Of a stretch of 64,000 bases of DNA, positions 1 through 64,000 are shown piece after piece (the first letter of the stretch is position 1; every line of letters begins with the position of its first letter). A program made the translations under genes and the position numbers. The stretch is from Mycobacterium sp. (GTDB taxonomy: Bacteria; Actinomycetota; Actinomycetes; Mycobacteriales; Mycobacteriaceae). The stretch covers positions 749-64,748 of the forward strand of contig DASRFZ010000189.1 of the NCBI GenBank assembly GCA_035651275.1. The letters are read 5' to 3'. The notes below the pieces were generated by a model that was not told where the DNA came from, ran no database searches, and saw nothing but the letters and a program-made list of their open reading frames with translations.

Positions 1-441
1 CCACCCCGACGGCGAGGCCGGCGATCCCTCCTGCACAGTGCGCGCGTCGACGGACAGCACGATGCATTGCGAGCCGAATTGCCGTGCCAGCTCGGCCAAT
101 AACTCCGGACGCGCGATCGCGGCGGTGTTGACCGACACTTTGTCGGCGCCGGCGCGCAGCAGCATGTCGACGTCCTCCACAGACCGCACACCACCTCCGA
201 CCGTCAGCGGGATGAACACCTGCTCCGCCGTCCGTCGCACGACGTCGAGCATGGTGGCCCGTCCTGACGACGACGCGGTGACGTCAAGGAACGTCAACTC
301 GTCGGCGCCCTCGGAGTCGTAAAGGGCGGCCAATTCGACGGGGTCGCCGGCGTCGCGCAGGTTCGCGAAGTTGACGCCCTTGACGACGCGGCCGTTGTCG
401 ACGTCCAGGCACGGGATGACGCGAACCGCGACGTCGGCCAT
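1..441 (-). CDS. hisF: Imidazole glycerol phosphate synthase cyclase subunit (3' part runs off the window)
   Basis: Manual translation from ATG at 441: [38 protein letters not shown]...[10 protein letters not shown]; TGATG overlap with the impA stop; absent from the ORF track because it is truncated. Confidence 0.96.
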
Positions 442-1259
442 CAGTAATCCTCGGGATCGCCGACGTCGCGCAGAATCTCGAGAATCTGCTCGTGACACCG
501 CGGCACGCCCGCGAGGGCCGACGTCGATTGCGCGGTCCAGTCGTAGCCGGCTAAATCGGTGACGACGCCGCCACCGGCTCTGACAAGAGCCACTCCCGCG
601 GCATGGTCCCAGATGTGGTCGCCGAAACTGATTGCGCCACCGAGTATTCCGGCTGCGGTATAAGCGATGTCGATTCCTGTGGCGCCGCTGATACGCAGCC
701 GCGACGTGACCCGGCTCAGGTGTTCGACTACCGCGAGGCGGTAGCGACCTGGGAACCGGCCGCGCCACTCGACGTTGAACGTGCCGACGCCGATGACCGC
801 ATCCTCCAAGTTTGCGGGTTCCAGCGGCGGAAGCTCGGCTCCGTTGCAGCGCAGAGATTCATCGACGATTCCGGTGAAGCGTTCGTCGGTGAATGGCAAC
901 CAGGTCAGCCCGGCGACCGGCTCGCCGTCCCGCATCAGCCCCAGCAGTATCGCCGCCATCGGCAAACCGGCCGCGTAGTTGAAGGTGCCGTCGATCGGGT
1001 CGAGCACCCACACCATCGGCGAGTTGATGTCGGCGCCGCCGTATTCCTCGCCGTGCACCTCGATACCGGTCGCGGACACCAGCGCGTCGACGACTTCGCG
1101 CTCGATGGCGAGGTCAACCTCGGTGGCGAAATCCTTGCCTTTCTTGCGGACCGCCGAGTCTGCGCCGTGGCCTTCGACGAATTGTTTGGCCGCCTTGTCG
1201 AGAATGGTCGCTGCCGTGTCGACGAGTGCGGCGACGTCGGTGGTGCTCGCCATAGCCAC
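441..1259 (-). CDS. impA: Inositol monophosphatase family protein in the his operon
   Basis: DPIDGT and WDHAAG IMPase motifs; lies between priA and hisF as in mycobacteria; start may be ATG 1253. Confidence 0.9.
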
Positions 1260-1997
1260 CTATCCTCCGACTGCCGCGAGCGCCTGCGGCAGCGTGAAAC
1301 GCCCGGCGTAGAGCGCCTTTCCGACGATCGCTCCCTCGACACCGGCGTCGGTGAGCGTGGCGATCTTGCGCAGATCGTCAAGGCTTGACACACCGCCGGA
1401 GGCGATCACCGGCGCGTCGGTACGTTCGGCGACGCTGGCCAACAGCTCGATGTTCGGCCCCATCAGCGTGCCGTCCTTGGTGACGTCGGTGACGACGAAC
1501 CGCGAACAGCCTTCGCTGTCAAGGCGTTCCAGCACTTCCCAGAGATCTCCACCGTCGGTTTCCCAGCCGCGACCGCGCAGGCGGTGCTGGCCGTCGACGA
1601 TCTGCACGTCCAGTCCGACGGCGACCTTGTCGCCGTGGTCGGCGATCGCCGCCGCGCACCACGCCGGGTTCTCCAGTGCCGCTGTGCCGAGGTTGACGCG
1701 CGCGCATCCCGTCGCCAAGGCCGCAGACAATGAGGCGTCGTCGCGGATACCCCCGGACAGTTCGACTTTCACGTCGAGTCTGCCGACGACCTCTGCGAGA
1801 AGCTCGCGGTTCGAGCCCCGTCCGAACGCCGCGTCAAGGTCCACAAGGTGGATCCAGTCCGCGCCGTCGCGCTGCCAACCGAGCGCGGCGTCCAGCGCCG
1901 AGCCGTATTCGGTCTCGCTGCCGGCCTTGCCCTGCATCAGTCGCACGGCGCGCCCCTCGACGACGTCGACCGCGGGCAGCAGGATCAGCGGCGTCAC
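1260..1997 (-). CDS. priA: Bifunctional phosphoribosyl isomerase PriA (HisA/TrpF)
   Basis: [32 protein letters not shown]; GTG start overlaps the hisH stop (GTGA). Confidence 0.95.
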
Positions 1998-2610
1998 AGG
2001 CCATGCACCCAATTGCTCAGCAGCGTCGCTCCCGCGTCCGCGCTCTTCTCGGGGTGAAATTGCGTAGCCGCCAAGGCGCCATCCTCGACAGCCGCAAGAA
2101 ACGAAACGTGATGGGTGGCCCACGTCAGCATGGCGTCCTGGCGGCCCTCCCACCGCTGCGCGGCGTAGGAGTGCACGAAATAGAACCGCGTTTCGGCGTC
2201 GAGACCGGCGAAAAGCCTGCTGTCGGTTCCGGCATCGACCGTATTCCACCCCATGTGCGGGATCACCGGCGCATCCAATCGCGTGACGGCACCGGGCCAT
2301 TGGCCACACCCGACGCTCTCGACACCGAACTCCACGCCGCGGTCGAACAAGATCTGCATTCCCACGCACACGCCCAGAACAGGAGCCTGGGCGTCGAGGC
2401 GCTCGGCGATGATCTTGTCGCCACCGACCGCGCGCAGGCCCGTCATACATGCCTCGAACGCCCCGACACCGGGAACCACCAGCCCGTCGGCGGCGGCGGC
2501 CGCGGCGGGGTCCGCCGTGACCGTCACGTCCGCGCCCACCCGCTCCAGCGCGCGCTGCGCCGACCGGAGGTTACCCGACCCGTAGTCAAGAACCACCACG
2601 GATTTTGCTG

Positions 2611-2614
<4 letters not shown>
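1994..2614 (-). CDS. hisH: Imidazole glycerol phosphate synthase glutaminase subunit
   Basis: [30 protein letters not shown]. Confidence 0.97.
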
Positions 2615-5674
<3,060 letters not shown>

Positions 5675-5713
5675 TACCTCGATTCTCCCCGATCGAGGCA
5701 TCCGAATGAAAAT

Positions 5714-5764
5714 CACTTTTGGCGCGGTGAGGCGCGGTGAGCGCTTCTGAGCGCGCCGAATGTG
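5714..5764. repeat. REP-like imperfect intergenic hairpin containing a tandem 10-mer (ggcgcggtga x2)
   Basis: cacttttggcgcg (5714-5726) pairs with cgcgccgaatgtg (5752-5764), 11/13 matches; lies between the ADH stop and the hisD start. Confidence 0.55.
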
Positions 5765-5770
5765 GTCGTG

Positions 5771-6808
5771 CTAGGCGCGCACGAACACCGTCTTGCCCGT
5801 CATCGCCGGCCACACCGTCGGCGCGTCGTCCCACTCCGCGACGCGTTCGACGACCGATGCGAGGTCACAGCCGCCAGCAATCAATTCGAGCACCTCCGGA
5901 ATCACCGTGCGCGCGTTCACCCGCCCGGTGACGAACCGGACTCCGTGGGTGTACATGGCCAGCAGCGGCATCTCGACACTGCCCTGGAAATAGACGCCGG
6001 TGTCCGTGCACACGCCGTCCGGCCAGGTCAAGCGCAGGGTGGCCGACAGCAGGCTTGGGTCTCTGGCGGTATGCACAGTGACCGGGTACGGATCCCACGA
6101 CCGATCCGGTTTGGCCAGGTCGTGGACGTTCGCGCCCAGCTTCTCGGCAGCTGCGAGCCGATGCTCGTCGGTGTCGACGTAGTCGACCTGGGCGCCGATC
6201 GCCGCTGCGAACGCTGCGGCATACACGCCGATCGAAAGTCCTCCGACGACGAGGACGCGGCGATCGCTCGCGTCAAGCGCGTCCAGCTCGGAGCGGTACG
6301 GGCCAACCGTGCGCCAGCCGTCGGGGACGTTGTCCGACAGCGACGCGATCGCGACCGGGTCGACCGTGCCAGGAACGGAAATCAGCATCGCATCGGCATA
6401 CGGCACCAGCACCACGTCGGCCATGAACCCGCCACCGTCGTGCCCCGATATCGGGGCCATTCCGTACGTCGCCATCAACGGAAGCGAGCTGCACGACCCC
6501 GTGAGGCCGCGACGGCATTCGGGGCAGCTGCCGCAGTTGATCTGGAACGGTACGACCACCCGATCGCCGACGCGCACGCTCGTCACGTCATCGCCGACGG
6601 CGATCACCTCGGCGATTCCCTCGTGACCTACCGCGTGGCCGGGCGGAACCGGCAACACGCCTTGGCTGACTCCCACGTCCAAGTCACAGCATGCGACCGC
6701 GATGGGACGCACCAGTGCCTGCTCGGGGGACGTAATCGCCGGTTCGGGGGCGTCGCGCCACGCGTAGACGTCCGCGTCTTCGAACAGCAGTTGCCGCATC
6801 GTGACCAT
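5771..6808 (-). CDS. Zinc-dependent alcohol dehydrogenase (MDR family)
   Basis: GHE motif, structural Zn CGSCPECRRGLTGSC; atypical nucleotide-binding GGLSIG; start at ATG 6808 or 6799. Confidence 0.85.
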   Translation of the reverse strand: MVTMRQLLFEDADVYAWRDAPEPAITSPEQALVRPIAVACCDLDVGVSQGVLPVPPGHAVGHEGIAEVIAVGDDVTSVRVGDRVVVPFQINCGSCPECRRGLTGSCSSLPLMATYGMAPISGHDGGGFMADVVLVPYADAMLISVPGTVDPVAIASLSDNVPDGWRTVGPYRSELDALDASDRRVLVVGGLSIGVYAAAFAAAIGAQVDYVDTDEHRLAAAEKLGANVHDLAKPDRSWDPYPVTVHTARDPSLLSATLRLTWPDGVCTDTGVYFQGSVEMPLLAMYTHGVRFVTGRVNARTVIPEVLELIAGGCDLASVVERVAEWDDAPTVWPAMTGKTVFVRA

Positions 6809-6809
6809 T

Positions 6810-6827
6810 CTTGAGTAATCACTCAAG
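6810..6827. promoter_or_regulatory. Probable TetR operator (CTTGAGT-aatc-ACTCAAG)
   Basis: Perfect 7-bp inverted repeat between the divergent ADH and TetR starts. Confidence 0.75.
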
Positions 6828-6840
6828 TAAAGTCAATACC

Positions 6841-7410
6841 GTGCCCCGCCCCGATCGCAGCCGCGCGGCGTTGATCGACGCCGCGGCGATCCTGTTCCGC
6901 CGGCAGGGGTATGCGGCGACCGGGCTGAACCAGATCCTCGACGAGGCCGGGGCCAAAGCGGGATCGCTGTATCACCACTTCCCCGGCGGGAAGCAAGAGC
7001 TTGCGGCGGCGGTCGTGGAGTCCGCGGGTGCCCAGATCGGGCAGATCCTGCGCGGGGCGCTCGCACAGGACGTCCCGGCGGCCGTGGTCGTCGAGCGCTG
7101 GCTGGACATGCTGGCCGCCGGGCTGGCCGGCGACCACCGCGACGGGTGCCCGGTCGAGCCCATTGCGACGGAGTCCGTGCACGCCAGCGAATTGGTGCGT
7201 CGCGCCGCGTCGCAGGCCTTCGACAGTTGGAGTGCAGCGCTCGCGGGACGGCTGCAAGCAGACGGATGGGAGCCTGACAGGGCCGACGACACCGCGCTGG
7301 CGGTGCTGTCGCTCATCGAAGGTGCGCTGGTGCTGTCGCGCACGAAAGGTGATGCGGCGGCGCTGAATTCGGCCAAGACAGCCGCGCGGGCTCTGCTCAG
7401 CGCAGGCTAG
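6841..7410 (+). CDS. TetR family regulator (LmrA/YxaF-like)
   Basis: LFRRQGYAATGLNQIL...GSLYHHFPGGKQEL HTH; GCPV in the C-domain; GTG 7 nt after a TAAAGT -10 (leaderless). Confidence 0.9.
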   Translation: MPRPDRSRAALIDAAAILFRRQGYAATGLNQILDEAGAKAGSLYHHFPGGKQELAAAVVESAGAQIGQILRGALAQDVPAAVVVERWLDMLAAGLAGDHRDGCPVEPIATESVHASELVRRAASQAFDSWSAALAGRLQADGWEPDRADDTALAVLSLIEGALVLSRTKGDAAALNSAKTAARALLSAG

Positions 7411-8264
7411 AAATCCAAGCCGATGTCGAGCACGCGCACCGAGTGGGTGAGCGCGCCGACGGAAAGGTAGTCGACGCCCGTCGATGCATACGCGTGCGCG
7501 TTCTCCAGTGACAGCCCGCCAGAGGACTCCAGTTTGACGCCGGGCGCGCGGGCGTCGCGGCGCTGCGCGGCGATCTGCGTCCGCCACACAGGGAAGTTGT
7601 CGAGCAGAACCAGCTCGACGGGTTCGGCGAGCACCTCGTCGAGCTGTTCGAGCGAGTCGACTTCGACTTCGCACGGCAGGTCGGGCGCCGCCGCCCTGAC
7701 TGCGTGCAACGCTGCGACCACCGAGCCCGCCGCAGCGACATGGTTGTCCTTGATCAGCGCCGCGTCGCCCAGCCCCATCCGGTGGTTCTGCCCACCGCCG
7801 ACGCGCACGGCGTACTTCTGCAGCACCCGCAGCCCGGGAAGGGTCTTGCGGGTGTCGCGCACGATCGCGCGGGTGCCGGCGACGGCGTCGACCCAATGCC
7901 GGGTCGTCGTCGCGATCCCGGAGAGGTGGCAGACGAGGTTCAGCATCGTCCGCTCGGCGGTCAGCAGCCCACGCGTCGGCGCCGCGATCCGCAGCGCGGC
8001 GCTGCCCGCGCCGAGCCACTCTCCATCGGCGGTCTTGTCGAGCACCCGGTAGCCACCCATGCCGAGCACCTCGTCGAGCACCAACTGCGCGACCTCGAGT
8101 CCGGCGATGACGCCGGCGTCGCGGGTGACCAGCGCCGCGGTAGTCGTGGCGTCCGCGAGCACGGTCGCCTCGGTGGTGATGTCCGGGCCGTACCGTAGGT
8201 CTTCGTCGAGTGCGCGGCGAATCACCGCACGAGCCTCGGCGACCTCGTGCTCGGTGAGTCGCAT
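7407..8264 (-). CDS. nadC: Nicotinate-nucleotide pyrophosphorylase
   Basis: DTRKTLPGLR, HRMGLGDAALIKDNH, EVEVD, LLDN. Confidence 0.97.
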   Translation of the reverse strand: MRLTEHEVAEARAVIRRALDEDLRYGPDITTEATVLADATTTAALVTRDAGVIAGLEVAQLVLDEVLGMGGYRVLDKTADGEWLGAGSAALRIAAPTRGLLTAERTMLNLVCHLSGIATTTRHWVDAVAGTRAIVRDTRKTLPGLRVLQKYAVRVGGGQNHRMGLGDAALIKDNHVAAAGSVVAALHAVRAAAPDLPCEVEVDSLEQLDEVLAEPVELVLLDNFPVWRTQIAAQRRDARAPGVKLESSGGLSLENAHAYASTGVDYLSVGALTHSVRVLDIGLDF

Positions 8265-9823
8265 CAGGAGCAGGCCCCGGCCGGCACCGGCGCCTCGACG
8301 ACGACACTGCCGTCGGACGCCAGCCGCAGGGTGGTGCTTCTGGCCTGCGCGGGATCGGCATCCGGATCATCGCTTCGATGGTGACAGCCGCGTGTCTCGG
8401 CACGGGCCAGCGCCGCAGCAGTTACCGCTCGGGCAGTGACGGTCAGCGCGATGTCCTCGGCGTCCGCGCGCGTGTGTGCCGACCGAACAGGTGCGGTGCT
8501 GAGCTCCTGCGCGAGACGGGTGAGACCCTCAGCGTCGCGCACGACCGAGGCGTGCGCCGTCATAGCGCGCTGAAGGTACTTGCGGGACAACGCATCACGC
8601 GTGACCGTCACCGCCGGTGACGCCGTCACGGGGCCGCGGGCGAGCGCGTGTGTTGCGGCGGCTCTACCAGCCCGGCCACCGACGACCAGACCCTCGAGCA
8701 GACTGTTGGACGCCAACCGGTTCGCGCCGTGCAGTCCGGTGCGCGCGACTTCCCCCGCCGCGTAGAGACCCGCAAGGTCCGTGCAGCCGTCCACGTCGGT
8801 GACGACACCCCCGCAGCTGTAATGCGCGCCTGGCACGACGGGAATCAACTCGCGAGTCGGGTCGATTCCGGCGCCTCGACACGCCGCGGTGATAGTCGGG
8901 AACCGGTCTGCGAGGTTCGGGACAGCGCGCGCGTCGAGGTAGGCGCAGCGATCGCCGGTGCTGCGCAGCCGCGCATCGATCGCGCCGGCGACTACGTCGC
9001 GAGGTGCTAAATCGCCCATCGGGTGAACGCCCGCAGTGATCGACCTGCCCTGCGCGTCAACGAGTTTGGCGCCTTCTCCGCGCAGTGCCTCGGTGATCAA
9101 CGGTCGCCGTCCGTCGCGTCCGTCGAACAACATCGTTGGGTGGAACTGGATGAACTCGATGTCGCTGACCGCAACTCCGGCCCACAGCGCCAGCGCGATG
9201 CCGTCGCCCGTCGAGCCCGGCGGGTTGGTGGTGGCGAGGTACATGTTGCCGAGCCCGCCAGTCGCCAAGATCACAGCCGGTGCGTGTACGACGCCCACGC
9301 CGTCGTCGTTGACCACTTCCACCCCGGTGATGCCCTCGGTATCGGAAAGTAGTTGCAGGGCAACGTGATTGCGGCGGATGTCCAGCGAAGCGGCCGCGTG
9401 ATCGAGCGCGCGCTGCACCTCGGCGCCGGTCGCGTCACCGCCGGCGTGAATGATCCTGCGCGTGGAATGCCCGCCCTCGCGGGTCAGCGCCCATTGGCCA
9501 GGTGCGCTCTCGTCGAATTGAGCTCCGGCAGAACACAATTCGGTGACCGCACAATAGCCGTCGGCGACGATCGAGCGAACCGCGTCGGGGTCACACAATC
9601 CTCCGCCTGCCGCCACGGTGTCGTTCACGTGGGCATCGATGGAGTCCTCGGTCTGCGGCAGCACGACCGCGATGCCGCCCTGCGCGTAGAACGTCGCGGT
9701 GTTGCCGGCCTTGCTCAACACCATGACCGTGGCACCGCGCCGGGATGCGGCCAGGGCAGCCGCCAGACCGGCGACCCCCGTGCCGATCACCACGACGTCG
9801 GCACGCGCCTGCCAGTCGCTCAT
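8264..9823 (-). CDS. nadB: L-aspartate oxidase
   Basis: [45 protein letters not shown]. Confidence 0.96.
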
Positions 9824-10821
9824 TCGCCGCCGCCGGGCTGGCCGATCTCGATCATCCGCTGCACGCTGCGGCGCGCCAACCGCGCGATCTCGGGATCAAC
9901 GTCGACTTCGTCGACACCGTCTGTGAGGCAGCGCAGCAATGCGGCCGGGGTGATCATCTTCATGTACTTGCACGACGCCCGGTCGTTGACCGCCCGGAAG
10001 TCGACTTCCGGTGCGGCCCTGCGCAATTGATGCAGCATGCCAACCTCGGTGGCGACGAGGACCTGCCGTGCATGGGTTCCGCGCGCCGCCTCGAGCATGC
10101 CACCAGTGGACAAGATCTTGACGCGTTCGGGCGGCACTGCCCCCTCACCGGCGAGGTACAACGCCGACGTCGCGCATCCGCATTCGGGGTGCACGTACAA
10201 CTCTGCGTCGGGGTGCGAGCGCGCCTGGTTGGCCAATTCGTCGCCGTTGATGCCGGCGTGGACATGACATTCGCCCGCCCATATGTGCAGATTTTTGCGG
10301 CCTGTCACCCGTCGCACGTGCGCGCCGAGGAACTGGTCCGGGCAGAACAGCACCTCGCGGTCCTCGGGAATGGACGCGACGACGTCGACGGCGTTGGCCG
10401 AGGTGCAGCAGACGTCCGTGAGCGCTTTCACCGCCGCGGTGGTGTTGACGTAGGACACGACGACGGCGCCGGGATGGTCGGCCTTCCACGCCGCTAACTC
10501 GTCGGCGGTGATCGAGTCGGCCAGAGAACACCCGGCCCGCTGGTCCGGGATCAGCACGGTCTTGTCTGGGCTGAGGATCTTGGCCGTCTCGGCCATGAAA
10601 TGCACGCCGCAGAACACGATGGTCTGCTCGGGCGCCTCGGCGGCGATGCGGGACAACGCGAGCGAGTCGCCGACATGGTCAGCGACGTCCTGGATGGCCG
10701 GGATCTGGTAGTTGTGCGCGAGAAGCGTCGCGTCGCGCTGTTTGGCGAGTCGACGGACCTCGGCGGCCCACGCAGCATCCGGCTCCACGCCTGTGTAGGG
10801 GCCGTCCTGAAGGATCGTCAT
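9820..10821 (-). CDS. nadA: Quinolinate synthase A
   Basis: [33 protein letters not shown]; GAGGAG RBS before ATG 10821. Confidence 0.96.
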
Positions 10822-10843
10822 CGCCGCGCTCTCCTCAAGGGTA

Positions 10844-10866
10844 GTTTTCGACTTATAATCGAAAAC
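10844..10866. promoter_or_regulatory. NrtR operator, 23-bp palindrome GTTTTCGA-cttataa-TCGAAAAC, overlapping the TATAAT -10 of leaderless nrtR
   Basis: Perfect 8-bp inverted repeat between nadA and nrtR; matches the mycobacterial NrtR box as recalled. Confidence 0.9.
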
Positions 10867-11559
10867 ATGCCACATACTAGCACCGAGCACGAGGTGCTCG
10901 CGGTCGTGTTCCAGGTTCGCCACCTCGACACACCGGATCCGGAGCTCAGCGTGCTGCTGTGGGAACGGGCGATGAATCCGCAGCGTGGCACCTGGTCGTT
11001 GCCCGGGGGCCGGCTGCGCGATGACGAGGACATGACCAGCTCAATTCGCCGTCAGCTGGCCGAAAAAGTGGACCTGCGTGAGATAGCTCACCTGGAGCAG
11101 TTGGCTGTGTTTTCGGACCCGGCGAGGGTGCCGGACACGCGAACCATCGCGTCGACGTTCCTCGGATTGGTGCCCTCCCCCGCGACGCCCGCCCTGCCGC
11201 CGGATACTCGATGGCATCCCGTCGGTGCGCTGCCGACGATGGCATTCGACCACGAACCGATGGTGGAGTACGCGCGAGCCCGGCTCGGAGCGAAACTGTC
11301 TTACACGAATATCGGATTCGCCTTGGCGCCAAAGGAATTCGCATTGTCGTCCCTGCGCGACATCTACGGTGCGGCGCTGGGCTATCAGGTGGACGCCACC
11401 AACCTGCAGCGCGTGCTGGCCCGTCGCGGCGTGATCACACCGACCGGCGGGACCGCGCGGTCCGGACGAAGCGGGGGCAGGCCGGCCGCGCTGTACCAAT
11501 TCACCGAGTCCCAATACCGCGTCACCGACGAATTCGCCGCGTTGCGGCCGCCCGGGTGA
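10867..11559 (+). CDS. nrtR: Nudix-related transcriptional regulator of NAD synthesis
   Basis: N-terminal Nudix (WSLPGG, HLEQL, FDH) plus winged helix ([15 protein letters not shown]); divergent from nadA. Confidence 0.92.
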
Positions 11560-11570
11560 GTCGACTGGAT

Positions 11571-11587
11571 TCTTAATGGCTTCTTAA
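11571..11587. promoter_or_regulatory. Direct repeat TCTTAA-N5-TCTTAA upstream of the lipase gene
   Basis: 11-bp periodic AT-rich hexamer pair in a GC-rich genome. Confidence 0.4.
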
Positions 11588-11655
11588 GGTAAGAATGCCG
11601 GGGGGCTACCAAAGATCGACTTTTTCGCCCGAACGCTCATCGGAGAGGTGTTCAC

Positions 11656-13008
11656 ATGACGTCTGCCAGGCCGGCGACGACCACCGGTGCTGAGTGGATC
11701 GGCCGCGAGCCTCACCAGGAGGTTCAGCGCGGTCGCCCCGTGCTCCCCGAGAACGATCCGTTCTACGACCCGCCGCAGGGCTTCGAGCACGCCGCGCCCG
11801 GAACGGTGTTGCGGTCGCGTGACGTCGAGCTGGCGTTCATGGGCCTCGTCAAGCAAGAGTTCACCGCCACCCAGTTGCTGTACCGGTCCAACGACCGTCA
11901 TGGCACCCCGGAAGCGACCGTGACGACCGTGCTCGTGCCCGCCGAACGCGGCCCCGAGGACGTCTGCCCGGTGGTGTCGTATCAATGCGCGATCGACGCG
12001 ATCGCTTCGCGCTGCTTTCCGTCGTACGCGTTGCGCCGCGGTGCGTTCGCCGTCGGCGCCCTGGCACAGTTCGAGCTGCTGCTGATCAGCGCCGCTTTGG
12101 CGGAGGGCTGGGCGGTCGCGGTGCCCGACCACGAGGGCTCCCACGGCATCTGGGGCGCGCCGTATGAGCCGGGCTACCGGATTCTCGACGGCGTCCGGGC
12201 CGCGCTTTCCTGTGAGCGCCTCGGCCTGGCCGCTACGGCTCCGATCGGCTTATGGGGTTATTCGGGCGGCGGATTGGCATCGTCATGGGCCGCCGAAGTC
12301 GCGGCCGACTATGCGCCCGAGCTGAATCTCGTTGGCGCCGTGCTTGGTTCGCCCGTCGGCGACCTGGGCAGCACCTTCCGCCGACTCAACGGTTCGTTCT
12401 ATTCCGGTTTGCCCGCGATGGTCGTCGCCGCCCTGGGCCACGTCTATCCGGAGCTCGACCGGGTGATCAAGCGCCATGCCACCGACGAGGGTCGCAAGCT
12501 GCTCGAGTCGTTGGAGCGGATGACGACCGTCGAGGCCGTGCTGCGGATGATCCGCAAGGACATGGACTCCTACGTGGACAGGCCGCTGGAGGAAATCCTC
12601 GACGAGCCCGAGGTGCAGCACGTATTCGCCGACATCAAGCTCGGCAAGACCGCGCCCAGCCTTCCGGTCCTCGTCGTGCAGGCCGTGCACGACAAGATCG
12701 TGTCCGTCGACGACATCGACGAGCTGACCGACAACTACCGCGCGGGCGGGACCACCGTCACCTACCACCGCGACCGGTTCTGCGAGCACATGCTGCTGCA
12801 CCCGTTGTCGGCGCCGATGACGTTGCGTTGGCTTCGTGACCGCTTCGCCGGGCGACCGGTCAACGAGCACATTGTGCGGACAACCTGGCCGACGCTGTTC
12901 AATCCGTCGACGTACGTCGGGATGGTACGACTTGTGAAGATCGCCGCGAAGGTCATCACCGGGCGCACGGTCGAGCGCTGTCCGCTGTCCTACGCTGACG
13001 CAGGCTAA
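11656..13008 (+). CDS. Secretory lipase family protein (Rv1592c-like)
   Basis: YQCAID, PDHEG, GYSGG nucleophile elbow, HD and EH catalytic residues. Confidence 0.88.
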
Positions 13009-13571
13009 TTCGCGACGGGCGCGTCCTCGGTTTCCGCGACCTCCGGCATGACGCCGAGGTTGTCGTGGGCCGATCCGGCGGCCATCGCCGCGCAGACGAG
13101 GGCGGCCGCTGCGGCGGGTAAGAGCAACACCGTGATGATCTGCAGCGGACTGTGGCCGAAGAACACTGACGGTGCTTCGGTGAAGTAGTGAAGCTTGTGA
13201 TCGGCGGGGACCGTTCCAATGTCGAAGTGGCCGTAGCGAAGTCGAACGAGGCCGGCGCCGACGCCGGCAGCCGCGCCGGCAGCCGTGATTCCGCCCGCGG
13301 TCAGCGCCATCACCATGGCGGGACCGCGACGCTGCCGAAATTGCCACATCAGCACCGCGCTGACGATCGCCAATCCCACCAGCAGGCCGAACATCATCAC
13401 CGCGGAGTCGAAGAAGTGGTCCGCCTCGTTTCCGAGGTATTCGTGAATTCGCTTGCCCGACTTGGACACTGCGGCGACGCTGTGCACCGGCGGCGCGATC
13501 CACGCCCAGAGGGCACCGGCAACGGCACCGGCAACGGCCATGCCCGCCACCACTGCGAGCCACAATTTCAC
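13005..13571 (-). CDS. DUF2567-like membrane protein (Rv1591-like)
   Basis: Hydrophobic helices, [16 protein letters not shown]; GTGA overlap with bsaP; syntenic position. Confidence 0.75.
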
Positions 13572-13768
13572 CGCTTCGTCTCCAAGTCTTTCGAGTCCAG
13601 CTCCCCGTGCCGCGAACATCGGGCCGTCCACCCGTCGGGGCGCACCTGCACGATCATTCGCCGCCCGCACTCGGCACAGTAGCGCGGCGGCTCGAGCCCG
13701 AGCCGTGCCGCCATCGGAGTGCCGCTGCCCGCCGGTTCGCCCGTGTAGACGTTGAAATTTTCTGCCAT
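13568..13768 (-). CDS. bsaP: Biotin synthase auxiliary protein BsaP (Rv1590-like)
   Basis: [26 protein letters not shown]; directly downstream of bioB. Confidence 0.88.
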
Positions 13769-13770
13769 CA

Positions 13771-14766
13771 CTACAGCGTGGCGTTCAGTGCCTTGATCGG
13801 CATCTGAAGGTCGTCGAGCAGCTCGAGATCGGACTCCGCCGGCCGGCCCAGGGTGGTCAGGTAGTTGCCGACGATAACCGCGTTGATGCCGCCGAGAATC
13901 CCCTGCTTGGCGCCGAGGTCGCCGAGTGTGATTTCGCGCCCGCCCGCGAACCGCAGCATCGTGCGCGGAAGCGCCAGCCGGAACGCCGCGACGGCTTTGA
14001 GCGCTTCAGGCACCGGCAGCACGTCCAGGTCGCCGAACGGCGTGCCGGGACGCGGGTTGAGGAAGTTCAGTGGGACCTCATCGGGTTCCAATTCAGCTAG
14101 CTGGCAAGCGAATTCGGCGCGCTGCTCGAGCGTCTCCCCCATCCCGAGGATGCCTCCGCAACACACCTCCATGCCCGCGTCGCGCACCATCAACAGCGTG
14201 TGCCAGCGCTCCTCCCACGTGTGCGTCGTCACGACATTGGTGAAGTAGGACCGTGCCGTCTCCAAGTTGTGGTTGTAGCGGTGCACGCCCATCGCGGAAA
14301 GCTCGTCGACCTGATCCTGGCGGAGCATGCCCAGCGAGCACGCGATCTGGATGTCGACCTCGTTGCGGATCGCCTCGATACCCGCGGCCACCTGGGCCAG
14401 CAGCCGCTCGTCGGGTCCCCGCACCGCCGCGACGATGCAGAATTCCGTCGCGCCGGTCTTCGCGGTCTGCTTGGCGGCCTCGACAAGGCTCGGAATGTCC
14501 AACCAAGCGCTGCGCACCGGCGACGCGAACAGCCCGGACTGCGAGCAGAAATGGCAGTCCTCGGGGCAGCCGCCCGTCTTGAGGCTGATGATGCCCTCGA
14601 CCTCGACCTCGGGGCCGCACCAGCGCATCCGCACCTCGTGGGCCAGCGCGAGCAGCTCGTCGACCTGCTCGTCGGGTAGCCGCAGCACCTGAAGCACCTG
14701 GTCCTCGCGCAGGCCTTCGCCGCGTTCCAGCACTTGCTCGCGGGCCTGTTCCAGAATGTCGGTCAC
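13771..14766 (-). CDS. bioB: Biotin synthase
   Basis: [11 protein letters not shown] radical SAM motif, [26 protein letters not shown]. Confidence 0.97.
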
Positions 14767-14784
14767 GGTGCTCCTTAGCTCACT

Positions 14785-14797
14785 TGAACAGCGTTCA
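14785..14797. promoter_or_regulatory. BioQ operator TGAAC-N3-GTTCA
   Basis: tgaacagcgttca between divergent bioB and bioQ; matches the BioQ consensus as recalled. Confidence 0.88.
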
Positions 14798-14812
14798 GGT
14801 TACGGTAGCGGG

Positions 14813-15403
14813 GTGCAGCTCCACAAAGCGGACCTCGTCGACGCGGCGGCCGCGCTGTTGGACACCTACGGGATCGCCGACCTGACCATGCGCCGGCTCG
14901 CACGCGAACTCGACGTCAGCCCGGGCGCACTGTACTGGCATTTCCCGAACAAGCAGGCCCTGCTCGGCGCGGTGGCCGACCGGATTCTGCGTGGAGTCGA
15001 CGACGCGCCCGGCGACTGGCGCGACCGGGTCGGCCAGGTAGGCGCACGCCTTCGCGATGCTCTGCTCTCGCACACCGACGGCGCGGAGCTTGTGTCGGCA
15101 AGCTTCGCGGCGGGCCAGTCAGCCGCGACGACGCGCATCGTCGCGTACTTGTCCGCCGCCGCGGCCGACGCCGGCCTCGCGGGTGAGCAGGCCGAACTCG
15201 CCGCTCGCACGGTCGTCTACTACGTGCTGGGCTTCACAGCGGACGAGCAGTCGCGACTGCAGTGGGACGCAGCAGGCGCGTTGCCCGATGGGCAGTCGGT
15301 GCTGACGACGGACCCGTCCGCGCGATTCACGTTCGGTTTGCGGCTGCTAGTCGACGGCATAGGACCGCGCGAAACGGCGGTTTCGCACGCTAAGTGCGAG
15401 TAG
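14813..15403 (+). CDS. bioQ: TetR family biotin repressor BioQ
   Basis: TetR HTH (LTMRRLARELDVSPGALYWHFPNKQ), TetR_C domain; divergent from bioB with a BioQ box. Confidence 0.88.
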   Translation: MQLHKADLVDAAAALLDTYGIADLTMRRLARELDVSPGALYWHFPNKQALLGAVADRILRGVDDAPGDWRDRVGQVGARLRDALLSHTDGAELVSASFAAGQSAATTRIVAYLSAAAADAGLAGEQAELAARTVVYYVLGFTADEQSRLQWDAAGALPDGQSVLTTDPSARFTFGLRLLVDGIGPRETAVSHAKCE

Positions 15404-15428
15404 CGACGTGCGAAACGGCGGTTTCGCG
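15367..15428. repeat. REP-like element: two identical 18-mers GCGAAACGGCGGTTTCGC that also form one long hairpin
   Basis: Copies at 15369-15386 and 15410-15427; spans the bioQ stop between convergent genes. Confidence 0.7.
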
Positions 15429-15430
15429 GG

Positions 15431-15940
15431 TTACCTGATGACGTGCTCGACGCGGTTGTTTCCGTCCCAATGGCGGATGCCGACGAACTCCGCGTGAACG
15501 TCCCGCGACAGCCGCCGGATCGCGAACGCTTCACGTAGTTGCGCCGGGTCCACCCGGCGAGCAAGCGTGACGTGCGGAGTCCATTGGCCCACAGCCGTAT
15601 TCGGCGCCGGAGCGGGGTCGGCGTACGGCTGGCACATCCGCCATGCCTCGGCGTGCAGCGCGAGTAGATCCGTCGACGGCACTACCGCCCGCACTAAAAT
15701 CAACGGTGAATGACCGAAAACCATTGGCGCGCCGACGATTGCGGACAAAGGCAGCCGGGCATTGAGCGCAGACAGCAGTGGGTCGACGTCCGCGGCGATG
15801 GTGTCGGCCACCACCAGCGTGACGTGTGGACGGCTGGTCTGAGTGGGACTGCGCAGACTGAGATCCGAAAGTCGTTGCCACACACGGCGAATAGCTGTCT
15901 CAGTATCGGGATCGAACAACAGCTCGATCGAATGCACCAT
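15431..15940 (-). CDS. 2'-5' RNA ligase / 2H phosphoesterase family protein
   Basis: Two HxT motifs (RPHVTL, WTPHVTL). Confidence 0.8.
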   Translation of the reverse strand: MVHSIELLFDPDTETAIRRVWQRLSDLSLRSPTQTSRPHVTLVVADTIAADVDPLLSALNARLPLSAIVGAPMVFGHSPLILVRAVVPSTDLLALHAEAWRMCQPYADPAPAPNTAVGQWTPHVTLARRVDPAQLREAFAIRRLSRDVHAEFVGIRHWDGNNRVEHVIR

Positions 15941-15941
15941 G

Positions 15942-16622
15942 TCAGCCCGCCAGAGCTGCCAGCCAGTCTTTGTCGACGGCCGACTCGCTCACCTGCTCGA
16001 ACTGCTCGCGGGACAGCGCCGCGGCCCCCGCCGGCAACACCGCCCGCAGCGGCGCCATCCGTCCCAGCGCTTCCCTATTGCCCAATTCGACCTGCCCCGG
16101 TTCGGACGGCCACGCGCCGATGATCAGACCCTCACATGAAACATTCCGCGCCTCAAGGGCTTCCAGCGTGAGCGCGGTGTGGTTGAGCGTGCCCAAACCG
16201 GCTGAGACGACGACAAGCACCGGCGCGTGCAGGTCGACAGCGAGGTCGCGCAACGTCACTCCGTCGTCGCCGAGTTCGACGAGCAGGCCGCCCGCTCCCT
16301 CGACCAGAGTGAGTTGATGTGCTCGGCCGACAGTACGAATGAAAACGTCGAGTTCGACGCGGTTCGGCAGCGGCAGCCCAGCACGCGATGCCGCCGCGAC
16401 AGGTGCCAGCGCCTCGGGGTAGCGCCACGACCCGACGACGCGATCGACACCCGATAGCCGGGTGACCTCGGCGAGGTCGTCGTCACCGTCCGCGGTGCCG
16501 GTCTGCACGGGCTTGCACACCTCGACGTCGATCCCCGCGAGCCGCGCACGACACGCTAGCGCCGCGGTCGCGACCGTCTTACCGACGGCGGTGTCGGTTC
16601 CCGTGACGAGAAGGACGCTCAC
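15942..16622 (-). CDS. bioD: Dethiobiotin synthetase
   Basis: [31 protein letters not shown]; GTG overlaps the bioF stop. Confidence 0.96.
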
Positions 16623-17770
16623 GTGCGTGCGCTGCGGAGCACGTCCGTCAACACCCGCTGCGCCGTGTCCAGCTCGTCGTCGGAAAGGGATGCGCGGGCG
16701 GTCAATCGCAGCCGCGACGTCCCCGCCGGTACCGACGGCGGCCGGAAACACCCCACCCGCACGCCGCGGTCCAGGCATGCGGTTGCAGCTGCCACCGCCG
16801 CCTCGGGTTCGCCCAGAATGACCGAGACGACGGCGGATTCGGGCCGTTCGTCGACACCGCACGTCTCGGCCAGAACCGCCGCCATGCGCAGTACTCGCGA
16901 CGCCCGGTCGGGCTCATCGATCAATACGCGCAGCGCCGCCGAAGCGGCACCCAACGCAGCAGGGGCAAGCCCGGTGTCGAAGATCATCGGCCGGGCCGCG
17001 TCGATCAAATGATCGCGTACCGCGCGCGGCCCCAGCACAACACCACCCTGACTGCCCAGTGCCTTCGACAGCGTCGTCGTCATCACCACGTCCGGCGCGC
17101 CGGCTAGCCCCACCTCGTGCAGCAATCCCCGGCCGCCCTGGCCCCGGACACCCAGTGCATGCGCTTCATCGACAAGCAACAGCGCGCCGTGCCGGCGGCA
17201 GACGTCGTGCAACGCCGGCAACGGCGCCAACGCACCGTCAGCGGAGAACACCGAGTCGGTGACGACGACGGCCCGGTCTTCGACCCGCGACGCAAGGGTG
17301 GTTTCGACGGCGTCGACGTCGCGGTGCGCGGCCACCACCACCCGGGCACGCGACAGCCGGCACGCGTCGACGATCGACGCGTGACAGTGCGCGTCGGACA
17401 CGATCAGCGCGCCCGGGCCGGACAGCGCGACGACCGCAGCCAGGTTCGCGGTATAGCCCGACGAGAACACCAAAGCCGATGGCGCACCGACGAATTCGGC
17501 CAGCACCGCCTCGAATTCTTCGTGCAGTTCGGTGTTGCCGGTCACCAGCCGCGAGCCGGTCGACCCGGCACCCCAGGTTCGCAGCGCCTGCACGCCGGCC
17601 TCGATCACCGCCGGATGCTGCGACAGCCCCAGATAGTCGTTCGACGCCAGGTCCACCTCGACCGCGACCGCCGGGCGGGTACGCAACGACCGACGAAGTC
17701 CGGCGCTGCGACGCTGCTGCTCGCGCTCGTCGAGCCACGCCAGCGGGGAAACGTCGATACGGCCTTTCAT
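16619..17770 (-). CDS. bioF: 8-amino-7-oxononanoate synthase
   Basis: [40 protein letters not shown]. Confidence 0.96.
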
Positions 17771-17776
17771 TGCGCC

Positions 17777-19075
17777 TTACCCTACTGAGCTGGCCACCGC
17801 GGCCATGGCCGAGGTGATCTGGTCGACCTCCTCGGACGTGCAGATGTAGGGCGGCATCGCGTAGATCAGATTGCGGAACGGCCGCAGCCAGACGCCATGG
17901 TCGAGCGCCACCGGTGTCGCGACAGCAAGATCGACGGGACGCTCCATCTCGATCACGCCGATCGCGCCGAGCACCCGCACGTCGGTGACACCGCGGACAT
18001 CGCGCGCCTTCCCGAGCCCGGCGTTAAGACCGGACTCGATCGCGGCGACGCGAGAGCGCCAATCCTGGCCGAGCAGCAACTCCACCGAGGCGACCGAAAC
18101 CGCGCACGCCAGCGCGTTGGCCATGAATGTCGGGCCGTGCATCAACGCGCGGGGCTCGTGGCTGCTGATGCTCCGGGCAATCTCCGCACTGCACAGCGTC
18201 GCAGCCAAGGTGATGTAGCCGCCCGTCAGCGCCTTGCCGACGCACATGATGTCGGGTGCGACGCCGGCGTGGTCGGCGGCGAACAACTCCCCTGTGCGGC
18301 CGAAGCCGGTGGCGATCTCGTCGAAGATCAGCAGCACGTCGTGGCGGCGGCACGCGTCGCGCAGGTCGACGAGGTAGCGGGGATCGTGAAAGCGCATTCC
18401 GCCCGCGCCCTGCACCACCGGTTCGACGATCACCGCCGCGAGGTCGTCCGCGTGCTCGGCGAGTTGCTGCTCGAACGCGGCGCTGTACGACGGGTCGTAC
18501 TCGGCAGGAACCTGCGGCGCGAACACTTGGCGCGCAAGGACGTCGACCCACAGCGAGTGCATGCCACCGTCGGGGTCGCAGACGCTCATCGGCGTGAACG
18601 TGTCGCCGTGGTATCCGCCCCGCCAGGTCATCAGCCGGTGTTTGGTCGGCCGGCCGAGGCCGCGCCAATACTGCAGCGCCATCTTGACGGCCACCTCCAC
18701 CGACACCGAGCCGGAATCGCTGAAGAACACGGTGTCGAGCCCGTCGGGTGTGACGTCGACGAGCAACTGCGCGAGCCGTGCCGCCGGTTCGTGCGTGAGC
18801 CCGCCGAACATGACGTGGTTCATCGTGGCGACCTGATCGGTGATCGCCGCGTCGAGCACCGGATGGCCGTGCCCGTGGATCGCGGTCCACCACGAGCTCA
18901 TCGCGTCGAGCACGTCGACACGCCGGCCGTCGTTAATGACACTCAACCAAGGCCCGTGCGCGCCGACCGCGACCACGGGTGCCAACGCATCAGGGCCGAC
19001 GGGGCTGTAGGGATGCCAGACATGCGCGGCGTCGATTGCGCCGATCTCGTCGGGCGTCAACCCAGGCACGGGCAT
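17777..19075 (-). CDS. bioA: DAPA aminotransferase
   Basis: [44 protein letters not shown]. Confidence 0.96.
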
Positions 19076-19174
19076 TGAGCCTAATAGAGCCATTTCTGAA
19101 GAACCGCTTGGTGTTTGCTCCGTGTAGACCAAGGCATGAGGTTGGCCGCCGCCTTGGGTACATTGACTCCGACC

Positions 19175-21340
19175 ATGATCACCCTGACGCGCGCGCCCGC
19201 CGCGCCGGCTCCCCCGTTGCGGCCACCGCAAGCGCCACCGCCGACCGACCGCAAAAGCGAGTTCTACCGCCACGATCTGGACGGACTGCGCGGTGTCGCG
19301 ATCGCGCTCGTCGCGATGTTCCACATCTGGTTCGGCCGCGTTTCCGGTGGTGTCGACGTTTTCTTGGTGCTGTCCGGATTCTTCTTCGGCGGCCGGCTGC
19401 TGCGGACGGCGTTGACCCCGGGTTCGTCGTTGTCACCGGTGCCCGAGGTCACCCGGTTGGTGCGCCGGCTGCTTCCCGCGCTCGTCGTCGTCCTGGCCGG
19501 TGCCGCCCTCCTGACCATCCTGATTCAACCGCAGACTCGCTGGGAAGCGTTTGCTGATCAGAGTCTGGCGAGCCTCGGCTACTACCAGAACTGGGAGTTG
19601 GCAAACACCGTCTCGAGCTACTTGCGCGCGGGGCAGGCGGTCAGCCCGCTGCAACACATCTGGTCGATGTCTGTGCAGGGCCAGTTCTACATCGGCTTTC
19701 TCGCCGTGGTGTTCGGGTTTGCGTATCTGAGCCGCAGGCGACTGGGCAAACACCTGCGGACAACGTTCGTAGTGTTGCTGAGCGCACTGACCATCGCATC
19801 GTTCGTGTACGCGGTCTTCGCGCATGAGGACAACCAGGCGATCGCGTACTACAACAGTTTCGCCCGAGGCTGGGAGCTGCTGCTGGGCGCGCTCGTCGGC
19901 GCGTTGGTGCCGTACGTGCGTTGGCCGATGTGGTTGCGCACCGCGATCGCCACCGTCGCACTCGCGGCGATCGTGTCCTGCGGCGCGTTGATCGACGGCG
20001 TCAAGCAATTCCCCGGCCCGTGGACGTTGGTGCCAGTCGGCGCCACGCTGCTGATGATCCTCGCGGCGGCGAATCGTCAGACCGACCCGCGCACCCGCGA
20101 TCGCATGCCGCTGCCCAATCGGGTGCTGGCCAGTGCCCCCTTCGTCGCGCTAGGCGCGATGGCGTACTCGCTCTATCTGTGGCACTGGCCGCTGCTGATC
20201 TTCTGGCTCGCTTACAGCGGACACAATCACGCCGGGTTCGTCGAAGGCACCGCGATACTGCTCGTGTCGGGCGTCCTCGCGTATCTGACCACCCGGCTCG
20301 TCGAGAACCCGCTGCGCTACCGGGCGCCGACCGCGCCTCGCCCCGAAGCGGTTCCGCTGCGCACGCGTTTCGGCCGTCCCACGTTGGCGCTGGGATCGGC
20401 GGTGGCGCTGCTCGGGGTGGCGCTGACCGCGACGTCGTTCACGTGGCGCGAGCACGTCATCGTCCAGCGCGCGCACGGCAAGGACCTGCCCGGGCTCTCG
20501 ATCCGCGACTACCCCGGCGCATTGGCGCTGACCGCCAACGCCAAAGTGCCGTCCCTGCCGATGCGTCCGACGGTGCTGGAGGCGAAGAGCGATCTGCCCG
20601 TGACCACCGCCGACGGCTGCATCAGTGACTTCGGCGATCTGCAGATACACATCTGCGTGTACGGCGACAAAAATGCCAGCCGCACAATCGCACTGGCGGG
20701 CGGCTCGCATGCCGAGCACTGGATCACGGCGCTCGATCCGATCGGACAGCGCCATCACGTCAAGATCGCGACGTACCTGAAGATGGGCTGCCCGCTGACC
20801 ACCGAAGAACTCCCGACGATCGTCGGCGACAACATTCCGTACCCGCAGTGCAAACAATGGGTGGACACCGTGATGGACAAGCTCGTCGCCGACCGGCCCG
20901 ACTACGTGTTCACCAACTCGACGCGACCCCGCTTCAATGCGCCGGGCGACGAAATGCCCGCCAGCTACTTGGGCATCTGGGATGTCCTGTCGCGCAACGA
21001 CATCGGGATCCTAGGCATTCGGGACACGCCATGGCTGGAGCGTGACGGTGTGCCGTTCGAACCGGCCGACTGCCTGGCCGAAGGCGGCACTGCCACCTCC
21101 TGCGGCATGAAACGAACTGAAGTGCTCAACGACCACGACCCGACCCTGGACTACGTCGCGCAGTTCCCGCAGCTGAAACCGCTCGACATGAGCAATGCCA
21201 TTTGCGGCCCGGACATCTGCCGCGCCGTGGTCGGAAATGTCTTGGTATACCACGACTCTCACCATCTGTCCGCCACCTACGTGCGCACGATGATCGATGA
21301 GCTCGACCGCCAGATCGGTGCGGCCACCGGGTGGTGGTGA
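19175..21340 (+). CDS. sucT: Acyltransferase-3/SGNH membrane acyltransferase (Rv1565c/SucT-like)
   Basis: [38 protein letters not shown]-terminal GGSHAE and DSHH SGNH domain; syntenic next to glgX. Confidence 0.8.
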
Positions 21341-21378
21341 GCGGTGCGGCACGTCGCCCACCTCGCTAGGGTCGAGTA

Positions 21379-23544
21379 GTGACCGCCAACGAGACGACCC
21401 CGGGAAGCGCGCCGCCGCTCGCGACGGTGTGGCCGGGAACGCCGTATCCGCTTGGCGCCACCTACGACGGCGCAGGCACTAATTTCTCGCTGTTCTCCGA
21501 GGTCGCCGAAAAGGTCGAACTCTGCCTGATCGCCAAGGACGGCACCGAAGAACGGATCCGCCTCGACGAGGTCGACGGCTTCGTCTGGCACTCCTACCTT
21601 CCCGCTATCACACCCGGGCAGCGGTACGGGTTCCGCGTGTACGGCCCGTGGGATCCGGCCGCCGGGCACCGGTGCGACCCGAGCAAGCTTCTCCTCGATC
21701 CTTACGGCAAGGCGTTCGACGGTGACTTCACCGAGGGCCAAGCGCTGTTCTCCTACGACCTCAAGGCCGCCGACGACTCCGGATCGGGTGACCGGCCGAT
21801 GGTCGACTCGCTCGGGCACACGATGACCAGCGTCGTGGTCAATCCGTTCTTCGACTGGGGGTCCGACCGCGCGCCGCGGCGGCCCTACAACGAGACGATC
21901 ATCTACGAGGCGCACGTCAAGGGCATGACGCAGACGCATCCCGACGTGCCGGAGGAACTGCGCGGCACCTACGCCGGACTGTCGCATCCGGCGGTGATCG
22001 ACCATCTGCTCTCGCTGAACGTCACCGCAATCGAGCTGATGCCGGTGCACCAGTTCATGCACGACTTTCGCCTTCTCGACCTCGGGCTGCGGAATTACTG
22101 GGGCTACAACACGTTCGGGTTCTTCGCGCCGCATGCGCAGTATGCGTCGGTCCGCAATCCTGGTGCGGCCGTCGCCGAGTTCAAGACCATGGTGCGCACC
22201 TTCCACGACGCGGGCATCGAGGTGATCCTCGACGTGGTTTACAACCACACCGCCGAGGGCAATCAGCTGGGGCCCACCATCAACTTCCGAGGCATTGACA
22301 ACGCTGCCTACTACCGCTTGGTCGACGAGGATTTGCGCTATTACAAGGATTTCACCGGCACCGGCAACAGCCTCAATGCCCGCAACCCGCACACACTGCA
22401 ACTGATCATGGACTCGCTTCGGTACTGGGTGCTGGACATGCACGTCGACGGCTTCCGGTTCGATCTCGCCGCTGCACTCGCCCGCGAGCTGCACGACGTC
22501 GACCGGCTGTCGGCGTTCTTCGACCTCGTGCAACAGGATCCGGTGGTCAGTCAGGTCAAGCTGATCGCCGAGCCGTGGGATGTCGGCGAAGGCGGCTACC
22601 AAGTGGGCAACTTCCCCCCGCAGTGGACCGAATGGAACGGCAAGTACCGCGACACTGTCCGGGACTACTGGCGCGGCGAACCCGCCACGCTGGGCGAGTT
22701 CGCGTCGCGGCTCACCGGGTCGTCGGATCTGTATGAGGCCACCGGTCGCCGGCCGGGTGCCAGCATCAACTTCGTCACCGCGCACGATGGGTTCACGCTG
22801 CACGACCTGGTCTCCTACAACGAGAAACACAACGAAGCCAACGGTGAAGGCAACCGCGATGGTGAAAGCCACAACCGGTCGTGGAACTGCGGCGTGGAAG
22901 GCCCGACCGACGATCCCGAGATCACCAAGCTGCGCTGTCGGCAGATGCGTAATTTCCTTGCCACGCTGATGGTTTCGCAGGGCACGCCGATGATCACCCA
23001 CGGCGACGAGATCGGCCGCACCCAGCTCGGGAATAACAACGCGTACTGCCAAGACTCACAGTTGTCGTGGATGGACTGGACGTTCGTCGAGAAGAATGCG
23101 GACCTGCTGCAGTTCACCCGCAAGGTGACGACACTGCGCAAGAACCACCCGGTGTTCCGCCGACGCCGCTTCTTCGCAGGCACGCCGATCCGCACCGGCG
23201 CACAGGTTCGCGACATCGCGTGGCTCACCCCGGCCGGCCAAGAGATGACGCCCGAAGACTGGGACAGCGGATTTGGCAAGAGCATCGCCGTGTTCCTCAA
23301 CGGAGAAGCGATCCCCGAGCCTGACACTCGCGGCTTCCGCGTTGTCGACGACTCCTTCTTGCTCTTCTTCAACGGGCACGATCAGGATTTGGATTTTGTT
23401 GTACCGCAAGGGCTTTACGGTCAGGAGTGGCGAGCGGTCCTGGACACCGCCGACACACAGGGCAAGACCGACGTCGTCGCCAAGGCCGGCGACAAGATCA
23501 CGCTTGAAGCCCGTTCGGTGATCGTGCTGCGCAGATCGGCGTGA
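21379..23544 (+). CDS. glgX: Glycogen debranching enzyme GlgX/TreX
   Basis: PYPLGATYDG, NYWGYN, DVVYNHTAEG, DGFRFDLA, HDGFTL, NAYCQD. Confidence 0.97.
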   Translation: MTANETTPGSAPPLATVWPGTPYPLGATYDGAGTNFSLFSEVAEKVELCLIAKDGTEERIRLDEVDGFVWHSYLPAITPGQRYGFRVYGPWDPAAGHRCDPSKLLLDPYGKAFDGDFTEGQALFSYDLKAADDSGSGDRPMVDSLGHTMTSVVVNPFFDWGSDRAPRRPYNETIIYEAHVKGMTQTHPDVPEELRGTYAGLSHPAVIDHLLSLNVTAIELMPVHQFMHDFRLLDLGLRNYWGYNTFGFFAPHAQYASVRNPGAAVAEFKTMVRTFHDAGIEVILDVVYNHTAEGNQLGPTINFRGIDNAAYYRLVDEDLRYYKDFTGTGNSLNARNPHTLQLIMDSLRYWVLDMHVDGFRFDLAAALARELHDVDRLSAFFDLVQQDPVVSQVKLIAEPWDVGEGGYQVGNFPPQWTEWNGKYRDTVRDYWRGEPATLGEFASRLTGSSDLYEATGRRPGASINFVTAHDGFTLHDLVSYNEKHNEANGEGNRDGESHNRSWNCGVEGPTDDPEITKLRCRQMRNFLATLMVSQGTPMITHGDEIGRTQLGNNNAYCQDSQLSWMDWTFVEKNADLLQFTRKVTTLRKNHPVFRRRRFFAGTPIRTGAQVRDIAWLTPAGQEMTPEDWDSGFGKSIAVFLNGEAIPEPDTRGFRVVDDSFLLFFNGHDQDLDFVVPQGLYGQEWRAVLDTADTQGKTDVVAKAGDKITLEARSVIVLRRSA

Positions 23545-25847
23545 GCATGGCGGCGGTGGTGTCGACCTACCGGCTGCAGATGCGCGGGCCCGCAAGCGGG
23601 CAGACGTTCACGTTCGCCGATGCCGAAAAGCTGTTGGACTACCTCGACGACCTCGGCGTCAGCCATGTCTACCTGTCGCCGATCCTGACTGCGGTCAAAG
23701 GATCTACGCACGGCTACGACGTCACCGATCCGACAACGGTTTTCGATGAACTCGGCGGGTATGACGGCCTCGTCCGACTGTCCGCCGCGGCCAAGGCCCG
23801 AGGGATGGGGCTCGTCGTCGACATCGTCCCCAACCACCTCGGTGTCGCTGAGCCCGCGCAGAACCCTTGGTGGTGGGATGTGCTGCGGTATGGCCGTGAT
23901 TCGGCGTACGCGCGTTTTTTTGACATCGACTGGGCTCCGGACAACGGCGTTGACGGCAAGCTCGCGCTGCCGGTACTGGGGTCCGACGACGACGTCGCCG
24001 ACCTCACCGTCGACGGTGACTTGCTACGGCTCGGAGATCTGGCGTTCCCGATCACACCCGGCACGGGTTCGGGCTCGGGACCCCAGGTACACGACCGCCA
24101 GCATTATCGCCTGATCGGCTGGCGTCGCGGATTGTGCGGCTACCGAAGGTTTTTCGCGATAACGACGCTGGCGGGTCTGCGCCAGGAGGACCGCGCCGTG
24201 TTCGACGCCAGCCACGTGCAGGTGTGTCGGTGGTTCGCCGAAAGCCTCGTCGACGGCGTGCGGGTGGACCATCCCGACGGGTTGTCCGACCCGGTGGGAT
24301 ACCTTGGCTGGCTTCGCGAGATCGCCGGGCCCGATGCGTGGATCGTGATCGAGAAGATCCTCGCCGTCGACGAAGCGCTCGACGCGACGCTGCCGGTGGC
24401 GGGTACCACGGGGTACGACGCGCTGCGGGAAATCGGCGGCCTGCTCATCGATCCGGCGGGCAAGGACGCGCTCACCGCGCTTGTTCAGTCCGCGGGCACC
24501 GACTACGCGACGATGCCCGCGCTGGCCCGAGAACTCAAGGCCGCCGCGGTAACCGACACGATGGGCAGTGAGTTGCGCCGGCTGTGCCGGGCGATCGTCA
24601 GAGCGACGGGCGCCGACCACCCTCAGCTCGGCAAGTCGGTGGCCGCACTGGTGAGCAATATCGGGGTGTACCGCAGCGACTATCTTTGCTTGTCTGCGGT
24701 GCTGCCGCAGGCGATTGCCGAAACTGTCGGTGGTTCAGCGGAATTCGCTGAGCCACTGGAGATCGTCGCGTCCGCATTGAACGACTCCGAGTGTGCCGTG
24801 CGGTTGCAGCAGTTGTGCGGCGCGGCCACGGCCAAGTCAATGGAAGACTGCTTGTTCTATCGCGACGCGCGCCTGGTTTCGCTGAACGAAGTCGGCGGTG
24901 AGCCAGAGCGGTTCGGCGTCAGCGCGGCCGAGTTTCACCGTCGCGCGGCGGACCGGGCGCGGTGGTGGCCGTCGGCAATGACGACATTGTCCACCCACGA
25001 TACCAAGCGCGGTGAGGACGTACGGGCCCGAATCGGGGTGCTGTCGCAGGTGCCGTCGCTGTGGGCGGAGTTCGTCAACGGATGGGAGGAGCGCGCGCCG
25101 GCGCCGGACCGCGTGACGGCAATGTTTCTGTGGCAGAACATCTTCGGGGTATGGCCCGCTTCCGGAGCGGTGACCGACGACCTGCGCCGGCGCCTTTCCG
25201 CTTACGCGGAAAAGGCAATTCGCGAGGCCGGTGCGCACACTACCTGGAACGATCCCGACGGCAAGTTCGAATCCGCGGTGCACCAGTGGCTAAACAAGGT
25301 CACGACAGGCGACATCGCCGCGGAACTGACCGGTCTCGTCCGGCGCCTCGATCCGCATGGCCGCAACGACGCGCTCGCCCAGAAACTGGTGCAGCTCACT
25401 GCGCCTGGAGTCCCGGACGTCTACCAGGGCACGGAACTGTGGGACGACAGCCTGGTCGATCCCGACAACCGACGAGCGGTCGACTACGCCGCCCGGCGAG
25501 CGGCCCTGTCCGCGTTCGAGCATCCCAAGATGCGCGTGGTCGGCACGGCTTTGCGACTGCGGCGTCGCCGGCCCGACACGTTCCTCACCGGCGGCTACAC
25601 TCCGATCCTGGCCAGCGGTGTCGCTCGTGACCATCTGATCGCATTCCGCCGCGGCGATGACGTCGTCACAGCGGTGAGCCGATGGACAGTGAGCCTCAGC
25701 GAAACAGGTTGGGGTGACACCGCTTTCGTGCTGCCGCGAGGCGACTGGACCGAACTGCTGACCAACCGTGCGTTCTCGGGTGAGGTATCGGCCGCCGAGT
25801 TGTTCGCCGAACTGCCCGTGGCTCTTCTGGAGCGCAAGCATGCATGA
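23541..25847 (+). CDS. treY: Maltooligosyl trehalose synthase
   Basis: STYRLQ, STHGYDVTDP, DIVPNH, RVDHPDGL, VIEKIL, STHDTKRGED. Confidence 0.96.
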   Translation: MSMAAVVSTYRLQMRGPASGQTFTFADAEKLLDYLDDLGVSHVYLSPILTAVKGSTHGYDVTDPTTVFDELGGYDGLVRLSAAAKARGMGLVVDIVPNHLGVAEPAQNPWWWDVLRYGRDSAYARFFDIDWAPDNGVDGKLALPVLGSDDDVADLTVDGDLLRLGDLAFPITPGTGSGSGPQVHDRQHYRLIGWRRGLCGYRRFFAITTLAGLRQEDRAVFDASHVQVCRWFAESLVDGVRVDHPDGLSDPVGYLGWLREIAGPDAWIVIEKILAVDEALDATLPVAGTTGYDALREIGGLLIDPAGKDALTALVQSAGTDYATMPALARELKAAAVTDTMGSELRRLCRAIVRATGADHPQLGKSVAALVSNIGVYRSDYLCLSAVLPQAIAETVGGSAEFAEPLEIVASALNDSECAVRLQQLCGAATAKSMEDCLFYRDARLVSLNEVGGEPERFGVSAAEFHRRAADRARWWPSAMTTLSTHDTKRGEDVRARIGVLSQVPSLWAEFVNGWEERAPAPDRVTAMFLWQNIFGVWPASGAVTDDLRRRLSAYAEKAIREAGAHTTWNDPDGKFESAVHQWLNKVTTGDIAAELTGLVRRLDPHGRNDALAQKLVQLTAPGVPDVYQGTELWDDSLVDPDNRRAVDYAARRAALSAFEHPKMRVVGTALRLRRRRPDTFLTGGYTPILASGVARDHLIAFRRGDDVVTAVSRWTVSLSETGWGDTAFVLPRGDWTELLTNRAFSGEVSAAELFAELPVALLERKHA

Positions 25848-27576
25848 GTTCGCGGTCTGGGCGCCACTTCCGAAACAAGTTCGGCTCGACGTCGAGGGCG
25901 TGGTGTATCCGATGCAGCGAGGCGACGACGGGTGGTGGCGCACAACCGTCGACGCCGCGGCCGACGCGCGCTACGGGTACGTACTTGACGACGACCCGCA
26001 GGTGCTGCCGGATCCGCGCTCCCCGCGGCAACCCGACGGCGTGCATGAACGATCCCAGCTCTGGAACGCCGCCGCCGACGCTTGGACCGACGGCGACTGG
26101 CCGGGGCGATCGGTCGAGGGCGCCGTGGTCTACGAACTGCACGTAGGCACGTTCACGCCCGAGGGCACGCTGGATTCGGCGATCGGCAAGCTGGACTATC
26201 TGGTCGACCTCGGGACCGACTTCGTCGAGCTGATGCCGGTCAACGCGTTCGCCGGCACACACGGCTGGGGTTACGACGGCGTGCTCTGGTATGCCGTGCA
26301 CGAACCTTACGGGGGGCCGGATGCGCTTGTGCGGTTTATCGACGCGTGCCACCAACGCGGCCTGGGCGTGCTGATCGACGCGGTGTTCAATCACCTTGGG
26401 CCGTCGGGTAATTACCTCCCCCGCTTCGGGCCGTACCTGTCGTCCGGCAGCAACCCGTGGGGTGAAGGACTCAACCTGTCCGATGCGGACGCCGACGAGG
26501 TGCGCCGCTACATCATCGACTGCGCGCTGCGCTGGATGCGCGAGTTCCACGCCGACGGTTTGCGTCTGGACGCCGTGCATGCTCTGGTCGACACCACCGC
26601 GATCCACATCCTCGAGGAACTGTCCGCCGAAACCGATGCTCTTGCAGAGGAACTGGGACGGCCGCTGTCGCTGATCGCAGAGAGCGACCTGAACGATCCG
26701 CGGCTGATCACACCGCGGGAGGAGGGCGGCTACGGGATGACGGCGCAGTGGGACGACGACATCCACCACGCGATCCACGCCGCGGTGTCCGGCGAACAGC
26801 AGGGCTATTACGGGGATTTCGGCTCGCTGGAGACGCTGGCGACGACGCTGCAGAACGGATACTTCCATGCGGCGACCTATTCGTCGTTCCGCGGCCGACG
26901 CCACGGGAGGCCACTGGACAAGAAGACGATTCCGGCATATCGGCTGACCGCTTACACCTGTACCCACGACCAAGTAGGCAACCGCGCCGTCGGCGACCGC
27001 CCGTCGCAAAACCTCGATGCCGGCCAGCTCGCGGTCAAGGCGGCGCTTGCTCTCTGTTCTCCTTACACGGCAATGCTTTTCATGGGTGAGGAATGGGGCT
27101 CCTCGCAGCCGTTTCAGTTCTTCACCAGCCATCCCGAACCGGAACTCGCACGCGCGACTGCCGAGGGCCGAAAGGCGGAATTCGCCGCGCACGGCTGGGA
27201 TGCCGACGAGATACCCGATCCGCAAGACCCGCAGACCTTCCTGCGGTCGAAGCTGAACTGGGACGAGGTCTGCGCCGGCGACCACGGGCGCCTGCACGAT
27301 ATCTATCAACGTCTGATTGCGTTGCGCCACACGGAACCCGACCTCGCCGACTCGTGGCTGGAGCACCTCCGCGTCGACTTCGACGAGGAGCAGCGGTGGA
27401 TCGTCATGCACCGAGGGACGCTGAGCATCGCGTGCAATTTCGGCACGGATGCCGTCGACGTTCCCGTCACCGGCGACGTGACGTTGGCGTGGGGCGAGCC
27501 GACAGTCGGTCCGTCGCACACGACGCTGCCCGGCCACTCGTTCGCTATTCTCCGGGCGCCGAATGGCTACTTATGA
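25840..27576 (+). CDS. treZ: Maltooligosyl trehalose trehalohydrolase
   Basis: FAVWAP, YELHVGTFT, WGYDGV, RLDAVHA, HDQVGNRA, LFMGEEWG; ATG 25840 overlaps the treY end. Confidence 0.96.
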   Translation: MHEFAVWAPLPKQVRLDVEGVVYPMQRGDDGWWRTTVDAAADARYGYVLDDDPQVLPDPRSPRQPDGVHERSQLWNAAADAWTDGDWPGRSVEGAVVYELHVGTFTPEGTLDSAIGKLDYLVDLGTDFVELMPVNAFAGTHGWGYDGVLWYAVHEPYGGPDALVRFIDACHQRGLGVLIDAVFNHLGPSGNYLPRFGPYLSSGSNPWGEGLNLSDADADEVRRYIIDCALRWMREFHADGLRLDAVHALVDTTAIHILEELSAETDALAEELGRPLSLIAESDLNDPRLITPREEGGYGMTAQWDDDIHHAIHAAVSGEQQGYYGDFGSLETLATTLQNGYFHAATYSSFRGRRHGRPLDKKTIPAYRLTAYTCTHDQVGNRAVGDRPSQNLDAGQLAVKAALALCSPYTAMLFMGEEWGSSQPFQFFTSHPEPELARATAEGRKAEFAAHGWDADEIPDPQDPQTFLRSKLNWDEVCAGDHGRLHDIYQRLIALRHTEPDLADSWLEHLRVDFDEEQRWIVMHRGTLSIACNFGTDAVDVPVTGDVTLAWGEPTVGPSHTTLPGHSFAILRAPNGYL

Positions 27577-27619
27577 CACGTCTTTTCGTCAAAACCGTGC
27601 GATAAGTGGCCACTCGGCG

Positions 27620-28909
27620 CTAGGGGTTGATCAGGTATCGATACGCCGGTGAGTCCGGCGCCAGAACCTCGACGCCGATGTCGGATTCCCGCATCCGCTT
27701 GAGCAGTCCGTCGTAGTCCTCAGCCGAACCCATCTCGATGCCGACCAGCGCAGCGCCCGTCTCCCGGTTGTTGCGCTTGACGTACTCGAAGAGCGTGATG
27801 TCGTCGTTGGGTCCGAGCACCTGGTCGAGGAAGCGCCGCAGCGCGCCGGGTTCCTGCGGAAAGTCGACGAGGAAGTAATGCTTCAACCCGAGGTGCACCA
27901 GCGAGCGCTCAAGGATTTCGCCGTAGCGTGACACGTCGTTGTTCCCGCCGGAGATCAGGCACACGACGGTCGAACCCGGTTCTGCGACATCGTTTTCCAA
28001 CAGCGCCGCCACCGACAGCGCACCCGCGGGTTCGGCGATGATGCCCTCGTTCTGGTACAGGTCCAGCATCGCCGTGCAGACCGCACCCTCGTCGACCGTC
28101 GTCACCGACACCATGTCGCCCGCGGCCGCCAGTGCCGCGTACGTCAACGTTCCCGCGCGGTTTACCGCGGCGCCGTCGACGAACTGGTCGACGTGGTCGA
28201 GTGTGACCGGCTCCCCCGCGGCGAGCGCGGCCATCATCGCGGCCGCGCCCGCCGGCTCGACACCGAGCACCGATGTCGCCGACGTGCGCGCGGCCAGATA
28301 CGTCGTCATGCCTGCGATGCAGCCACCACCACCGACCGGGACGATCACCAGGTCCGGCTCGGTGTCCATCTGCCCCAGAATTTCGGCGGCGATCGTGCCC
28401 TGCCCGGCCATCGTCCGCACGTCGTCATATGGATGCACGAGCGTGGCTCCGGTCCGGGCGACGTCGTCGAGCGCGGCTTCGGCGGCCAAGTCGTAGGTCG
28501 ACCCGGTCGCAATCAGCTGGATGTACTCGCCGCCGTGATATCGGATGCGATCGCGCTTCTGCTTGGGGGTCTTGCGCGGAACGTAGACGCGGCCCTTGAT
28601 CTGCATCGCGCGGCAGGCATGCGCAAAGCCCTGCGCGTGGTTGCCCGCCGACGAGCAGACCACCCCGACCGCCCGCTCTTCCTCTGAGAGCTGCATCAGC
28701 AGGTTGTAGGCGCCGCGCAACTTGTACGAGCGCACCGACTGCAGATCCTCGCGCTTGAGGTAGACCGTGGCCGACGTCGCCGCGGACAGCCGCTCGCTGA
28801 ACTGAAGCGGGGTCGGTGCGACCACCGCGGAAATTCGCTCGGCCGCCGCGTCGACATCGGCCGCGGTCAGCGGTCCGGTCCGATCGGGCAGGCTCAGTTC
28901 AGCGGACAC
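27620..28909 (-). CDS. ilvA: Threonine dehydratase, biosynthetic
   Basis: KREDLQSVRSYKLRGA, SAGNHAQG, PVGGGG, FEYVKRN ACT domain. Confidence 0.96.
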   Translation of the reverse strand: MSAELSLPDRTGPLTAADVDAAAERISAVVAPTPLQFSERLSAATSATVYLKREDLQSVRSYKLRGAYNLLMQLSEEERAVGVVCSSAGNHAQGFAHACRAMQIKGRVYVPRKTPKQKRDRIRYHGGEYIQLIATGSTYDLAAEAALDDVARTGATLVHPYDDVRTMAGQGTIAAEILGQMDTEPDLVIVPVGGGGCIAGMTTYLAARTSATSVLGVEPAGAAAMMAALAAGEPVTLDHVDQFVDGAAVNRAGTLTYAALAAAGDMVSVTTVDEGAVCTAMLDLYQNEGIIAEPAGALSVAALLENDVAEPGSTVVCLISGGNNDVSRYGEILERSLVHLGLKHYFLVDFPQEPGALRRFLDQVLGPNDDITLFEYVKRNNRETGAALVGIEMGSAEDYDGLLKRMRESDIGVEVLAPDSPAYRYLINP

Positions 28910-28939
28910 CGATCAATGGTGCCACGCAGCACAACCGAA

Positions 28940-29377
28940 TTAGTCCACCCGGGTCAGCACGAAAACCGGGATCTGGCGATCCGTCTTCTTCTGGTAGTCC
29001 GCATAGTCGGGCCACGCTTCGACGGCGCGCTCCCACCACGTGGCCTTTTCGTCGCCGAACACCTCGCGCGCCTCGTAATCGTGGGTTTCGCCGCCGTCCT
29101 GCAGTTCCACCCGCGGATTGGCCTTGACGTTGTAATACCAGACCGGGTTCTGCGGGGCGCCGCCCAGCGAGGCGACGATCGCGTACTCGCCGTTGTGCTC
29201 GACGCGCATCAGCGGGGTTTTTCGCAGCTTGCCGGTCTTCGCGCCCACCGTGGTCAGCAGGATGATCGGCTTGCCCTTCATATCGGCGCTCTCGGTGCCG
29301 CCGGACTCCTCGTACTTCTCGGCTTGTTCGCGGGACCAATCCCAGGGGCTCGGGGCGTATTCACCAGTCAGAGGCAT
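28940..29377 (-). CDS. F420-dependent (deazaflavin) nitroreductase family protein (Ddn/Rv1558-like)
   Basis: [47 protein letters not shown]. Confidence 0.92.
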
Positions 29378-29429
29378 GGACCCAGCTTATGCCGCCGACA
29401 CGCGACCAACGTTTCGGCTGGCCGAAATC

Positions 29430-29684
29430 ATGATCACGCCTTATCCTGAACTTGTGACGACGGCTGAACACATCCGCTCGATCGCCTCATCGAAGACATC
29501 CGATGTGTCGATCGCCGGTGTCCCATGGCCGCGGTACAAGGTCATCGCGCTGGTCGCGGGCCTCGTTGTCGCGGTCGTCGTCGGCATCGTCACCACGAAC
29601 ACTGCCCCGACAGTCCTCGTCGGCGCGGCGGTAGGCACGCTGGTCTGGCTCGGGTTGGGCGCGGCCCAGCACCTGCGCGGTTAG
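29430..29684 (+). CDS. Small two-TM membrane protein, hypothetical
   Basis: 84 aa; IAGVPWPRYK followed by two hydrophobic helices; fills the gap between ddn and zwf. Confidence 0.6.
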   Translation: MITPYPELVTTAEHIRSIASSKTSDVSIAGVPWPRYKVIALVAGLVVAVVVGIVTTNTAPTVLVGAAVGTLVWLGLGAAQHLRG

Positions 29685-31189
29685 TCCTTCTTTTCCCGCC
29701 ACGCGCGCTCGAACGGCAGCCGCCACGCGTTCGGTGCGATGAGTTGATGAATGGCGTTGGGACCCCAGGTACCCGGCTCATAGACCTTCACCGGAGGCGG
29801 ATCCTCCAGTAGCGCAGTCGAACGGTCCCACAAGGATTCGATGCCCTCGGCGGTGGTGAACAGCGTGTGGTCCCCGCGCATGGCGTCGAGCAGCAGACGC
29901 TCATAGGCCTCCAGCACATTGGCGACTTCGCCGGTCTCCTGCGTGGAGAACTGCATCGACAGCTTTTCGAGCTTCATCCCGGGGCCCGGGCGCTTGCCGT
30001 AGAACGACAGCGACACCCGCGAGTTGTCGGCCAGATCGAACGTCAGGTGGTCGGGACCTTGCTGTCCGACCCCCGACCCGGCCGGGAACATTGTCTTCGG
30101 CGCCTCTTTGAACGCGATAGAGATGATGCGCATCCCCTCGGCCATCTTCTTGCCGGTGCGCAGGTAGATCGGGACACCGGCCCAGCGCCAGTTGTCGATG
30201 CCGACCTTGAGCGCGATGAACGTTTCGGTGTCCGACTCGTTCGCGACGCCTTTCTCCTCCCGATATCCCTTGTACTGTCCGCGGATCACCTCGGCGGGGT
30301 TGATCGGCAGCAGTGAGCGGAAGACCTTGTTCTTCTCCTCGCTGATCGCGCGGGGTTCCAACGCCGTCGGCGGCTCCATCGCGACGAACGCCATCACCTG
30401 GAACAGGTGGGTCACCACCATGTCCTTGAACGCCCCCGTCGCGTCGTAGAAGCTCGTCCGCTGGTCGAGCCCGAGCTTCTCCGGGATGTCGATCTGGATG
30501 TGGTCGATGAAGTGGCGGCTCCAGATCGGTTCGAAAAGGCCGTTGGCGAAGCGGAACGCGAGGATGTTCTGGGCCGCTTCCTTGCCGAGGAAGTGGTCGA
30601 TGCGGAAGATCTGGGATTCGTCGAACGTCTCGTGGACGAAGTCGTTCAGCTTCACGGCACTGTCCAGGTCTGTGCCGAACGGCTTTTCCATCACCACCCG
30701 TGACCGTTCGACGAGCTTGGCGTCGTTGAGCATCGTGATGACGTCGCGGGCGGCCTTGGGTGGCACCGACAGATAGTGCAGACGACGGACGTCCGCGCCG
30801 AGCTCCTCTTCGGCGTCTGCGACCGCCGCCGCCAGCCCTTCGGGCCCGGCGCTCTGCGGGACGTACCGCACCTTGCTGGCGAAGCCTGCCCACTCTTCGT
30901 CGGTGGCTTTGTGGCTGCCGAACGAGTCGACCGCCTCCTTGGCCAGAGAGCGGAACTCGTCGTCGGACATCTCTTCGAGGGAGGTACCGACGACGCGGAT
31001 GCCGGGCGCCAGCTCCGATGCGGACAGATACGACAGTCCGGGTATCAGTTTTCGTTTGGCCAGGTCGCCGGTCGCGCCGAACAAGACGATGACGTGCGGG
31101 TCAAGGGTCTCGACATCGCGTTGGCGTGGTCGAGAACCTGGCGCTGGGTAAGCGATCTGCGGTTTGTCGGTAGCCACGCCTGCCAGCAT
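29681..31189 (-). CDS. zwf: Glucose-6-phosphate 1-dehydrogenase
   Basis: GATGDLAKRK, RIDHFLGKE, DMVVTHL, NWRWAGVP, RTGK, AYERL. Confidence 0.95.
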   Translation of the reverse strand: MLAGVATDKPQIAYPAPGSRPRQRDVETLDPHVIVLFGATGDLAKRKLIPGLSYLSASELAPGIRVVGTSLEEMSDDEFRSLAKEAVDSFGSHKATDEEWAGFASKVRYVPQSAGPEGLAAAVADAEEELGADVRRLHYLSVPPKAARDVITMLNDAKLVERSRVVMEKPFGTDLDSAVKLNDFVHETFDESQIFRIDHFLGKEAAQNILAFRFANGLFEPIWSRHFIDHIQIDIPEKLGLDQRTSFYDATGAFKDMVVTHLFQVMAFVAMEPPTALEPRAISEEKNKVFRSLLPINPAEVIRGQYKGYREEKGVANESDTETFIALKVGIDNWRWAGVPIYLRTGKKMAEGMRIISIAFKEAPKTMFPAGSGVGQQGPDHLTFDLADNSRVSLSFYGKRPGPGMKLEKLSMQFSTQETGEVANVLEAYERLLLDAMRGDHTLFTTAEGIESLWDRSTALLEDPPPVKVYEPGTWGPNAIHQLIAPNAWRLPFERAWREKKD

Positions 31190-31192
31190 TCC

Positions 31193-33010
31193 CTAGTTCG
31201 GCGCGACCGTAACGCCCTTGGGTTCATGAACTGTCGACGGAGGCTCCGGCGCATACAGCTCCTCGATCTCCGCTGCGTATTTCTCGTTGATCGGTTTGCG
31301 TTTGAGCTTCATTGTGAGCGTGATTTCGTCGCCGCCGGGCTCCCAGAACGTCGGCAGGATGCGGAACCGCTTGATCTGCTCGACCCGCGAGAGCTTGCTG
31401 TTGCCTTCGGCGACGCCGCCGGCGATCTGATTGATCACGTCGGGGTCTTCGGCGAGGGTCTTCGCGGATGCGTCGGGCAGGCCGTGCTGCGCCGCGTAGG
31501 GCCCGGCGGACTCCGCGTCGAGGACGATCAGGGCGGTGTTGTAGGGCCGCGAGTCGCCGATCGCGATGATGACGCCGACCAGTGGGCACGCCGCCTTGAT
31601 GGTGTTCTCGATGTTGGCCGGCGACATGTTCTTGCCGCCCGCGTTGATGATGAGCTCCTTCTTGCGGTCGACGATGCGCAGATAGCCGTCGTCGTCCATG
31701 TCGAGGATGTCACCGGTGTGCAGCCAGCCATCGGAATCGATTGCGTCCGCCGTCTTTTCGGGTTCCTTGCGGTAGCCCTTCATCACCAGGGGGCCACGCA
31801 CCAAGAACTCGCCGTCGTCGGCGACCTTACCTTCCAGACCGGGAAGCAGCCTGCCGACGGTGCCGAGCTTGGCGTCACGTGGATGACTCACGCTGGCAAC
31901 GCAACTCAGCTCGGACATCCCCCACACCTCGCATATCGGTACCCCGAGCCCCGCAAAGAAGGCCAGCGTCTCCTTCGGAATCGGTGCTGCCCCTGACACC
32001 GCCCACCTCATCTGGTCGAGGCCGAGCTTCTCTCGAAGCTTCGACAACACCATCTCGTCGGCCTTGGCCCACTCGGCCGCGACGTCGTCGGGCACCGGTT
32101 CACCCGCGACCACCGCCGCTGCCTTCTTCGCGGCGACAGCCAGCGCCCACTGCAGACCTTGGCGCTTGGTGTCGTCGGGCTCGTTCGCCGCACTGAATTC
32201 GATTGCGGCCTTGAGCTTTTCCCACACCCGCGGTACCGCGCCCCAGATCGTCGGGCGCACGTCGGGCAGCGCTGCCGCGATCGCTCGCGCGTCGGAGACA
32301 ACGGTGACCTGGGTGCCGAACACCTCTTGGCTGTACAGGCAACCCCAGCGGTCGGCGATGTGCGCGGAAGGCAAGAAGGAGGTAATGCGGTCGCCGAACT
32401 CGACGCCCAGCACCTCAGCCACCGCGAACGTCTCGAACAGCAGGTTGGTGTGCGTCATCTCGACACCTTTGGGGTTGCCGGTGGTGCCCGAGGTGTAGAT
32501 GAGGGTGGCAACGTCGTCGGGTTGTACTGCCCGCCATGATGATTCGAAATCGAAATCGCGATCGCCGCCGGCAAGCATCTCATCGAGGGACATTGTGCCC
32601 TCCGGTGACCCGTCGATGCAGACGATGTGCTCGACGTTCGCGCCGCTGGCCTTGATCCGGTCGACGTACTGCTGCTCGCAGATCGCGACTTTGGTCTCGG
32701 CGTTGGTGAACAGATACGTCAGCTGCTCGGCGGCCAATGTGTTGTACACGGAAAAACATGTCGCGCCGAGATGCTGCGCGCCGACATCGAGGGGATAGAA
32801 CTCGATGCGGTTGCCCATCATCAGCGACACTGTGTCGCCTCGCCGGACGCCCAGCGCGGCCAGCCCCGCCGTCACTCGGCGCACCTGGTCGGCGTACTCG
32901 CGCCACGTCATGGTCTGCGTGTCACCGGGGGTTCGCACCGCGACGGCGTCCGGGTCGACGGCAACAGTTCGCTGAAAGGCTTCGCAGAGAGTGGCTGGTC
33001 GCTCGGTCAT
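31193..33010 (-). CDS. fadD11: Long-chain fatty acid-CoA ligase (FadD11-like)
   Basis: YTSGTTGNPKG, WGMSE, WLHTGD, DRKKELII; syntenic after dnaE1. Confidence 0.82.
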   Translation of the reverse strand: MTERPATLCEAFQRTVAVDPDAVAVRTPGDTQTMTWREYADQVRRVTAGLAALGVRRGDTVSLMMGNRIEFYPLDVGAQHLGATCFSVYNTLAAEQLTYLFTNAETKVAICEQQYVDRIKASGANVEHIVCIDGSPEGTMSLDEMLAGGDRDFDFESSWRAVQPDDVATLIYTSGTTGNPKGVEMTHTNLLFETFAVAEVLGVEFGDRITSFLPSAHIADRWGCLYSQEVFGTQVTVVSDARAIAAALPDVRPTIWGAVPRVWEKLKAAIEFSAANEPDDTKRQGLQWALAVAAKKAAAVVAGEPVPDDVAAEWAKADEMVLSKLREKLGLDQMRWAVSGAAPIPKETLAFFAGLGVPICEVWGMSELSCVASVSHPRDAKLGTVGRLLPGLEGKVADDGEFLVRGPLVMKGYRKEPEKTADAIDSDGWLHTGDILDMDDDGYLRIVDRKKELIINAGGKNMSPANIENTIKAACPLVGVIIAIGDSRPYNTALIVLDAESAGPYAAQHGLPDASAKTLAEDPDVINQIAGGVAEGNSKLSRVEQIKRFRILPTFWEPGGDEITLTMKLKRKPINEKYAAEIEELYAPEPPSTVHEPKGVTVAPN

Positions 33011-33030
33011 GACCGGTAGCGTACGGCCAG

Positions 33031-33789
33031 ATGAAGGACAACAGCGAGGAACCGCAGGCTGGGCGCGAAGACGTCGTGCACCGCGCCGAACATCTGGCGA
33101 AGGAGGCCGAACAGCGGCTGCCGGCGTGGCTTCGGCCCGGGAACCCGGAGAGCCGCTGGCCCGTGCTGCTGGCGCTGATCGCCGCGATGGCGATGCAGCG
33201 TGCGATTCCCGAGCGCTACACCGTGGTACCGCGCTGGCCGCTGATCGCGCTGGAAGCGCTGCTACTTCTGGTGCTGCTCGTGCTCAACCCGGTGAAGCTC
33301 ACCCGCCCCACGACGGCCGGCAAGGCGGCCAGCTTCCTGCTGCTTGCGGCCATCACGATCGACAACACCGCGTCCGCCGTCGTGCTCGACTACAACATCC
33401 TGTCCGGTCAGGTGAGCAACGACGCCGCCCGACTGCTGGGCAGCGGGGCGGCGGTGTTCATCACGAACATCATCGTGTACGGGATCTGGTACTGGGAGAT
33501 CGACCTCGGCGGCCCGTTCGCCCGCGCGGGCGTCATGGAGCGCGATCCGAAACGCGTCTATCCAGATTTCCTGTTCCCGCAGATGGACGTGCGCCGGTTG
33601 GCGCCCCCGGACTGGGAGCCACGGTTTCTCGACTATCTCTACGTCAGCCTGACGAACGTGATGGCGTTCTCCCCCACCGACACGATGCCGTTGACGCGGC
33701 GCGCCAAGGCGTTGATGTCGTTGCAGGCAATGGTCGCGGTGTCAACGATCGCACTGGTTTTCGCACGCGCGGTCAATGTGCTGCACTGA
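33031..33789 (+). CDS. DUF1345-like membrane protein
   Basis: Several TM helices; PDFLFPQ, DYLYVSLTN, AFSPTDTMPL. Confidence 0.75.
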   Translation: MKDNSEEPQAGREDVVHRAEHLAKEAEQRLPAWLRPGNPESRWPVLLALIAAMAMQRAIPERYTVVPRWPLIALEALLLLVLLVLNPVKLTRPTTAGKAASFLLLAAITIDNTASAVVLDYNILSGQVSNDAARLLGSGAAVFITNIIVYGIWYWEIDLGGPFARAGVMERDPKRVYPDFLFPQMDVRRLAPPDWEPRFLDYLYVSLTNVMAFSPTDTMPLTRRAKALMSLQAMVAVSTIALVFARAVNVLH

Positions 33790-34209
33790 TCACTGGACAG
33801 GGTCCAACGCGAACGTCGCGCTGTTGGACTCCACACAGGTGGGATCCGGTGGGCTACTGAATGTTCCGGTAAGCGTGTTGGGATCGACGACGTAGGTCAG
33901 CGTCACGTCCTTGACAGTGCCGTCGGCGCATGTCAATCCGTTGGGACGCAGCGTGGTGCCGACCCACAGACCGCTGCTCATATGGAAGTCGGCAGTCCAG
34001 TTGCCGGAGCTCTCCACGTGGGCGACACAGCCTTCGCCGTCGCACGGCGACGTCACCGTCCACGTACCCATGCCGCCGCCATTGCTGGTCTGAATGAACG
34101 TGTACGTGCCGTTGAACCCGGAATCGGCGCTTGCGCTAGTGGCGGTCAACCCCCATGTGCTGATCGCAGCCAGGGCGGCCGCGGCGATACCGAACGTTGA
34201 TCGAAGCAT
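33790..34209 (-). CDS. Secreted protein with four Cys, Rv2253/PknI-sensor-like
   Basis: Signal peptide ending ASA-D; NGTY, TSPC..C.A.V, C.DGT, LTG.F pattern; GGAGG RBS. Confidence 0.65.
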   Translation of the reverse strand: MLRSTFGIAAAALAAISTWGLTATSASADSGFNGTYTFIQTSNGGGMGTWTVTSPCDGEGCVAHVESSGNWTADFHMSSGLWVGTTLRPNGLTCADGTVKDVTLTYVVDPNTLTGTFSSPPDPTCVESNSATFALDPVQ

Positions 34210-34315
34210 GGTCCCTCCCTTTCGCGGCACACCACAGCCGCTCTATCAGGAGTATGTCTGTCATACACGGGAGAATCACAGCATTCGCCAAACTTGCGGC
34301 ACGCCGAACGTCAGG

Positions 34316-37300
34316 TCAGCCGCCGAGACAGCTCGGACCGAGCAGTGCCTTCAAGTCCCCCATCAACGCCGAGGACGGCGTCACCCGCAACGACTGGTCG
34401 AGTTCGAGGGTGGTCACCCGGTCCCCGCTAACCAGCCGCAAATGCACCTGAGCCGTACCCGGATGCCGCGCCAGCACCTGTTTGAGCGCAGTGACCTTGT
34501 CTGGCGTGCACTGCCGGGTTGGCATGCTCACGGCCACCGGCCGGTTTGCAGCTGCATGGGAAAAGTCCGGCACGACAAGGTCGTTCGCGATCAAGCACAC
34601 CCTATCGTCCTGGATGCGCACCTTGCCGGTCACCAATACCACGGCGTCGTCGACAATCTCGGAGCTCTTCGTGGCGTAGATGTGCGGGAAGAACATCACC
34701 TCGATGCCACCCGTCAGGTCCTCGAGTTGCGCTGAGGCCCACGGCAATCCGTTCTTGTTGACCCGCCGGTTCACCGACGCCAGGATTCCGCCCACCCGCA
34801 CCATCGCATCGTTGGGCACGTCGCCGTCCAGAATCGCCGGGATCTGCGTGTCGACCTGCCCGGCCAGCAGATGCGCCACACCGTCGAGCGGATGCCCAGA
34901 CACGTACAGCCCCAGCATCTCTCGCTCCAGCGCGAGCTTGTGCTTGTCGTCCCACTCGTCGTCGGGCACCTTGATGGTGAACACCGCGTCTGTGCCCCCG
35001 TCGGCAGCGTCGGCGCCGAACAGGTCGAACTGGCCCATCGCCTCGGCCTTCTTGGTGCCGAGCACCGAGTCGACCGCGTCGGTGTGCACCAAGAAGAGGC
35101 CCTTGCGCGGATGCCCGAGCGAGTCGAATGCACCGGCCTTGATCAGCGACTCGGTTACCCTCCTGTTGCATGCCGCGATGTCGATCTTGTTGAGGTAGTC
35201 GGAGAAGTCGGTGAATTTGCCTCTGTCGCTTCGCGTTCCGATGATCGAACCGACGACGTTGGCGCCGACGTTGCGCACCGCGCCGAGTCCGTAACGGATG
35301 TCGGTGCCGACGGACGCGAAGTTCAGGCCGGACTCGTTGACGTCGGGCGGCAGCACCGTGATGCCCAGCTTGCGGCAGTCGGCCAGGTAGACGGCGGCCT
35401 TGTCCTTGTCGTCCCCGACCGACGTCAGCAGGCCGGCCATGTACTCGGCCGGATAGTTCGCCTTCAAGTACGCGGTCCAGTACGACACCATCGCATAGCC
35501 GGCTGCATGCGACTTGTTGAACGCATAGTCGGCGAACGGCAACACCGTGTTCCACAGCGCCTTGATCGCCGCGGCGGAAAACCCGTTGGCGCGCATGCCT
35601 TCTGCGAAGCCCTCATACTCCTTGTCGAGCACGGCGCGCTTCTTCTTGCCCATGGCCTTGCGCAAGATGTCGGCTCGTGCCAGCGAGTAGCCGGCGACCT
35701 TCTGCGCGATGCGCATGATCTGTTCCTGGTAGACGATCAAGCCGTACGTCTCGGCCAGGATCTCCTCGAGAGGTTCGGCCAGTTCGGGGTGAATGGGTTT
35801 GACGGCTTGGCGGCCGTTCTTGCGGTCGGCGTATTCGTTGTGGGCGTTCTGCCCCATCGGGCCGGGCCGGTATAGCGCGATGACGGCGATGATGTCCTCG
35901 AACCCGGTGGGCTGCATACGGCGCAGCAGGTCACGCATCGGACCGCCGTCGAGCTGGAAGACCCCCAGTGTCTCCCCGCGGCCCAACAGGTCATAGGTGG
36001 CTTTGTCGTCGAGCGGCAGTGACTCGAGGTCGACGTCAATTCCCCTGTTGGCCTTGATGTTGTCGATCGCGTCGCCGATGATCGTCAGGTTGCGAAGCCC
36101 GAGGAAGTCCATTTTCAGCAGGCCGATGCTTTCGCACCGCTCGTAGTCCCAACCGGTGATCACCGCGCCGTCCTGCGGGCGCTTCCACAGCGGGATCACG
36201 TCGACGAGCGGCTCGGAGCTCATGATCACCGCACACGCGTGCACGCCGGAGTTGCGGATCAGCCCTTCCAGCCCCAGCGCCGTGTCGTAGATCGTGCGCA
36301 CTTCGGGGTCGGTGTCGATGAGGCCGCGGACCTCGGCGGCCTCCTTGTAGCGCTCGTGGCTGGGGTCGGTGATGCCGGACAGCGGGATGTCCTTGGCCAT
36401 GATCGGCGGCGGCAACGCCTTGGTGATCCGGTCGGCGATCGAAAAGCCCGGCTGGCCGAAGTGGATACGCGCCGAATCCTTCAGCGCTGCTTTGGTTTTG
36501 ATGGTACCGAAGGTGATGACCTGCGCGACCCGATCGGTGCCGTACTTCTCCGTCGCGTAGCGCAGCATCTCGCCGCGGCGGCGGTCGTCGAAGTCGATGT
36601 CGATGTCGGGCATCGACGTGCGCTCCGGGTTCAGGAAGCGCTCGAACAGCAGGCCGTGCGGGATCGGGTCGATGTCGGTGATGCCGAGCGCGTACGCGAC
36701 GAGTGAGCCCGCCGCCGAGCCGCGGCCCGGGCCCACCCGGATCGCGACTGAGCGGGCGTAGCTGACGAGGTCGGCGACGATCAGGAAGTACGACGGAAAA
36801 CCCTTGTCGCAGATCACTTGTATCTCGTAGGCGGCGCGGTCGGCGTACCCGTCGGGCAGCCCGTCGGGGAACCGCCGCCGCAGCCCGGCGTCGACCTCAT
36901 GGCGCAGCCACGACGCCTCGTCGTGGCCGTCGGGAACGCCGAAGACCGGCATCCGGTTACGCGGCTGCCAGACGCCCGCATAGGATTGCACGCGCTCCGC
37001 GATCAGCAGCGTGGCGTCACACGCGCCGGGGACCTGTGCGTCCCACAGCTGACGCATGTCGGCGGCGGACTTCAGGTAGTAGCCGTCCCCCTCGAACTTG
37101 AACCGGTTGGGGTCCGACAGCGTCTTGCCGGTCTGCACGCACAGCAGCGCCTCGTGGTTGTGCGCGGCGTCGCGGGTGACGTAGTGACAGTCGTTGGTGG
37201 CCAACGGCGTAATGGCCAGGGTGCGGCCGATCTCGAGCAGCCCGTCGCGCACCCGGCGCTCGATGTCGAGCCCGTGGTCCATCAGCTCGAGGAAGTAGTT

Positions 37301-37852
37301 CTCGGCGCCGAAGATCTCCCGCCACTTGCCGGCGGCCTCCAACGCCTCGCGGAACTGCCCTAGCCGAAGCCGCACCTGCACTTCGCCGGACGGGCATCCG
37401 GTGGTGGCGATGATGCCGCCGGCGTGTTCGGCGATCAGTTCGGCATCCATGCGCGCCCATTTGCCCAGCTGGCCTTCGAACGAGGCCAGCGACGACAGCT
37501 TGAACAGGTTGCGCAGGCCTTCGGCGTTCTCGGCGACCATCGTCAGATGCGTGTAGGAGCCGCTGCCGGAGACGTCGTCGTCCTTCTGGCTGGGGTCGCC
37601 CCAGAACACCCGCTTGGTGTCGAACCGCGAGCCGGGCGCGACGTAAGCCTCGATCCCGATGATCGGCTTGATGCCCGCCGCGGTGGCCTCGGTGTAGAAC
37701 TCGCTGGCGCCGAACATGTTTCCGTGATCGGTCATGCCGATGGCGGGCATGTCCAGCCGCTGCGCCTCGGCCAGCATCGGCGCGATCTTCGCGGCACCGT
37801 CCAGCATCGAGTATTCGGTGTGGTTGTGCAGGTGCACGAACGAGCGGTTCAT
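34316..37852 (-). CDS. dnaE1: DNA polymerase III alpha subunit DnaE1 (no intein seen)
   Basis: [50 protein letters not shown] fold; 1178 aa. Confidence 0.98.
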
Positions 37853-37914
37853 AGGCTCGTCAGTCTATGGCGGCCCACCGACGCAGCCCGGCGTGTCGGA
37901 GGCGTGTGTTGCAG

Positions 37915-39285
37915 TTACGCCGGTTTGCGCAGCAGGTTGGCCATGTCGGTAGCCTGCTGCAGGGTCAGATTGCCGGAAATCTCCAGGCCCGGCGACGTGA
38001 TGGCCTGGGTGATCTTGGGCGCGAAGACGACGACGCCGTCGCGCAGAAACGCGAGCTGGGTGCCCACGTGCTGGGCGGTGTAGGCGCCGAATGTGGTGGC
38101 CGACGCCTGGTCCATGGTCAGGCGCACGACGTGGAAGTCTGACGTCGGCGCCTTGACGGTGTCGACGTGCGTGAGCGTCACCTCCATCACCTGCGGCCCA
38201 AGCACGTAGGCGGCTGTGCGCATGAAATCACACCGGGTGATCGGGTCCGTCGGCGCCGCGACCGGCAGCGGGCCCTCCCCGGGACATTGGTCGGGAGAGC
38301 GGATGTCGGTCACCGGTCGCACTTGGAGCGGCCGAATGTTCTCCGTCGGCACCAGGGGGTGGCTGGTCACCGTCGCTTGTCCGGGAATCTGTTTCGACAG
38401 GCCGCCGCCGAAAAGCTGGGTCCACAGGCTGGCGACGATCGCGACGCCGATGCCGAGGCAGGCCACCAGCGCGACGAGTGCAACTGCCCTGGCCAACAAC
38501 TTGTTGCGTCGCCGGCGGTCATGTCGCGGCGGCGCCACGGGTTCGGGGGGTGGGAGCGGCTGCGTGGTACGCGCGGCCGGCCTGATCGGCTCGGGTCGCG
38601 CGCCGGCCGGGGTGACGATCGCTCGGCGCAATGCCGCGGCGAAGTCCGAACACCGCGGAAACCTCACGCCCGGCTGTTTGGCCAGTTCGTTCGCCAGGCC
38701 CGGATTCGCATGCCTGCCCAGTGTCTTGCCCGTCAGCAGCTGGTAAGCGGTGGCGGCTAGCGAGTGCAGGGCCGCATGTTCGTCATCGACGCTTTGCCCG
38801 ATTCCCAAGTCGGCCAACAGAACTCGCCGAGCGTTGCCGTCTGCACCGGTGAGGATGATGTCGGCCGGCTTCACACCGCGATGGTTGAGTCCCCGATCAT
38901 GGGCGTAGTCGAGCGCGCTTGCGACGGCGTCGACAATCGACGTCACACGATCGACTGGCACGCCTTGCGGATGTGCGTCGGCGAGCAGCCGCTGGGCATC
39001 GATGCCCTCGACGTAGTCCGACGAGATCCACAGTCGGCCGTCGAATTCACCATGCTCGCGCACCGCGACGATGTTCGGGTGCGACAGCGTGACGGCGATA
39101 GCCGCATCGCGTTGAAACCGTTGCCGGAAGTCGTCGTCGGCAGAGACTTCACCCGGCAGAATTTTCAGCGCAACCCCACCTGCCAATCCCGGCTTGTGCG
39201 CCAGATAGACCTCGCCGGTCTCCCCCGAACCCAGCCGGGAATCGACGACGAACCCCGCGAAGGCCGTACCGCTCGCCAACGGCAT
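37915..39285 (-). CDS. PknI-like Ser/Thr pseudokinase - TM - SecD/SecF P1-head-like domain
   Basis: GSGETG, VALK, HRG(V)KPAD in place of HRDxKPxN, DLG, no activation segment or APE; one TM; C-terminal QLAFLRDGVVVFAPKI...ISGNLT..QA..MA. Confidence 0.75.
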   Translation of the reverse strand: MPLASGTAFAGFVVDSRLGSGETGEVYLAHKPGLAGGVALKILPGEVSADDDFRQRFQRDAAIAVTLSHPNIVAVREHGEFDGRLWISSDYVEGIDAQRLLADAHPQGVPVDRVTSIVDAVASALDYAHDRGLNHRGVKPADIILTGADGNARRVLLADLGIGQSVDDEHAALHSLAATAYQLLTGKTLGRHANPGLANELAKQPGVRFPRCSDFAAALRRAIVTPAGARPEPIRPAARTTQPLPPPEPVAPPRHDRRRRNKLLARAVALVALVACLGIGVAIVASLWTQLFGGGLSKQIPGQATVTSHPLVPTENIRPLQVRPVTDIRSPDQCPGEGPLPVAAPTDPITRCDFMRTAAYVLGPQVMEVTLTHVDTVKAPTSDFHVVRLTMDQASATTFGAYTAQHVGTQLAFLRDGVVVFAPKITQAITSPGLEISGNLTLQQATDMANLLRKPA

Positions 39286-39314
39286 GGGCCGATGCTACAG
39301 GTGCCGCCGCCCGG

Positions 39315-40541
39315 TCATGTTTGCTCCGCAAGGCACGAGCCGAGGTAGTCGCGTACGCCCGCGTCACGCGTCAACTCGATGGCGCGCGAGTAGGCCTGCG
39401 CGGCAGCGATTTCCGAGCCAGCTCGGGCAAGCAGATGCGCCCTGGTTGCCCAGTACGGTTGGAAAGCGCCGACAGCTGCGCCGTCAATCGCGTCGAGCGC
39501 CGCGAGTCCGGCTTGTGGGCCGTCGATCTCGGCGTCGACGGCAGCCAACGCCACCGCTGCGCCCAGCGACGGCGCGAGTCCGACCAGTCCGCGATGCAGC
39601 GTGCGCAGCGCATGCCAGTCCGTTCGCCCGCTGCGGGCACGATCGCAGTGCGCGGACTGTATTGCCGCCTCGAGTTGATACCGGCCAGGACGGCCCCAGC
39701 CATGGGCACGCGCAAGCAGCGCCTCGCCCCGGTCGATCAACGCGCGATCCCACAACGAGGTGTCCTGCTCGTCGAGCGGCACGAACCTCCCGTCGGCAGT
39801 GCGTCGGGCAGCTCTGCGTGCCTCCGACAAGCACAGCAGCGCCGCGAGGCCGAGCACTTCGGGTTCGTCGGGCAGCAATTCGACCAGCACGAGCGCGAGA
39901 TGCATTGCCTCACCGGACAATGACTCGGCGGGCGCGCCGCGGCCCGGCCAGTCGATGGCGTATGCGCCGTATACGGCTTCCAACACGGCAGGGAGCCGCT
40001 CGGCCAAATCAGCACGCTCTGGCAGGACAAACGGGATGCGGGCGACGCGGATTCGCCGCTTAGCCCGCACCAGCCGCTGCGCCATCGTTGACGACGGCAC
40101 CGCGAACGCCTGCGCAATCGAGTCGGCGTCGGCGCCGAGGACCGTCTGCAGCATCAGCGGTGTGCGAACGTTTTCGGCGATCGCGGGATGGGCGCACACC
40201 AGCATCAGTTCCAGCCGTCGGTCCAGGACGGCGTCCGCGCCGACGTCGATACTCTCTGTCGCACGGTCGGTTTCGAGCAGCGGCTCGGTCATCCGGTAGC
40301 CGTGCGACTTCCAGACGTCGCGGAGGCGGTTACGTGCCACGGTCAAGATCCAGCTTTCGGGGTTGTCCGGGATCCCGTCGTCGGGCCACCGCGTCAGCGC
40401 GCGTTCGAGCGCGTCGGCGATCGCGTCTTCGGCGGCGGGTATGTCACCGGTCGGTGCCGCGAGCAACGCAAGCAGCCGGCCGTACGAGTCGCGGGTGATG
40501 CCCGCGACCCGTGCCGGCACGTCCTCTACGGCGTGTACCAC
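39315..40541 (-). CDS. ECF sigma factor with C-terminal TPR extension (ECF42 type)
   Basis: sigma2 (AEDAIADA, WILTVARNR), sigma4 (TMAQRLVRAK), DUF6596-like VLEAVYG, TPR tail (YQLEAAIQ, YWATRAHLL). Confidence 0.88.
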   Translation of the reverse strand: MVHAVEDVPARVAGITRDSYGRLLALLAAPTGDIPAAEDAIADALERALTRWPDDGIPDNPESWILTVARNRLRDVWKSHGYRMTEPLLETDRATESIDVGADAVLDRRLELMLVCAHPAIAENVRTPLMLQTVLGADADSIAQAFAVPSSTMAQRLVRAKRRIRVARIPFVLPERADLAERLPAVLEAVYGAYAIDWPGRGAPAESLSGEAMHLALVLVELLPDEPEVLGLAALLCLSEARRAARRTADGRFVPLDEQDTSLWDRALIDRGEALLARAHGWGRPGRYQLEAAIQSAHCDRARSGRTDWHALRTLHRGLVGLAPSLGAAVALAAVDAEIDGPQAGLAALDAIDGAAVGAFQPYWATRAHLLARAGSEIAAAQAYSRAIELTRDAGVRDYLGSCLAEQT

Positions 40542-40906
40542 TCGCCGCGCTCGTGGCTGTATGTTCGTGCCACCGGCCGGATCTCGATCGAACCCCAGGC
40601 GGCCGCCGGGTTGCGTTTGGCCCAGTCGAGCGCGGCGTCGAGGTCGGGAACGTCGATTACGAAGACCCCGCCCAGCCGCTCCTTCGTGTCGGCGAACGGG
40701 CCGTCCTGGATTTCCGGTGAACCGTTGCGGGCGGTGACAGTGGTGCTGGCAGCGCTCGCTTCGAGCACCTGCGTGGTGACGAGCACGCCGGCCTTGTCAA
40801 GATCGCGTGCGTAGGCCTGGAACGCGGCCATGGCGGGCGCCATGTCCTCTTCGGTCAGGCCGATCTCGCTGGCCTCTTGGTAGTGCATGAGCAGGCAGTA
40901 CCGCAT
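40526..40906 (-). CDS. YciI/DGPF family protein
   Basis: QDGPFADTKERLGG, AWGSIEIRP; GGAGGA RBS before ATG 40906. Confidence 0.9.
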   Translation of the reverse strand: MRYCLLMHYQEASEIGLTEEDMAPAMAAFQAYARDLDKAGVLVTTQVLEASAASTTVTARNGSPEIQDGPFADTKERLGGVFVIDVPDLDAALDWAKRNPAAAWGSIEIRPVARTYSHERGEWYTP

Positions 40907-40943
40907 GTCGCTGTCCTCCGTGGTGTCGTTGTCGTCGAGCCTG

Positions 40944-41858
40944 TCACCGTGATGACGATTCAGGGACGACCAGATCGACATCTTCGTCCGGAATTTCAGG
41001 CCGGCGCTTCAACGCGTCCATCGTGAGCAGCGCGAGCGCCAACCAGATCAGCGCGAAACCCGCCCACCGAGCGGCGGGCATCGCCTCGTGATCGATCAAC
41101 ACACCCCACAACATCTGCAGACCGGGATTCAGGTACTGCAACAGCCCCAGCGTGACCAGCGGCAGCCGCTGGGCCGCCGCGGCAAACATCAGCAACGGGA
41201 TGGCGGTCACCGGACCCGACAACACCATCAGCGCGGTGTGGCCCTCACCGTGCCCGACGAAGTGCGCATGACCACTCACCTGAAGCGCGATCAGATAGCC
41301 CGCGGCGAGCGGCAGCGCCAGCAGCGATTCGACGGCGACGCTCACCCGCGGATCCGCGGTCACGATCTTTTTGACCAGCCCGTACAACCCGAACGACGTC
41401 GCCAGCGCCAACGCGATCACCGGAACCCCGCCGACCTGCATGGTGAGCAACGCAACCGCCGCGACCGCGATTACGAGCGCGACGAGCTGCGGCCGCCGGA
41501 TGCGCTCACGCAGAATCACCACTCCCAGCGCAACCGACACCAGCGGGTTGATGAAATAACCGAGCGCGGCGTCGACAACATGGCCGTTCGTAACAGCGTA
41601 AATGTATGTGCCCCAATTGATCCCGATCAGCGCAGAGGCGCATGCGAGCAACAGCCAGGTCTGCCTGCTGAGCCGTCGTAGCTCACTGAGCTTGCGCCCG
41701 ACGAGCAGCACGACCACCAAGAACACCGCAGTCCACACGTACCGGTGCGCCAGTACCTCTATCGCCCCGGCAGGCAACAGCAACGGGAAGAAACCGGGGA
41801 ACAATCCCCACCAAACGTAGGCGCCGACGCCGAAGAGCAGCCCGGACCGCCGCGTCAT
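40944..41858 (-). CDS. rarD: EamA/RarD family transporter
   Basis: [26 protein letters not shown]; ATGA overlap with rluD. Confidence 0.9.
40952..40980 (-). promoter_or_regulatory. Putative ECF42-dependent promoter TGTCGAT-N16-CGTC inside the 3' end of rarD
   Basis: Minus strand TGTCGAT ctggtcgtccctgaat CGTCAT, upstream of the DGPF gene; matches the ECF42 consensus as recalled. Confidence 0.7.
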
Positions 41859-42778
41859 TGGCCACGCAACACGTCGAGAGCGTGCTGCAAGTCGTCCGGG
41901 TACGGGGCGGTGATCTCGACCCGGCGACCGTCGGCGGGGTGCGTGAACGCCAGTGACCGCGCATGCAGCCATTGCCGTTGCAACCCAAGCTTTTTCGCAA
42001 GGGTCGGATCGGCACCGTAGACCATGTCGCCGACACACGGATGGTGCACAGCGGCGAAGTGCACGCGAATCTGGTGCGTGCGGCCGGTTTCCAGATGGAC
42101 GTCGAGCAAGCTCGCAGCGCGAAACGCCTCCACGGTGTCGTAGTGGGTGATGCTGTGCCTACCGTCTTCGGTGACCGCGAACTTCCACTCGGGGCCCCGG
42201 TGCCGCCCGATCGGCGCGTCGATCGTGCCGCTGGACGGGTCCGGATGTCCTTGCACCAGCGCGTGATAACGCTTGTCTACGGTGCGCTGCTTGAATGCGC
42301 GCTTCAACACGGTGTAGGCACGCTCCGACAGCGCGACAACCATCACTCCCGAGGTGCCGACGTCGAGGCGGTGCACGATGCCCTGACGCTCGTGCACCCC
42401 CGACGTCGAGATCCGGAAACCCGCGGCGGCCAACCCGCCGAGCACCGTCGGGCCGGTCCAACCGACAGACGCGTGCGCGGCAACGGCCGCGGGCTTGTCG
42501 ACGGCGACGATGTCGTCGTCGGCGTAAAGAACGCTCATGCCGGCCACTTCTTCGACTCGGTTGTCAGGCGGGGCGGGCGGCGCGGGCAGCCGCACATCGA
42601 GCCACGCCCCGGCGGTCAGTTTGTCCGACTTGCCCGCGCGGGCGCCATCGATTTCTACGGCGCCTTCCTCGGCCAGAGCGGCCGCCGCTGTCCGCGACAA
42701 CCCAAGCAGCCGGGCCAGGCCGGCGTCGACGCGCATTCCGGCCAGCCCGTCGGGAACAGGCATCGACCGCTCAGTCAT
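41855..42778 (-). CDS. rluD: RluA/RluD family pseudouridine synthase
   Basis: S4 domain (RVDAGLA), [26 protein letters not shown]. Confidence 0.93.
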
Positions 42779-43340
42779 GCGGATGGTCGTCGGCCGACCT
42801 GCGCCTGCCGGGCGTGTCGAAGTCGTAACCGAACAACGACAACGCGACCAGCAGCACCGCGCCACACACCACCGACGCGTCGGCGACGTTGAACACCGGC
42901 CACCAGCCGACCGACAGGAAGTCCACTACCTGCCCGCGCAGCGGTCCCGGCGACCGGAAGAACCGATCGACCAGATTGCCCAGCGCCCCGCCCAGGATCA
43001 TGCCGAGGCCGACAGCCCACCACGGCGACACCAGCCGGCGGCCCATCCAGACGATGCCGGCGACCACAGCAGTCGCGATCAATGTGAGCACCCAGGTGGA
43101 CCCGATCGTCATCGAGAACGCCGCGCCGGAGTTGCGCACCAGCGTCCACGTCACCGTGTCGCCGATGATCGGCACAGGCTGACCGGGGGTGAGCAGCCGG
43201 ACGGCGATGACCTTGGTGACGATGTCGACGGCCAGAACCACGGCGGCGACCACGATCAGCATCAGGATCCGCCGGCGCGCGGGCGGCCGGGTGACCTCGT
43301 CGGTGTCGGTTGCCGGCCGCGTGGTGGAGTCGTCGCTCAC
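42771..43340 (-). CDS. lspA: Lipoprotein signal peptidase II
   Basis: [31 protein letters not shown]. Confidence 0.95.
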
Positions 43341-43394
43341 TTCTCCATCATCCCTCTCCGCCTTTTTCCGACGGGTTCCAGGCATGATTCCGCC

Positions 43395-44288
43395 ATGAGC
43401 CGCGTCGTCGTCATCACCACCGGCGGAACCATCGCGTCGGTTGCCGACGCGGGCGGGGTGCTGCGGCCTGCGCGCACCGGAGCCGAGCTGCTCTCCGGCG
43501 TCGATCGCGACGTGGAGGTCGTCGACCTGATGCGCAAGGACAGCTCCGAGCTGACGCTTGCCGACTGGGACGCCATCTCCGCGGCGATCTCCGCCGCAGT
43601 CGACGGCGGCGCATCCGGCGTCGTCGTCAGCCACGGCACCGACACGATGGAGGAGACCGCTCTATGGCTCGAGCTCACCTATGACGGCGACGTGCCGGTG
43701 ATCCTGACCGGCGCCGCCAGAAGCGCGGACGTACCGGACTCCGACGGTCCGGCGAATCTGCGCCACGCAGTCACGCGGGCCGCGTCCGCGGACGCCCGCG
43801 GGCGCGGCGTGGTGATCTGCTTCGGCGGGAAGGCGCTGGCCCCATTGGGCACGCAGAAGGTCGCGGGCGGCTTCGACGGGCCGTCGGCAACCGACGGTAA
43901 GGACCGGCCGTTCCTCGGATGCGCGTCGGCGGTCACCGCACCGCGCGTTGACGTCGTCGCGTGCTACCTGGGGGCGGACAGCGTCGCGCTCGACGCGTGC
44001 GTGGCCGCCGGAGCGCGGGGCGTGGTGCTGGAGGGTCTCGGGTCGGGCAACGCGGGGCCGCCGGTGATCGACGCGGTCCGCCGCCACTGCGCCGACGGCG
44101 TGACCGTCGCGGTTTCGACTCGCGTCTCGTTTGGCGGTGTCGGTTCTCGCTATGGGCCTGGTCGGGAATTGGTGGACGCCGGCGCGGTCGCGGTGCCGCG
44201 ACTCGGCCCACCCCAGGCGCGGGTGCTCCTCATGGCGGCGTTGGCCACGGGGTCACCGGTCCGCGAGGTCGTCAGTCGCTGGGGCTGA
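43395..44288 (+). CDS. ansA: L-asparaginase
   Basis: [25 protein letters not shown]. Confidence 0.93.
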
Positions 44289-45623
44289 CTCGTCGAGAAG
44301 TCCGGTGACGTATTCGGGCCAGTCGAGGCTGTCGACCGGATTGGCCCGCTGCACGGCGGAGTCGTCGGCGGCAAATGTTCGCGCCGTGCCGGGCCCGCTC
44401 GCCCGGGTCTCGAACCGCACGGTCATCACGCCGTGGCCGGCGCCTTGCACCCACCCGTGGCCCCACTGAGCGTGATCGACGTCGTCGCCGACGCGCCAGC
44501 CGGACGTGGCTGCGGTCGGCGTCGACGCCGACGAGGTGTCGGTTGGCTGCTCCCAAGTGTCGAGGTCGGGAAAGAGCGGTTCCTGACGAACCTCGGACAG
44601 TCCCGAAAAGCCCACGCCGACAAGGCGAATCGGCCCGACGTCGACGGGGTCGAGCAACAGTCGGCGAGCCGCCGCGATCAGCGTGGTGGCCTCGGTCGTG
44701 GCGTACGGCAGCGTCATCGAGCGTGTCAGCGTGCTCATGTCGGAGCGCTTGAGTTTGACCGTCACGGTGCGCGCGCCGCGGCCGTCCTTGGTCAGCCGCT
44801 GATGCGCATGCTCTGCAATCGGACCGATTGTCTGATGCAGTTGGTCCAACGTGGTCAAGTCCTCGGGGAAGGTCGACTCGGCGCTGATCTGCTTGGCCTC
44901 CGCGCGCTCTGCAACCGGGCGGTCGTCGATGCCCTGCGCGAGCCGGTGCAGCGCCGGCCCGACCGTTGCGCCGAGGATGTCGGCCACCTCCGCGTCCGTC
45001 AGTGCGGCAAGCTGCCCGACTGTTTGGATGCCGAGCCGGTGCAGCTTGTCCTCCGCGACCGGCCCGATGCCCCACAGGCGCCGCACCGGCAGGCCGTCCA
45101 GCAGCGGACGCTCGTCGTCTCGGTCGATCACCCGGATGCCGTCGGGCTTGGCCAGGCCGGACCCGATTTTCGCGATCTGCTTTCCCGATCCGGCGCCGAC
45201 CGAGGCGACCAGTCCGGTTTCGTCGCGCACCGTTGCTCTCAACCGCTCGCAGAACTGTTCGACGTCGGCGGCCGTCGCGCCCACGAGTTCTGCCGGTTCG
45301 CCAAAGGCCTCGTCATACGAAAGCTGTTCCAGCACAGGCACTATTGCGCGAACGGTGTCGAAGACACGGTGGCTCGCGACGCCGTAGACCACCCCGCGCG
45401 GCGGCAGGACGACCGCGTGGATTCCGACTTGGCGACGGGCCTGGTGCATCGGCATGGCGGAGCGCGCGCCGAAGACGCGGGCCTCGTAGCTGGCGCCGGC
45501 AACGACCCCTCTCCCGCCCAGCCCGCCGACGAGGACCGGGCGGCCGCGCAACGTGGGGCGCGTCAGCTGCTCGACGGACGCGAAGAACGCGTCCAGGTCG
45601 ACATGTAGCACCCACCGGCCCAC
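44253..45623 (-). CDS. dinX: DNA polymerase IV DinB1 (DinX)
   Basis: [33 protein letters not shown] clamp-binding motif at 44571-44585, C-terminal extension. Confidence 0.95.
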
Positions 45624-45645
45624 GCGAACATGCTAAGGAGATGTC

Positions 45646-46209
45646 ATGACGATGAATCTCCTTCACCGCATGTGTTGCAGCTCGGATTACTGGGCACGGT
45701 CCGTGGAGCAGAAGCTGTTGCCGTGGGCGTTGCGCGACGTGGAGTTGGGCGAGTCCACGCTCGAGATCGGGCCGGGCTACGGCGCGAACCTGCGGGTGCT
45801 GGCAGACAGGACGGCGCTGACGGCGGTGGAGATCGACAAGCCGATGGCTGATCGGCTGGTCACCAAGTACGGCGAGCGCGCGCGAATCATCCACGGTGAC
45901 GGCACGGACCTGCCGTTGGCGGACTCCGATTTCAGCTCGGTGGTGTGCTTCACGATGCTGCACCACGTTCCGACGCCGGCGCTGCAGGACCAGATGTTCG
46001 CCGAGGCGTTTCGGGTGTTGCAGCCCGGTGGGGTGTTCGCCGGCACCGACGGAGTGCCGTCGTTTCTGATGCGCGTGTCCCACATCCACGACACGTACAA
46101 CCCGGCAATCCCGGACACCCTGCCTGATCGGTTGCGGCGGGCGGGGTTCAGCGAGGTGCAGGTCGACGTCAAGGGCGGCGAGCAGCGCTGGCGGGCGGTC
46201 AAGACTTAG
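45646..46209 (+). CDS. Class I SAM-dependent methyltransferase
   Basis: LEIGPGYG, GDGTDLPL, FTMLHHV, LQPGGVF. Confidence 0.85.
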   Translation: MTMNLLHRMCCSSDYWARSVEQKLLPWALRDVELGESTLEIGPGYGANLRVLADRTALTAVEIDKPMADRLVTKYGERARIIHGDGTDLPLADSDFSSVVCFTMLHHVPTPALQDQMFAEAFRVLQPGGVFAGTDGVPSFLMRVSHIHDTYNPAIPDTLPDRLRRAGFSEVQVDVKGGEQRWRAVKT

Positions 46210-46212
46210 CCT

Positions 46213-46282
46213 CTGCGCCGAGTGGCCAGTTATGTCACGCGAAATCGCGAAAACGCGTGCATTAAGCTCCCACTCGGCGCAG
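46213..46282. repeat. REP-like nested hairpin between the convergent methyltransferase and ileS genes
   Basis: ctgcgccgagtgg (46213-46225) / ccactcggcgcag (46270-46282), perfect 13-bp stem; inner cacgcg/cgcgtg. Confidence 0.72.
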
Positions 46283-49200
46283 GGCGACCCGCACGCCGTC
46301 ACCAATCTCGCTGCCACCGGACGGTTCGCCGAATTCGAAACTGGTGGCAAGGATTTCGCGGGCGATCAGATCGCGGTGGGCGCGTGCCCAATCGACGCGC
46401 TCATCCGGAACCGCCATGACGACCGCGATCCGGTCGGACACGTCGAGACCTGTCGCCTTGCGGAGCTCCTGCAACTCGCGGATCCGGTCCTTGGCCCAGC
46501 CTTCTGCCTCGAGTTCGGGTGTGACGGTGGCGTCGAGTACGACGAGCCCCGAGCCACCCGGGAGCGCCGCGGTGTATTCCGCATCTGCCGCAACAAGTTT
46601 CGACGTGTACTCCTCCGGTTGCAGCACGGCGGGCCCCGCGGTCAGCGTGCCGTCGTCGTTGACGACGGCCTCACCCGCCTTCACGGCCTTGATCGCGGCT
46701 TGCACGTTCTTGCCAAGCCGTGGGCCCGCGACGCGCGCGTCGACGGCCAACTCGAAGCGCCCGAACGCCGCGATGTCGTCAGTGAATTCGACGGCCTTGA
46801 CGTTGAGCTCGTCGGCAATCAGCTCCGCGAACGGAACCAGTCGCTCAGGATGCTCCACAGCCACAATCAGTTTCGACAGCGGCAGACGTACCCGCAGCTT
46901 CTTGGCCTTGCGCAACGACGACGCCGCCGAACACACGTCGCGCACCAGGTCCATATCGGCGACGAGCTGCGGGTCGGCCGGCACATCCCCGGCTGACGGC
47001 CAGTCGGTCAGGTGCACCGATCGTTCGCCCGTGACGCCACGCCAGATCACTTCCGTCGTCAGCGGCAGCAGCGGCGCGGCCAGGCGGCTCGTCACCTCCA
47101 GCACCGTGTGCAGCGTATCGATCGCGTCTGGGTCCTCGTCCCAGAACCGCTGCCGCGAGCGCCGCACATACCAGTTCGTCAGCGCCTCGGTGAACTGCCG
47201 CAGCTGCTCGCACGCGCCGTAGATGTCGCAGATGTCCAGAGCCGCCGTCAGGTCGTCGCGCAGCGCGGCGAGCTTGGCCAGAATGTAGCGGTCAAGAACA
47301 TGCGTTGAATTCGTCCGCCACTCACCGACTTTCGGTGCATACAGCGCCAGGAAGCTGTACGCGTTCCACAGCGGCAGCAGTACCTGCCGGACGCCTTCAC
47401 GAATGCCCTGCTCGGTGACGATGAGGTTGCCGCCCCGGAGGATCGGCGAGGCCATCAGGAACCAGCGCATCGCATCGGACCCGTCGCGGTCGAACACCTC
47501 GGTGACGTCCGGATAGTTGCGCAGCGACTTGCTCATCTTCTGTCCGTCGTTGCCCAGCACGATGCCGTGTGCCACACAGGTTTTGAACGCGGGACGGTCG
47601 AACAGCGCCGTCGCCAAGACATGCAGCGTGTAGAACCAACCGCGGGCCTGGCCGATGTACTCGACGATGAAGTCGCCCGGGAAGTGCGTCTGGAACCAGT
47701 CTTCGTTCTCAAACGGGTAATGCACCTGCCCGTACGGCATCGAACCCGAGTCGAACCAGACGTCGAGCACATCGGGAATGCGGCGCATCGTCGAGCGTCC
47801 GCTCGGGTCGTCTGGGTTCGGCCGGGTCAACTCGTCGATGTACGGCCGGTGAAGGTTCTCGGGGCGCACGCCGAAATCGCGCTCCAGTTCGTCGAGACTT
47901 CCGTACACGTCGATTCGCGGGTACTCGGGGTCGTCGGATTTCCACACCGGAATCGGTGTGCCCCAGTAGCGGTTTCGCGAGATCGACCAGTCGCGTGCAC
48001 CTTCGAGCCACTTGCCGAACTGGCCATCCTTGACGTGCTCGGGGTACCAGGTGATCTGCTGGTTGAGTTCGACCATGCGGTCACGGAACTCGCTGACTTT
48101 CACGAACCACGACGACACCGCGCGGTAGATCAACGGGTTGCGGCACCGCCAGCAATGCGGATAGGAGTGCTCGTAGGTTTCGTGGCGGACCAGCACGGGC
48201 GCGTTGACCCCCGCAGAGCCGGTGCCGTTCTTCAGATCGCGGATGATCTGTGAATTGGCATCGAACACATGCTGATTCGCGTAGTCGGGCACTGTGTCGT
48301 CAAACCGGCCCTTGGAATCGACGGGCGTGACGGGCACGATGCCGGCTTTTTCCGCCGCCTCCTTGTCGTCCTCGCCGTACGCCGGTGACATGTGCACGAT
48401 GCCCGTGCCGTCCTCGGTCGACACGAATTCGCCGGGCAGCACCTGAAAACTGTTGGCAGCGCCCATGAAATACGGAAACGGCGGCAGATACCGTGTCCCG
48501 ATGAGGTCCGCCCCACGGTAGGTGCCGACGATGTCCGGCTCGTCGCCGAGCTCCCGCGCGTATGCCCCCACGCGTGCCTTCGCGAGCAGATAGCGCCGCT
48601 CGCCTGTCTGGACGAGCACATACTCGACATCTGGATTGACGGCGACCGCTTGGTTCGACGGCAACGTCCACGGCGTCGTCGTCCATATCAAAAGGTACGC
48701 ACCCTCGAGTGGACCGTCAGTTACCTTGAACCCCACTGTGATTGCCGGATCCTGTCGACTCTGGTAGATGTCGTCATCCATCCGCAGTTCATGGTTAGAC
48801 AGCGGTGTCTCGTCGCGCCAGCAGTACGGCAGCACGCGGTAACCCTCGTAGGCCAGCCCCTTGTCCCACAGCTGTTTGAACGCCCAGATCACCGACTCCA
48901 TAAAGGTCGGGTCGAGCGTCTTGTAGTCGTTGTCGAAGTCCACCCAGCGGGCTTGCCGGGTGACGTACTCGCGCCATTCGTCGGTGTAGCGCAACACCGA
49001 TTCCCGGCACGCCTCGTTGAATTCGGCGATGCCCATCGCATCGATCTGCGACTTGTCGGTGATGCCGAGCTGCCGCTCCACCTCGAGCTCGGCGGGCAGC
49101 CCGTGGGTGTCCCAGCCGAACCTGCGCTCGACCTTGTAGCCGCGCATCGTGCGGTAGCGCGGAACGATGTCCTTGACGTAGCCGGTCAGCAGATGCCCGT

Positions 49201-49399
49201 AGTGCGGCAGCCCGTTGGCGAACGGCGGTCCGTCGTAGAACACGTATTCCTCGGCGCCGTCGCGGCGGGCGATGCTGGCCCGGAACGTGTCGTCGGCCGC
49301 CCAATAGTCGAGGACGTCGAGTTCGAGCTTGGGGAAGTTCGGCGAACCACCGCGCTGGTCGGCACCCAACTCGGTGCGCGGATAGGCGTTGGCAGTCAC
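46262..49399 (-). CDS. ileS: Isoleucyl-tRNA synthetase (type 2)
   Basis: [47 protein letters not shown]; GTG 49399 after a GGAG RBS. Confidence 0.97.
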
Positions 49400-49428
49400 T
49401 CGTGCGTCTCCTGTGCCACTGTCCGGCA

Positions 49429-49592
49429 CGGGGACGACGACGCGCCGGTGCGCGAGCGCCGCGGTACCACCCCGCTTGCACACGCGTGTCGCGTGGCCGC
49501 TCAATACGGCTGTGACGGGCCTACCCGTTCGGTTCTACTTGGCCGCAAGGCTGTTCTTCCGAAGGCTCCCCGGTGATGGCCGGATCGATGCC
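49429..49592 (-). ncRNA. ileS translational T-box riboswitch (AUC specifier)
   Basis: Minus strand GGCATCGATCCGGCC-ATC-ACCGGGGAGCCTTCGGAAGAAC...AGTAGAACCGAACGGG...GGTGGTACCGCGG...GTCGTCCCCG; short stem I typical of actinobacterial ileS T-boxes. Confidence 0.93.
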
Positions 49593-49613
49593 GTTAGCCC
49601 TAGTCTAACCGGC

Positions 49614-50441
49614 ATGGAGCAGCGCACCCTCGAAGCGGTCATCTACGAGCGAGAGCCGCCGATCGCGCGGATCATCCTCAACCGCCCGGAGAAGGCCAAT
49701 ACCAAGGACGCGCAGTTGGTGCAGGAGGTGGACGCGTGCCTGCGCGAGGCAGACCGCGACGGTGAGATCAAGGTCGTCATCCTCAAGGCCAACGGCAAGG
49801 GCTTCTGCGGCGGACATGTGGCGCGCTGGGGGCCCGACGAAAACCCGTACCCGGATTTCGGCGACACGTTCGAGTCGCTGTACAAGGGCACCGCCGACCT
49901 GTTTTTGTGGCCGACGTTGTATCTGTGGGAATTCCCGAAGCCGACGATCTCGCAGATCCACGGCTACTGCATGGGCGGCGGCATCTACCTCGGGTTGCTG
50001 ACGGATTTCTGCGTGGCCTCCGATGACGCGTATTTCCAGATGCCGCTTGCCCAGAGCCTCGGCGAGCCCGGCGGCCACACGATGATCGAGCCCTGGCTGA
50101 TGATGAACTGGCATCGCGTCATGGACTGGCTTCTGTTGGCGCCCACGCTATCCGCCGCCGAAGCGTTGGAGTGGGGTCTTCTGAACAAGGTGGTTCCGCG
50201 CGATCAACTCGAGGACACCGTCGAGGAGATGGCCCGCAAGATCAGCCAGATTCCGTTGACGACGCTGATGGCGGTCAAGAACAACGTCAAGCGGGCGTGG
50301 GAGCTGATGGGTATGCGGGTGCACCTTCAGGTAAGCCACATCCTGACGAACATGGTCGGCGCAGCGTCCGATGTGCAGGCCCGCCGCGCGGAGCTCATCC
50401 AGTCGGGCCTGAAACCCCGCGATTTCGTCGAAGACCCCTAG
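49614..50441 (+). CDS. Crotonase/enoyl-CoA hydratase superfamily protein, non-canonical (EchA13-like)
   Basis: LNRPEKAN, GKGFCGGH, KPTISQIHGYCMGGG; lacks the usual catalytic Glu positions; leaderless ATG after TAGTCT. Confidence 0.85.
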   Translation: MEQRTLEAVIYEREPPIARIILNRPEKANTKDAQLVQEVDACLREADRDGEIKVVILKANGKGFCGGHVARWGPDENPYPDFGDTFESLYKGTADLFLWPTLYLWEFPKPTISQIHGYCMGGGIYLGLLTDFCVASDDAYFQMPLAQSLGEPGGHTMIEPWLMMNWHRVMDWLLLAPTLSAAEALEWGLLNKVVPRDQLEDTVEEMARKISQIPLTTLMAVKNNVKRAWELMGMRVHLQVSHILTNMVGAASDVQARRAELIQSGLKPRDFVEDP

Positions 50442-50443
50442 GC

Positions 50444-50492
50444 GATTTCGGTGCGTTTTCAGGCGCTCAGCGCCGGTTAGCGCACCGAAATC
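50444..50492. repeat. REP-like hairpin / bidirectional terminator between convergent genes
   Basis: gatttcggtgcg / cgcaccgaaatc, perfect 12-bp stem; inner GGCGC-TCA-GCGCC. Confidence 0.72.
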
Positions 50493-52155
50493 ACTCGCCG
50501 CGGGCCGCGTGGCGCGCTGCGACGTAGCCGAAAACCATCGTGTTCGCGATACTGCCGCCCGCCCCGAGGTAATGCCGTCCCATCACCGTCGCCGTGATGT
50601 TGCCCGTCGCGTAGAGGCCGTCGATCACCTTGTCGTTATCGCCGAGGACCTGTCCGTACTCGTTGGTGATCACTCCCCCGCATGTCCCGACGTCGGCCGG
50701 AAAGACGCGTGCGGCGTAGTACGGCGCGCGGTCAAGCGGGCCGAGCGCGGCGTTCGGCCGGTATCCCGGGTCGCCCAGGCAAATGTTGTAGGCCGATTGC
50801 CCGCGGCCGAAGTCGGGATCGAGGCCCTTGACGGCAAACTCGTTGAATCGTTGGACCGTCTGCTCCAAAGCCTCAGCGGGGACGTCGATTTGGCGCGCAA
50901 GATCGGCGACGGTGTCGGCACGCACGATCTCACCCCGTTCGATCACCTCGTCCGGCAGCCGACGCTTCTGTAGCGGGTTCGCCCCAGAGACGTATCGGCG
51001 AACATAACCCTCATCGAAGACCTGCCAGCACGGCACGGCCTTGTTGGCGTACATCGCCTTGCCGACTTCGACGTAGGAGTTCGACTCGTTGCAGAACCGC
51101 CGGCCGGTGCCGTCGACGTAGATGGCCCCCGGTCGCTGCCGCGCCTGGCCGACCGCACGGGCGCGGGGATCGGCCACGAAAACCGATGGGAGCCACCAGG
51201 CTTCGTCAAGCAGGTCGGTCTTCGCGCCCAGCCGCATCGCCGTCTGCAACACTTCACCCGTGTCGCCGGGGTTCGCAAGTGACCACTTTGCCTCGTTGGG
51301 CTGATCGCCGCTGTACCGACGGCGCATTTCCGCGTTGCGACTGAAACCGCCCGCCGCGAGCAACACCCCTTTGCGCGCTTCGATATTCAGCGAGGCATCG
51401 TTTCGAGTGACTCGCGCACCGACGACGCGACCATGCTCGACGATGAGATCGTCCATCGCGGCGCTCGTCCACACCGGAGGTGCGCCAGTGCAGTCGATCA
51501 GCACCTTCAGCATCTGACCGATTAGCGATGCGCCGTTGGTGAGGACCTGGCGCCGCCGGATCCGTGCTGCCCAGGTGCGCAGGAACACCCGCACCGCAAC
51601 GCCGAAAGCTCGTGGCGAGCGGTTGTAGTACTGCACCGAGCGCAGCTCGCTCGTTTTCACCACGAATCCGCGGTTCCAATTCTTGTCCATCGTCTGGACC
51701 CTGCCGCCCCAGTCCCCCAGTGGCGCCGCGTCGTACGGGATGCCCTCGACCGATCGGCCGGCCGCGTTGCCGCCCTTGTGGTTTGGGTAGTAGTCGGCGT
51801 AGCCGGGGCATCGGACCAGCCGAACACCTTTGCGCATAAGGAAGTCGATCATATCGCTGCCCGCGGTCAGGAACATCTCACGCCGCGGGGGCGACGATGC
51901 GGCACCGATGTCACCGACGACGTCGTCGAAGTACGCCAGACCGTCCTCGTGGGAATCGGGCACGCCCTCCGCCCGCATCAACGGGTTGTTCGGCAGCCAC
52001 ACCATGCCGCCCGACATTCCTGTTGCCCCACCGACGAGATCCTCCTTTTCGAGCACGAGGGGTTCGATCCCCGCGTCCAACGCGGCCAGCGCCGCAACCA
52101 TCCCGCCACCACCGCTGCCCACGATCAACAGATCGACGGACTTGTCCCAGTTCAT
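50491..52155 (-). CDS. kstD: 3-ketosteroid Delta1-dehydrogenase family flavoprotein
   Basis: GSGGGG, EK...GGATGMSGG..W.P, ADYY, NESNSY, YLGAG (positions matching the KstD catalytic Tyr/Gly); ATGA overlap with the Rieske gene. Confidence 0.75.
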   Translation of the reverse strand: MNWDKSVDLLIVGSGGGGMVAALAALDAGIEPLVLEKEDLVGGATGMSGGMVWLPNNPLMRAEGVPDSHEDGLAYFDDVVGDIGAASSPPRREMFLTAGSDMIDFLMRKGVRLVRCPGYADYYPNHKGGNAAGRSVEGIPYDAAPLGDWGGRVQTMDKNWNRGFVVKTSELRSVQYYNRSPRAFGVAVRVFLRTWAARIRRRQVLTNGASLIGQMLKVLIDCTGAPPVWTSAAMDDLIVEHGRVVGARVTRNDASLNIEARKGVLLAAGGFSRNAEMRRRYSGDQPNEAKWSLANPGDTGEVLQTAMRLGAKTDLLDEAWWLPSVFVADPRARAVGQARQRPGAIYVDGTGRRFCNESNSYVEVGKAMYANKAVPCWQVFDEGYVRRYVSGANPLQKRRLPDEVIERGEIVRADTVADLARQIDVPAEALEQTVQRFNEFAVKGLDPDFGRGQSAYNICLGDPGYRPNAALGPLDRAPYYAARVFPADVGTCGGVITNEYGQVLGDNDKVIDGLYATGNITATVMGRHYLGAGGSIANTMVFGYVAARHAARGE

Positions 52156-53513
52156 ATCGCCGCCACCCGTCGCGACAGACCGAGCTCGGCGACGGGCACG
52201 TCGATGGTGGTGTTGGTCTTCTGGATCGCACCGACCAGCGTGTCGTACGGCAGGCCTGCGAGAAATCCGTCCACGACCCGCTCGAAGTTCGAGATCAGTC
52301 CTTCGATCTGGTTCGACAACCGCATGTATTCGAATCCCTTGGCGTGCAAGCCTTTCTGCTGCCGGGGCAGGTTGGAGAAATCCTGCGCGGGGATCGTCGG
52401 CCAGCTCGGGTCGTCGGGGGCCACCGGCTCTGGCGGAGTGGGTTTTGACGGCGGCTGGTCCGACGGGAACCTGGTCAGCGACCACACTTCGAACAGCGTC
52501 TGCTCGGGACCCAACGGACGGATGCGGTACGACGCCGCACTGCTGTAGGTCGGCAGGATGAAGTAGTGCGGGAAGCAGAACCCGATCGGATCGGAGACCC
52601 CGCGACGATCAAGGTCATTCAGGTCGGGGAAGTCGCACCCGCGCGCGCGGTGCCACGCGGTAACCGCGTCGTTGACCGCGCTGCGCCACGCCGCCATCGC
52701 CTCGGTCGGGTCGTCGGGCAGCGAAATGTTCTGCAGCCCTTCGGCGATATGGACGTCGTTCGCGTGGGTCATGCCGCCCATCCCGGACCCCAGCGTCCGC
52801 ATGAAGTGAAGGCTGGTCTGCACGACCGGGTGCACCCGGGACGACTCCGGGCTGTGCGCCGACGGCAGCAGTTGCGGGTGGGTCTGCGGCACGTGGTAGC
52901 CCTCCATGAACGCCGCCGTCGCCAGCTTCCAATTCACTGGCAGCAGACACGATTTCCACCATTCGGTGTAGAGCTTGTCCACTTTCCACTCGTCGTGCCG
53001 TGACGCGAACGGGTCGATGCAGTCGCGCAGCGCGGGCGCGTCGGCGTCGAGGTTGATCCAGGCGCAGCCGCCCCACAGCTCGCATCGCACCGGCGCGAGC
53101 CCGAGATCGTCGGCGCACAAGTTGTTTTCGTCAAACACCTCGGGCCGCAGCACGAACGTGTTGGCGCCGTCGAGACCCCAGCACCATCCGTGGAACGGGC
53201 AGACGAAGCTGCGCCGGCTGCCGTGTCCCTCGACGAGTTTCATGCCCCGATGACGGCACGAGTTGTAGTACGCGCGCACGGTGGTGGCGTCGAGTCGCAC
53301 GACGATGACCGACTGGTCCAGAATCTCGTACTCCGCAAAGTCGCCGGGTTTCGGAATCTCCTCCAGCCGGCACGCCATCTGCCAGACGCGGGGCCAGAAC
53401 AGCTCGGTCTCCAGGTCGTAGAACTCGCGATCGAAGTAGCGCTGCTTGGGAATTCGGTCAGGAGTCTGCACGGCCCAGGGCACCGGTAGCGGTGTCCAAT
53501 TCACGTCAGTCAT
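52152..53513 (-). CDS. Rieske non-heme iron oxygenase alpha subunit
   Basis: NSCRHRG...CPFHGW Rieske ligands; EGYHVPQTH and QD mononuclear iron ligands. Confidence 0.9.
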   Translation of the reverse strand: MTDVNWTPLPVPWAVQTPDRIPKQRYFDREFYDLETELFWPRVWQMACRLEEIPKPGDFAEYEILDQSVIVVRLDATTVRAYYNSCRHRGMKLVEGHGSRRSFVCPFHGWCWGLDGANTFVLRPEVFDENNLCADDLGLAPVRCELWGGCAWINLDADAPALRDCIDPFASRHDEWKVDKLYTEWWKSCLLPVNWKLATAAFMEGYHVPQTHPQLLPSAHSPESSRVHPVVQTSLHFMRTLGSGMGGMTHANDVHIAEGLQNISLPDDPTEAMAAWRSAVNDAVTAWHRARGCDFPDLNDLDRRGVSDPIGFCFPHYFILPTYSSAASYRIRPLGPEQTLFEVWSLTRFPSDQPPSKPTPPEPVAPDDPSWPTIPAQDFSNLPRQQKGLHAKGFEYMRLSNQIEGLISNFERVVDGFLAGLPYDTLVGAIQKTNTTIDVPVAELGLSRRVAAI

Positions 53514-53530
53514 GTGGGTTCACGCTCCCC

Positions 53531-55045
53531 TCACAGGATTCGCGACGTCCGCTGATTCCAGTATCGATCGCGAATCCGCCTTTTGTAGAGCTTGCCGTTG
53601 GGATCGCGGGGCAGTTCGGCGTCGAAGTCAACCGTCCGCGGGCATTTGTACGTCGCGATGTGCGCGCGGCAGTAGTCGATGAGCTCGTCGGCCAGCTCCG
53701 GGCCGGGCTCGATGCCGTCGACTGGTTGCACGACCGCCTTCACCTCTTCGCCGAATTCATCGTTGGGAACCCCGAACACCGCGGCGTCCACCAGCTTGGG
53801 GTGCATGACGAGAAGGTTCTCCACCTCTTGCGGGTAGATGTTGACCCCGCCGGAGACGATCATGAACGTCGAGCGGTCGGTCAGGTACAGATAGCCGTCG
53901 TGGTCCACATAGCCGATGTCGCCGAGTGTCCGCCAGCCTTTTTCGTTGGCGACGGACGCGGTCTTCTCGGGATCCTTGAAGTACTCGAAGTCGGGGCCGC
54001 CTTCGAAGAACAACTCACCGGACTGGCCGACCGGAAGCTCCTCGCCGCCCTCCCCGACGACATGCACCGTGGTGAGAGGCTTGCCTACCGACCCGGGGTG
54101 GGCGAGCCACTCTTCGGGCCCGATCGTCGAACCTGCGAATCCCTCAGTGCCGCCGTAATACTCGTATAGAATCGGCCCGAACCAGTCCATCATCCGCTGT
54201 TTGACGGCGACGGGGCACGGTGCGGCAGCGTGGATGACGCATTCGAGGCTGGATACGTCATAACGCTCGCGGACAGCCTCGGGAAGCTTGAGCATCCGGA
54301 CGAACATCGTCGGGACGAACTGCGCGTGGGTGACGCGATGCTGCTCGATCAGTGCCAGTACCGCTCCGGCGTCGAACTTGCGCATCGTGATCGCGGTGGC
54401 TCCGACGCGATGCACGGCCATCGTGTAGTTCACGCCGGCCGCGTGGTACAGCGGCGCCGGCGAGAGGTAAACACTGGAGTCGGTCATCTTGTAGTGGTGC
54501 TGCAAGGCCATTTCCAGCACGTACTGTGCCCACGAGCCGTTGCCGTCGATCGGAAGCGGCCGGCGCACCGCCTTCGGCCGGCCCGTGGTGCCCGACGAGT
54601 ACAGCATCTCGGAGCCGTCGGACACGGGCGGCGGGTCGCCGGCCGCGGCCAGGGCGTCGGCGTACGGGCGCCAACCCGACACCTCGCCGCCGACCGCGAC
54701 GTGGACGTCGACGCCCCGGCTCGTCGCCATGAGGTGAGATGCCAAGTCGACCATCGAGGCGTCGACGAACACCGCCCTCGCCTCGGAGTCGTCGACGATG
54801 TACGCGACCTCCTCTGGCGTGAAGTGGGTATTCACCGCGCTGTAGTAAAGACCGGAAAGCTGGCAGCCCCAGGTGATTTCGAAGAACTCTTGGCAGTTCG
54901 GCAGCACCAGCGCCACCCCGTCGCCGCGCCGAAGGCCCGCGTCATGCAACACAGCCGCCACCCGTTGGCTTCGGGCGTACAGATCACCGTAGGTAATGGT
55001 CTCGCCGCCCGCGACGACGAGCGCCGGAGAGTCCGGCGTCCTCAT
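53531..55045 (-). CDS. Acyl-CoA synthetase (FadD4-like AMP-binding)
   Basis: YSSGTTGRPK, PLYHAAG, YYGGTE, TLGDIG, SGGVNIYP, PNGKLYK. Confidence 0.9.
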   Translation of the reverse strand: MRTPDSPALVVAGGETITYGDLYARSQRVAAVLHDAGLRRGDGVALVLPNCQEFFEITWGCQLSGLYYSAVNTHFTPEEVAYIVDDSEARAVFVDASMVDLASHLMATSRGVDVHVAVGGEVSGWRPYADALAAAGDPPPVSDGSEMLYSSGTTGRPKAVRRPLPIDGNGSWAQYVLEMALQHHYKMTDSSVYLSPAPLYHAAGVNYTMAVHRVGATAITMRKFDAGAVLALIEQHRVTHAQFVPTMFVRMLKLPEAVRERYDVSSLECVIHAAAPCPVAVKQRMMDWFGPILYEYYGGTEGFAGSTIGPEEWLAHPGSVGKPLTTVHVVGEGGEELPVGQSGELFFEGGPDFEYFKDPEKTASVANEKGWRTLGDIGYVDHDGYLYLTDRSTFMIVSGGVNIYPQEVENLLVMHPKLVDAAVFGVPNDEFGEEVKAVVQPVDGIEPGPELADELIDYCRAHIATYKCPRTVDFDAELPRDPNGKLYKRRIRDRYWNQRTSRIL

Positions 55046-55096
55046 CGCATGGTCGGCAATGTTAATTTCTGCTCCTCGTGTCCGCGGCCTTCACGA

Positions 55097-55960
55097 CTAC
55101 GAACCGTCGGTGGACGCCGCAGCCGCACTCTGCCGTTGCGCCATCTCCGATGGCAGGATCTTGTCCTTGAACACCCGCTGGATCAGCGCCTGCACGTCGG
55201 AGCTGAGTGACGCGAGCGCGACCAAATCGTTGGAGCTCTGCCAGTGCACCCGCATGCCCATCAGCTCCCACGCGCGCTTCAGGTTCGCCTTCGTCGCCAA
55301 CAGCGTCGTCAGTGGCGCCTGCGCGATGTGGCGGGCGATCGCCTCGACTCGCGTGTCGAGGTCTTCACGTTTGACCACCTCGTTGACCAGACCGACCTCC
55401 AGAGCCTTCTTCGCGTCGATCACCTCGGCGAGATATAGGTAGTAGGCCGCGCGCCGCCAGTTCATGAAAACCCATGGCTCGATCGAACATTCACCCGACG
55501 GCATCCCGAAGCCCTGCAGCGGCGGGTACTGGAAATACGCGTCCTCCGATGCGATCACGATGTCGGTGGTCAACCCGTAGTGCGTGCCGCCGCCGACGCA
55601 GTAGCCATGCACCTGCGCGATCGTCGGCTTGGAGAACTCCCACAGGTTCAGGATCGGTTTGACGAACAAGTCGGTCTGCGGTTTCCACGGCGTGCCAGTG
55701 TGTTTGAAGCCCTCGACGAACTCCGGATAGTCGACCGCGTTGTTGCCGATCGCGTGTCCGGAGCAGAACCCCTTGCCGTTGGCCTTGATCACCAGCACCT
55801 TGATGTCGTAGTCGCGGTCGGCGTCGATCAATGCGGCATCGATCTCCTCGACCTGCTTTTGGTCCTGAGCGTTCGCCTTCTCCGGCCAGTTCAGCGTGAT
55901 CCGCGCGATCGGCCCTTCTTTTTCGTAGATGATCCGCTCACGCGTCTCGTTGCAGTCCAC
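55097..55960 (-). CDS. Crotonase/enoyl-CoA hydratase superfamily protein, paralog of 49614-50441
   Basis: LNWPEKAN, GKGFCSGH, KPTIAQVHGYCVGGG, IEPW, KRAWELMGMRVH; GAGGAGG RBS. Confidence 0.85.
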   Translation of the reverse strand: MDCNETRERIIYEKEGPIARITLNWPEKANAQDQKQVEEIDAALIDADRDYDIKVLVIKANGKGFCSGHAIGNNAVDYPEFVEGFKHTGTPWKPQTDLFVKPILNLWEFSKPTIAQVHGYCVGGGTHYGLTTDIVIASEDAYFQYPPLQGFGMPSGECSIEPWVFMNWRRAAYYLYLAEVIDAKKALEVGLVNEVVKREDLDTRVEAIARHIAQAPLTTLLATKANLKRAWELMGMRVHWQSSNDLVALASLSSDVQALIQRVFKDKILPSEMAQRQSAAAASTDGS

Positions 55961-55979
55961 AGGTCCTCCTCGTGATGGG

Positions 55980-56216
55980 TTATGACGTGATGACGCCGAT
56001 TTCGGCGCCGATGTCGTAGGTCGTGCCGACTTCGCCGGTCCATTGGACCGTGCCCGATGCACCCGCTTCGATCTCCTGTTCCACCTTCTCTGTTGCGATC
56101 ACGTAGATCGGCGTGCCCTCGTCGACGTGCTGGCCACCGTCGACGAGGATGTCGACGAGCTCGGCTTCGGACACCGCGACCGAGACACGCGGAATGCGAA
56201 TGATGAAGTCAGCCAC
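55980..56216 (-). CDS. Stand-alone lipoyl carrier domain protein (78 aa)
   Basis: IRIPRVSVAVSEAEL...IATEKVEQEIEAGASG; TEK lipoylation motif, not the biotinyl AMK. Confidence 0.85.
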   Translation of the reverse strand: MADFIIRIPRVSVAVSEAELVDILVDGGQHVDEGTPIYVIATEKVEQEIEAGASGTVQWTGEVGTTYDIGAEIGVITS

Positions 56217-57207
56217 GCGATCCCGTTCTGTCAAGGGTACGTTGGACGGCCTCGATGATCCGCGTGGCCGACGGGTAGATCTGCGCCTCAAGCAACGGAG
56301 CAGCCGGCGCGGGAACGAACCGCGCCCCGACGCGTTCGACCGGCGCGGCGAGCTCGCCGAACAACTCGGACTGCAGGATTGCCGCGACCTCTGCGCCCGG
56401 GCCGGCGAATTCCACCGCGTCGTGAACCACTACTGCCCGTCGCGTTCGGCCGACCGACTCCACCAATGTGTCGACGTCGAGCGGCACGAGCGTACGCAGG
56501 TCGACGACTTCGGCGCTCACTCCCTGCTCGGCCAGCGTGGCCGCGGCTGCCAACGCGTCGTGCACGCTGCGCCCGTAGCCGACGAGCGTCACGTCGGTGC
56601 CGGCCCGCTTGACGTCCGCCTGGCCCAGCGGGATCGAGAAGCCGGGATCGGTTGGCACCAAACCTTTTTGACCCTGCAAGCGGATGGTCTCGACGAACAG
56701 GCACGGGTCCTCGTCGAAGATCGCCGACGTCAGCAGGCCCTTACCATCGCGTGGGGTAGACGGGACGACGACCTTCATCCCGGGGATGTGCATGAACCAC
56801 GCTTCGAGTGTCTGCGAGTGGGTTGCCCCGGTGGCGAGGCCGCCGTACACCTGAGTGCGCACCGTGATCGGTGCCGTCGTGCGGCCCGCGGTCATGAACC
56901 GCAACTTGGCCGCGTTATTGATGATCTGGTCGGCGGCGATCCCGATGAAGTCCATGATCATGATCTCGGCCACCGGCAGCAGGCCGTCGATCGCGGCGCC
57001 GATCGCCGCCCCGACGATCGCGGCCTCGGAGATGGGCGTGTCGAGCACCCGGTCGGCGCCGTACTTCGTCGATAGTCCCGCGGTCGGACCCGACGCGCCG
57101 GGATCGGCGATGTCCTCCCCGAGCAGGAACACCCGGTCGTCGGCAGCCAGCGCGGCGTCCAGCGCGAAGTTGAGCGCCTCGCGCATCGTCATTTCCCTCT
57201 CGTCCAC
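56209..57207 (-). CDS. TPP-dependent 2-oxoacid/acetoin dehydrogenase E1 beta subunit
   Basis: LLGEDI, DTPISEAAIVG, EIMIMDF, THSQ, VVDLRTLVPLD. Confidence 0.92.
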   Translation of the reverse strand: MDEREMTMREALNFALDAALAADDRVFLLGEDIADPGASGPTAGLSTKYGADRVLDTPISEAAIVGAAIGAAIDGLLPVAEIMIMDFIGIAADQIINNAAKLRFMTAGRTTAPITVRTQVYGGLATGATHSQTLEAWFMHIPGMKVVVPSTPRDGKGLLTSAIFDEDPCLFVETIRLQGQKGLVPTDPGFSIPLGQADVKRAGTDVTLVGYGRSVHDALAAAATLAEQGVSAEVVDLRTLVPLDVDTLVESVGRTRRAVVVHDAVEFAGPGAEVAAILQSELFGELAAPVERVGARFVPAPAAPLLEAQIYPSATRIIEAVQRTLDRTGSRG

Positions 57208-57216
57208 GTCCGCGCC

Positions 57217-58200
57217 TCAGACCGGGTACCGAATCGCGGTGGCGTACACATCTTTTGACAACTCGTCGACGGACGGCGGGTCGGCAGCCATCACCGTCTT
57301 CAACGCGGCTTCGACGCGGCTCAGCGCGTCGTTCTCGACGCGGGAAAGCTCGCCCTCGTCGGCCAAACCCGCCTCCAACAAATGGCTGCGGAACCGCGGC
57401 ACCGGGTCGGCCGCCACCGCAGCTGCCAGCTGGTCGGCCGGAATGTAGGGCGTGCGGTCGCCGAAGTAGTGGCCGCGGAAGCGGAACGTCACGCACTCGA
57501 TAAGCGTCGGGCCGTCCCCACCGCGCGCGCGGTCCAGAGCCCCGCCGAGCGCCGACATCACGGCCAGCGGGTCGTTGCCGTCGACACGCACCCCCGGCAT
57601 GCCGTATCCGGCAGCGCGCTCGGCGACGTGTTCGAGCTTCATCGTGTGCCGCGTCGGCGTCATCTCCGCGTACTGATTGTTCTGGCATACCAACACGATT
57701 GGCAGGTTCCACAGCGCGCCCATGTTCGCGGCCTCGTGGAACGAGCCGGTGTTGGTGGCGCCGTCGCCGAAGCTGACCACCGTGACGCGGTCGAGCCCCT
57801 TGCGTTGGGCCGCCATCGCCAAACCGACGCCCACCGGCGGGCCCGCGCCGACGATCCCGGTGGACAGCATCACGCCCTTCGCGGGGTTGGCGATGTGCAT
57901 CGTGCCGCCCTTGCCGCGGCCGGCACCGACGGTGCGGCCCATCATTTCGCCGTAGATCTCCTCGAGCGGCACCCCTTTGCCTATGAGGTCGTGCAAACCG
58001 CGGTAGGTCGTCACCAATTGGTCGTCGTCGCGAAGCGACACGCCCATCGCGGCTGCGATGGCTTCCTGGCCGCGCGACGGCCAGTACACGCACATGAACT
58101 CGCCGGTGCCGATGCCCTTGCTCAACCTGTCGTCGGCCGCCTTCATCAACACCATCAGCGCGTAGATGCGCTTCTGGACGTCGGCGGGCACGTCAGTCAT
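57217..58200 (-). CDS. TPP-dependent 2-oxoacid/acetoin dehydrogenase E1 alpha subunit
   Basis: GQEA, TYRG, GKGGTMH, FGDGATNTGSFHE..N...QNNQY TPP motif, RFRGH. Confidence 0.92.
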   Translation of the reverse strand: MTDVPADVQKRIYALMVLMKAADDRLSKGIGTGEFMCVYWPSRGQEAIAAAMGVSLRDDDQLVTTYRGLHDLIGKGVPLEEIYGEMMGRTVGAGRGKGGTMHIANPAKGVMLSTGIVGAGPPVGVGLAMAAQRKGLDRVTVVSFGDGATNTGSFHEAANMGALWNLPIVLVCQNNQYAEMTPTRHTMKLEHVAERAAGYGMPGVRVDGNDPLAVMSALGGALDRARGGDGPTLIECVTFRFRGHYFGDRTPYIPADQLAAAVAADPVPRFRSHLLEAGLADEGELSRVENDALSRVEAALKTVMAADPPSVDELSKDVYATAIRYPV

Positions 58201-58520
58201 GGCTGGTACGAACCGATCTCGCGGTACACCTTCGGGATCGGCGGCGGCGAGTCCATGCTCAAATACTGCAGCGACGACATCTTCCCGCTTCTGCCCAACT
58301 CGCCCATCCGCCCTACCACCGCGTCGAGGTCGTCGCAGTCGAGTTCGTAGATCGCGACAAACGGACCCGTTCCGTCAGTTGGGGCGAAGCGGCGCGCCGA
58401 CACGACACCCTCGACCGAGCAGATCTCGGCGAGATGCGTGTCGTTGTACCACGCGTGGTACTCGGCTTCCTTGTCCGACGACACCGGCATCGTCTCGAGA
58501 TAGATGATCCCTCTGGGCAT
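58197..58520 (-). CDS. EthD/DUF4286-like dimeric alpha-beta barrel protein
   Basis: EAEYHAWYNDTHL, VSARRF, AIYEL. Confidence 0.75.
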   Translation of the reverse strand: MPRGIIYLETMPVSSDKEAEYHAWYNDTHLAEICSVEGVVSARRFAPTDGTGPFVAIYELDCDDLDAVVGRMGELGRSGKMSSLQYLSMDSPPPIPKVYREIGSYQP

Positions 58521-58535
58521 CTCAGCCGACCTCTC

Positions 58536-59402
58536 TCATCCACCCGACCACGGTTTGACTTTGAGAAAGCCACCGCCGTCCACGCGCAGCTGCTGGCCGG
58601 TGATGTAGCGAGCCGCGTCGCTGGCGAGGAACAACACCGCCTCGCTGATGTCCTCGGGTTCGACATACGGGATCGGCATCGCCTGCACCACAGGGAACAC
58701 CGGCTCGGCGTCCTCGCGAGTCGGGTTCTTCAAGTCGGGCCGAAACGCCCTGTACATCGGTGCGCTGTGCAACATGTCGGTGTTGACGTTCGTCGGATGG
58801 ACCGCGTTCATCCGGATGGAGAACGGCGCAAGCGCTAGAGCGAAGTCGTTGACATAGTGCGCCCCAGCCAGTTTCGCGAACGCGTACCCCGCGCCGCCGG
58901 GGCCGCCGTCGATCCCGGTGGTGTTCATCGACGACATGAACGCCGCGTTAGATCCCGTCACGATGATCGACGCGCCGGCGTGTAGGTGCTTGAGACTCGC
59001 GTGCACGAGATTGAGCACGCCGACGAGGTCGACGTCAACGGCGTCGGCGAAGGCCTGGGGCGGCAGACCGGCAGTGAGCGGGCAGATGCCCGCATTGGCG
59101 ACGACGATGTCGAGTTGGCCGAATTCGGCCACCCCCCGGTCGATCGCCTGGGACAGCGCCGCACGATCGCGGACGTCGGCGATCTCGGTGAACGCGCGCT
59201 GGCCCTCTTTCTCGACAAGCCGCGCCGTTTCGTCGAGATCCTCCGGCCGCGCCAGCGGGTACTCGTTGGTTTCGATATCCGCGCACAGGTCCACGGCAAT
59301 GATGTCCGCGCCCTCGGCGGCGAGCAGCCGAGCATGCGAACGGCCTTGGCCGCGCGCGGCGCCGCTGATCAATGCGACCTTGCCTGTCACCCTGCCCATC
59401 AA
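58536..59402 (-). CDS. Mycofactocin-coupled-type SDR oxidoreductase
   Basis: GKVALISGAARGQGRSHA, IAVDLC plus insertion loop YPLARPEDL, NAG, Y.FAK, HPTNVNT. Confidence 0.82.
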   Translation of the reverse strand: MMGRVTGKVALISGAARGQGRSHARLLAAEGADIIAVDLCADIETNEYPLARPEDLDETARLVEKEGQRAFTEIADVRDRAALSQAIDRGVAEFGQLDIVVANAGICPLTAGLPPQAFADAVDVDLVGVLNLVHASLKHLHAGASIIVTGSNAAFMSSMNTTGIDGGPGGAGYAFAKLAGAHYVNDFALALAPFSIRMNAVHPTNVNTDMLHSAPMYRAFRPDLKNPTREDAEPVFPVVQAMPIPYVEPEDISEAVLFLASDAARYITGQQLRVDGGGFLKVKPWSGG

Positions 59403-59423
59403 ATGGCCCTCTCTCCCGCCTTG

Positions 59424-60563
59424 TCAGACTGTCAATACCAGCGAACCACATTGCGGGCCAAAGCCATTCGCGACCACTGCGACCTCGGCATCGGGAACCT
59501 GACGCGGCCCACACTCGCCGCGCAGCTGTGCCACGCCTTCGGCCAGAAAGCCCAGCCCGTGCAGCCGGCCCTCGGCAAGCTGTCCGCCGCTCGTGTTCAG
59601 CGGCAGCACACCACCCGGTCCGATGGTCTTGCCGCCGTCGACCCAGTCGCCGAACTCCCCAATGCCGCACATGCCCATGGCTTCGACCCAGGACATCGCG
59701 ATGTGCGTGAATCCGTCGTAGAGCTCGGCGACGTCGACGTCGGCCGCGGTCACCGAGGACCGCTTCCACATCGTGTCGGCACAGGGCCGCGTGCCGCCGA
59801 ACAAGAAGTCGTCGGCGTAGGTGAAATCCGGTTTCCAGCCGGTGCCCATCGCGATCGCATCGATGAAGACGGGCCGCTTGGGGGTGTCGGCGGCGCGCTC
59901 CGGGCTGGTGATGACGACAGCGCAGGCACCCGTCACCGGGTAGTCGCAGTCGAGCAGCCGAAGAGGCTCGGAGACATAGCGCGAACCCAGATAGTCGTCG
60001 ATCGTCAGCGGTTCCCGCATGACCGCGCGCTCGTTGAGCGACGACCACCGTCGCCCGTTCAGCGAGATCTGCCCGTAGTCTTCCTCTTTCGTGCCCAGCG
60101 TGGCCATGCGGCGCTGCTTTTTCATCCCCATCACCGGGATGATCCCGCCTGCGATGCCGTACGGGAACTCGAATTGCCACGGGCCCGCCGCGCGCGGCAG
60201 CGCCCGCCCGCTCATCTGGCCCCACTCCCGGGTCACCGAACGCACGACAAGCGCGACGTCGCACGTTCCGGACAGCACCGCCATGTGGGCGCCCAGCGCC
60301 GCCGCCAGACCAGACGGCCCACGCGGCGTGTAGTCGCCGTAGACCACCAAGTTCTCGATGCCGACCAGACGTGCGATGTCCATCGCCTGCTCGTCGCCGG
60401 CGTACTCGAACACCGCGTCGATGTCGCTCACGGCTAATCCTGCGTCAGCGATGGCGATGCGAGACGCCTCTACGGCCAGCGGCCGACCGTCTATGCCCTT
60501 ATCGCGGAGAATTTTCGAGTAGCCGACACCCACTACGGCTGACCGCCTGGCTGACCCGTTCAT
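59424..60563 (-). CDS. SCP2/Ltp2-type thiolase-fold protein
   Basis: VVGVG, CDYPVTGA, AELYDGFT, NTSGGQLAEG..HG; no Cys at the usual thiolase nucleophile position. Confidence 0.82.
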   Translation of the reverse strand: MNGSARRSAVVGVGYSKILRDKGIDGRPLAVEASRIAIADAGLAVSDIDAVFEYAGDEQAMDIARLVGIENLVVYGDYTPRGPSGLAAALGAHMAVLSGTCDVALVVRSVTREWGQMSGRALPRAAGPWQFEFPYGIAGGIIPVMGMKKQRRMATLGTKEEDYGQISLNGRRWSSLNERAVMREPLTIDDYLGSRYVSEPLRLLDCDYPVTGACAVVITSPERAADTPKRPVFIDAIAMGTGWKPDFTYADDFLFGGTRPCADTMWKRSSVTAADVDVAELYDGFTHIAMSWVEAMGMCGIGEFGDWVDGGKTIGPGGVLPLNTSGGQLAEGRLHGLGFLAEGVAQLRGECGPRQVPDAEVAVVANGFGPQCGSLVLTV

Positions 60564-60610
60564 CCATCTCTTCCATGAAACTGCGCGGTGGCAGTGGAGG
60601 TCACGGTATG

Positions 60611-60650
60611 CCGCACAGTATCTAAAATACCTAAAATAGAAAAGACTGCG
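60611..60650. promoter_or_regulatory. AT-rich divergent control region with the direct repeat CTAAAATA x2
   Basis: ctaaaata at 60622-60629 and 60631-60638, flanked by imperfect ccgcacagt/actgcgg. Confidence 0.45.
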
Positions 60651-60688
60651 GACCCGGGGCGGCGGTGGGGTTCGAGTATTGTCCGCAT

Positions 60689-61846
60689 GTGGACTTCTCG
60701 TACCCGCCACAGGTAGAAGAGTTCCGCACTGCATTGCGCGCGTGGCTAGCCGCCAACCTCACAGACGACGTGGTCGCCGCGGGCCGGCGGCGCGGCCGCG
60801 ACGATGCGGCGTTCGAAACACTGCGCGCCTGGGATGCGGCGATGGCTGACGCGGGGTGGGCGGCGGTGTCCTGGCCGCGGGAGTACGGTGGCCGCGGCGC
60901 GACCCTGCTCGAACAGGTCGCCTACGCGGAAGAGACCACCCGCGCGCGATCTCCGTTGCCGCTCAACGTGATCGGGATGACCAACATCGCGCCGGCGATC
61001 ATGCATTACGGGACCGACAAACAGAAGAGCGACCTGCTCCCCCGGATGATGCGCGCCGACGACATCTGGTGCCAGGGGATGTCAGAGCCCGAGGCCGGGT
61101 CCGATCTCGCGTCGCTGCGAACCCGTGCGGTGCGCGACGGCACCGACTTCGTCGTCAACGGACAGAAGATCTGGACGTCGCTGGGTCATCGCGCCGACTG
61201 GTGCCAGCTGTATGTGCGGACAGACCCAAATGCCCCTAAGCACAAGGGCATTTCGTGCCTCATCGTCGATATGACGCTGCCCGGTATCGAAGTATGGCCC
61301 ATCCGCACGCTCACTGGCGACGCCGATTTCGCGGAAGTGTTCTTCACCGACGTGCGGGTGCCGGCCGACGCGCTGTTGGGACCGCTCGACGGCGGATGGG
61401 GCGTAGCGACCACCACCCTGAGTCATGAACGTGCCGGGGCAGCAAGGCTTTACGCAGAGATGCAGCTGCGACTGCAGGATCTTGCCGCCGATCTAGCCGA
61501 CACTGAGACCGACGGCCACCCGGCCGTCGAGGACGCCGTGACGTTACGACGGCTGGGCGAACTAGCGGTGCGCATCAAGTATCTCGAAGTGTTGTGCCTG
61601 CGATCGATCTCGCTGGCGCAGAACGGCGGTGATCCGTTCGGCTCGGCCAGCGTTGCGAAGACGGTGTGGGGCGAGGTGGGACAGGGACTGGCCGCGCTTG
61701 CCTTCGACACACTCGGCGACCGGGAAGCCGACGGCCGGTGGACGCGCGACCGATTGTCTACGCGGTCGCTGACGATCGCCGGCGGCACCACTCAGATCAA
61801 CAAGAACATCACCGCTGCGCGTGTCCTCGGGTTGCCCCGCCAATGA
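60689..61846 (+). CDS. Acyl-CoA dehydrogenase, alpha (catalytic) subunit of the heteromeric type
   Basis: WPREYGGRG, WCQGMSEPEAGSDL, NGQKIWTS, TLSHER, TIAGGT; leaderless GTG after TATTGT. Confidence 0.9.
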   Translation: MDFSYPPQVEEFRTALRAWLAANLTDDVVAAGRRRGRDDAAFETLRAWDAAMADAGWAAVSWPREYGGRGATLLEQVAYAEETTRARSPLPLNVIGMTNIAPAIMHYGTDKQKSDLLPRMMRADDIWCQGMSEPEAGSDLASLRTRAVRDGTDFVVNGQKIWTSLGHRADWCQLYVRTDPNAPKHKGISCLIVDMTLPGIEVWPIRTLTGDADFAEVFFTDVRVPADALLGPLDGGWGVATTTLSHERAGAARLYAEMQLRLQDLAADLADTETDGHPAVEDAVTLRRLGELAVRIKYLEVLCLRSISLAQNGGDPFGSASVAKTVWGEVGQGLAALAFDTLGDREADGRWTRDRLSTRSLTIAGGTTQINKNITAARVLGLPRQ

Positions 61847-62931
61847 ATCTCGAGCTGACCGACGAGCAGGTCGCGCTGCGCGACACCGTGAGGCGATTCC
61901 TTGCCGAAAAGGCAAGCGTGACAGCACATGTACGGCCGATGCTCGACGATCCGACCGGCACCACTGCCGACGTCTGGCGCGGTCTTGCCGAACTCGGTGC
62001 GACGGGAGTGCTCGTCCCGCCGGACTACGGCGGTGCCGGCATGACGATGGTCGAGGCCGGGATCGTCGCCGAGGAGCTCGGCGCGGCCCTGCACCCGGGA
62101 CCGTGGTTGTCCTGCGCGGTCGCAGCAGTACGCGCGGTGACGCGGACCGGCGCGGCGGAAAAGGCCGGCGCTCTGCTGAGCGGCATTGCCGACGGGTCGA
62201 CGATCGCGACGGTCGGCCCGTTGCGCGGCCCCCGGCCGGGCGCAGTCGAACGCAGTGACGGAGTCGTGCTGCGCGGAACGCTCTCGGCGATGCCCGACGC
62301 CGCAGCGGCGAACGTGATGATGGTCCTCGCCGAAGACGGGGACGGGGCCGCGCTCTCCACCGTCGAGACGGCAGTCTGCCATCTGGGCGACCAGTCGGGC
62401 GGTGTCGACCCCACCCGCAAGCGGTTCGCGGTCACGCTCGACGACTCACCGGCGCAGCGCCTCGCATCGGTGTCAGCCGAGCAATGCCAAGCGCTGGTCG
62501 ACGACGTGCTGGTCGCCCATGCGGCCGACGCTCTCGGGGCCGCAGAGGCAGTGCTGACGCTGGCCGTGGAGTACGCCAAGACGCGGAGACAATTCGGTCA
62601 CCCGATCGGCAGTTTTCAAGCCGTGCAACACCTTTGCGTGGACATGTACGAAGCGATCGAGCTCGCCCGCAGCGGCGTCGTCCATGCCCTGTGGGCCGCA
62701 GATGCCGCGGATCCAGCCGAGCGACACCTCGCTGCAATTCGGGCGAAAGCGTTCGCGGGGCAACTGACTGCCGTCGGCGACACCGCGATCCAAGTGTTCG
62801 GCGGCGTCGGGTACACCTGGGAGCACGACGCTCATCTGTACCTCAAGCGGTTGCTGGGCTGGAGCGCCTATCTCGGCGGGCCCGACCGATACCTCCAGGA
62901 AGTCGGTCGCGAACTCGTGTCCGGGCTCTAA
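61843..62931 (+). CDS. Acyl-CoA dehydrogenase, beta subunit of the heteromeric type
   Basis: LTDEQ, RRQFGHPIGSFQAVQH, FGGVGYTWEH; lacks the SEP/GSD FAD loop; ATGA overlap with the alpha subunit. Confidence 0.88.
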   Translation: MNLELTDEQVALRDTVRRFLAEKASVTAHVRPMLDDPTGTTADVWRGLAELGATGVLVPPDYGGAGMTMVEAGIVAEELGAALHPGPWLSCAVAAVRAVTRTGAAEKAGALLSGIADGSTIATVGPLRGPRPGAVERSDGVVLRGTLSAMPDAAAANVMMVLAEDGDGAALSTVETAVCHLGDQSGGVDPTRKRFAVTLDDSPAQRLASVSAEQCQALVDDVLVAHAADALGAAEAVLTLAVEYAKTRRQFGHPIGSFQAVQHLCVDMYEAIELARSGVVHALWAADAADPAERHLAAIRAKAFAGQLTAVGDTAIQVFGGVGYTWEHDAHLYLKRLLGWSAYLGGPDRYLQEVGRELVSGL

Positions 62932-63554
62932 CTGACCATCACCATTTCGGCGGCATCACGCAGCATCGGCGCCGCTTCCGACGTCAGTTCGATGAGCGCG
63001 AGAGGGAATTGCTCGGCGAGCTCATCGACGGTGCTTCGCTCCAGCCGGCGGGTGTCGTACCACCAATCCATCTGCAGCACCCCACCCGATCGGTACACCC
63101 GCAGCTCGAGCGCGTGGCCATCACTCGGCAGCATTTGCCGACGCATCGGCTCGTGCGCGCCGAGCAGATAGGAAATCGCGACGTCGGAGGCTGCCGACGT
63201 CAGGCGGCCGACTCTCCGCCGCGCGCCAGTCAGCGCGCGGTGGGCAGCGCGCACCGCTTTGGTGGCGCTCACTTCCCCTACGGTCGTGCAGGCCAGGGTC
63301 ACCGTCGCTTCGCCCTCGCCGAGAAGGTCCACCGACATGTCTCCAGTGCCGATGGTTCGCGCGATGGTCCGGGCGACCGCCGCGAGGACGAGCTCCTCGA
63401 CGGTCAGCCTCAAGTATTGGCGAGCCTCGTCGAGCTCCGTGGTCAACATGCTGGTCAGCGGAGCTGACAGGATTGCGAGATCGTCGGGGCGCGGGGGCCC
63501 GTCAACGTCGTAGTCGAGCATTTGCAGAGTTGCTCTCCCCAAGTTTGTGGACAT
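62928..63554 (-). CDS. Stand-alone protein resembling the C-terminal lobe of an NRPS/PKS condensation domain
   Basis: LAAVARTIAR, VSVDL-like strand, ELRVYRSGGVLQMDWWYDTRRLERSTVDELAEQF; no HHxxxDG; start uncertain (63554 or 63521). Confidence 0.6.
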   Translation of the reverse strand: MSTNLGRATLQMLDYDVDGPPRPDDLAILSAPLTSMLTTELDEARQYLRLTVEELVLAAVARTIARTIGTGDMSVDLLGEGEATVTLACTTVGEVSATKAVRAAHRALTGARRRVGRLTSAASDVAISYLLGAHEPMRRQMLPSDGHALELRVYRSGGVLQMDWWYDTRRLERSTVDELAEQFPLALIELTSEAAPMLRDAAEMVMVS

Positions 63555-63688
63555 GAGGCAACGGTACACCGATGTCCCATTTTTGGGAGATATGTGCCAA
63601 AACCGTGACGGCTGTGTCAATTTCGGTTGATCTCTCTAGTTTGCGGGAGCCACTGCCCAAACGCGGGAGTTTGCTCTATGGTGTAGAA

Positions 63689-64000
63689 GTGCCACGGACA
63701 GACGAGAACGGCCGGCAACTGAAGGCTTTGCTGGACTACCTGCTCGACGGGGATATCGAAGCAAAGGACATCTACGACGCGCTCGGGGTCTCCAGCAGCA
63801 CCTATTACCGGCGGATCAAGGAAGACAACTACCCTGACGCCGAGGAACTGCGGAGGGTGGCCGACAGGTTCAACCTCAGCTATCCCGATCTTCAGGTGCG
63901 ATTTGGATTGATGAGTCACCAAGAGGTGCAGAATTATCTGGACTCCGGCCCGTTTGCCACAACGAAGATACGGGAGCGCACCACGACCCGTCGGCCGAAA
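63689..64000 (+). CDS. HTH transcriptional regulator, phage immunity repressor-like (runs off the window)
   Basis: Manual translation MPRTDENGRQLKALLDYLLDGDIEAKDIYDALGVSSSTYYRRIKEDNYPDAEELRRVADRFNLSYPDLQVRFGL...; GTG 6 nt after a TATGGT -10; not in the ORF track. Confidence 0.7.
   Translation, partial: MPRTDENGRQLKALLDYLLDGDIEAKDIYDALGVSSSTYYRRIKEDNYPDAEELRRVADRFNLSYPDLQVRFGLMSHQEVQNYLDSGPFATTKIRERTTTRRPK

Follow-up and report, generated by a model that had tools for sequence, protein, structure and literature searches.

PknF and PknI of M. tuberculosis share one plan, in which a kinase domain is followed by a proline-rich linker, a single transmembrane (TM) helix and an ectodomain. To our knowledge, only a few ectodomain types (PASTA, beta-propeller, DsbG-like and PknH-type) have been recognised among bacterial receptor Ser/Thr kinases, and for most of these receptors we know of no identified ligand. 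Membrane proteins with a non-catalytic kinase fold are also known. In T7SSb, the single-pass pseudokinase EssB/YukC acts as a scaffold for a secretion machine. ActPs3, the pseudokinase domain of MviN, has an activation-loop deletion, while ActPs1 has its G helix deleted (PMC12599244; bioRxiv 10.1101/2025.01.12.632604). The main text of both sources contains neither SecD nor "P1 head".

Here we describe a gene in a 64-kb stretch of DNA, which as a whole is called the window. The gene comes from an uncultured soil Mycobacterium. Its 456-residue product is a single-pass membrane protein, N-in/C-out, with the plan of PknF and PknI: a PknF/PknI-like kinase domain, a Pro-rich linker, one TM helix and a C-terminal P1-head-like domain.

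37915–39285, minus strand: complete coding sequence, 456 codons plus a TAA stop (open reading frame list; the MPLASGT start agrees with the PknF and PknI N-termini; GC3 0.80)
38620–39285, minus strand: cytoplasmic pseudokinase domain, residues 1–222 (Pfam, alignments to 7naa, PknI and canonical relatives, AlphaFold2 model, omega)
38500–38619, minus strand: Pro-rich juxtamembrane linker, residues 223–262, ending in RHDRRRRN (alignments; low pLDDT in the AlphaFold2 model)
38410–38499, minus strand: single TM helix, about residues 263–292 (hydrophobic stretch LLARAVALVALVACLGIGVAIVASLWTQLF; AlphaFold2 helix 257–292; kept in small homologues)
37918–38409, minus strand: extracytoplasmic domain, residues 293–456 (pLDDT, Foldseek, family profile, omega)

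This protein shares a membrane location and a non-catalytic kinase fold with ActPs3, ActPs1 and EssB/YukC. All three lack the beta3 lysine, however, whereas the domain described here arose recently from the PknF/I/J clade and has kept it. By description, belonging to ActPs3 or ActPs1 would involve family-specific constraints together with loss of the VAIK Lys, the HRD Asp and the DFG Asp; our protein retains the VAIK Lys and an Asp at the DFG position. ActPs3 and ActPs1 each have one kind of deletion; the window protein has both kinds. Its ectodomain is of a different type from those of MviN/ActPs and EssB/YukC, and no MviN or EssB chain was among its best 60 PDB sequence matches.

Lesions, fold and selection of the kinase-like domain

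Pfam Pkinase matches residues 13–178 (profile positions 2–159 of 263, E 5.5e-19), and the closest solved structures are the M. tuberculosis kinase domains of PknF (7naa, E 4e-58) and PknI (5m06 and 5xka, E ~1e-50). All of these matches, and that to SecDF_P1_head discussed below, are far beyond chance. PknF and PknI are the best match of the cytoplasmic part, with ~43% identity, a TMt of ~0.8 and a common MPLA.G..FAG N-terminus. The N-lobe is intact, including the Gly loop GSGETG (G19–G24), and three positions locate the state of the active site.

39163–39165, minus strand: beta3 lysine, Lys41 of VALK (present in each of the three orthologues)
38875–38877, minus strand: GGT codon for Gly137 in H135-R136-G137, replacing the catalytic Asp of HRD (sequence; specific to the window lineage)
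38803–38811, minus strand: D159-L-G in place of DFG (alignments), with the activation segment and APE (~28 residues) deleted immediately after it

Elsewhere, the alphaC Glu has become Asp60, the catalytic Asn has become Asp142 (KPAD), and the alphaF Asp has become Ala172. Relative to canonical kinases, the ~28 residues that are gone comprise the activation segment, the P+1 loop and APE; a second deletion of ~28 residues lies around alphaG in the C-lobe. The PknI-like N-lobe and every lesion listed in the preliminary description are thus present, both in the sequence and in alignments to PknF, PknI and canonical relatives. In PknF and PknI themselves, HRD, DFG and the catalytic Asn are present, as are the activation segment and APE. 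A competent Hanks-type kinase needs the Gly loop and the beta3 Lys, both of which are present, but also the alphaC Glu, the HRD Asp, the catalytic-loop Asn, a DFG...APE segment with its P+1 loop and the alphaF Asp, none of which is found here. The domain cannot be a canonical kinase. Contigs from three independent metagenome runs show no variant of the GGT codon of Gly137, which excludes a sequencing error. A joint in run X1, recorded as "skips 156", was considered as a deletion allele and rejected: it stems from an unrelated contig of 3.4 kb, matches over 62 nt with nine mismatches and most likely represents a paralogous kinase. Despite the lesions listed in this section, the kinase fold is predicted to be intact, as the AlphaFold2 model (pLDDT 84.6) superposes on the PknI kinase domain with a TMt of 0.78–0.82.

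Only two orthologues of the fusion were found, with 86% (P0001) and 72% (P0002) identity. A scan of genome contigs for more returned only three loci, all kinase-less, and a scan of metagenome contigs with the kinase part gave a best match of only 54% over residues 1–170. All three proteins have lost the activation segment and the catalytic Asn and carry Asp at the alphaC position. P0001 has HRD, and P0002 has HPD together with GFG; because these motifs differ in both orthologues, HRG is specific to the window lineage. The preliminary description had singled out HRG and the deletion for comparison among orthologues: the deletion is conserved in three of three, while HRG is not. The Gly loop and the DFG Asp are likewise gone from P0002. 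In P0001 and the window protein, by contrast, G-x-G-x-x-G, the beta3 Lys and an Asp at the DFG position remain, and P0001 retains the HRD Asp too. In the window protein and P0001, the second C-lobe deletion removes 14 residues more than it does in P0002.

Among the three orthologues, omega (dN/dS) is 0.26–0.29 for the kinase part (bootstrap 95% CI ≤0.46) and 0.09–0.11 for the ectodomain, a difference corresponding to a roughly threefold weaker constraint on the kinase part (bootstrap P<0.01). Synonymous divergence reaches a dS of ~0.9, every indel is in frame, the kinase part has no stop or frameshift in any of the three lineages, and purifying selection is equally strong in the N-lobe and the C-lobe. 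We therefore agree with the earlier proposal that the domain has been maintained and has not freshly decayed. A bilobal fold (at the TMt given above) under purifying selection accords with a pseudokinase, which would in addition show neither phosphotransfer nor nucleotide binding. An omega below 1 in the kinase part could, however, also reflect selection against misfolding beside a needed ectodomain.

The ectodomain and its free-standing relatives

Beyond the TM helix, a disordered stalk leads into a SecD-P1-like fold that begins at about residue 316 (IRPLQVRPV...) and is modelled with a pLDDT above 90 from residue ~320.

37924–38142, minus strand: Pfam SecDF_P1_head (PF22599) match, residues 382–454 (E 3.4e-13, 49.9 bits against a gathering cut-off of 27)
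38230–38286, minus strand: Cys334, Cys352 and the intervening loop (both Cys invariant across family alignments)

Positions 138–223 of TIGR01129 (secD) also match. When the AlphaFold2 model was compared with the PDB by Foldseek, all matches with E≤0.01 were SecDF/SecD chains, from Thermus thermophilus (3aqo, 3aqp, 5yhf) and Deinococcus (5xan, 5xap), and the next best match had an E above 0.5. The SecDF matches have a probability of 1.0, E-values of 3e-6 to 4e-4, 145–171 aligned columns and ~23% identity, and a profile of the ectodomain family matches 3aqo in a PDB sequence search (E 2e-5). The likeness to the SecD P1 head noticed from the sequence is therefore borne out by both profile and fold. 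A PknI-type sensor domain was considered as the identity of the ectodomain and rejected: the PDB profile search contained no PknI sensor chain at E≤10, and the fold search returned SecDF only. The ectodomains of PknF and PknI are unrelated to this one, with no PknI sensor chain among the sequence and fold matches listed.

The protein is not a SecD or SecF subunit, having one TM helix and scoring 55.5 bits against a TIGR01129 cut-off of 244.4. SecDF is a transporter with 12 TM helices, while here the domain sits on a single helix and has an extra loop between two cysteines, whose invariance suggests an ectodomain disulfide. Since the SecDF membrane domain is absent, a proton-driven pulling cycle is impossible.

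The TM helix and ectodomain also exist as a stand-alone Mycobacteriaceae family of ~200 residues, named "SecDF P1 head subdomain-containing protein" by NCBI, of which we found 11 close and more than 120 further homologues. In these proteins (e.g. WP_243072281.1 of Candidatus Mycolicibacterium alkanivorans), this part is 42–70% identical to that of the window protein and contains the same two Cys and the IRPLxVRPV and LEISG motifs. They have ~10 cytoplasmic residues, whereas the window protein has a 260-residue pseudokinase and linker in front. The genomic position is shared as well, upstream of dnaE1.

34316–37852, minus strand: dnaE1 (DNA polymerase III alpha), the syntenic anchor of the P1-head gene family, 62 nt downstream of the pseudokinase gene

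The dnaE1 gene lies directly downstream of the P1-head homologue in loci L001/L008, L004/L009, L005, L010 and L012. In alignments, the RHDRRRRN stop-transfer motif at the end of the linker corresponds to the N-terminus M-I/M-D/E-RRRRN of the free-standing proteins, and the fusion junction coincides exactly with their start. Within the linker, T-Q-P is kept in the window protein, P0001 and P0002. The window protein thus has what defines the small family (RRRRN followed by the TM helix and ectodomain, two conserved Cys and a gene upstream of dnaE1) and is an atypical member in its N-terminal pseudokinase. The conserved unit is the TM helix and ectodomain, and the kinase part is a later, dispensable add-on in the window lineage. 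One kinase-less homologue, L013, is identical to the window gene over 16 nt around the start codon, and from this sequence the kinase part seems to have been lost again in its lineage.

Two other candidates were set aside. The 55-residue N-terminal extension of P0004 resembles the window linker, but not significantly at the protein level, which leaves only the 16-nt identity around the start codon. P0003, which looked like a natural sigma/P1-head fusion, is a frameshift artefact on an error-prone contig where dnaE1 is split into five open reading frames; the sigma factor there lies in another frame and ends ...YLAACRAKLPA*, like that of L010.

Kinase/P1-head fusions and the sigma-factor neighbourhood

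Proteins with both Pkinase and SecDF_P1_head, canonical as well as degenerate, occur in other Mycobacterium metagenome-assembled genomes (MAGs) and in cultured Gordonia. The canonical fusions are P0139/P0401 and the Gordonia cluster of WP_247863619.1; the degenerate ones are P0143/P0149/P0137, which have lost the beta3 Lys and carry HGD, with P0149 independently lacking the activation segment. They share the domain order and ectodomain family of the window protein, but they lie at other loci and on other branches of the ectodomain tree, and the closest kinase domains to that of the window protein are found elsewhere. Kinase-bearing members occupy at least five places in the weakly resolved neighbour-joining (NJ) tree of the ectodomain, and the kinase domains of different fusions have different nearest neighbours among ordinary kinases. 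For example, the kinase domain of P0139 shares 68% identity with a kinase whose C-terminus is unrelated, while its ectodomain is 74% identical to a 194-residue protein. The fusion of a kinase to a P1 head has probably arisen recurrently. Given the weak resolution of the NJ trees, a single old fused ancestor with many independent kinase losses is an alternative. The preliminary description knew of no account of this architecture. Among the papers listed in our literature search, likewise, none described it, and a single, unrelated paper combined pseudokinase, Mycobacterium and SecD; the architecture is, however, not unique to this genome.

Upstream, the pseudokinase gene follows a sigma-factor gene and a small open reading frame.

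39315–40541, minus strand: ECF-type sigma factor with a long C-terminal extension (Pfam Sigma70_r2, r4_2 and DUF6596), ending 29 nt upstream of the pseudokinase gene
40526–40981, minus strand: YCII-related open reading frame overlapping the sigma start (the Pfam YCII match begins at residue 26)
40954–40980, minus strand: TGTCGA-N17-CGTC, candidate ECF-type promoter of a YCII, sigma and possibly pseudokinase unit (homologous position in L005, L010 and L004/L009)

The true YCII start is probably Met26, near 40906. TGTCGA-N17-CGTC has two matches in the window against 0.59 expected, so that its conserved position, not the count, carries the evidence. Because the pseudokinase gene lies 29 nt behind the YCII/ECF-sigma pair and its conserved promoter-like motif, it is probably cotranscribed with the upstream sigma gene and expressed with that sigma. 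The same sigma adjoins kinase-less P1-head homologues in L005, L010 and L013. As small homologues occur without it in several genomes, its link to the P1-head gene may be incidental. Between 37700 and 42200, a scan for sigma-70 promoters found none and a terminator scan gave chance-level results. Rfam and tRNA scans of the window returned nothing. Among the sequencing runs searched, the locus was present only in DNA from soil and mine metagenomes, and in no RNA run.

Interpretation and significance

We favour, with a probability of about 60%, the view that this is a bitopic protein with two histories, a member of the P1-head family to which a pseudokinase has been fused that degenerated and is still selected. 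In the window lineage, a small P1-head protein would have acquired a PknF/PknI/PknJ-type kinase domain, fused in frame to its short cytoplasmic N-terminus. Subsequent losses would have removed the activation segment including APE, the region of alphaG and a number of catalytic residues from that kinase domain. What remains would be a non-catalytic pseudokinase that still folds and is selected more weakly than the ectodomain. The ectodomain, of ~140 residues, reproduces the SecD P1 head fold as a free-standing unit and is under strong purifying selection. By analogy with the SecDF P1 head, based on fold and ~23% identity only, it may bind exported polypeptides in an extended or unfolded state, or some other ligand in the envelope, on the outer side of the membrane. 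On the cytoplasmic side, the pseudokinase may link the ectodomain to partner kinases or other proteins, serving as a surface for docking or dimerisation or contributing a phospho-acceptor linker. The role in monitoring envelope protein folding or export that the preliminary description proposed is a hypothesis.

The kinase-like domain could alternatively be a passenger. The protein would then work through its TM helix and ectodomain as its ~200-residue relatives do, while a functionless domain erodes in a setting where in-frame loss is rare and misfolding harmful. Such a relic would fit the threefold difference in constraint, the stepwise trimming of the C-lobe (one deletion common to all three orthologues, the other longer in two of them), catalytic residues that drift differently in each orthologue, the mostly kinase-less relatives, and L013, which seems to have dropped the domain and kept the start region. 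It fits poorly with clear purifying selection across both lobes at this depth of divergence, with open frames in three lineages, and with conserved core helices, a conserved N-terminal motif and a confident model; the second, older pseudokinase/P1-head lineage formed by P0143/P0149/P0137 also suggests that the combination is useful. We regard the passenger explanation as unlikely, if still credible. An atypical enzyme or nucleotide switch that uses Lys41, the Gly loop and Asp159 to bind ATP and works as an ATPase, a switch or an unconventional kinase would account for the retention of these elements in the window protein and P0001, and for the HRD Asp of the latter. The catalytic Asp and Asn, the alphaC Glu, the activation segment, the P+1 loop and APE are nevertheless missing from the window protein. 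Moreover, P0002 has lost parts of the nucleotide site while being equally conserved elsewhere, so selection is not on that site, and an active role of this kind appears highly improbable.

A further possibility is that the protein regulates the adjacent ECF sigma factor, with an envelope signal received by the P1 head and relayed through the C-terminal extension of the sigma factor or through the pseudokinase, as a non-canonical anti-sigma or co-sigma partner. Some ECF groups are under the control of Ser/Thr kinases. At five loci (window, L005, L006, L010 and L013) the P1-head gene has a sigma gene immediately upstream, whose stop overlaps the P1-head start (ATGA) in L005 and L010, as is typical of coupled sigma/anti-sigma pairs, and the conserved promoter-like motif precedes the unit. 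Yet the small homologues, with so few cytoplasmic residues, have no anti-sigma domain; in the window protein Pfam detects none either, the sole NCBIfam match being NF052375 at 12 bits (E 0.13, cut-off 100). No sigma gene accompanies the P1-head gene in L001/L008, L012 and L004/L009, and sigma factors with such an extension are thought to be self-regulated. Direct regulation of the sigma factor is, in our estimate, very unlikely. A broader idea, which we consider doubtful, is that the P1-head ectodomain is a sensor of unfolded or stalled exports and that its recurrent fusions to active and dead Hanks kinase domains and the ECF sigma linkage mark an unrecognised secretion-stress module of Mycobacteriales. 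Within it, the window protein would serve as a modulator or scaffold with no catalytic role. Such a module would be similar in logic to the luminal sensors IRE1 and PERK of eukaryotes.

If we return to the favoured reading of a P1-head protein with a fused and still selected pseudokinase, the locus offers a young, datable example of a bacterial kinase domain turning into a pseudokinase. The activation segment and the G-helix region were lost in frame and step by step, paralleling the deletions of older actinobacterial pseudokinase families. For receptor kinases, the SecD-P1-like ectodomain suggests a concrete class of ligand, extended exported polypeptides. The family also presents natural experiments side by side: the ectodomain alone, with an active kinase, and with a pseudokinase.

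Domain layout and predicted fold of the window protein

The window gene and its protein have the following layout:

37915..39285, minus strand: 456 codons, uninterrupted
Residues 13-178: Pfam Pkinase, spanning profile positions 2-159 of 263 only (E 5.5e-19)
About residues 263-292: single TM helix
Residues 382-454: Pfam SecDF_P1_head (E 3.4e-13, 49.9 bits; gathering score 27)

The preliminary description of an intact 456-aa frame with a kinase-like N-terminal half and a SecDF P1-head-like C-terminal half is borne out by the open frame and both Pfam domains. NCBIfam kinase models fit only the first ~170 residues and secD/SecDF models the last ~85, all scoring far under equivalog cut-offs. The nearest solved relatives of the kinase part are the kinase domains of M. 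tuberculosis PknF (7naa, E 4e-58) and of PknI (5m06-5m09, 5xka; E ~1e-50). A Pro-rich linker with RHDRRRRN at its end, the TM helix and a 165-residue ectodomain follow, and by the positive-inside charge the kinase-like part is cytoplasmic.

The GSGETG Gly loop and VALK, with Lys41, are retained. The lesions named at the outset are all visible in the sequence and alignments: the alphaC Glu position is Asp60, HRD reads H135-R136-G137 (Gly137 codon GGT at 38875-38877), the catalytic Asn position is Asp142 (KPAD), DFG reads D159-L-G, the alphaF Asp is Ala172, and the activation segment, P+1 loop and APE, ~28 residues in all, are gone. The alphaG region is missing as well, through another deletion of ~28 residues. 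The Gly137 codon is identical in near-identical contigs of three independent metagenome runs and is therefore not a sequencing error. One 3.4-kb contig of run X1 shows a joint skipping 156 nt at window 38827-38984; as it matches over only 62 nt with 9 mismatches, it is most likely a cross-match from a paralogous kinase and not a deletion allele.

An AlphaFold2 model of the whole protein, made from a 56-sequence alignment, has a mean pLDDT of 84.6, with the N-lobe, alphaE, alphaF, alphaI and ectodomain mostly >90, and its kinase part fits the PknI kinase domain with a TM-score of ~0.8 (target-normalised). In a separate model of the TM helix and ectodomain, ectodomain pLDDT is >90, and the related PDB matches are SecDF/SecD P1 structures only (3aqo, 5xap, 5yhf, 5xan and 3aqp; probability 1.0, E 3e-6 to 4e-4, 145-171 aligned columns), the next unrelated match having E >0.5. 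The family sequence profile likewise matches the P1 domain of T. thermophilus SecDF (E 2e-5). Because of these matches, the C-terminal domain is predicted to be a SecD-P1-like fold, as first proposed. A PknI-type sensor was rejected as its identity, since fold matches were confined to SecDF/SecD P1 and the family profile matched no PknI sensor chain in the PDB sequence search.

Orthologues and selection

Among 5.8 billion proteins searched, the only full-length orthologues were P0001 (456 aa, 86%) and P0002 (469 aa, 72%), and a metagenome scan with the kinase part as query found no further close relatives. All three proteins lack the activation segment and APE; in each, the alphaC residue is Asp and the catalytic Asn is gone. 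P0001 keeps HRD; P0002 has HPD, GFG replacing DFG, a degenerate Gly loop and an alphaG deletion ~14 residues shorter. Judged from these three sequences, HRG is lineage-specific and the predicted non-catalytic state common to all. Thus, of the two features whose conservation the preliminary description had raised, the deletion is shared (3/3) and HRG is not.

We estimated dN/dS (Nei-Gojobori) from a codon alignment of the window gene with its homologues at loci L006 and L007, among which dS reaches ~0.9. Values were 0.26-0.29 for the kinase part (upper bound of the bootstrap 95% CI 0.46; N-lobe and C-lobe about equal) and 0.09-0.11 for the ectodomain, the former being higher in >99% of bootstrap pairs, and all indels are in frame. 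The kinase-part ratio and the in-frame indels indicate that the kinase-like domain is translated and under purifying selection, ~3x weaker than on the ectodomain. This supports the earlier reading of a maintained pseudokinase over fresh decay. Selection for foldability alone would fit these data as well.

A free-standing ectodomain family and its kinase fusions

Searching with only the TM helix and ectodomain returned ~200-aa proteins that begin M-I/M-D/E-RRRRN and continue with a TM helix and an ectodomain of the same kind (50-70% identity), and a profile search added >120 further members of ~195 aa in Mycobacterium and Mycolicibacterium. One is named 'SecDF P1 head subdomain-containing protein' at NCBI (Ca. 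Mycolicibacterium alkanivorans, WP_243072281.1). Two cysteines (window Cys334 and Cys352), IRPLxVRPV and LEISG vary little or not at all across the family. The fusion junction in the window protein (...PPRHDRRRRN) is the exact start of the small proteins (MIDRRRRD/N). In every locus with enough flank, the family gene lies directly upstream of dnaE1, in a conserved neighbourhood (ileS-dinX-ansA-lspA-rluD-EamA...dnaE1) that the window shares. The conserved unit is the ectodomain.

Window 16619-49504 carries treX/Y/Z-like alpha-amylase genes, ilvA, zwf, fadD, dnaE1, ... rluD, lspA, ansA, dinX and ileS, an order we take to match the M. tuberculosis Rv1536-Rv1564 region; relative to that layout, the YCII / sigma / P1-head unit is an insertion. 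The asparaginase ORF (42537-44288, plus strand) has a ~288-codon N-terminal extension overlapping the lspA-like gene on the opposite strand (42771-43634, minus). High GC content accounts for this extension as a long-ORF artefact; ansA probably starts near 43400.

An exhaustive ectodomain profile search of 1.84 billion representatives yielded further long proteins, in which Pfam finds both Pkinase and SecDF_P1_head:

P0139, P0141 (P0401) and the Gordonia cluster of P0201 (WP_247863619.1): canonical kinase motifs all present
P0144: DVG
P0143: HGD, GFG, Lys to Tyr
P0137: Lys to Thr
P0149: Lys to Glu, HGD, independent deletion of the activation segment

In a neighbour-joining (NJ) tree of ectodomains, kinase-bearing members fall at at least five separate places among the small proteins. 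The nearest neighbours of their kinase domains differ, being ordinary PknF/H/J-like kinases and not one another. Chimerism is most evident in P0139: a kinase whose C-terminus is unrelated shares 68% identity with its kinase domain, and a protein of 194 aa shares 74% with its ectodomain. These three observations favour repeated fusion of kinase domains onto this small membrane protein, with catalysis then lost in several lineages; tree building was by simple NJ, and the distribution may instead reflect many losses of the kinase part from an old fused ancestor. Because P0143 and the P0149 cluster have a second conserved locus in common, they form a second, older pseudokinase/P1-head lineage. At that locus, other than the window's, degenerate genes (L014 5001-6671, P0143; L015 5001-6380, P0404 of the P0149 cluster) follow COesterase, FA_hydroxylase, DAO oxidoreductase and two ~230-aa proteins without a Pfam match. 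At L016 2527-9167, the canonical P0401 clusters with two more receptor kinases, one with an LppX_LprAFG domain, and an rve-family integrase, a setting that would favour domain shuffling.

Gene neighbourhood and possible role

An ECF-type sigma gene with a long C-terminal extension (Sigma70_r2, r4_2, DUF6596) ends 29 nt before the window gene, preceded by a YCII-related gene, a pairing we take to be typical of the ECF42 group:

40526-40981, minus strand: YCII-related ORF, overlapping the sigma gene start by 16 nt; its listed start lies inside TGTCGA-N17-CGTC
40954-40980, minus strand: TGTCGA-N17-CGTC, just upstream of the probable true YCII start
L005 67-93, L010 4318-4344, L004 5676-5702, L009 5712-5738: the same motif at the homologous position

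Since Pfam matches YCII only from residue 26 on, translation probably begins at the ATG near 40906. We regard the motif as a candidate ECF-type promoter under autoregulation. Within the window its count (2 vs 0.59 expected) is not significant; the evidence is its position, kept in four independent loci including L004 and L009, which have a YCII remnant only and no sigma gene. A scan found no terminator-like site between the sigma and pseudokinase genes, which are likely cotranscribed.

Kinase-less P1-head genes likewise follow the YCII / sigma pair in L010, L005 and L013. The stop of the sigma gene overlaps the small-gene start (ATGA) in L010 and, read in the correct frame, in L005. An apparent sigma/P1-head fusion, P0003 (L005 973-2346), was rejected as a frameshift artefact; the same contig has its dnaE1 (2409-5982) split into five ORFs. 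A short spacer with TAGCATCGGC[C/G]CATG stands before a longer N-terminal region in the window, L006, L007 and L013. Across the start codons of P0004 and the window gene, L013 525-540 and window 39282-39297 share 16 identical nt (TAGCATCGGCCCATGC), and P0004 has only a 55-residue extension in place of the kinase domain, which suggests that its lineage secondarily lost the kinase part of a once-fused gene.

In the window protein, then, the cytoplasmic kinase-like domain is predicted to be non-catalytic yet folded and is under selection, a single TM helix follows, and the SecD-P1-like ectodomain is strongly constrained and also free-standing. The P1 head of SecDF is said, in work by Tsukazaki and colleagues in 2011, to contact translocating unfolded polypeptide. 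By analogy, the ectodomain may bind extended exported polypeptides or another envelope ligand; because it lacks the SecDF membrane domain it could not pull, and would bind, hold or sense only. The pseudokinase may serve for dimerisation or docking, or may offer a linker as phospho-acceptor. In such a role it would be comparable to two scaffolds of envelope and secretion machines, the MviN pseudokinase and EssB/YukC (PMC12599244).

Other readings carry less weight. That the kinase-like domain is a passenger relic is unlikely on our estimate: its weaker constraint speaks for this, its purifying selection against. Regulation of the adjacent sigma factor by the window protein we regard as improbable. 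That the domain is an atypical ATP-binding enzyme, given the retained Gly loop and Lys41 beside the lost catalytic residues, seems very improbable.

The window kinase part arose recently from the PknF/I/J clade. Its activation-loop deletion resembles that of ActPs3 and its G-helix deletion that of ActPs1, both convergently; unlike these, it keeps the beta3 Lys. SecD and 'P1 head' are absent from the main text of two recent surveys of bacterial kinases and pseudokinases, and literature searches found no description of the kinase/P1-head architecture, in line with the initial impression that it was undescribed; proteins with Pkinase and SecDF_P1_head are nonetheless already in sequence databases, where the architecture has gone unremarked. 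We class the window protein as a receptor-type pseudokinase of bacteria whose ectodomain is of a new type. The wider family is most useful, as the ectodomain can be compared alone, with an active kinase and with a pseudokinase, a three-way comparison that brings the question of the ligand within reach of experiments in cultured relatives.

Follow-up and report, generated by a model that had tools for sequence, protein, structure and literature searches.

A run of 13 genes in a 64,000-nt stretch of soil-metagenome DNA from a Mycobacterium (the window; genome GC 66%) is tentatively assigned to one conserved catabolic operon rather than to a chance neighbourhood. In the reading that we prefer, its substrate would be hydrophobic, alicyclic and oxygenated, like a steroid or terpenoid, would bear or yield a carboxyl group, and would be broken by an acyloin-type ThDP/lipoyl cleavage. 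The same gene set recurs across many genomes, so the arrangement is far beyond chance. A literature search found no described pathway that matches the set, in keeping with an earlier sequence-only reading, and the cluster therefore probably encodes an undescribed breakdown of a steroid- or terpene-like ring compound.

Gene families were assigned by Pfam and NCBIfam profile searches, with refinement of start codons. All 13 genes of the sequence-only reading were found at the same coordinates and strands, and the profiles bear out its gene calls. The features of the region are:

46262-49504, minus strand: ileS, which adjoins the cluster at the ech2 end
49614-50441, plus strand: ech2, crotonase 2 (Pfam ECH_1)
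50491-52155, minus strand: KstD-like flavoenzyme (FAD_binding_2; NF009478)
52152-53513, minus strand: Rieske alpha subunit (Rieske and Ring_hydroxyl_A)
53531-55045, minus strand: acyl-CoA ligase, FadD4-like (AMP-binding and AMP-binding_C)
55097-55960, minus strand: ech1, crotonase 1 (ECH_1)
55980-56216, minus strand: lipoyl-only carrier of 78 aa (Biotin_lipoyl)
56209-57207, minus strand: ThDP-dependent E1beta (Transket_pyr and Transketolase_C)
57217-58200, minus strand: ThDP-dependent E1alpha (E1_dh)
58197-58520, minus strand: 107-aa EthD/ABM-fold (DUF4286-like) protein (predicted fold)
58536-59399, minus strand: mycofactocin-coupled SDR (TIGR03971)
59424-60563, minus strand: Ltp/SCP2-type thiolase-like protein (Thiolase_C_1)
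60610-60646, no strand: conserved AT-rich element of the divergent promoter region
60665 or 60689 to 61846, plus strand: ACAD large subunit, PimC-like (all three ACAD domains)
61843-62931, plus strand: ACAD small subunit, PimD/IpdE2-like (Acyl-CoA_dh_N, Acyl-CoA_dh_1)
62928-63620, minus strand: 230-aa ORF at the cluster edge, without a Pfam or NCBIfam match

Genes within the cluster either overlap by 4 to 8 nt or are separated by gaps of 9-51 nt. ATGA overlaps occur at the ethD/E1alpha, Rieske/kstD and acadL/acadS junctions, E1beta and the lipoyl gene overlap by 8 nt, and GC3 across the 13 genes is 0.74-0.89. The kstD-like gene is convergent with ech2, which is divergent from ileS. As proposed previously, the cluster lies at the border of core synteny; the rest of the window is a long housekeeping stretch with hisD/hisB, nadA/nadC, bioB, alpha-amylase-family genes, ilvA, dnaE1, lspA and a DinB-type polymerase, as well as aminotransferase class III and class I/II genes judged to be bioA/bioF-like by position. 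The adjacency to ileS is kept in only 2 of 80 loci.

Conservation was counted over 80 species-level Mycobacteriaceae loci, and the core is found in at least 80 mycobacterial species. Core genes, each present in 65-80 of the loci, are those for the Rieske protein (80), the KstD-like protein (79), ech2 (75), E1alpha and E1beta (70 each), ech1 and the lipoyl carrier (66 each) and the SDR (65). Two rearranged architectures of the core occur, and the modules are adjacent in both. The flanks retrieved contain the acyl-CoA ligase gene in 51/80 loci, and the 107-aa gene is seen in 36/80. A type III CoA-transferase, encoded in 62/80 relatives, was not found in the present cluster. The ACAD large and small subunits are present in 26/80 and 27/80 loci, so that the pair is accessory; the Ltp thiolase-like gene, intact in just 4/80 with 5' and 3' relics in others, is also accessory and is decaying in most relatives. 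Thus, of three families put forward as steroid hallmarks, KstD belongs to the core and the Ltp thiolase and the alpha/beta ACAD pair do not.

Those families were put forward as actinobacterial hallmarks, and the set is not specific to actinobacteria. Plasmid pl1 of Paraburkholderia sprentiae carries the same set as a single operon at 25-57% identity, with a co-directional run, at identities of 25-53%, of Rieske, KstD-like, E1alpha, E1beta, lipoyl, E2 core, CoA ligase, two crotonase, two ACAD and SDR genes, flanked by DUF1329/YCF48/MMPL genes, ETF, ferredoxin and reductase. A plasmid of Azospirillum B510 encodes Rieske, E1alpha, E1beta, lipoyl, ligase and KstD-like proteins, and a Streptomyces plasmid encodes Rieske, ferredoxin, an FAD protein, E1alpha, E1beta and lipoyl proteins. 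Given this co-occurrence in Mycobacteriaceae, Paraburkholderia, Azospirillum and Streptomyces, the earlier proposal does not fail for want of conservation in other genomes. Across actinobacterial classes, the Rieske and KstD pair retains 65-74% identity. At two loci, L081 and L087, the pair (with the EthD-like gene) occurs without E1 genes, and Paraburkholderia PGU19 and Diaphorobacter have E1alpha-E1beta-lipoyl-E2 without a Rieske gene; the trio without E1 genes indicates that both halves can act apart. Neighbours in distant loci include genes for GMC oxidoreductase, 3beta-HSD/epimerase, P450, OYE, NTF2 and DUF1302/DUF1329/RND proteins, which speak for a hydrophobic or steroid-like substrate. 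Members of the DUF1329 family are known from gene clusters for phenanthrene and steroid catabolism, and p-cresol induces one such gene (bioRxiv 10.1101/072470); a paper whose subject is an RND transporter of monoterpene metabolism (PMC6394551) also mentions DUF1329/DUF1302.

The KstD-like protein scores 806 bits against NF009478, '3-ketosteroid-delta-1-dehydrogenase' (cutoff 789), and matches FAD_binding_2 (Pfam, 3e-74). Its nearest structures are PDB 7p18 (3-oxosteroid 1-dehydrogenase, 5e-97) and 4c3x (3-ketosteroid dehydrogenase, 3e-82), the enzymes AcmB and KstD1. Equivalents of Tyr119, Tyr318, Tyr487 and Gly491, the catalytic residues of KstD, are all kept, as they are in the homologues from Azospirillum, Acidimicrobiales and L087; with the equivalog score above cutoff, this upholds the earlier assignment to the KstD family. 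We infer that the enzyme desaturates the alpha,beta position beside a ketone. The Rieske protein, whose stop codon overlaps the kstD-like start, has the CXH...CXXH motif, iron ligands H207 and H212, and Glu204 in 'MEGYH', a position occupied by Asp in arene dioxygenases and by Glu in CntA. Its PDB and NCBIfam similarity is strong over residues 20-220 only, with one further, insignificant C-terminal stretch. Profile and structure comparison gave no match to KshA, and no beta-subunit gene was found beside the alpha gene. The protein, which has relatives on 583 or more genome stretches, is an alpha-only, CntA-like oxygenase of a distinct subfamily, probably a monooxygenase.

The 107-aa protein has no Pfam match above cutoff (weak DUF4286, E 0.0017), and one homologue is named 'DUF4286 family' by NCBI. 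A Foldseek search with its AF2 model (pLDDT 77.5) returned EthD-like 3bf4 at the top (E 3e-4), followed by ABM monooxygenases, which are dimeric alpha+beta barrels. In L087 its homologue lies immediately 5' of Rieske-KstD, and it is likely a partner of that pair.

E1alpha matches E1_dh (Pfam, 1e-75) and contains the GDG-X26-NN ThDP motif. Close homologues in JGI are named 'acetoin:DCPIP oxidoreductase subunit alpha' (KO-based, acoA), and E1alpha is predicted to be acetoin-dehydrogenase-like. E1beta shares 49-57% identity with its proteobacterial and Streptomyces counterparts. The 78-aa lipoyl carrier matches Biotin_lipoyl (6e-09) and, as its best NCBIfam match, the N-terminus of the acetoin-dehydrogenase E2, AcoC (7e-10); no E2 catalytic domain was found in it by Pfam. 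Its lipoyl Lys lies in 'ATEKVEQEIEA'; this Lys does not vary among 67 sequences, and the Azospirillum, Streptomyces and Paraburkholderia proteins have it too. The SDR scores 335 bits against TIGR03971 (mycofactocin-coupled subfamily 1, 'carveol dehydrogenase' type; cutoff 300) and resembles PDB 3pxx, 'carveol dehydrogenase' (8e-106). A butanediol/carveol-dehydrogenase-type SDR upstream thus joins the AcoC match and the acoA-annotated homologues as an Aco-like signal.

The acyl-CoA ligase scores 621 bits against NF038341 FadD4, below the cutoff of 850, and the lipoyl or E2 gene of Azospirillum and Paraburkholderia sprentiae is followed by a homologue of it. Since E2 core and CoA ligase occur together in Paraburkholderia, the ligase is not simply an E2 substitute. 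Rat ECH supplied the reference motifs for the crotonase active sites. Ech1, encoded directly after the lipoyl carrier (ECH_1, 6e-30), has GGGTH and YPPL motifs that are invariant in 46 orthologues, is equidistant from HCHL, MenB, 6-oxocamphor hydrolase and plain hydratases in the PDB, and has a predicted active site that is atypical. Ech2 (ECH_1, 6e-32; best NCBIfam match PRK08290, under cutoff) is 52% identical to ech1 and is the best-conserved protein of the set (88-95% identity). It carries GGGIY and FQMPL in place of GGGxE and PE, and is an atypical crotonase that appears to have neither of the canonical catalytic Glu residues. The thiolase-like protein matches Thiolase_C_1 (2e-30) and, below cutoff, PRK07855 'lipid-transfer protein'; no DUF35 partner gene for it was found in the window. 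The ACAD large subunit scores 232 bits against TIGR03204 pimC_large, and the small subunit 150 bits against IpdE2 and 138 bits against PimD, all below cutoff; the middle domain of the small subunit was not matched in Pfam.

These assignments can be arranged into a proposed order of steps. The mycofactocin-coupled SDR would oxidize a hydroxyl to a ketone, the KstD-family flavoenzyme would desaturate beside that ketone, and the alpha-only Rieske monooxygenase, with its EthD/ABM-fold partner, would hydroxylate the product. The acetoin-dehydrogenase-like E1alpha/beta would then cut the C-C bond next to the carbonyl, with an alpha-hydroxyketone, or else a 2-oxo acid, as substrate, and pass the acyl half to the free lipoyl carrier. 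The acid products would become CoA esters via the ligase (the CoA-transferase in most relatives) and be processed by the two atypical crotonases, the alpha/beta ACAD pair and, in the present genome, the Ltp-type enzyme. Rieske reductase, E2 acyltransferase core and E3 would have to be supplied from other regions of the genome. The pathway had been called self-contained, which is wrong because the window lacks a Rieske ferredoxin/reductase, an E2 catalytic domain and E3, as well as any dioxygenase or hydrolase for ring cleavage. The Paraburkholderia version does include E2 core, ferredoxin and reductase.

Comparison with known systems shows partial likeness to several. As with KstD and KshA of the 9,10-seco steroid pathway, a KstD-family enzyme with the four residues is translationally coupled to a Rieske oxygenase. 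However, the present Rieske protein has a Ring_hydroxyl_A domain and the CntA-like Glu bridge, KshB, HsaA-D and KstR operators are not present, and the KstD-like protein falls in PRK12844 rather than in the 3-oxosteroid 1-dehydrogenase group PRK07843, that of M. tuberculosis KstD. Steroid side-chain and C/D-ring (HIP) steps, by FadD3, ChsE/IpdE ACADs, EchA19/EchA20 and Ltp2, likewise use a CoA ligase, coupled alpha/beta ACADs, crotonase-fold enzymes and an Ltp-type protein, but the scores here are far below the NCBIfam cutoffs (IpdE2 150/450, EchA19 105/400, FadD3 family 236/657), no DUF35/ChsH partner is present, and the Ltp and ACAD genes are accessory. The run of SDR, E1alpha, E1beta and lipoyl genes, with its ThDP motif and lipoyl Lys, resembles the acetoin dehydrogenase system (AcoA/AcoB/AcoC/AcoL) with butanediol dehydrogenase, whereas here the lipoyl protein is without an acyltransferase domain, no E3 gene is adjacent and the SDR is of the mycofactocin-coupled nicotinoprotein type. 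Acetoin is an unlikely substrate for a module that shares its cluster with Rieske, KstD, ligase and crotonase genes. In the limonene/carveol pathway of Rhodococcus erythropolis DCL14, the diol/carveol dehydrogenase LimC acts before Baeyer-Villiger ring opening. The SDR subfamily is shared, as would be the logic in which a ring alpha-hydroxyketone undergoes C-C cleavage and then CoA activation, but a BVMO, epoxide hydrolase and LimB are not present here and cleavage would be ThDP/lipoyl-dependent; we know of no such cleavage in that pathway. The bile-salt side-chain cluster of Sphingobium sp. Chol11 includes the ligase SclA, the ACADs Scd4AB and the Rieske monooxygenase Nov2c228, proposed to hydroxylate in CoA-dependent degradation (bioRxiv 10.1101/2021.06.24.449856). 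Identity with that pathway was rejected, as its Rieske protein is a KshA homologue and the Chol11 cluster encodes an amidase but lacks E1, lipoyl and KstD genes.

A more specific version of the preferred reading is a pathway for a non-cholesterol steroid such as a pregnane or corticosteroid, in which E1alpha/beta would cut a 17-hydroxy-20-keto acyloin to a 17-ketosteroid and acetyl-lipoyl and KstD would act on ring A. From sequence, a steroid is plausible as a substrate: the nearest structures of the KstD-like protein are steroid dehydrogenases, GMC oxidoreductase, 3beta-HSD-like, P450 and NTF2 genes are neighbours in distant loci, and a 17-hydroxy-20-ketone would suit acyloin chemistry. There is also a precedent for ThDP-dependent side-chain cleavage in DesAB of Clostridium scindens, a transketolase-type enzyme. 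The steroid side-chain cleavage activity of C. scindens is described in PMC3735941. Even so, this C21 scheme is unlikely as a whole, in that it leaves the ligase, two crotonases, CoA-transferase and ACADs without a role, the Rieske protein does not resemble KshA, the window yielded no operator motifs for KstR or KstR2, and KstD relatives also use simple cyclohexanones (the NCBIfam ChcC1/ChcC2 models match at 273-308 bits). The steroid substrate of the sequence-only reading keeps the KstD family in its favor; the substrate itself we only infer, and polar-solute ABC transporters occur in some distant contexts. About equally doubtful is that, in the same operon, E1alpha/beta-lipoyl is an ordinary 2-oxo-acid dehydrogenase for a late-pathway 2-oxo acid. 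PDH and BCKDH E1 are the closest solved structures, E1beta nearly reaches the cutoff of the PDH E1beta subfamily PRK09212 (313 vs 321 bits), and a separate E2 catalytic domain just after the lipoyl gene in Paraburkholderia and Diaphorobacter is like a normal complex. Against this stand the AcoC and acoA matches, the lack of E2 core or E3 in the mycobacterial, Azospirillum and Streptomyces clusters, and the lack of an evident 2-oxo-acid-forming enzyme in the cluster. Judged by sequence, neither acyloin cleavage nor 2-oxo-acid decarboxylation is favored for the E1.

More improbable is a small polar cyclic or N-methylated substrate (a cyclic amine, betaine or cyclitol-like ketone), with the Rieske protein as a demethylase-type monooxygenase like CntA, GbcA or Stc2. 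The Rieske domain is equally similar to CntA and arene dioxygenases (E 6e-25 to 4e-28), its Glu bridge motif is that of CntA, and GbcA is its top NCBIfam match, but at 102 bits against a cutoff of 670 and with an unrelated C-terminal half. Small polar substrates are hinted at by the SBP_bac_3 ABC transporter that adjoins the Rieske/KstD pair in Acidimicrobiales and by the creatinase/M24-like genes near it in L087, whereas DUF1302/DUF1329/RND systems, companions of hydrophobic-substrate clusters, lie beside the proteobacterial versions. The ligase, crotonases and ACADs imply a fatty-acid-like CoA ester, and KstD chemistry requires a ketone. Least credible is a mosaic of unrelated adjacent modules, namely an acetoin/2-oxo-acid dehydrogenase, beta-oxidation genes and an orphan Rieske/KstD pair. 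The halves found alone, as described above, would fit such a mosaic, yet module adjacency is kept across two rearrangements in 65-70 of 80 mycobacterial species, the modules are interleaved in a single operon in three other phyla or classes, and the ethD/E1alpha ATGA overlap provides translational coupling across a module border.

At the edge of the cluster, membership of the 230-aa ORF is uncertain; L001 and L028 are the only loci where a copy, of 49-50% identity, adjoins acadS. The region from which the minus-strand operon and the ACAD genes diverge contains the AT-rich element (TATCTAAAATACCTAAAATAGAAAAG), in a genome of otherwise high GC. It is a candidate operator or promoter, and related 'ATTTTAG(G/A)TA..TAGCTAC' sequences are found in the same position in many loci of both architectures.

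The cluster is real, conserved and uncharacterised: its enzyme families are known, and their combination was not found described. Its ORFs have the codon bias typical of genuine genes (GC3 0.74-0.89). Families were assigned with Pfam and NCBIfam, homologue alignments and start codons served to refine the gene starts, and the region contains exactly the genes listed by the sequence-only reading, including ten minus-strand genes that run from 60563 down to 50491.

Genes of the cluster and the neighbouring ileS, with window positions, strand, and product with its basis
59424-60563, minus: Ltp-type thiolase-like protein, ltp (Thiolase_C_1, Pfam)
58536-59399, minus: SDR (TIGR03971)
58197-58520, minus: 107-aa protein, ethD (fold model)
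57217-58200, minus: E1alpha (E1_dh, 1e-75)
56209-57207, minus: E1beta (Transket_pyr and Transketolase_C)
55980-56216, minus: lipoyl-only protein, 78 aa (Pfam/NCBIfam)
55097-55960, minus: crotonase ech1 (Pfam/NCBIfam)
53531-55045, minus: acyl-CoA ligase (Pfam/NCBIfam)
52152-53513, minus: Rieske alpha subunit (Rieske and PF00848 Ring_hydroxyl_A)
50491-52155, minus: KstD-like flavoprotein, kstD (PF00890 FAD_binding_2)
60665/60689-61846, plus, divergent from the ten-gene operon: large ACAD, acadL (best model pimC_large)
61843-62931, plus, divergent from the ten-gene operon: small ACAD, acadS (best models pimD_small/IpdE2)
49614-50441, plus: crotonase ech2, between kstD and ileS
46262-49504, minus: ileS, the neighbour beyond ech2

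ATGA overlaps occur at ethD/E1alpha, Rieske/kstD and acadL/acadS, the E1beta and lipoyl genes overlap by 8 nt, and the remaining gaps are 9-51 nt. Outside the cluster, the window has a housekeeping character (hisD, hisB, nadA, nadC, bioB, ilvA, G6PD, dnaE1, lspA and a DinB-type polymerase), and it also encodes alpha-amylase-family and aminotransferase class III and class I/II genes, the aminotransferases being bioA/bioF-like by position. Therefore, the cluster lies at the edge of core synteny, as had been proposed. Recent horizontal transfer was rejected, given that the GC content of the cluster (0.657) matches that of the rest of the window (0.667) and that no mobile-element genes flank it. 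The cluster had also been called self-contained, which does not hold, given that the scanned ORFs of the window include no ferredoxin, Rieske reductase, E2 catalytic domain, E3 or extradiol dioxygenase. The sequence derives from a soil metagenome, and the runs that contain it are all DNA metagenomes, with no RNA runs among them. Two minus-strand ORFs at the cluster edge, 62928-63620 and 63617-63922, have no family match; the former has copies of 49-50% identity next to acadS in L001 and L028 only, the loci of the two nearest relatives. Elsewhere in the window, an ORF at 37915-39294 (minus strand) joins a protein kinase domain of the Ser/Thr type with a C-terminal domain that resembles the SecDF P1 head, and adjoins a sigma-70/DUF6596 gene and a YCII gene.

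One genome per species was scanned with an alignment of the Rieske protein, and at least 583 species-level stretches encode a relative. The best 80 of these loci (75-87% identity) all belong to Mycobacterium or Mycolicibacterium. Their genes were counted by tblastn, and the counts are lower bounds, since several loci end at contig ends or at the 10-kb flanks. The Rieske gene is present in 80/80 loci, kstD in 79, ech2 in 75, E1alpha and E1beta in 70 each, the lipoyl gene and ech1 in 66 each, the SDR gene in 65, the ligase gene in 51, the EthD-like gene in 36, the small and large ACAD genes in 27 and 26, and an intact ltp in 4. A type III CoA-transferase of 406 aa is a cluster member in 62 of the 80 relatives (compare 13876-15096 of L085 and 2917-4137 of L086), and it gave 0 tblastn matches across the 64-kb window. 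The window is thus an uncommon variant, with an intact ltp and the ACAD pair and with the CoA-transferase missing. Co-occurrence of the core genes, in 65-80 of the 80 loci and in other phyla, is much wider than the sequence-only reading had assumed; adjacency to ileS, which it had noted, is confined to 2 of the 80.

Two architectures dominate. Architecture A reads CoA-transferase (-) / SDR, (EthD-like), E1alpha, E1beta, lipoyl, ech1, ligase, Rieske, kstD / ech2 (-), and architecture B reads Rieske, kstD / ech2, CoA-transferase, small ACAD, large ACAD (-) / (Ltp), SDR, EthD-like, E1alpha, E1beta, lipoyl, ech1. The modules are kept together despite this rearrangement, which argues for functional coupling. 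Members from soil metagenomes number hundreds in individual protein clusters. Adjacent ORFs of 285 and 235 aa lie 4-5 kb past ech2 in about 16-20 of the 80 loci; the 235-aa ORF carries VCTLCSCYP, presumably the metal-binding motif of nitrile hydratase alpha, and the pair may be unrelated neighbours.

The KstD-like flavoprotein has the FAD_binding_2 fold (PF00890, 3e-74, residues 10-538) with an N-terminal GxGxxG motif, and matches solved KstDs over its full length, namely the 3-oxosteroid 1-dehydrogenase 7p18 (5e-97, residues 8-554) and the 3-ketosteroid dehydrogenase 4c3x (3e-82), which we take to be AcmB and KstD1, respectively. Tyr119, Tyr318, Tyr487 and Gly491 are catalytic in KstD1, and in the alignment to 4c3x their equivalents are kept (DYY, NESNSY and RHY-LGAG), as they are in the homologues from Azospirillum, Acidimicrobiales and the actinobacterial locus L087. 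The protein passes the equivalog NF009478 (PRK12844) with 806 bits against a cutoff of 789, and falls below a second 3-oxosteroid 1-dehydrogenase equivalog, NF005882 (PRK07843, presumably the M. tuberculosis KstD group), with 505 against 788. By fold, catalytic residues and one curated equivalog score, it is predicted to belong to the KstD family. Two homologous gene calls, P0042 and P0088 (736 and 537 aa), have FAD_binding_2 fused with Rieske and Ring_hydroxyl_A; these calls are probably artefacts of read-through or of a frameshift where the two genes overlap (ATGA), with a real fusion as the alternative.

In the Rieske protein, with its CXH-X16-CXXH motif, the cluster ligands C86/H88/C105/H108, the iron-site H207/H212 and the bridging E204 are all invariant. 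Its MEGYH, which holds the Glu bridge, aligns to MECYH of CntA and to GDGYH of dioxygenases; arene dioxygenases carry Asp there. No Ring_hydroxyl_B (beta-subunit) gene was found among the scanned ORFs of the window, and the motifs are those of an alpha-only CntA/GbcA/Stc2-type monooxygenase, as which the protein is predicted to act. It is neither GbcA nor CntA at the equivalog level, with 102 bits against a cutoff of 670 for GbcA and 6e-25 for CntA, both over residues 21-218 only; beyond about residue 220, no solved or curated family shows significant similarity. Identity with KshA was rejected, given that the catalytic domain is PF00848 Ring_hydroxyl_A and that KshA chains account for 0 of 31 PDB matches at E<=1e-5. 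An AlphaFold2 model was judged unusable (pLDDT 45.7, from a 17-sequence alignment, the retrieved homologues all being at least 63% identical). The 107-aa protein has no Pfam match above cutoff (a weak match to DUF4286 has an E of 0.0017), and its AlphaFold2 model (pLDDT 77.5) suggests a dimeric alpha+beta barrel whose top match is the EthD-like 3bf4 (E 3e-4, TM 0.5-0.6), followed by ABM monooxygenases.

E1alpha and E1beta form a heteromeric ThDP E1 by their domains, and E1alpha has the motif GDG-X26-NN. The 78-aa protein is a lipoyl domain alone, with an invariant Lys in TEK. Its best curated match is the N-terminus of the acetoin-dehydrogenase E2 (AcoC), and JGI labels close E1alpha homologues as acetoin:DCPIP oxidoreductase alpha (an acoA auto-annotation). 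These are indirect hints that the E1 substrate may be an alpha-hydroxyketone rather than a 2-oxo acid. A biosynthetic role for the E1 and lipoyl proteins as donors of a C2 unit, as for tetrahydroisoquinoline antibiotics, was rejected because no NRPS/PKS genes lie nearby. The SDR exceeds the cutoff for mycofactocin-coupled SDR subfamily 1 (TIGR03971, 335 bits against 300), and matches the "carveol dehydrogenase" nicotinoprotein 3pxx at 8e-106 over residues 2-281.

The two crotonases are 52% identical. Their motifs, GGGTH/YPPL in ech1 and GGGIY/MPLA in ech2, are invariant among orthologues; these are presumably the sites where canonical hydratases such as rat ECH carry two catalytic Glu, which serves as a lead only. 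The PDB ranking for ech1 does not discriminate among hydratase, hydratase-lyase, MenB-type and beta-diketone hydrolase functions. At 88-95% identity across the 80 species, ech2 exceeds the Rieske, KstD, ligase and E1 proteins and is the best conserved of the set, which points to tight constraint on its role, perhaps within a complex. The ACAD genes are adjacent and ATGA-coupled, and acadS has no match to PF02770 (the middle domain), as expected of an alpha2beta2 pair of the ChsE/IpdE/PimCD type; the pair is not the equivalog of a characterised steroid ACAD, with bits against cutoffs of 150/450 for IpdE2, 232/624 for pimC and 138/653 for pimD. The thiolase-like protein has Thiolase_C_1, but its placement as an Ltp2-type steroid aldolase or SCP2 thiolase is not supported: the window has no DUF35 (ChsH2-type) partner, and the gene is intact in just 4/80 loci. 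Upstream of sdr, several loci (L003, L006, L019, L031, L052 and others) keep remnants of ltp: its leader, the initial ~90 nt and/or the final ~60-100 nt. The surviving 5' and 3' fragments suggest that ltp is ancestral and is undergoing loss by internal deletion in most species, so that the intact window copy looks like the ancestral state.

A search of plasmids with the E1alpha protein recovered the same gene set in other phyla. On pl1 of Paraburkholderia sprentiae WSM5005, a co-directional run encodes Rieske (33% identical to the window protein), KstD-like (41%), E1alpha (47%), E1beta (53%) and lipoyl (34%) proteins, a stand-alone E2 catalytic domain, a CoA ligase (32%), a crotonase (33%), an ECH (26%), two ACADs (35% and 25%), an SDR and an NTF2 protein, flanked by DUF1329/YCF48/MMPL genes, ETF alpha and beta, a 2Fe-2S ferredoxin, an FAD reductase and a TetR regulator. 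Plasmid pAB510b of Azospirillum sp. B510 has TetR / Rieske, E1alpha, E1beta, lipoyl, AMP-ligase, KstD-like, OYE, three SDRs and NTF2, with divergent genes for a rubredoxin, an esterase, a P450 and a GMC oxidoreductase. A Streptomyces plasmid has CoA-transferase, ECH, amidohydrolase, TetR, Rieske, ferredoxin, FAD protein, E1alpha, E1beta, lipoyl and patatin genes, and nearby a ligase, a second KstD-like gene, an ACAD and an SDR. By sequence, the gene set spans Actinomycetota, Alphaproteobacteria and Betaproteobacteria.

Partial versions also occur. The EthD-like/Rieske/KstD trio is found without E1 genes in L087 (71-74% identity) and in Acidimicrobiales, there beside a GMC oxidoreductase, 3beta-HSD/epimerase, SDR, P450 and SBP_bac_3 ABC transporter. 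In Paraburkholderia PGU19 and Diaphorobacter, DUF1302/DUF1329/RND genes accompany a run of E1alpha, E1beta, lipoyl and E2-core genes that has no Rieske gene. Three other matches were set aside: a Rieske match on a Sphingobium yanoikuyae plasmid, whose gene context is uninformative; the E1 of R. jostii RHA1 pRHL3 (40% identity), which is part of a complete E1/E2/E3 complex and so a different system; and the E1alpha-E1beta-crotonase genes near KstD-like genes in Sphingobium "Tom" strains, where lipoyl and Rieske are absent from the region shown. An Amidohydro_2 gene (PF04909, decarboxylase/hydratase family) recurs near Rieske/KstD in L081, L083, L087 and L089, beside the homologous proteins P0092 and P0106, and in 13 mycobacterial loci of architecture B. 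Genes for P450, NTF2/SnoaL and phosphotransferases (APH/EcKL) likewise recur near the pair, and all four kinds may be extra pathway members missing from the window.

At the gene level, one conserved operon combines a predicted ketone-desaturating flavoenzyme, an alpha-only Rieske oxygenase and a ThDP E1 with a lipoylatable carrier, together with a predicted mycofactocin-type alcohol dehydrogenase and CoA-ester-handling enzymes. In the proposed mechanism, the SDR would produce a ketone, the KstD-like protein would desaturate next to it, and the Rieske protein with its putative EthD-fold partner would hydroxylate. The E1 would then cleave the bond beside the carbonyl of an alpha-hydroxyketone, as in acetoin cleavage, or of a 2-oxo acid, and load the acyl half on the lipoyl carrier. 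Crotonases, ACADs and either the ligase or the CoA-transferase would take the acids further in the form of CoA esters.

Membership of the KstD family, the GMC, 3beta-HSD, P450, OYE and NTF2 neighbours in distant loci and the DUF1302/DUF1329/RND genes of the proteobacterial versions speak for a hydrophobic alicyclic substrate that is steroid- or terpenoid-like. Genes of this last kind are part of catabolic clusters for phenanthrene and for steroids, and p-cresol induces one of them (bioRxiv 10.1101/072470); a paper on monoterpene metabolism also mentions DUF1329/DUF1302 (PMC6394551). A firm assignment to steroids would go further than this evidence, and the interpretation given in the sequence-only reading is supported in part. 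Of the steroid hallmarks named in the sequence-only reading, the KstD family stands (79/80 loci), but the steroid-type Ltp (4/80) and ACAD (27/26 of 80) genes are accessory. The ChcC1/ChcC2 models match the KstD-like protein at 273-308 bits, and KstD relatives are also active on simple cyclohexanones; the Acidimicrobiales pair is accompanied by polar-solute transporters. Further, TnnAACnnGTTnnA and AnCAAGnnCTTGnT, which we take to be the KstR/KstR2 operator consensus, have 0 matches each in the 64 kb.

A fuller version of the steroid- or terpenoid-like reading is speculative and rather improbable as a whole: an undescribed cross-phylum route in which the new Rieske/KstD pair would make an alpha-hydroxyketone on a steroid/terpenoid ring or side chain, the acetoin-dehydrogenase-like E1 would cleave the C-C bond oxidatively via the stand-alone lipoyl carrier, and the mycofactocin-dependent dehydrogenase would feed the route in mycobacteria. 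Such cleavage would offer a way of ring opening other than the Baeyer-Villiger and meta-cleavage routes. If the mechanism proposed above holds, it would bring a ThDP/lipoyl-dependent C-C cleavage step into alicyclic or steroid catabolism, give the orphan KstD paralogue group (PRK12844) and a new Rieske subfamily a physiological partner, and assign a mycofactocin-coupled SDR a concrete function in metabolism. Cultivable, genetically tractable carriers include Paraburkholderia sprentiae, Azospirillum sp. B510 and Mycolicibacterium tusciae.

Judged by its predicted proteins, the cluster can be likened to four known systems and is a member of none. It resembles the KstD/KshA pair, but its Rieske protein lacks the KshA-type domain; the Aco system, but without the E2 core and E3 (AcoL), as no 2-oxoacid_dh or dihydrolipoyl dehydrogenase is among the scanned window ORFs; the CoA steps of steroid HIP/side-chain degradation, but without the equivalog scores and the DUF35 partner; and the limonene/carveol route, without belonging to it. 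The side-chain cluster of Sphingobium Chol11 is a conceptual precedent, with a ligase, an ACAD pair and a Rieske protein, but that Rieske protein is a KshA homologue, and E1 and KstD are absent (bioRxiv 10.1101/2021.06.24.449856). The sequence-only reading had not recognised the gene set as a described pathway, and a full-text literature search likewise found no paper describing it; the papers on R. ruber Chol-4 and on tomatine in Sphingobium do not mention it. The core genes are very common, yet neither a substrate nor a paper for the set was found.

The window cluster contains no regulator gene, and sigma-70 promoter and terminator scans gave results at or below chance expectation. In the ltp/acadL intergenic region, at 60610-60646, lies the AT-rich element TATCTAAAATACCTAAAATAGAAAAG, a candidate operator in a genome of 66% GC. 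Many of the 80 loci have related ATTTTAG(G/A)TA..TAGCTAC sequences at the corresponding site of the divergent promoter region, irrespective of whether acadL or the CoA-transferase gene faces the operon.

Follow-up and report, generated by a model that had tools for sequence, protein, structure and literature searches.

How would a ThDP-dependent dehydrogenase release its product when its lipoyl domain is a free small protein and no E2 acyltransferase is encoded beside it? The 2-oxoacid and acetoin dehydrogenases are textbook enzymes built round a multidomain E2 core. In the window from a soil Mycobacterium (the whole stretch of DNA analyzed, 64 kb in length), a preliminary description made from the sequence had noted E1alpha, E1beta and a lipoyl-only protein, and had proposed an E2-less enzyme, possibly cleaving a steroid side chain like a desmolase. 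The features of the region are collected in Table 1. Housekeeping genes (his, nad, bio, tre, ilvA, zwf, dnaE, and ileS) fill the remainder of the window.

Table 1. Genes of the lipoyl-protein operon and its flanks, with positions in the 64-kb window.
Feature	Positions	Strand	Length	Matches and remarks
Acyl-CoA dehydrogenase (ACAD) pair	60665-62931	plus, divergent		ACAD domains
Ltp, thiolase-like lipid-transfer protein	59424-60734	minus		PF22691, NF005892; first gene of the operon in the window
Mycofactocin-coupled SDR	58536-59402	minus	288 aa	TIGR03971, 335 vs cutoff 300
p107, small DUF4286-like protein	58197-58520	minus		PF14114, weak (E=0.0017); 4-nt overlap with E1alpha start
E1alpha, ThDP-binding subunit	57217-58200	minus	327 aa	PF00676 (E=1.3e-75)
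E1beta subunit	56209-57207	minus	332 aa	Transket_pyr PF02779 (E=1.1e-34); Transketolase_C PF02780 (E=8.3e-38)
Lip, free lipoyl-domain-only protein	55980-56216	minus	78 aa	PF00364, 37.2 bits vs cutoff 22.1
ECH_b, crotonase-fold	55097-55960	minus	287 aa	PF00378; 19 nt after Lip
Acyl-CoA ligase, FadD4-like	53531-55045	minus	504 aa	PF00501/PF13193; NF038341, 621 bits, under cutoff
Rieske oxygenase alpha subunit	52152-53513	minus	453 aa	PF00355 and PF00848
KstD-family FAD dehydrogenase	50491-52155	minus	554 aa	PF00890; NF009478, 805 vs cutoff 789
ECH_a, crotonase-fold	49389-50441	plus, convergent		PF00378; true start probably internal

The E1alpha, E1beta, and translationally coupled Lip genes were confirmed where they had been placed, all on the minus strand. 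The GTG start of Lip lies within 'GTGGCTGA' and overlaps the E1beta stop, and the Lip frame stops after 78 aa. The ThDP/Mg motif GDG...NN is intact in the PF00676 protein E1alpha, where it reads 'FGDGATNTGSFHEAANMGALWNLPIVLVCQNN'; this motif, the 'TEK' lysine motif of Lip, and the E1alpha loop VYWPSRGQE were all read exactly as first described. The loop, which had been singled out as unusual, proved to be a clade signature, Y[YW][SP][PS]RGQE. The histidine of 'FRFRGH' in E1alpha aligned with that of 'YRYHGH' in human E1alpha and is conserved across the clade; this residue is needed for reductive acylation of lipoamide.

The family of the E1alpha protein is E1_dh, with only a weak match to transketolase models (NF004559, 58 bits). 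E1alpha missed the PDH equivalog cutoffs of NCBIfam (TIGR03182, 255 against 393.85; TIGR03181, 243.8 against 411.35), and the E1beta model NF006667 also scored below its cutoff (313.4 against 321). The E1alpha orthologues are named acetoin:DCPIP oxidoreductase alpha in the JGI annotation. Identity of E1alpha was 81-85% to 80 Mycobacterium orthologues and 45-48% to clade members from Proteobacteria and Streptomyces, and that of E1beta to clade members was 50-57%. The three genes are found in synteny at 77-80 of 82 loci, and the arrangement is not due to chance.

By every sequence test Lip appears functional, and its predicted structure is a confident lipoyl-domain model. The A-T-E-K44 motif is invariant in 79 mycobacterial sequences, whose dN/dS of 0.13 indicates purifying selection, and K44 does not vary among 43 free Lips from actinobacteria and proteobacteria. 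In the AF2 model (pLDDT 90.6), K44 is located at the hairpin between strands 36-41 and 46-50. The top Foldseek matches were E2 lipoyl domains (TM 0.90-0.92); the fold also matches BCCP/biotinyl domains, and Foldseek does not separate lipoyl from biotinyl. The motif at the lysine reads ATEKV in mycobacteria and ESDKS, ESEKS, or ATDKT in close relatives, whereas the biotin motif MKM occurs in none, and the genomic partners, E1beta and the E2 catalytic domain, argue for a lipoyl rather than a biotinyl protein. In mycobacteria, Lip departs from the canonical motif (VSVAVSEAEL..ATEK against GFSMNEG..ESDK), which could reflect a different partner.

The free protein, of ~76-78 aa, lies directly 3' of E1beta, and its frame ends just past the domain in all close relatives. 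Clustered at 90% identity, the family comprises at least 1,255 groups in Mycobacterium and no fewer than 2,000 in Proteobacteria. A Lip-profile search of a representative library returned mostly multi-lipoyl E2s, alongside free representatives of ~76 aa.

For the missing components, three E2 catalytic domains, one full-length E2, and one LpdA (RHA1) were submitted as tblastn queries against the window and 80 orthologous 21-kb Mycobacterium loci (+/-10 kb). The E2 catalytic domain (PF00198) was absent from the window and from all 80 loci, the matches being to the lipoyl domain only. As for E3, the RHA1 LpdA had no match in the window or in these loci, and E3 was also absent from the related non-mycobacterial loci examined. 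The original observation that the window lacks E2 and E3 was thus upheld.

The trio is one step of a conserved catabolic operon with an alcohol dehydrogenase, a KstD-family desaturase, a Rieske oxygenase, an acyl-CoA ligase, two atypical crotonases, and an ACAD pair. On the minus strand the order is thiolase-like, mycofactocin SDR, DUF4286-like, E1alpha, E1beta, Lip, crotonase, acyl-CoA ligase, Rieske oxygenase, and KstD-family flavoprotein, and the genes are tightly packed, overlapping or closely spaced; the KstD-family gene shares an ATGA overlap with the Rieske stop. A promoter and terminator scan gave nothing above the shuffled background. The mycofactocin SDR is directly upstream in 73 of the 82 loci, p107 is present in 44 Mycobacterium loci, and ECH_a occurs in 62/82. 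The ACAD pair is found in about 18 of the 82 Mycobacterium loci, while Ltp is accessory, since only 5/82 carry it. Both crotonases depart from the canonical Glu-Glu pair, which is absent in ECH_a and replaced by GGGTH / YPP in ECH_b.

The top PDB match of the KstD-family protein was a 3-oxosteroid 1-dehydrogenase (7p18, 5e-97). The Rieske protein has no close solved relative (top match 2ckf, 4e-28). The gene content suggests that the substrate is a cyclic, hydrophobic, steroid- or terpenoid-like compound. The functional link originally drawn to the KstD-like gene and the SDR was borne out, as both accompany the trio in different phyla.

Proteobacteria and Streptomyces carry this gene set as well, and in every case the lipoyl protein is free; it was found in Streptomyces, Azospirillum, a Steroidobacteraceae MAG, and rhizosphere metagenome contigs. 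In 22 of 39 non-mycobacterial loci, a free E2 catalytic domain of ~250 aa (PF00198) directly follows Lip; the carriers include Paraburkholderia, Diaphorobacter, Ferribacterium, and Steroidobacteraceae. These proteins begin directly at the catalytic domain and retain the DHR..G motif, and are thus catalytically intact as judged by motif. In Azospirillum, the module itself has no E2 catalytic domain, and the same plasmid bears a second, unlinked Lip-E2 catalytic domain pair at a distance of 83 kb. Both KstD and Rieske genes were present in 8 of the 17 non-mycobacterial loci having enough upstream DNA.

A close comparison is with an uncharacterised proteobacterial operon (for example the metagenome loci L104, L105, and L101 and the Steroidobacteraceae MAG L093), which in L104 runs Rieske-KstD-E1a-E1b-Lip-E2cat-FadD-ECH-ECH-ACAD-ACAD. 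Like that of Mycobacterium, it has E1alpha (46-48% identity), E1beta (50-54%), and Lip, with further one-to-one counterparts in the KstD-like protein (~40%), the Rieske protein (32-34%, a range that also holds for the Streptomyces module), FadD (~33%), the ECH, and the ACAD pair; the acyl-CoA ligase is kept in the module across phyla. The mycobacterial operon differs in that it has no free E2 catalytic-domain gene, a different gene order, and one duplicated ECH, and it has a mycofactocin SDR where the proteobacterial operon has a Zn-ADH. A related E1alpha-beta cluster is borne by Sphingobium Tom* plasmids.

Because related operons encode the E2 core as a separate small protein, the system appears to be a member of a widespread, undescribed split-E2 family, not E2-free by design; Mycobacterium has apparently lost the catalytic-domain gene from its operon. 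The term 'E2-less' in the preliminary description is accordingly right for the mycobacterial locus and wrong for the system. Discovery of a cognate, co-regulated E2 catalytic-domain gene had been named as one result that would speak against an E2-less enzyme; E2 catalytic-domain genes do occur in orthologous operons, which comes close to that result, but there is none at the Mycobacterium loci.

The region probably encodes the E1 (alpha2beta2, ThDP) and the free lipoyl carrier of an acetoin- or 2-oxoacid-dehydrogenase-type system whose E2 is split into separate proteins. The E1 would cleave a C-C bond beside a carbonyl, either by decarboxylating a 2-oxoacid or by cleaving an acyloin made by the desaturase and the oxygenase, and would then reductively acylate lipoyl-K44 of the free Lip. 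An E2 catalytic domain acting in trans would hand the acyl group to CoA; in Mycobacterium, this domain would come from elsewhere, either from an unlinked E2 catalytic-domain gene or from a housekeeping core, for example DlaT, BkdC, or the acyltransferase domain of Kgd. The dihydrolipoyl group would finally be reoxidised by the housekeeping Lpd. For Mycobacterium the E2 in trans is an assumption, given that the window and the 80 loci (+/-10 kb) hold no such domain.

A precedent exists in the lineage, as the E2 catalytic domain of the actinobacterial 'two-in-one' 2-oxoglutarate dehydrogenase OdhA/KGD uses a lipoyl-lysine supplied in trans, the two domains being on different polypeptides (PMC10415282). 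OdhA, however, has its catalytic domain fused to E1, with the lipoyl domains being part of E2p, whereas here Lip is free, and the catalytic domain is a free protein in relatives and is missing from the mycobacterial operon.

We weighed against this split-E2 reading the possibility that the system is truly E2-independent, with acyl-dihydrolipoyl-Lip off-loaded by ECH_b or Ltp, or hydrolysed and the acid re-activated by the acyl-CoA ligase. It is consistent with the lack of an E2 catalytic domain near any of the 80 Mycobacterium loci and, likewise, next to the trio in 17 of the 39 non-mycobacterial ones. In addition, ECH_b, 19 nt after Lip and without the hydratase glutamates, is kept in 73/82 loci. 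Differing genes follow Lip in the other loci of this type: a patatin-like gene in Streptomyces, an AMP-ligase in Azospirillum, a P450 or thiolase in metagenome contigs, and p107 then an ECH in L100 and L155 (a p107 homologue also directly follows Lip in L121). On the other hand, the paralogy of ECH_a and ECH_b is recent (about 52% identity), and an ECH counterpart together with a second ECH coexists with the E2 catalytic domain in sister operons, so that the ECH belongs to the pathway as an ordinary member and does not replace that domain. The off-loading by an adjacent crotonase put forward earlier is thus not supported, and a crotonase stand-in was rejected as the default. The rarity of Ltp and the Azospirillum plasmid, where a module lacking the domain coexists with an unlinked copy, also weigh against independence from E2, which we consider unlikely.

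With a similarly low probability, Lip would be a true diffusible lipoyl carrier protein for ThDP/lipoyl C-C cleavage in steroid- or terpenoid-like breakdown, resolved in Mycobacterium without any E2 catalytic domain. The step would then either open a ring or take an acyl side chain off an alpha-hydroxyketone, on a substrate prepared by the KstD-family desaturase and the Rieske oxygenase.

The desmolase-like proposal, that E1 splits a 17-hydroxy-20-keto steroid into a 17-ketosteroid and acetyl- or glycolyl-lipoyl, must be judged quite unlikely, although several observations suit it. The conserved partner is a genuine member of the KstD family (~40% identical to its proteobacterial module partners), and the SDR and Rieske oxygenase of the operon could jointly make an alpha-hydroxyketone. 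The JGI name places the E1 with acetoin-cleaving (acyloin) E1s, the best NCBIfam match of Lip is the N-terminus of acetoin-dehydrogenase E2, and the related loci are rich in SDRs, P450, OYE, NTF2/SnoaL, and 3beta-HSD-like genes. However, the conserved acyl-CoA ligase, the crotonases, and the ACAD pair (which also closes the L104 operon) imply CoA-thioester intermediates, which simple C21 side-chain cleavage does not need. The Rieske protein is not KshA-like, and literature searches gave no link. The steroid-17,20-desmolase DesAB of Clostridium scindens also uses ThDP to break a C-C bond beside a ketone in a steroid setting, but it is a split transketolase (an N-terminal ThDP half and a C-terminal half) without a lipoyl acceptor. 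The present enzyme is of the E1_dh family with a dedicated lipoyl protein, and is homologous to DesAB only at the level of the ThDP superfamily. The other option first put forward, decarboxylation of a ring-cleavage 2-oxoacid, drew neither support nor contradiction from the analysis.

Decidedly improbable is an ordinary PDH, branched-chain 2-oxoacid, or acetoin dehydrogenase paralogue that borrows the housekeeping E2 and E3 in a coincidental neighbourhood. The strong homology to PDH and BCKDH E1 and the JGI name would fit, but the scores fall well under the PDH equivalog cutoffs, the active-site loop is clade-specific, the dedicated free Lip is under purifying selection, and the Rieske/KstD/FadD/ECH neighbourhood has been retained in Actinobacteria and in Alpha-, Beta-, and Gammaproteobacteria alike. 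With the heterotetrameric PDH/BCKDH, the system shares the E1 fold, the ThDP motif, the catalytic histidine, and a lipoyl fold with the lysine at the hairpin tip; it differs in having no multidomain E2 core (lipoyl, PSBD, catalytic), hence no obvious scaffold.

With acetoin dehydrogenase (AcoA/AcoB/AcoC +/- AcoL), it shares the heterotetrameric ThDP E1alpha-beta, the lipoyl acceptor, and an E3 often outside the operon, and the operon SDR parallels the butanediol dehydrogenase of aco clusters. In contrast to acetoin dehydrogenase, the lipoyl domain here is a separate 78-aa protein, the acyltransferase domain is neither fused nor adjacent, and the E1alpha loop is specific to the clade, in a context of KstD-like, Rieske, and CoA-thioester enzymes without acetoin or butanediol genes.

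That E1alpha-beta is a lipoate-independent ThDP lyase or carboligase like alphaKADH2, with Lip vestigial or a biotin carrier, is very improbable: E2-less E1alpha-beta-type enzymes (alphaKADH2, sugar-branching) do occur in natural-product clusters (PMC12247030) and biotinyl domains also match the Lip fold, but the Lip lysine is invariant at a dN/dS of 0.13, the motif in relatives is a canonical lipoyl one (ESDKS or ATDKT) and differs from the biotin MKM, Lip always adjoins E1beta and often the E2 catalytic domain, and the operon has no carboxylase or sugar-biosynthesis genes.

Literature searches on stand-alone lipoyl domains with E1, acetoin dehydrogenase in steroid clusters, and DUF1302/DUF1329 with E1 returned no description of the module. 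The tomatine/tomatidine Sphingobium paper, a saponin Arthrobacter preprint, and a comparative preprint on C. testosteroni TA441 gave no link to it. Two steroid clusters were considered and set aside: the bile-salt side-chain cluster of Sphingobium Chol11 has a Rieske enzyme and no ThDP or lipoyl enzyme, and the actinobacterial oestrogen aed cluster relies on a 2-hydroxyacid dehydrogenase, a decarboxylase, and a CoA ligase rather than on E1.

The departure from the textbook architecture is that the lipoyl domain forms a small protein by itself, as the E2 catalytic domain does in relatives. The Lip family sits in a conserved, apparently unstudied catabolic operon with a KstD-family enzyme and a Rieske oxygenase. 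Solving this operon would add a new pathway to those of soil and rhizosphere bacteria and show how a lipoyl carrier works without a scaffold. The mycobacterial version, in which the E2 catalytic-domain gene is missing, offers a natural experiment in the ways that acyl-lipoyl groups can be resolved in trans. If Lip were indeed a diffusible carrier for such a cleavage, resolved without an E2 catalytic domain, steroid and terpenoid catabolism would gain a new reaction type and the 2-oxoacid dehydrogenase family a new, non-complexed architecture.

The trio of E1alpha, E1beta and the free lipoyl-domain protein (Lip) was located within a minus-strand gene run, in which neighbouring genes overlapped or were separated by gaps of at most 51 nt. 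The minus-strand order was Ltp (thiolase-like protein), mycofactocin-coupled SDR, p107 (small, weakly DUF4286-like protein), E1alpha, E1beta, Lip, the crotonase-fold protein ECH_b, an acyl-CoA ligase (FadD), a Rieske oxygenase alpha and a KstD-family flavoprotein. The second crotonase-fold protein, ECH_a, was convergent to the operon, and an ACAD pair was divergent. The KstD-family gene and the SDR, mentioned in the preliminary description as neighbours of the trio, were members of the same operon, and both were conserved across Mycobacterium. In some Mycobacterium genomes, the Rieske/KstD/ECH_a block lay on the opposite side, with the linkage kept.

Coordinates, features and conservation of the catabolic cluster
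Feature	Position	Strand	Description	Mycobacterium loci (of 82)
ECH_a	49389-50441	+	crotonase fold	62
ECH_b	55097-55960	-	crotonase fold	73
Lip	55980-56216	-	78 aa; lipoyl domain alone, PF00364	77
E1beta	56209-57207	-	332 aa; Transket_pyr + Transketolase_C	80
E1alpha	57217-58200	-	327 aa; PF00676, E=1.3e-75	
p107	58197-58520	-	107 aa; weak DUF4286 match alone; 4-nt overlap with E1alpha start	
SDR	58536-59402	-	TIGR03971 mycofactocin-coupled SDR subfamily, 335 vs cutoff 300	73
Rieske				67
FadD				66
KstD-like			best solved relative 7p18, 3-oxosteroid 1-dehydrogenase, 5e-97	63
Two ORFs	62928-63922	-	230 aa and 101 aa, no Pfam family; 48-49% relatives of the 230-aa ORF (window end)	2 only (230-aa ORF)

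The KstD-like protein scored above the NCBIfam 3-ketosteroid-delta-1-dehydrogenase cutoff. Because the SDR exceeded the TIGR03971 cutoff, mycofactocin-dependent alcohol oxidation in the pathway is implied. Homologues of p107 directly followed the free lipoyl gene in three proteobacterial-type loci (L121, 10243-10470; L100, 2270-2476; L155, 182-388), and p107 therefore seems to be part of the module.

The G+C content of the window was about 66%, and its closest relatives were all from Mycobacterium. The remainder consisted of housekeeping genes (his, nadABC, bio, glycogen/trehalose genes, ilvA, zwf, dnaE, a Y-family polymerase gene, lspA, and ileS), and we presume that the window resembles the M. 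tuberculosis Rv1536-Rv1604 region, with the catabolic cluster inserted beside ileS. The cluster adjoined ileS at the border of a long housekeeping stretch (window 1-49504), which included impA-like, hisB, hisD, nadC, nadA, secreted lipase, bioB, bioF, bioA, and AT3-SGNH acyltransferase genes and further carried glgX/treY/treZ-like genes, ilvA, zwf, a fadD, dnaE, and Ser/Thr kinase, rluA-like, lspA, dinB-like, and methyltransferase genes. The same module had other neighbours in M. simulans and hence looks like a mobile island. Further carriers of the cluster besides M. simulans (OCTY01000002.1) include Mycobacterium sp. HNNTM2301 (CP169059.1), M. mantenii, and the culturable M. fragae and M. 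angelicum.

The anatomy reported earlier, E1alpha and E1beta with a translationally coupled lipoyl-only protein, was borne out; the GTG start of Lip lies within GTGGCTGA, a stretch overlapping the E1beta stop. E1alpha retained the ThDP motif GDG...NN and the His of FRFRGH, which aligns to human E1alpha YRYHGH. Both subunits scored below the NCBIfam PDH equivalog cutoffs, and E1 orthologues were named acetoin:DCPIP oxidoreductase in the JGI annotation. The E1alpha loop was again read as VYWPSRGQE and conforms to the signature of its clade, Y[YW][SP][PS]RGQE; the corresponding residues in a classical Rhodococcus E1alpha are WFHSCIGHE.

The mycobacterial Lip is predicted to be a working gene. Its A-T-E-K44 was invariant, with a median dN/dS of 0.13, in 79 mycobacterial sequences, and K44 was also conserved without exception when 43 free lipoyl proteins from Actinobacteria and Proteobacteria were aligned. 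The AlphaFold2 model (pLDDT 90.6) placed K44 at a hairpin between strands 36-41 and 46-50. The top Foldseek matches of this model were E2 lipoyl domains (TM 0.90-0.92); biotinyl domains matched too. The lysine motif in Lip relatives was ESDKS, ESEKS, or ATDKT, and none had the biotin motif MKM. The N-terminal loop of the mycobacterial Lip was divergent, with VSVAVSEAEL in place of GFSMNEGxL. The reading frame ended just past the domain in all close relatives, and fused full-length E2s were remote matches only (at most 41% identity). Free lipoyl proteins of about 76 aa formed at least 2,000 clusters at 90% identity, with 76-83% identity across Alpha-, Beta-, and Gammaproteobacteria.

The tblastn queries for E2 and E3 comprised three E2 catalytic domains encoded as free proteins (E2cat), one full-length E2, and one LpdA. 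Neither E2cat nor E3 was detected in the window, the lipoyl domain being the sole match, and the same search of 80 orthologous Mycobacterium loci (about 21 kb each) again returned the lipoyl domain alone. The module had been described as E2-less, which held for these loci but not for the wider family: outside Mycobacterium, 39 loci carried a free Lip and extended far enough downstream to be scored, and a free E2cat lay within 700 nt in 22 of them but not in the other 17.

In Paraburkholderia, Diaphorobacter, and Ferribacterium, E1a-E1b-Lip was followed by a free E2cat-only protein of about 250 aa (PF00198, DHRVINGAD intact), and DUF1302/DUF1329/BNR/MMPL uptake-type genes adjoined the module. 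Several contigs from rhizosphere metagenomes and one Steroidobacteraceae MAG carried a full operon, Rieske-KstD-like-E1a-E1b-Lip-E2cat-FadD-ECH-ECH-ACAD-ACAD-SnoaL-ADH. Its identity to the mycobacterial proteins was 46-48% for E1a, 50-54% for E1b, about 40% for the KstD-like protein, 32-34% for Rieske, and about 33% for FadD; the ECH and ACADs were likewise matched. All mycobacterial components had a partner in this operon, and E2cat was the one exception to the correspondence. On plasmids, Streptomyces sp. NBC_00564 carried TetR and Rieske-ferredoxin-FAD protein-E1a-E1b-Lip (77 aa)-patatin-like with an adjoining AMP-ligase, and Azospirillum sp. B510 carried TetR and Rieske-E1a-E1b-Lip (76 aa)-AMP-ligase-FAD protein-OYE-SDRs-NTF2. 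Azospirillum was among the 17 loci without a near E2cat, yet its plasmid bore a second Lip-E2cat pair at a distance of 83 kb. This pair (L167, NC_013856.1, 80236-81277) had no E1 genes and was located between IS3, IS256, ISAs1, and IS1380 transposases.

Other arrangements were also observed. In Sphingobium sp. TomTYG73 (L086, plasmid AP027340.1), a related E1a-E1b pair was followed by a PaaG-like crotonase without a lipoyl gene; a free E2cat ORF annotated as hypothetical lay on the opposite strand (locus 5297-5992), and two FAD proteins resembling KstD were encoded nearby, as was a homologue of the Rieske protein. Two metagenome contigs (L116 and L117, both 10001-10231) carried free 76-aa lipoyl genes without a neighbouring E1, one beside TetR, P450, and AMP-ligase and another directly upstream of an AhpC/TSA peroxiredoxin.

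Off-loading of the acyl group by a crotonase, as proposed earlier, was not favoured, since ECH_a and ECH_b are paralogues (about 52% identity) whose counterpart also occurs in operons having E2cat. In ECH_b (GGGTH/YPP) and ECH_a (GGGIY/MPL), the Glu-Glu pair canonical for enoyl-CoA hydratases is absent, and the two proteins are therefore probably not simple hydratases; the ECHs encoded in the sister operon of Proteobacteria likewise lack it. Desmolase or ring-cleavage 2-oxoacid roles of E1 are possible, but the comparative evidence does not favour an E2-independent desmolase.

The comparison points to a widespread, uncharacterized family of the acetoin-/2-oxoacid-dehydrogenase type, in which the lipoyl carrier and the catalytic domain of E2 would be separate, free proteins; the peripheral-subunit-binding domain is absent. 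The E2cat gene is predicted to have been lost from the operon in the mycobacterial branch. From the observed part, namely gene content and its conservation, we infer by homology the most economical mechanism: E1 would perform ThDP-dependent C-C cleavage, lipoyl-K44 on free Lip would be reductively acylated, an E2 catalytic domain would transfer the acyl group to CoA in trans, and the housekeeping Lpd would reoxidize the carrier. A precedent for such an in-trans arrangement is OdhA/KGD of the same lineage, whose catalytic domain uses the lipoyl domain of another polypeptide (PMC10415282).

Conservation of the CoA ligase, the crotonases, and the ACAD pair points to a pathway running through CoA-thioester intermediates. 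The SDR, P450, OYE, NTF2, and 3beta-HSD-like accessory genes of related loci, together with DUF1302/DUF1329/MMPL, suggest a hydrophobic, cyclic substrate. Full-text literature searches returned no description of the E1-Lip operon module. Among E2-less E1alpha-beta enzymes, the closest precedent is provided by the alphaKADH2 sugar-branching carboligases (PMC12247030), which lack a lipoyl protein and have a different gene context. We predict that the feature is a split-E2, non-scaffolded lipoyl-dependent dehydrogenase within a conserved catabolic operon; neither the split-E2 architecture nor the pathway appears to have been studied.
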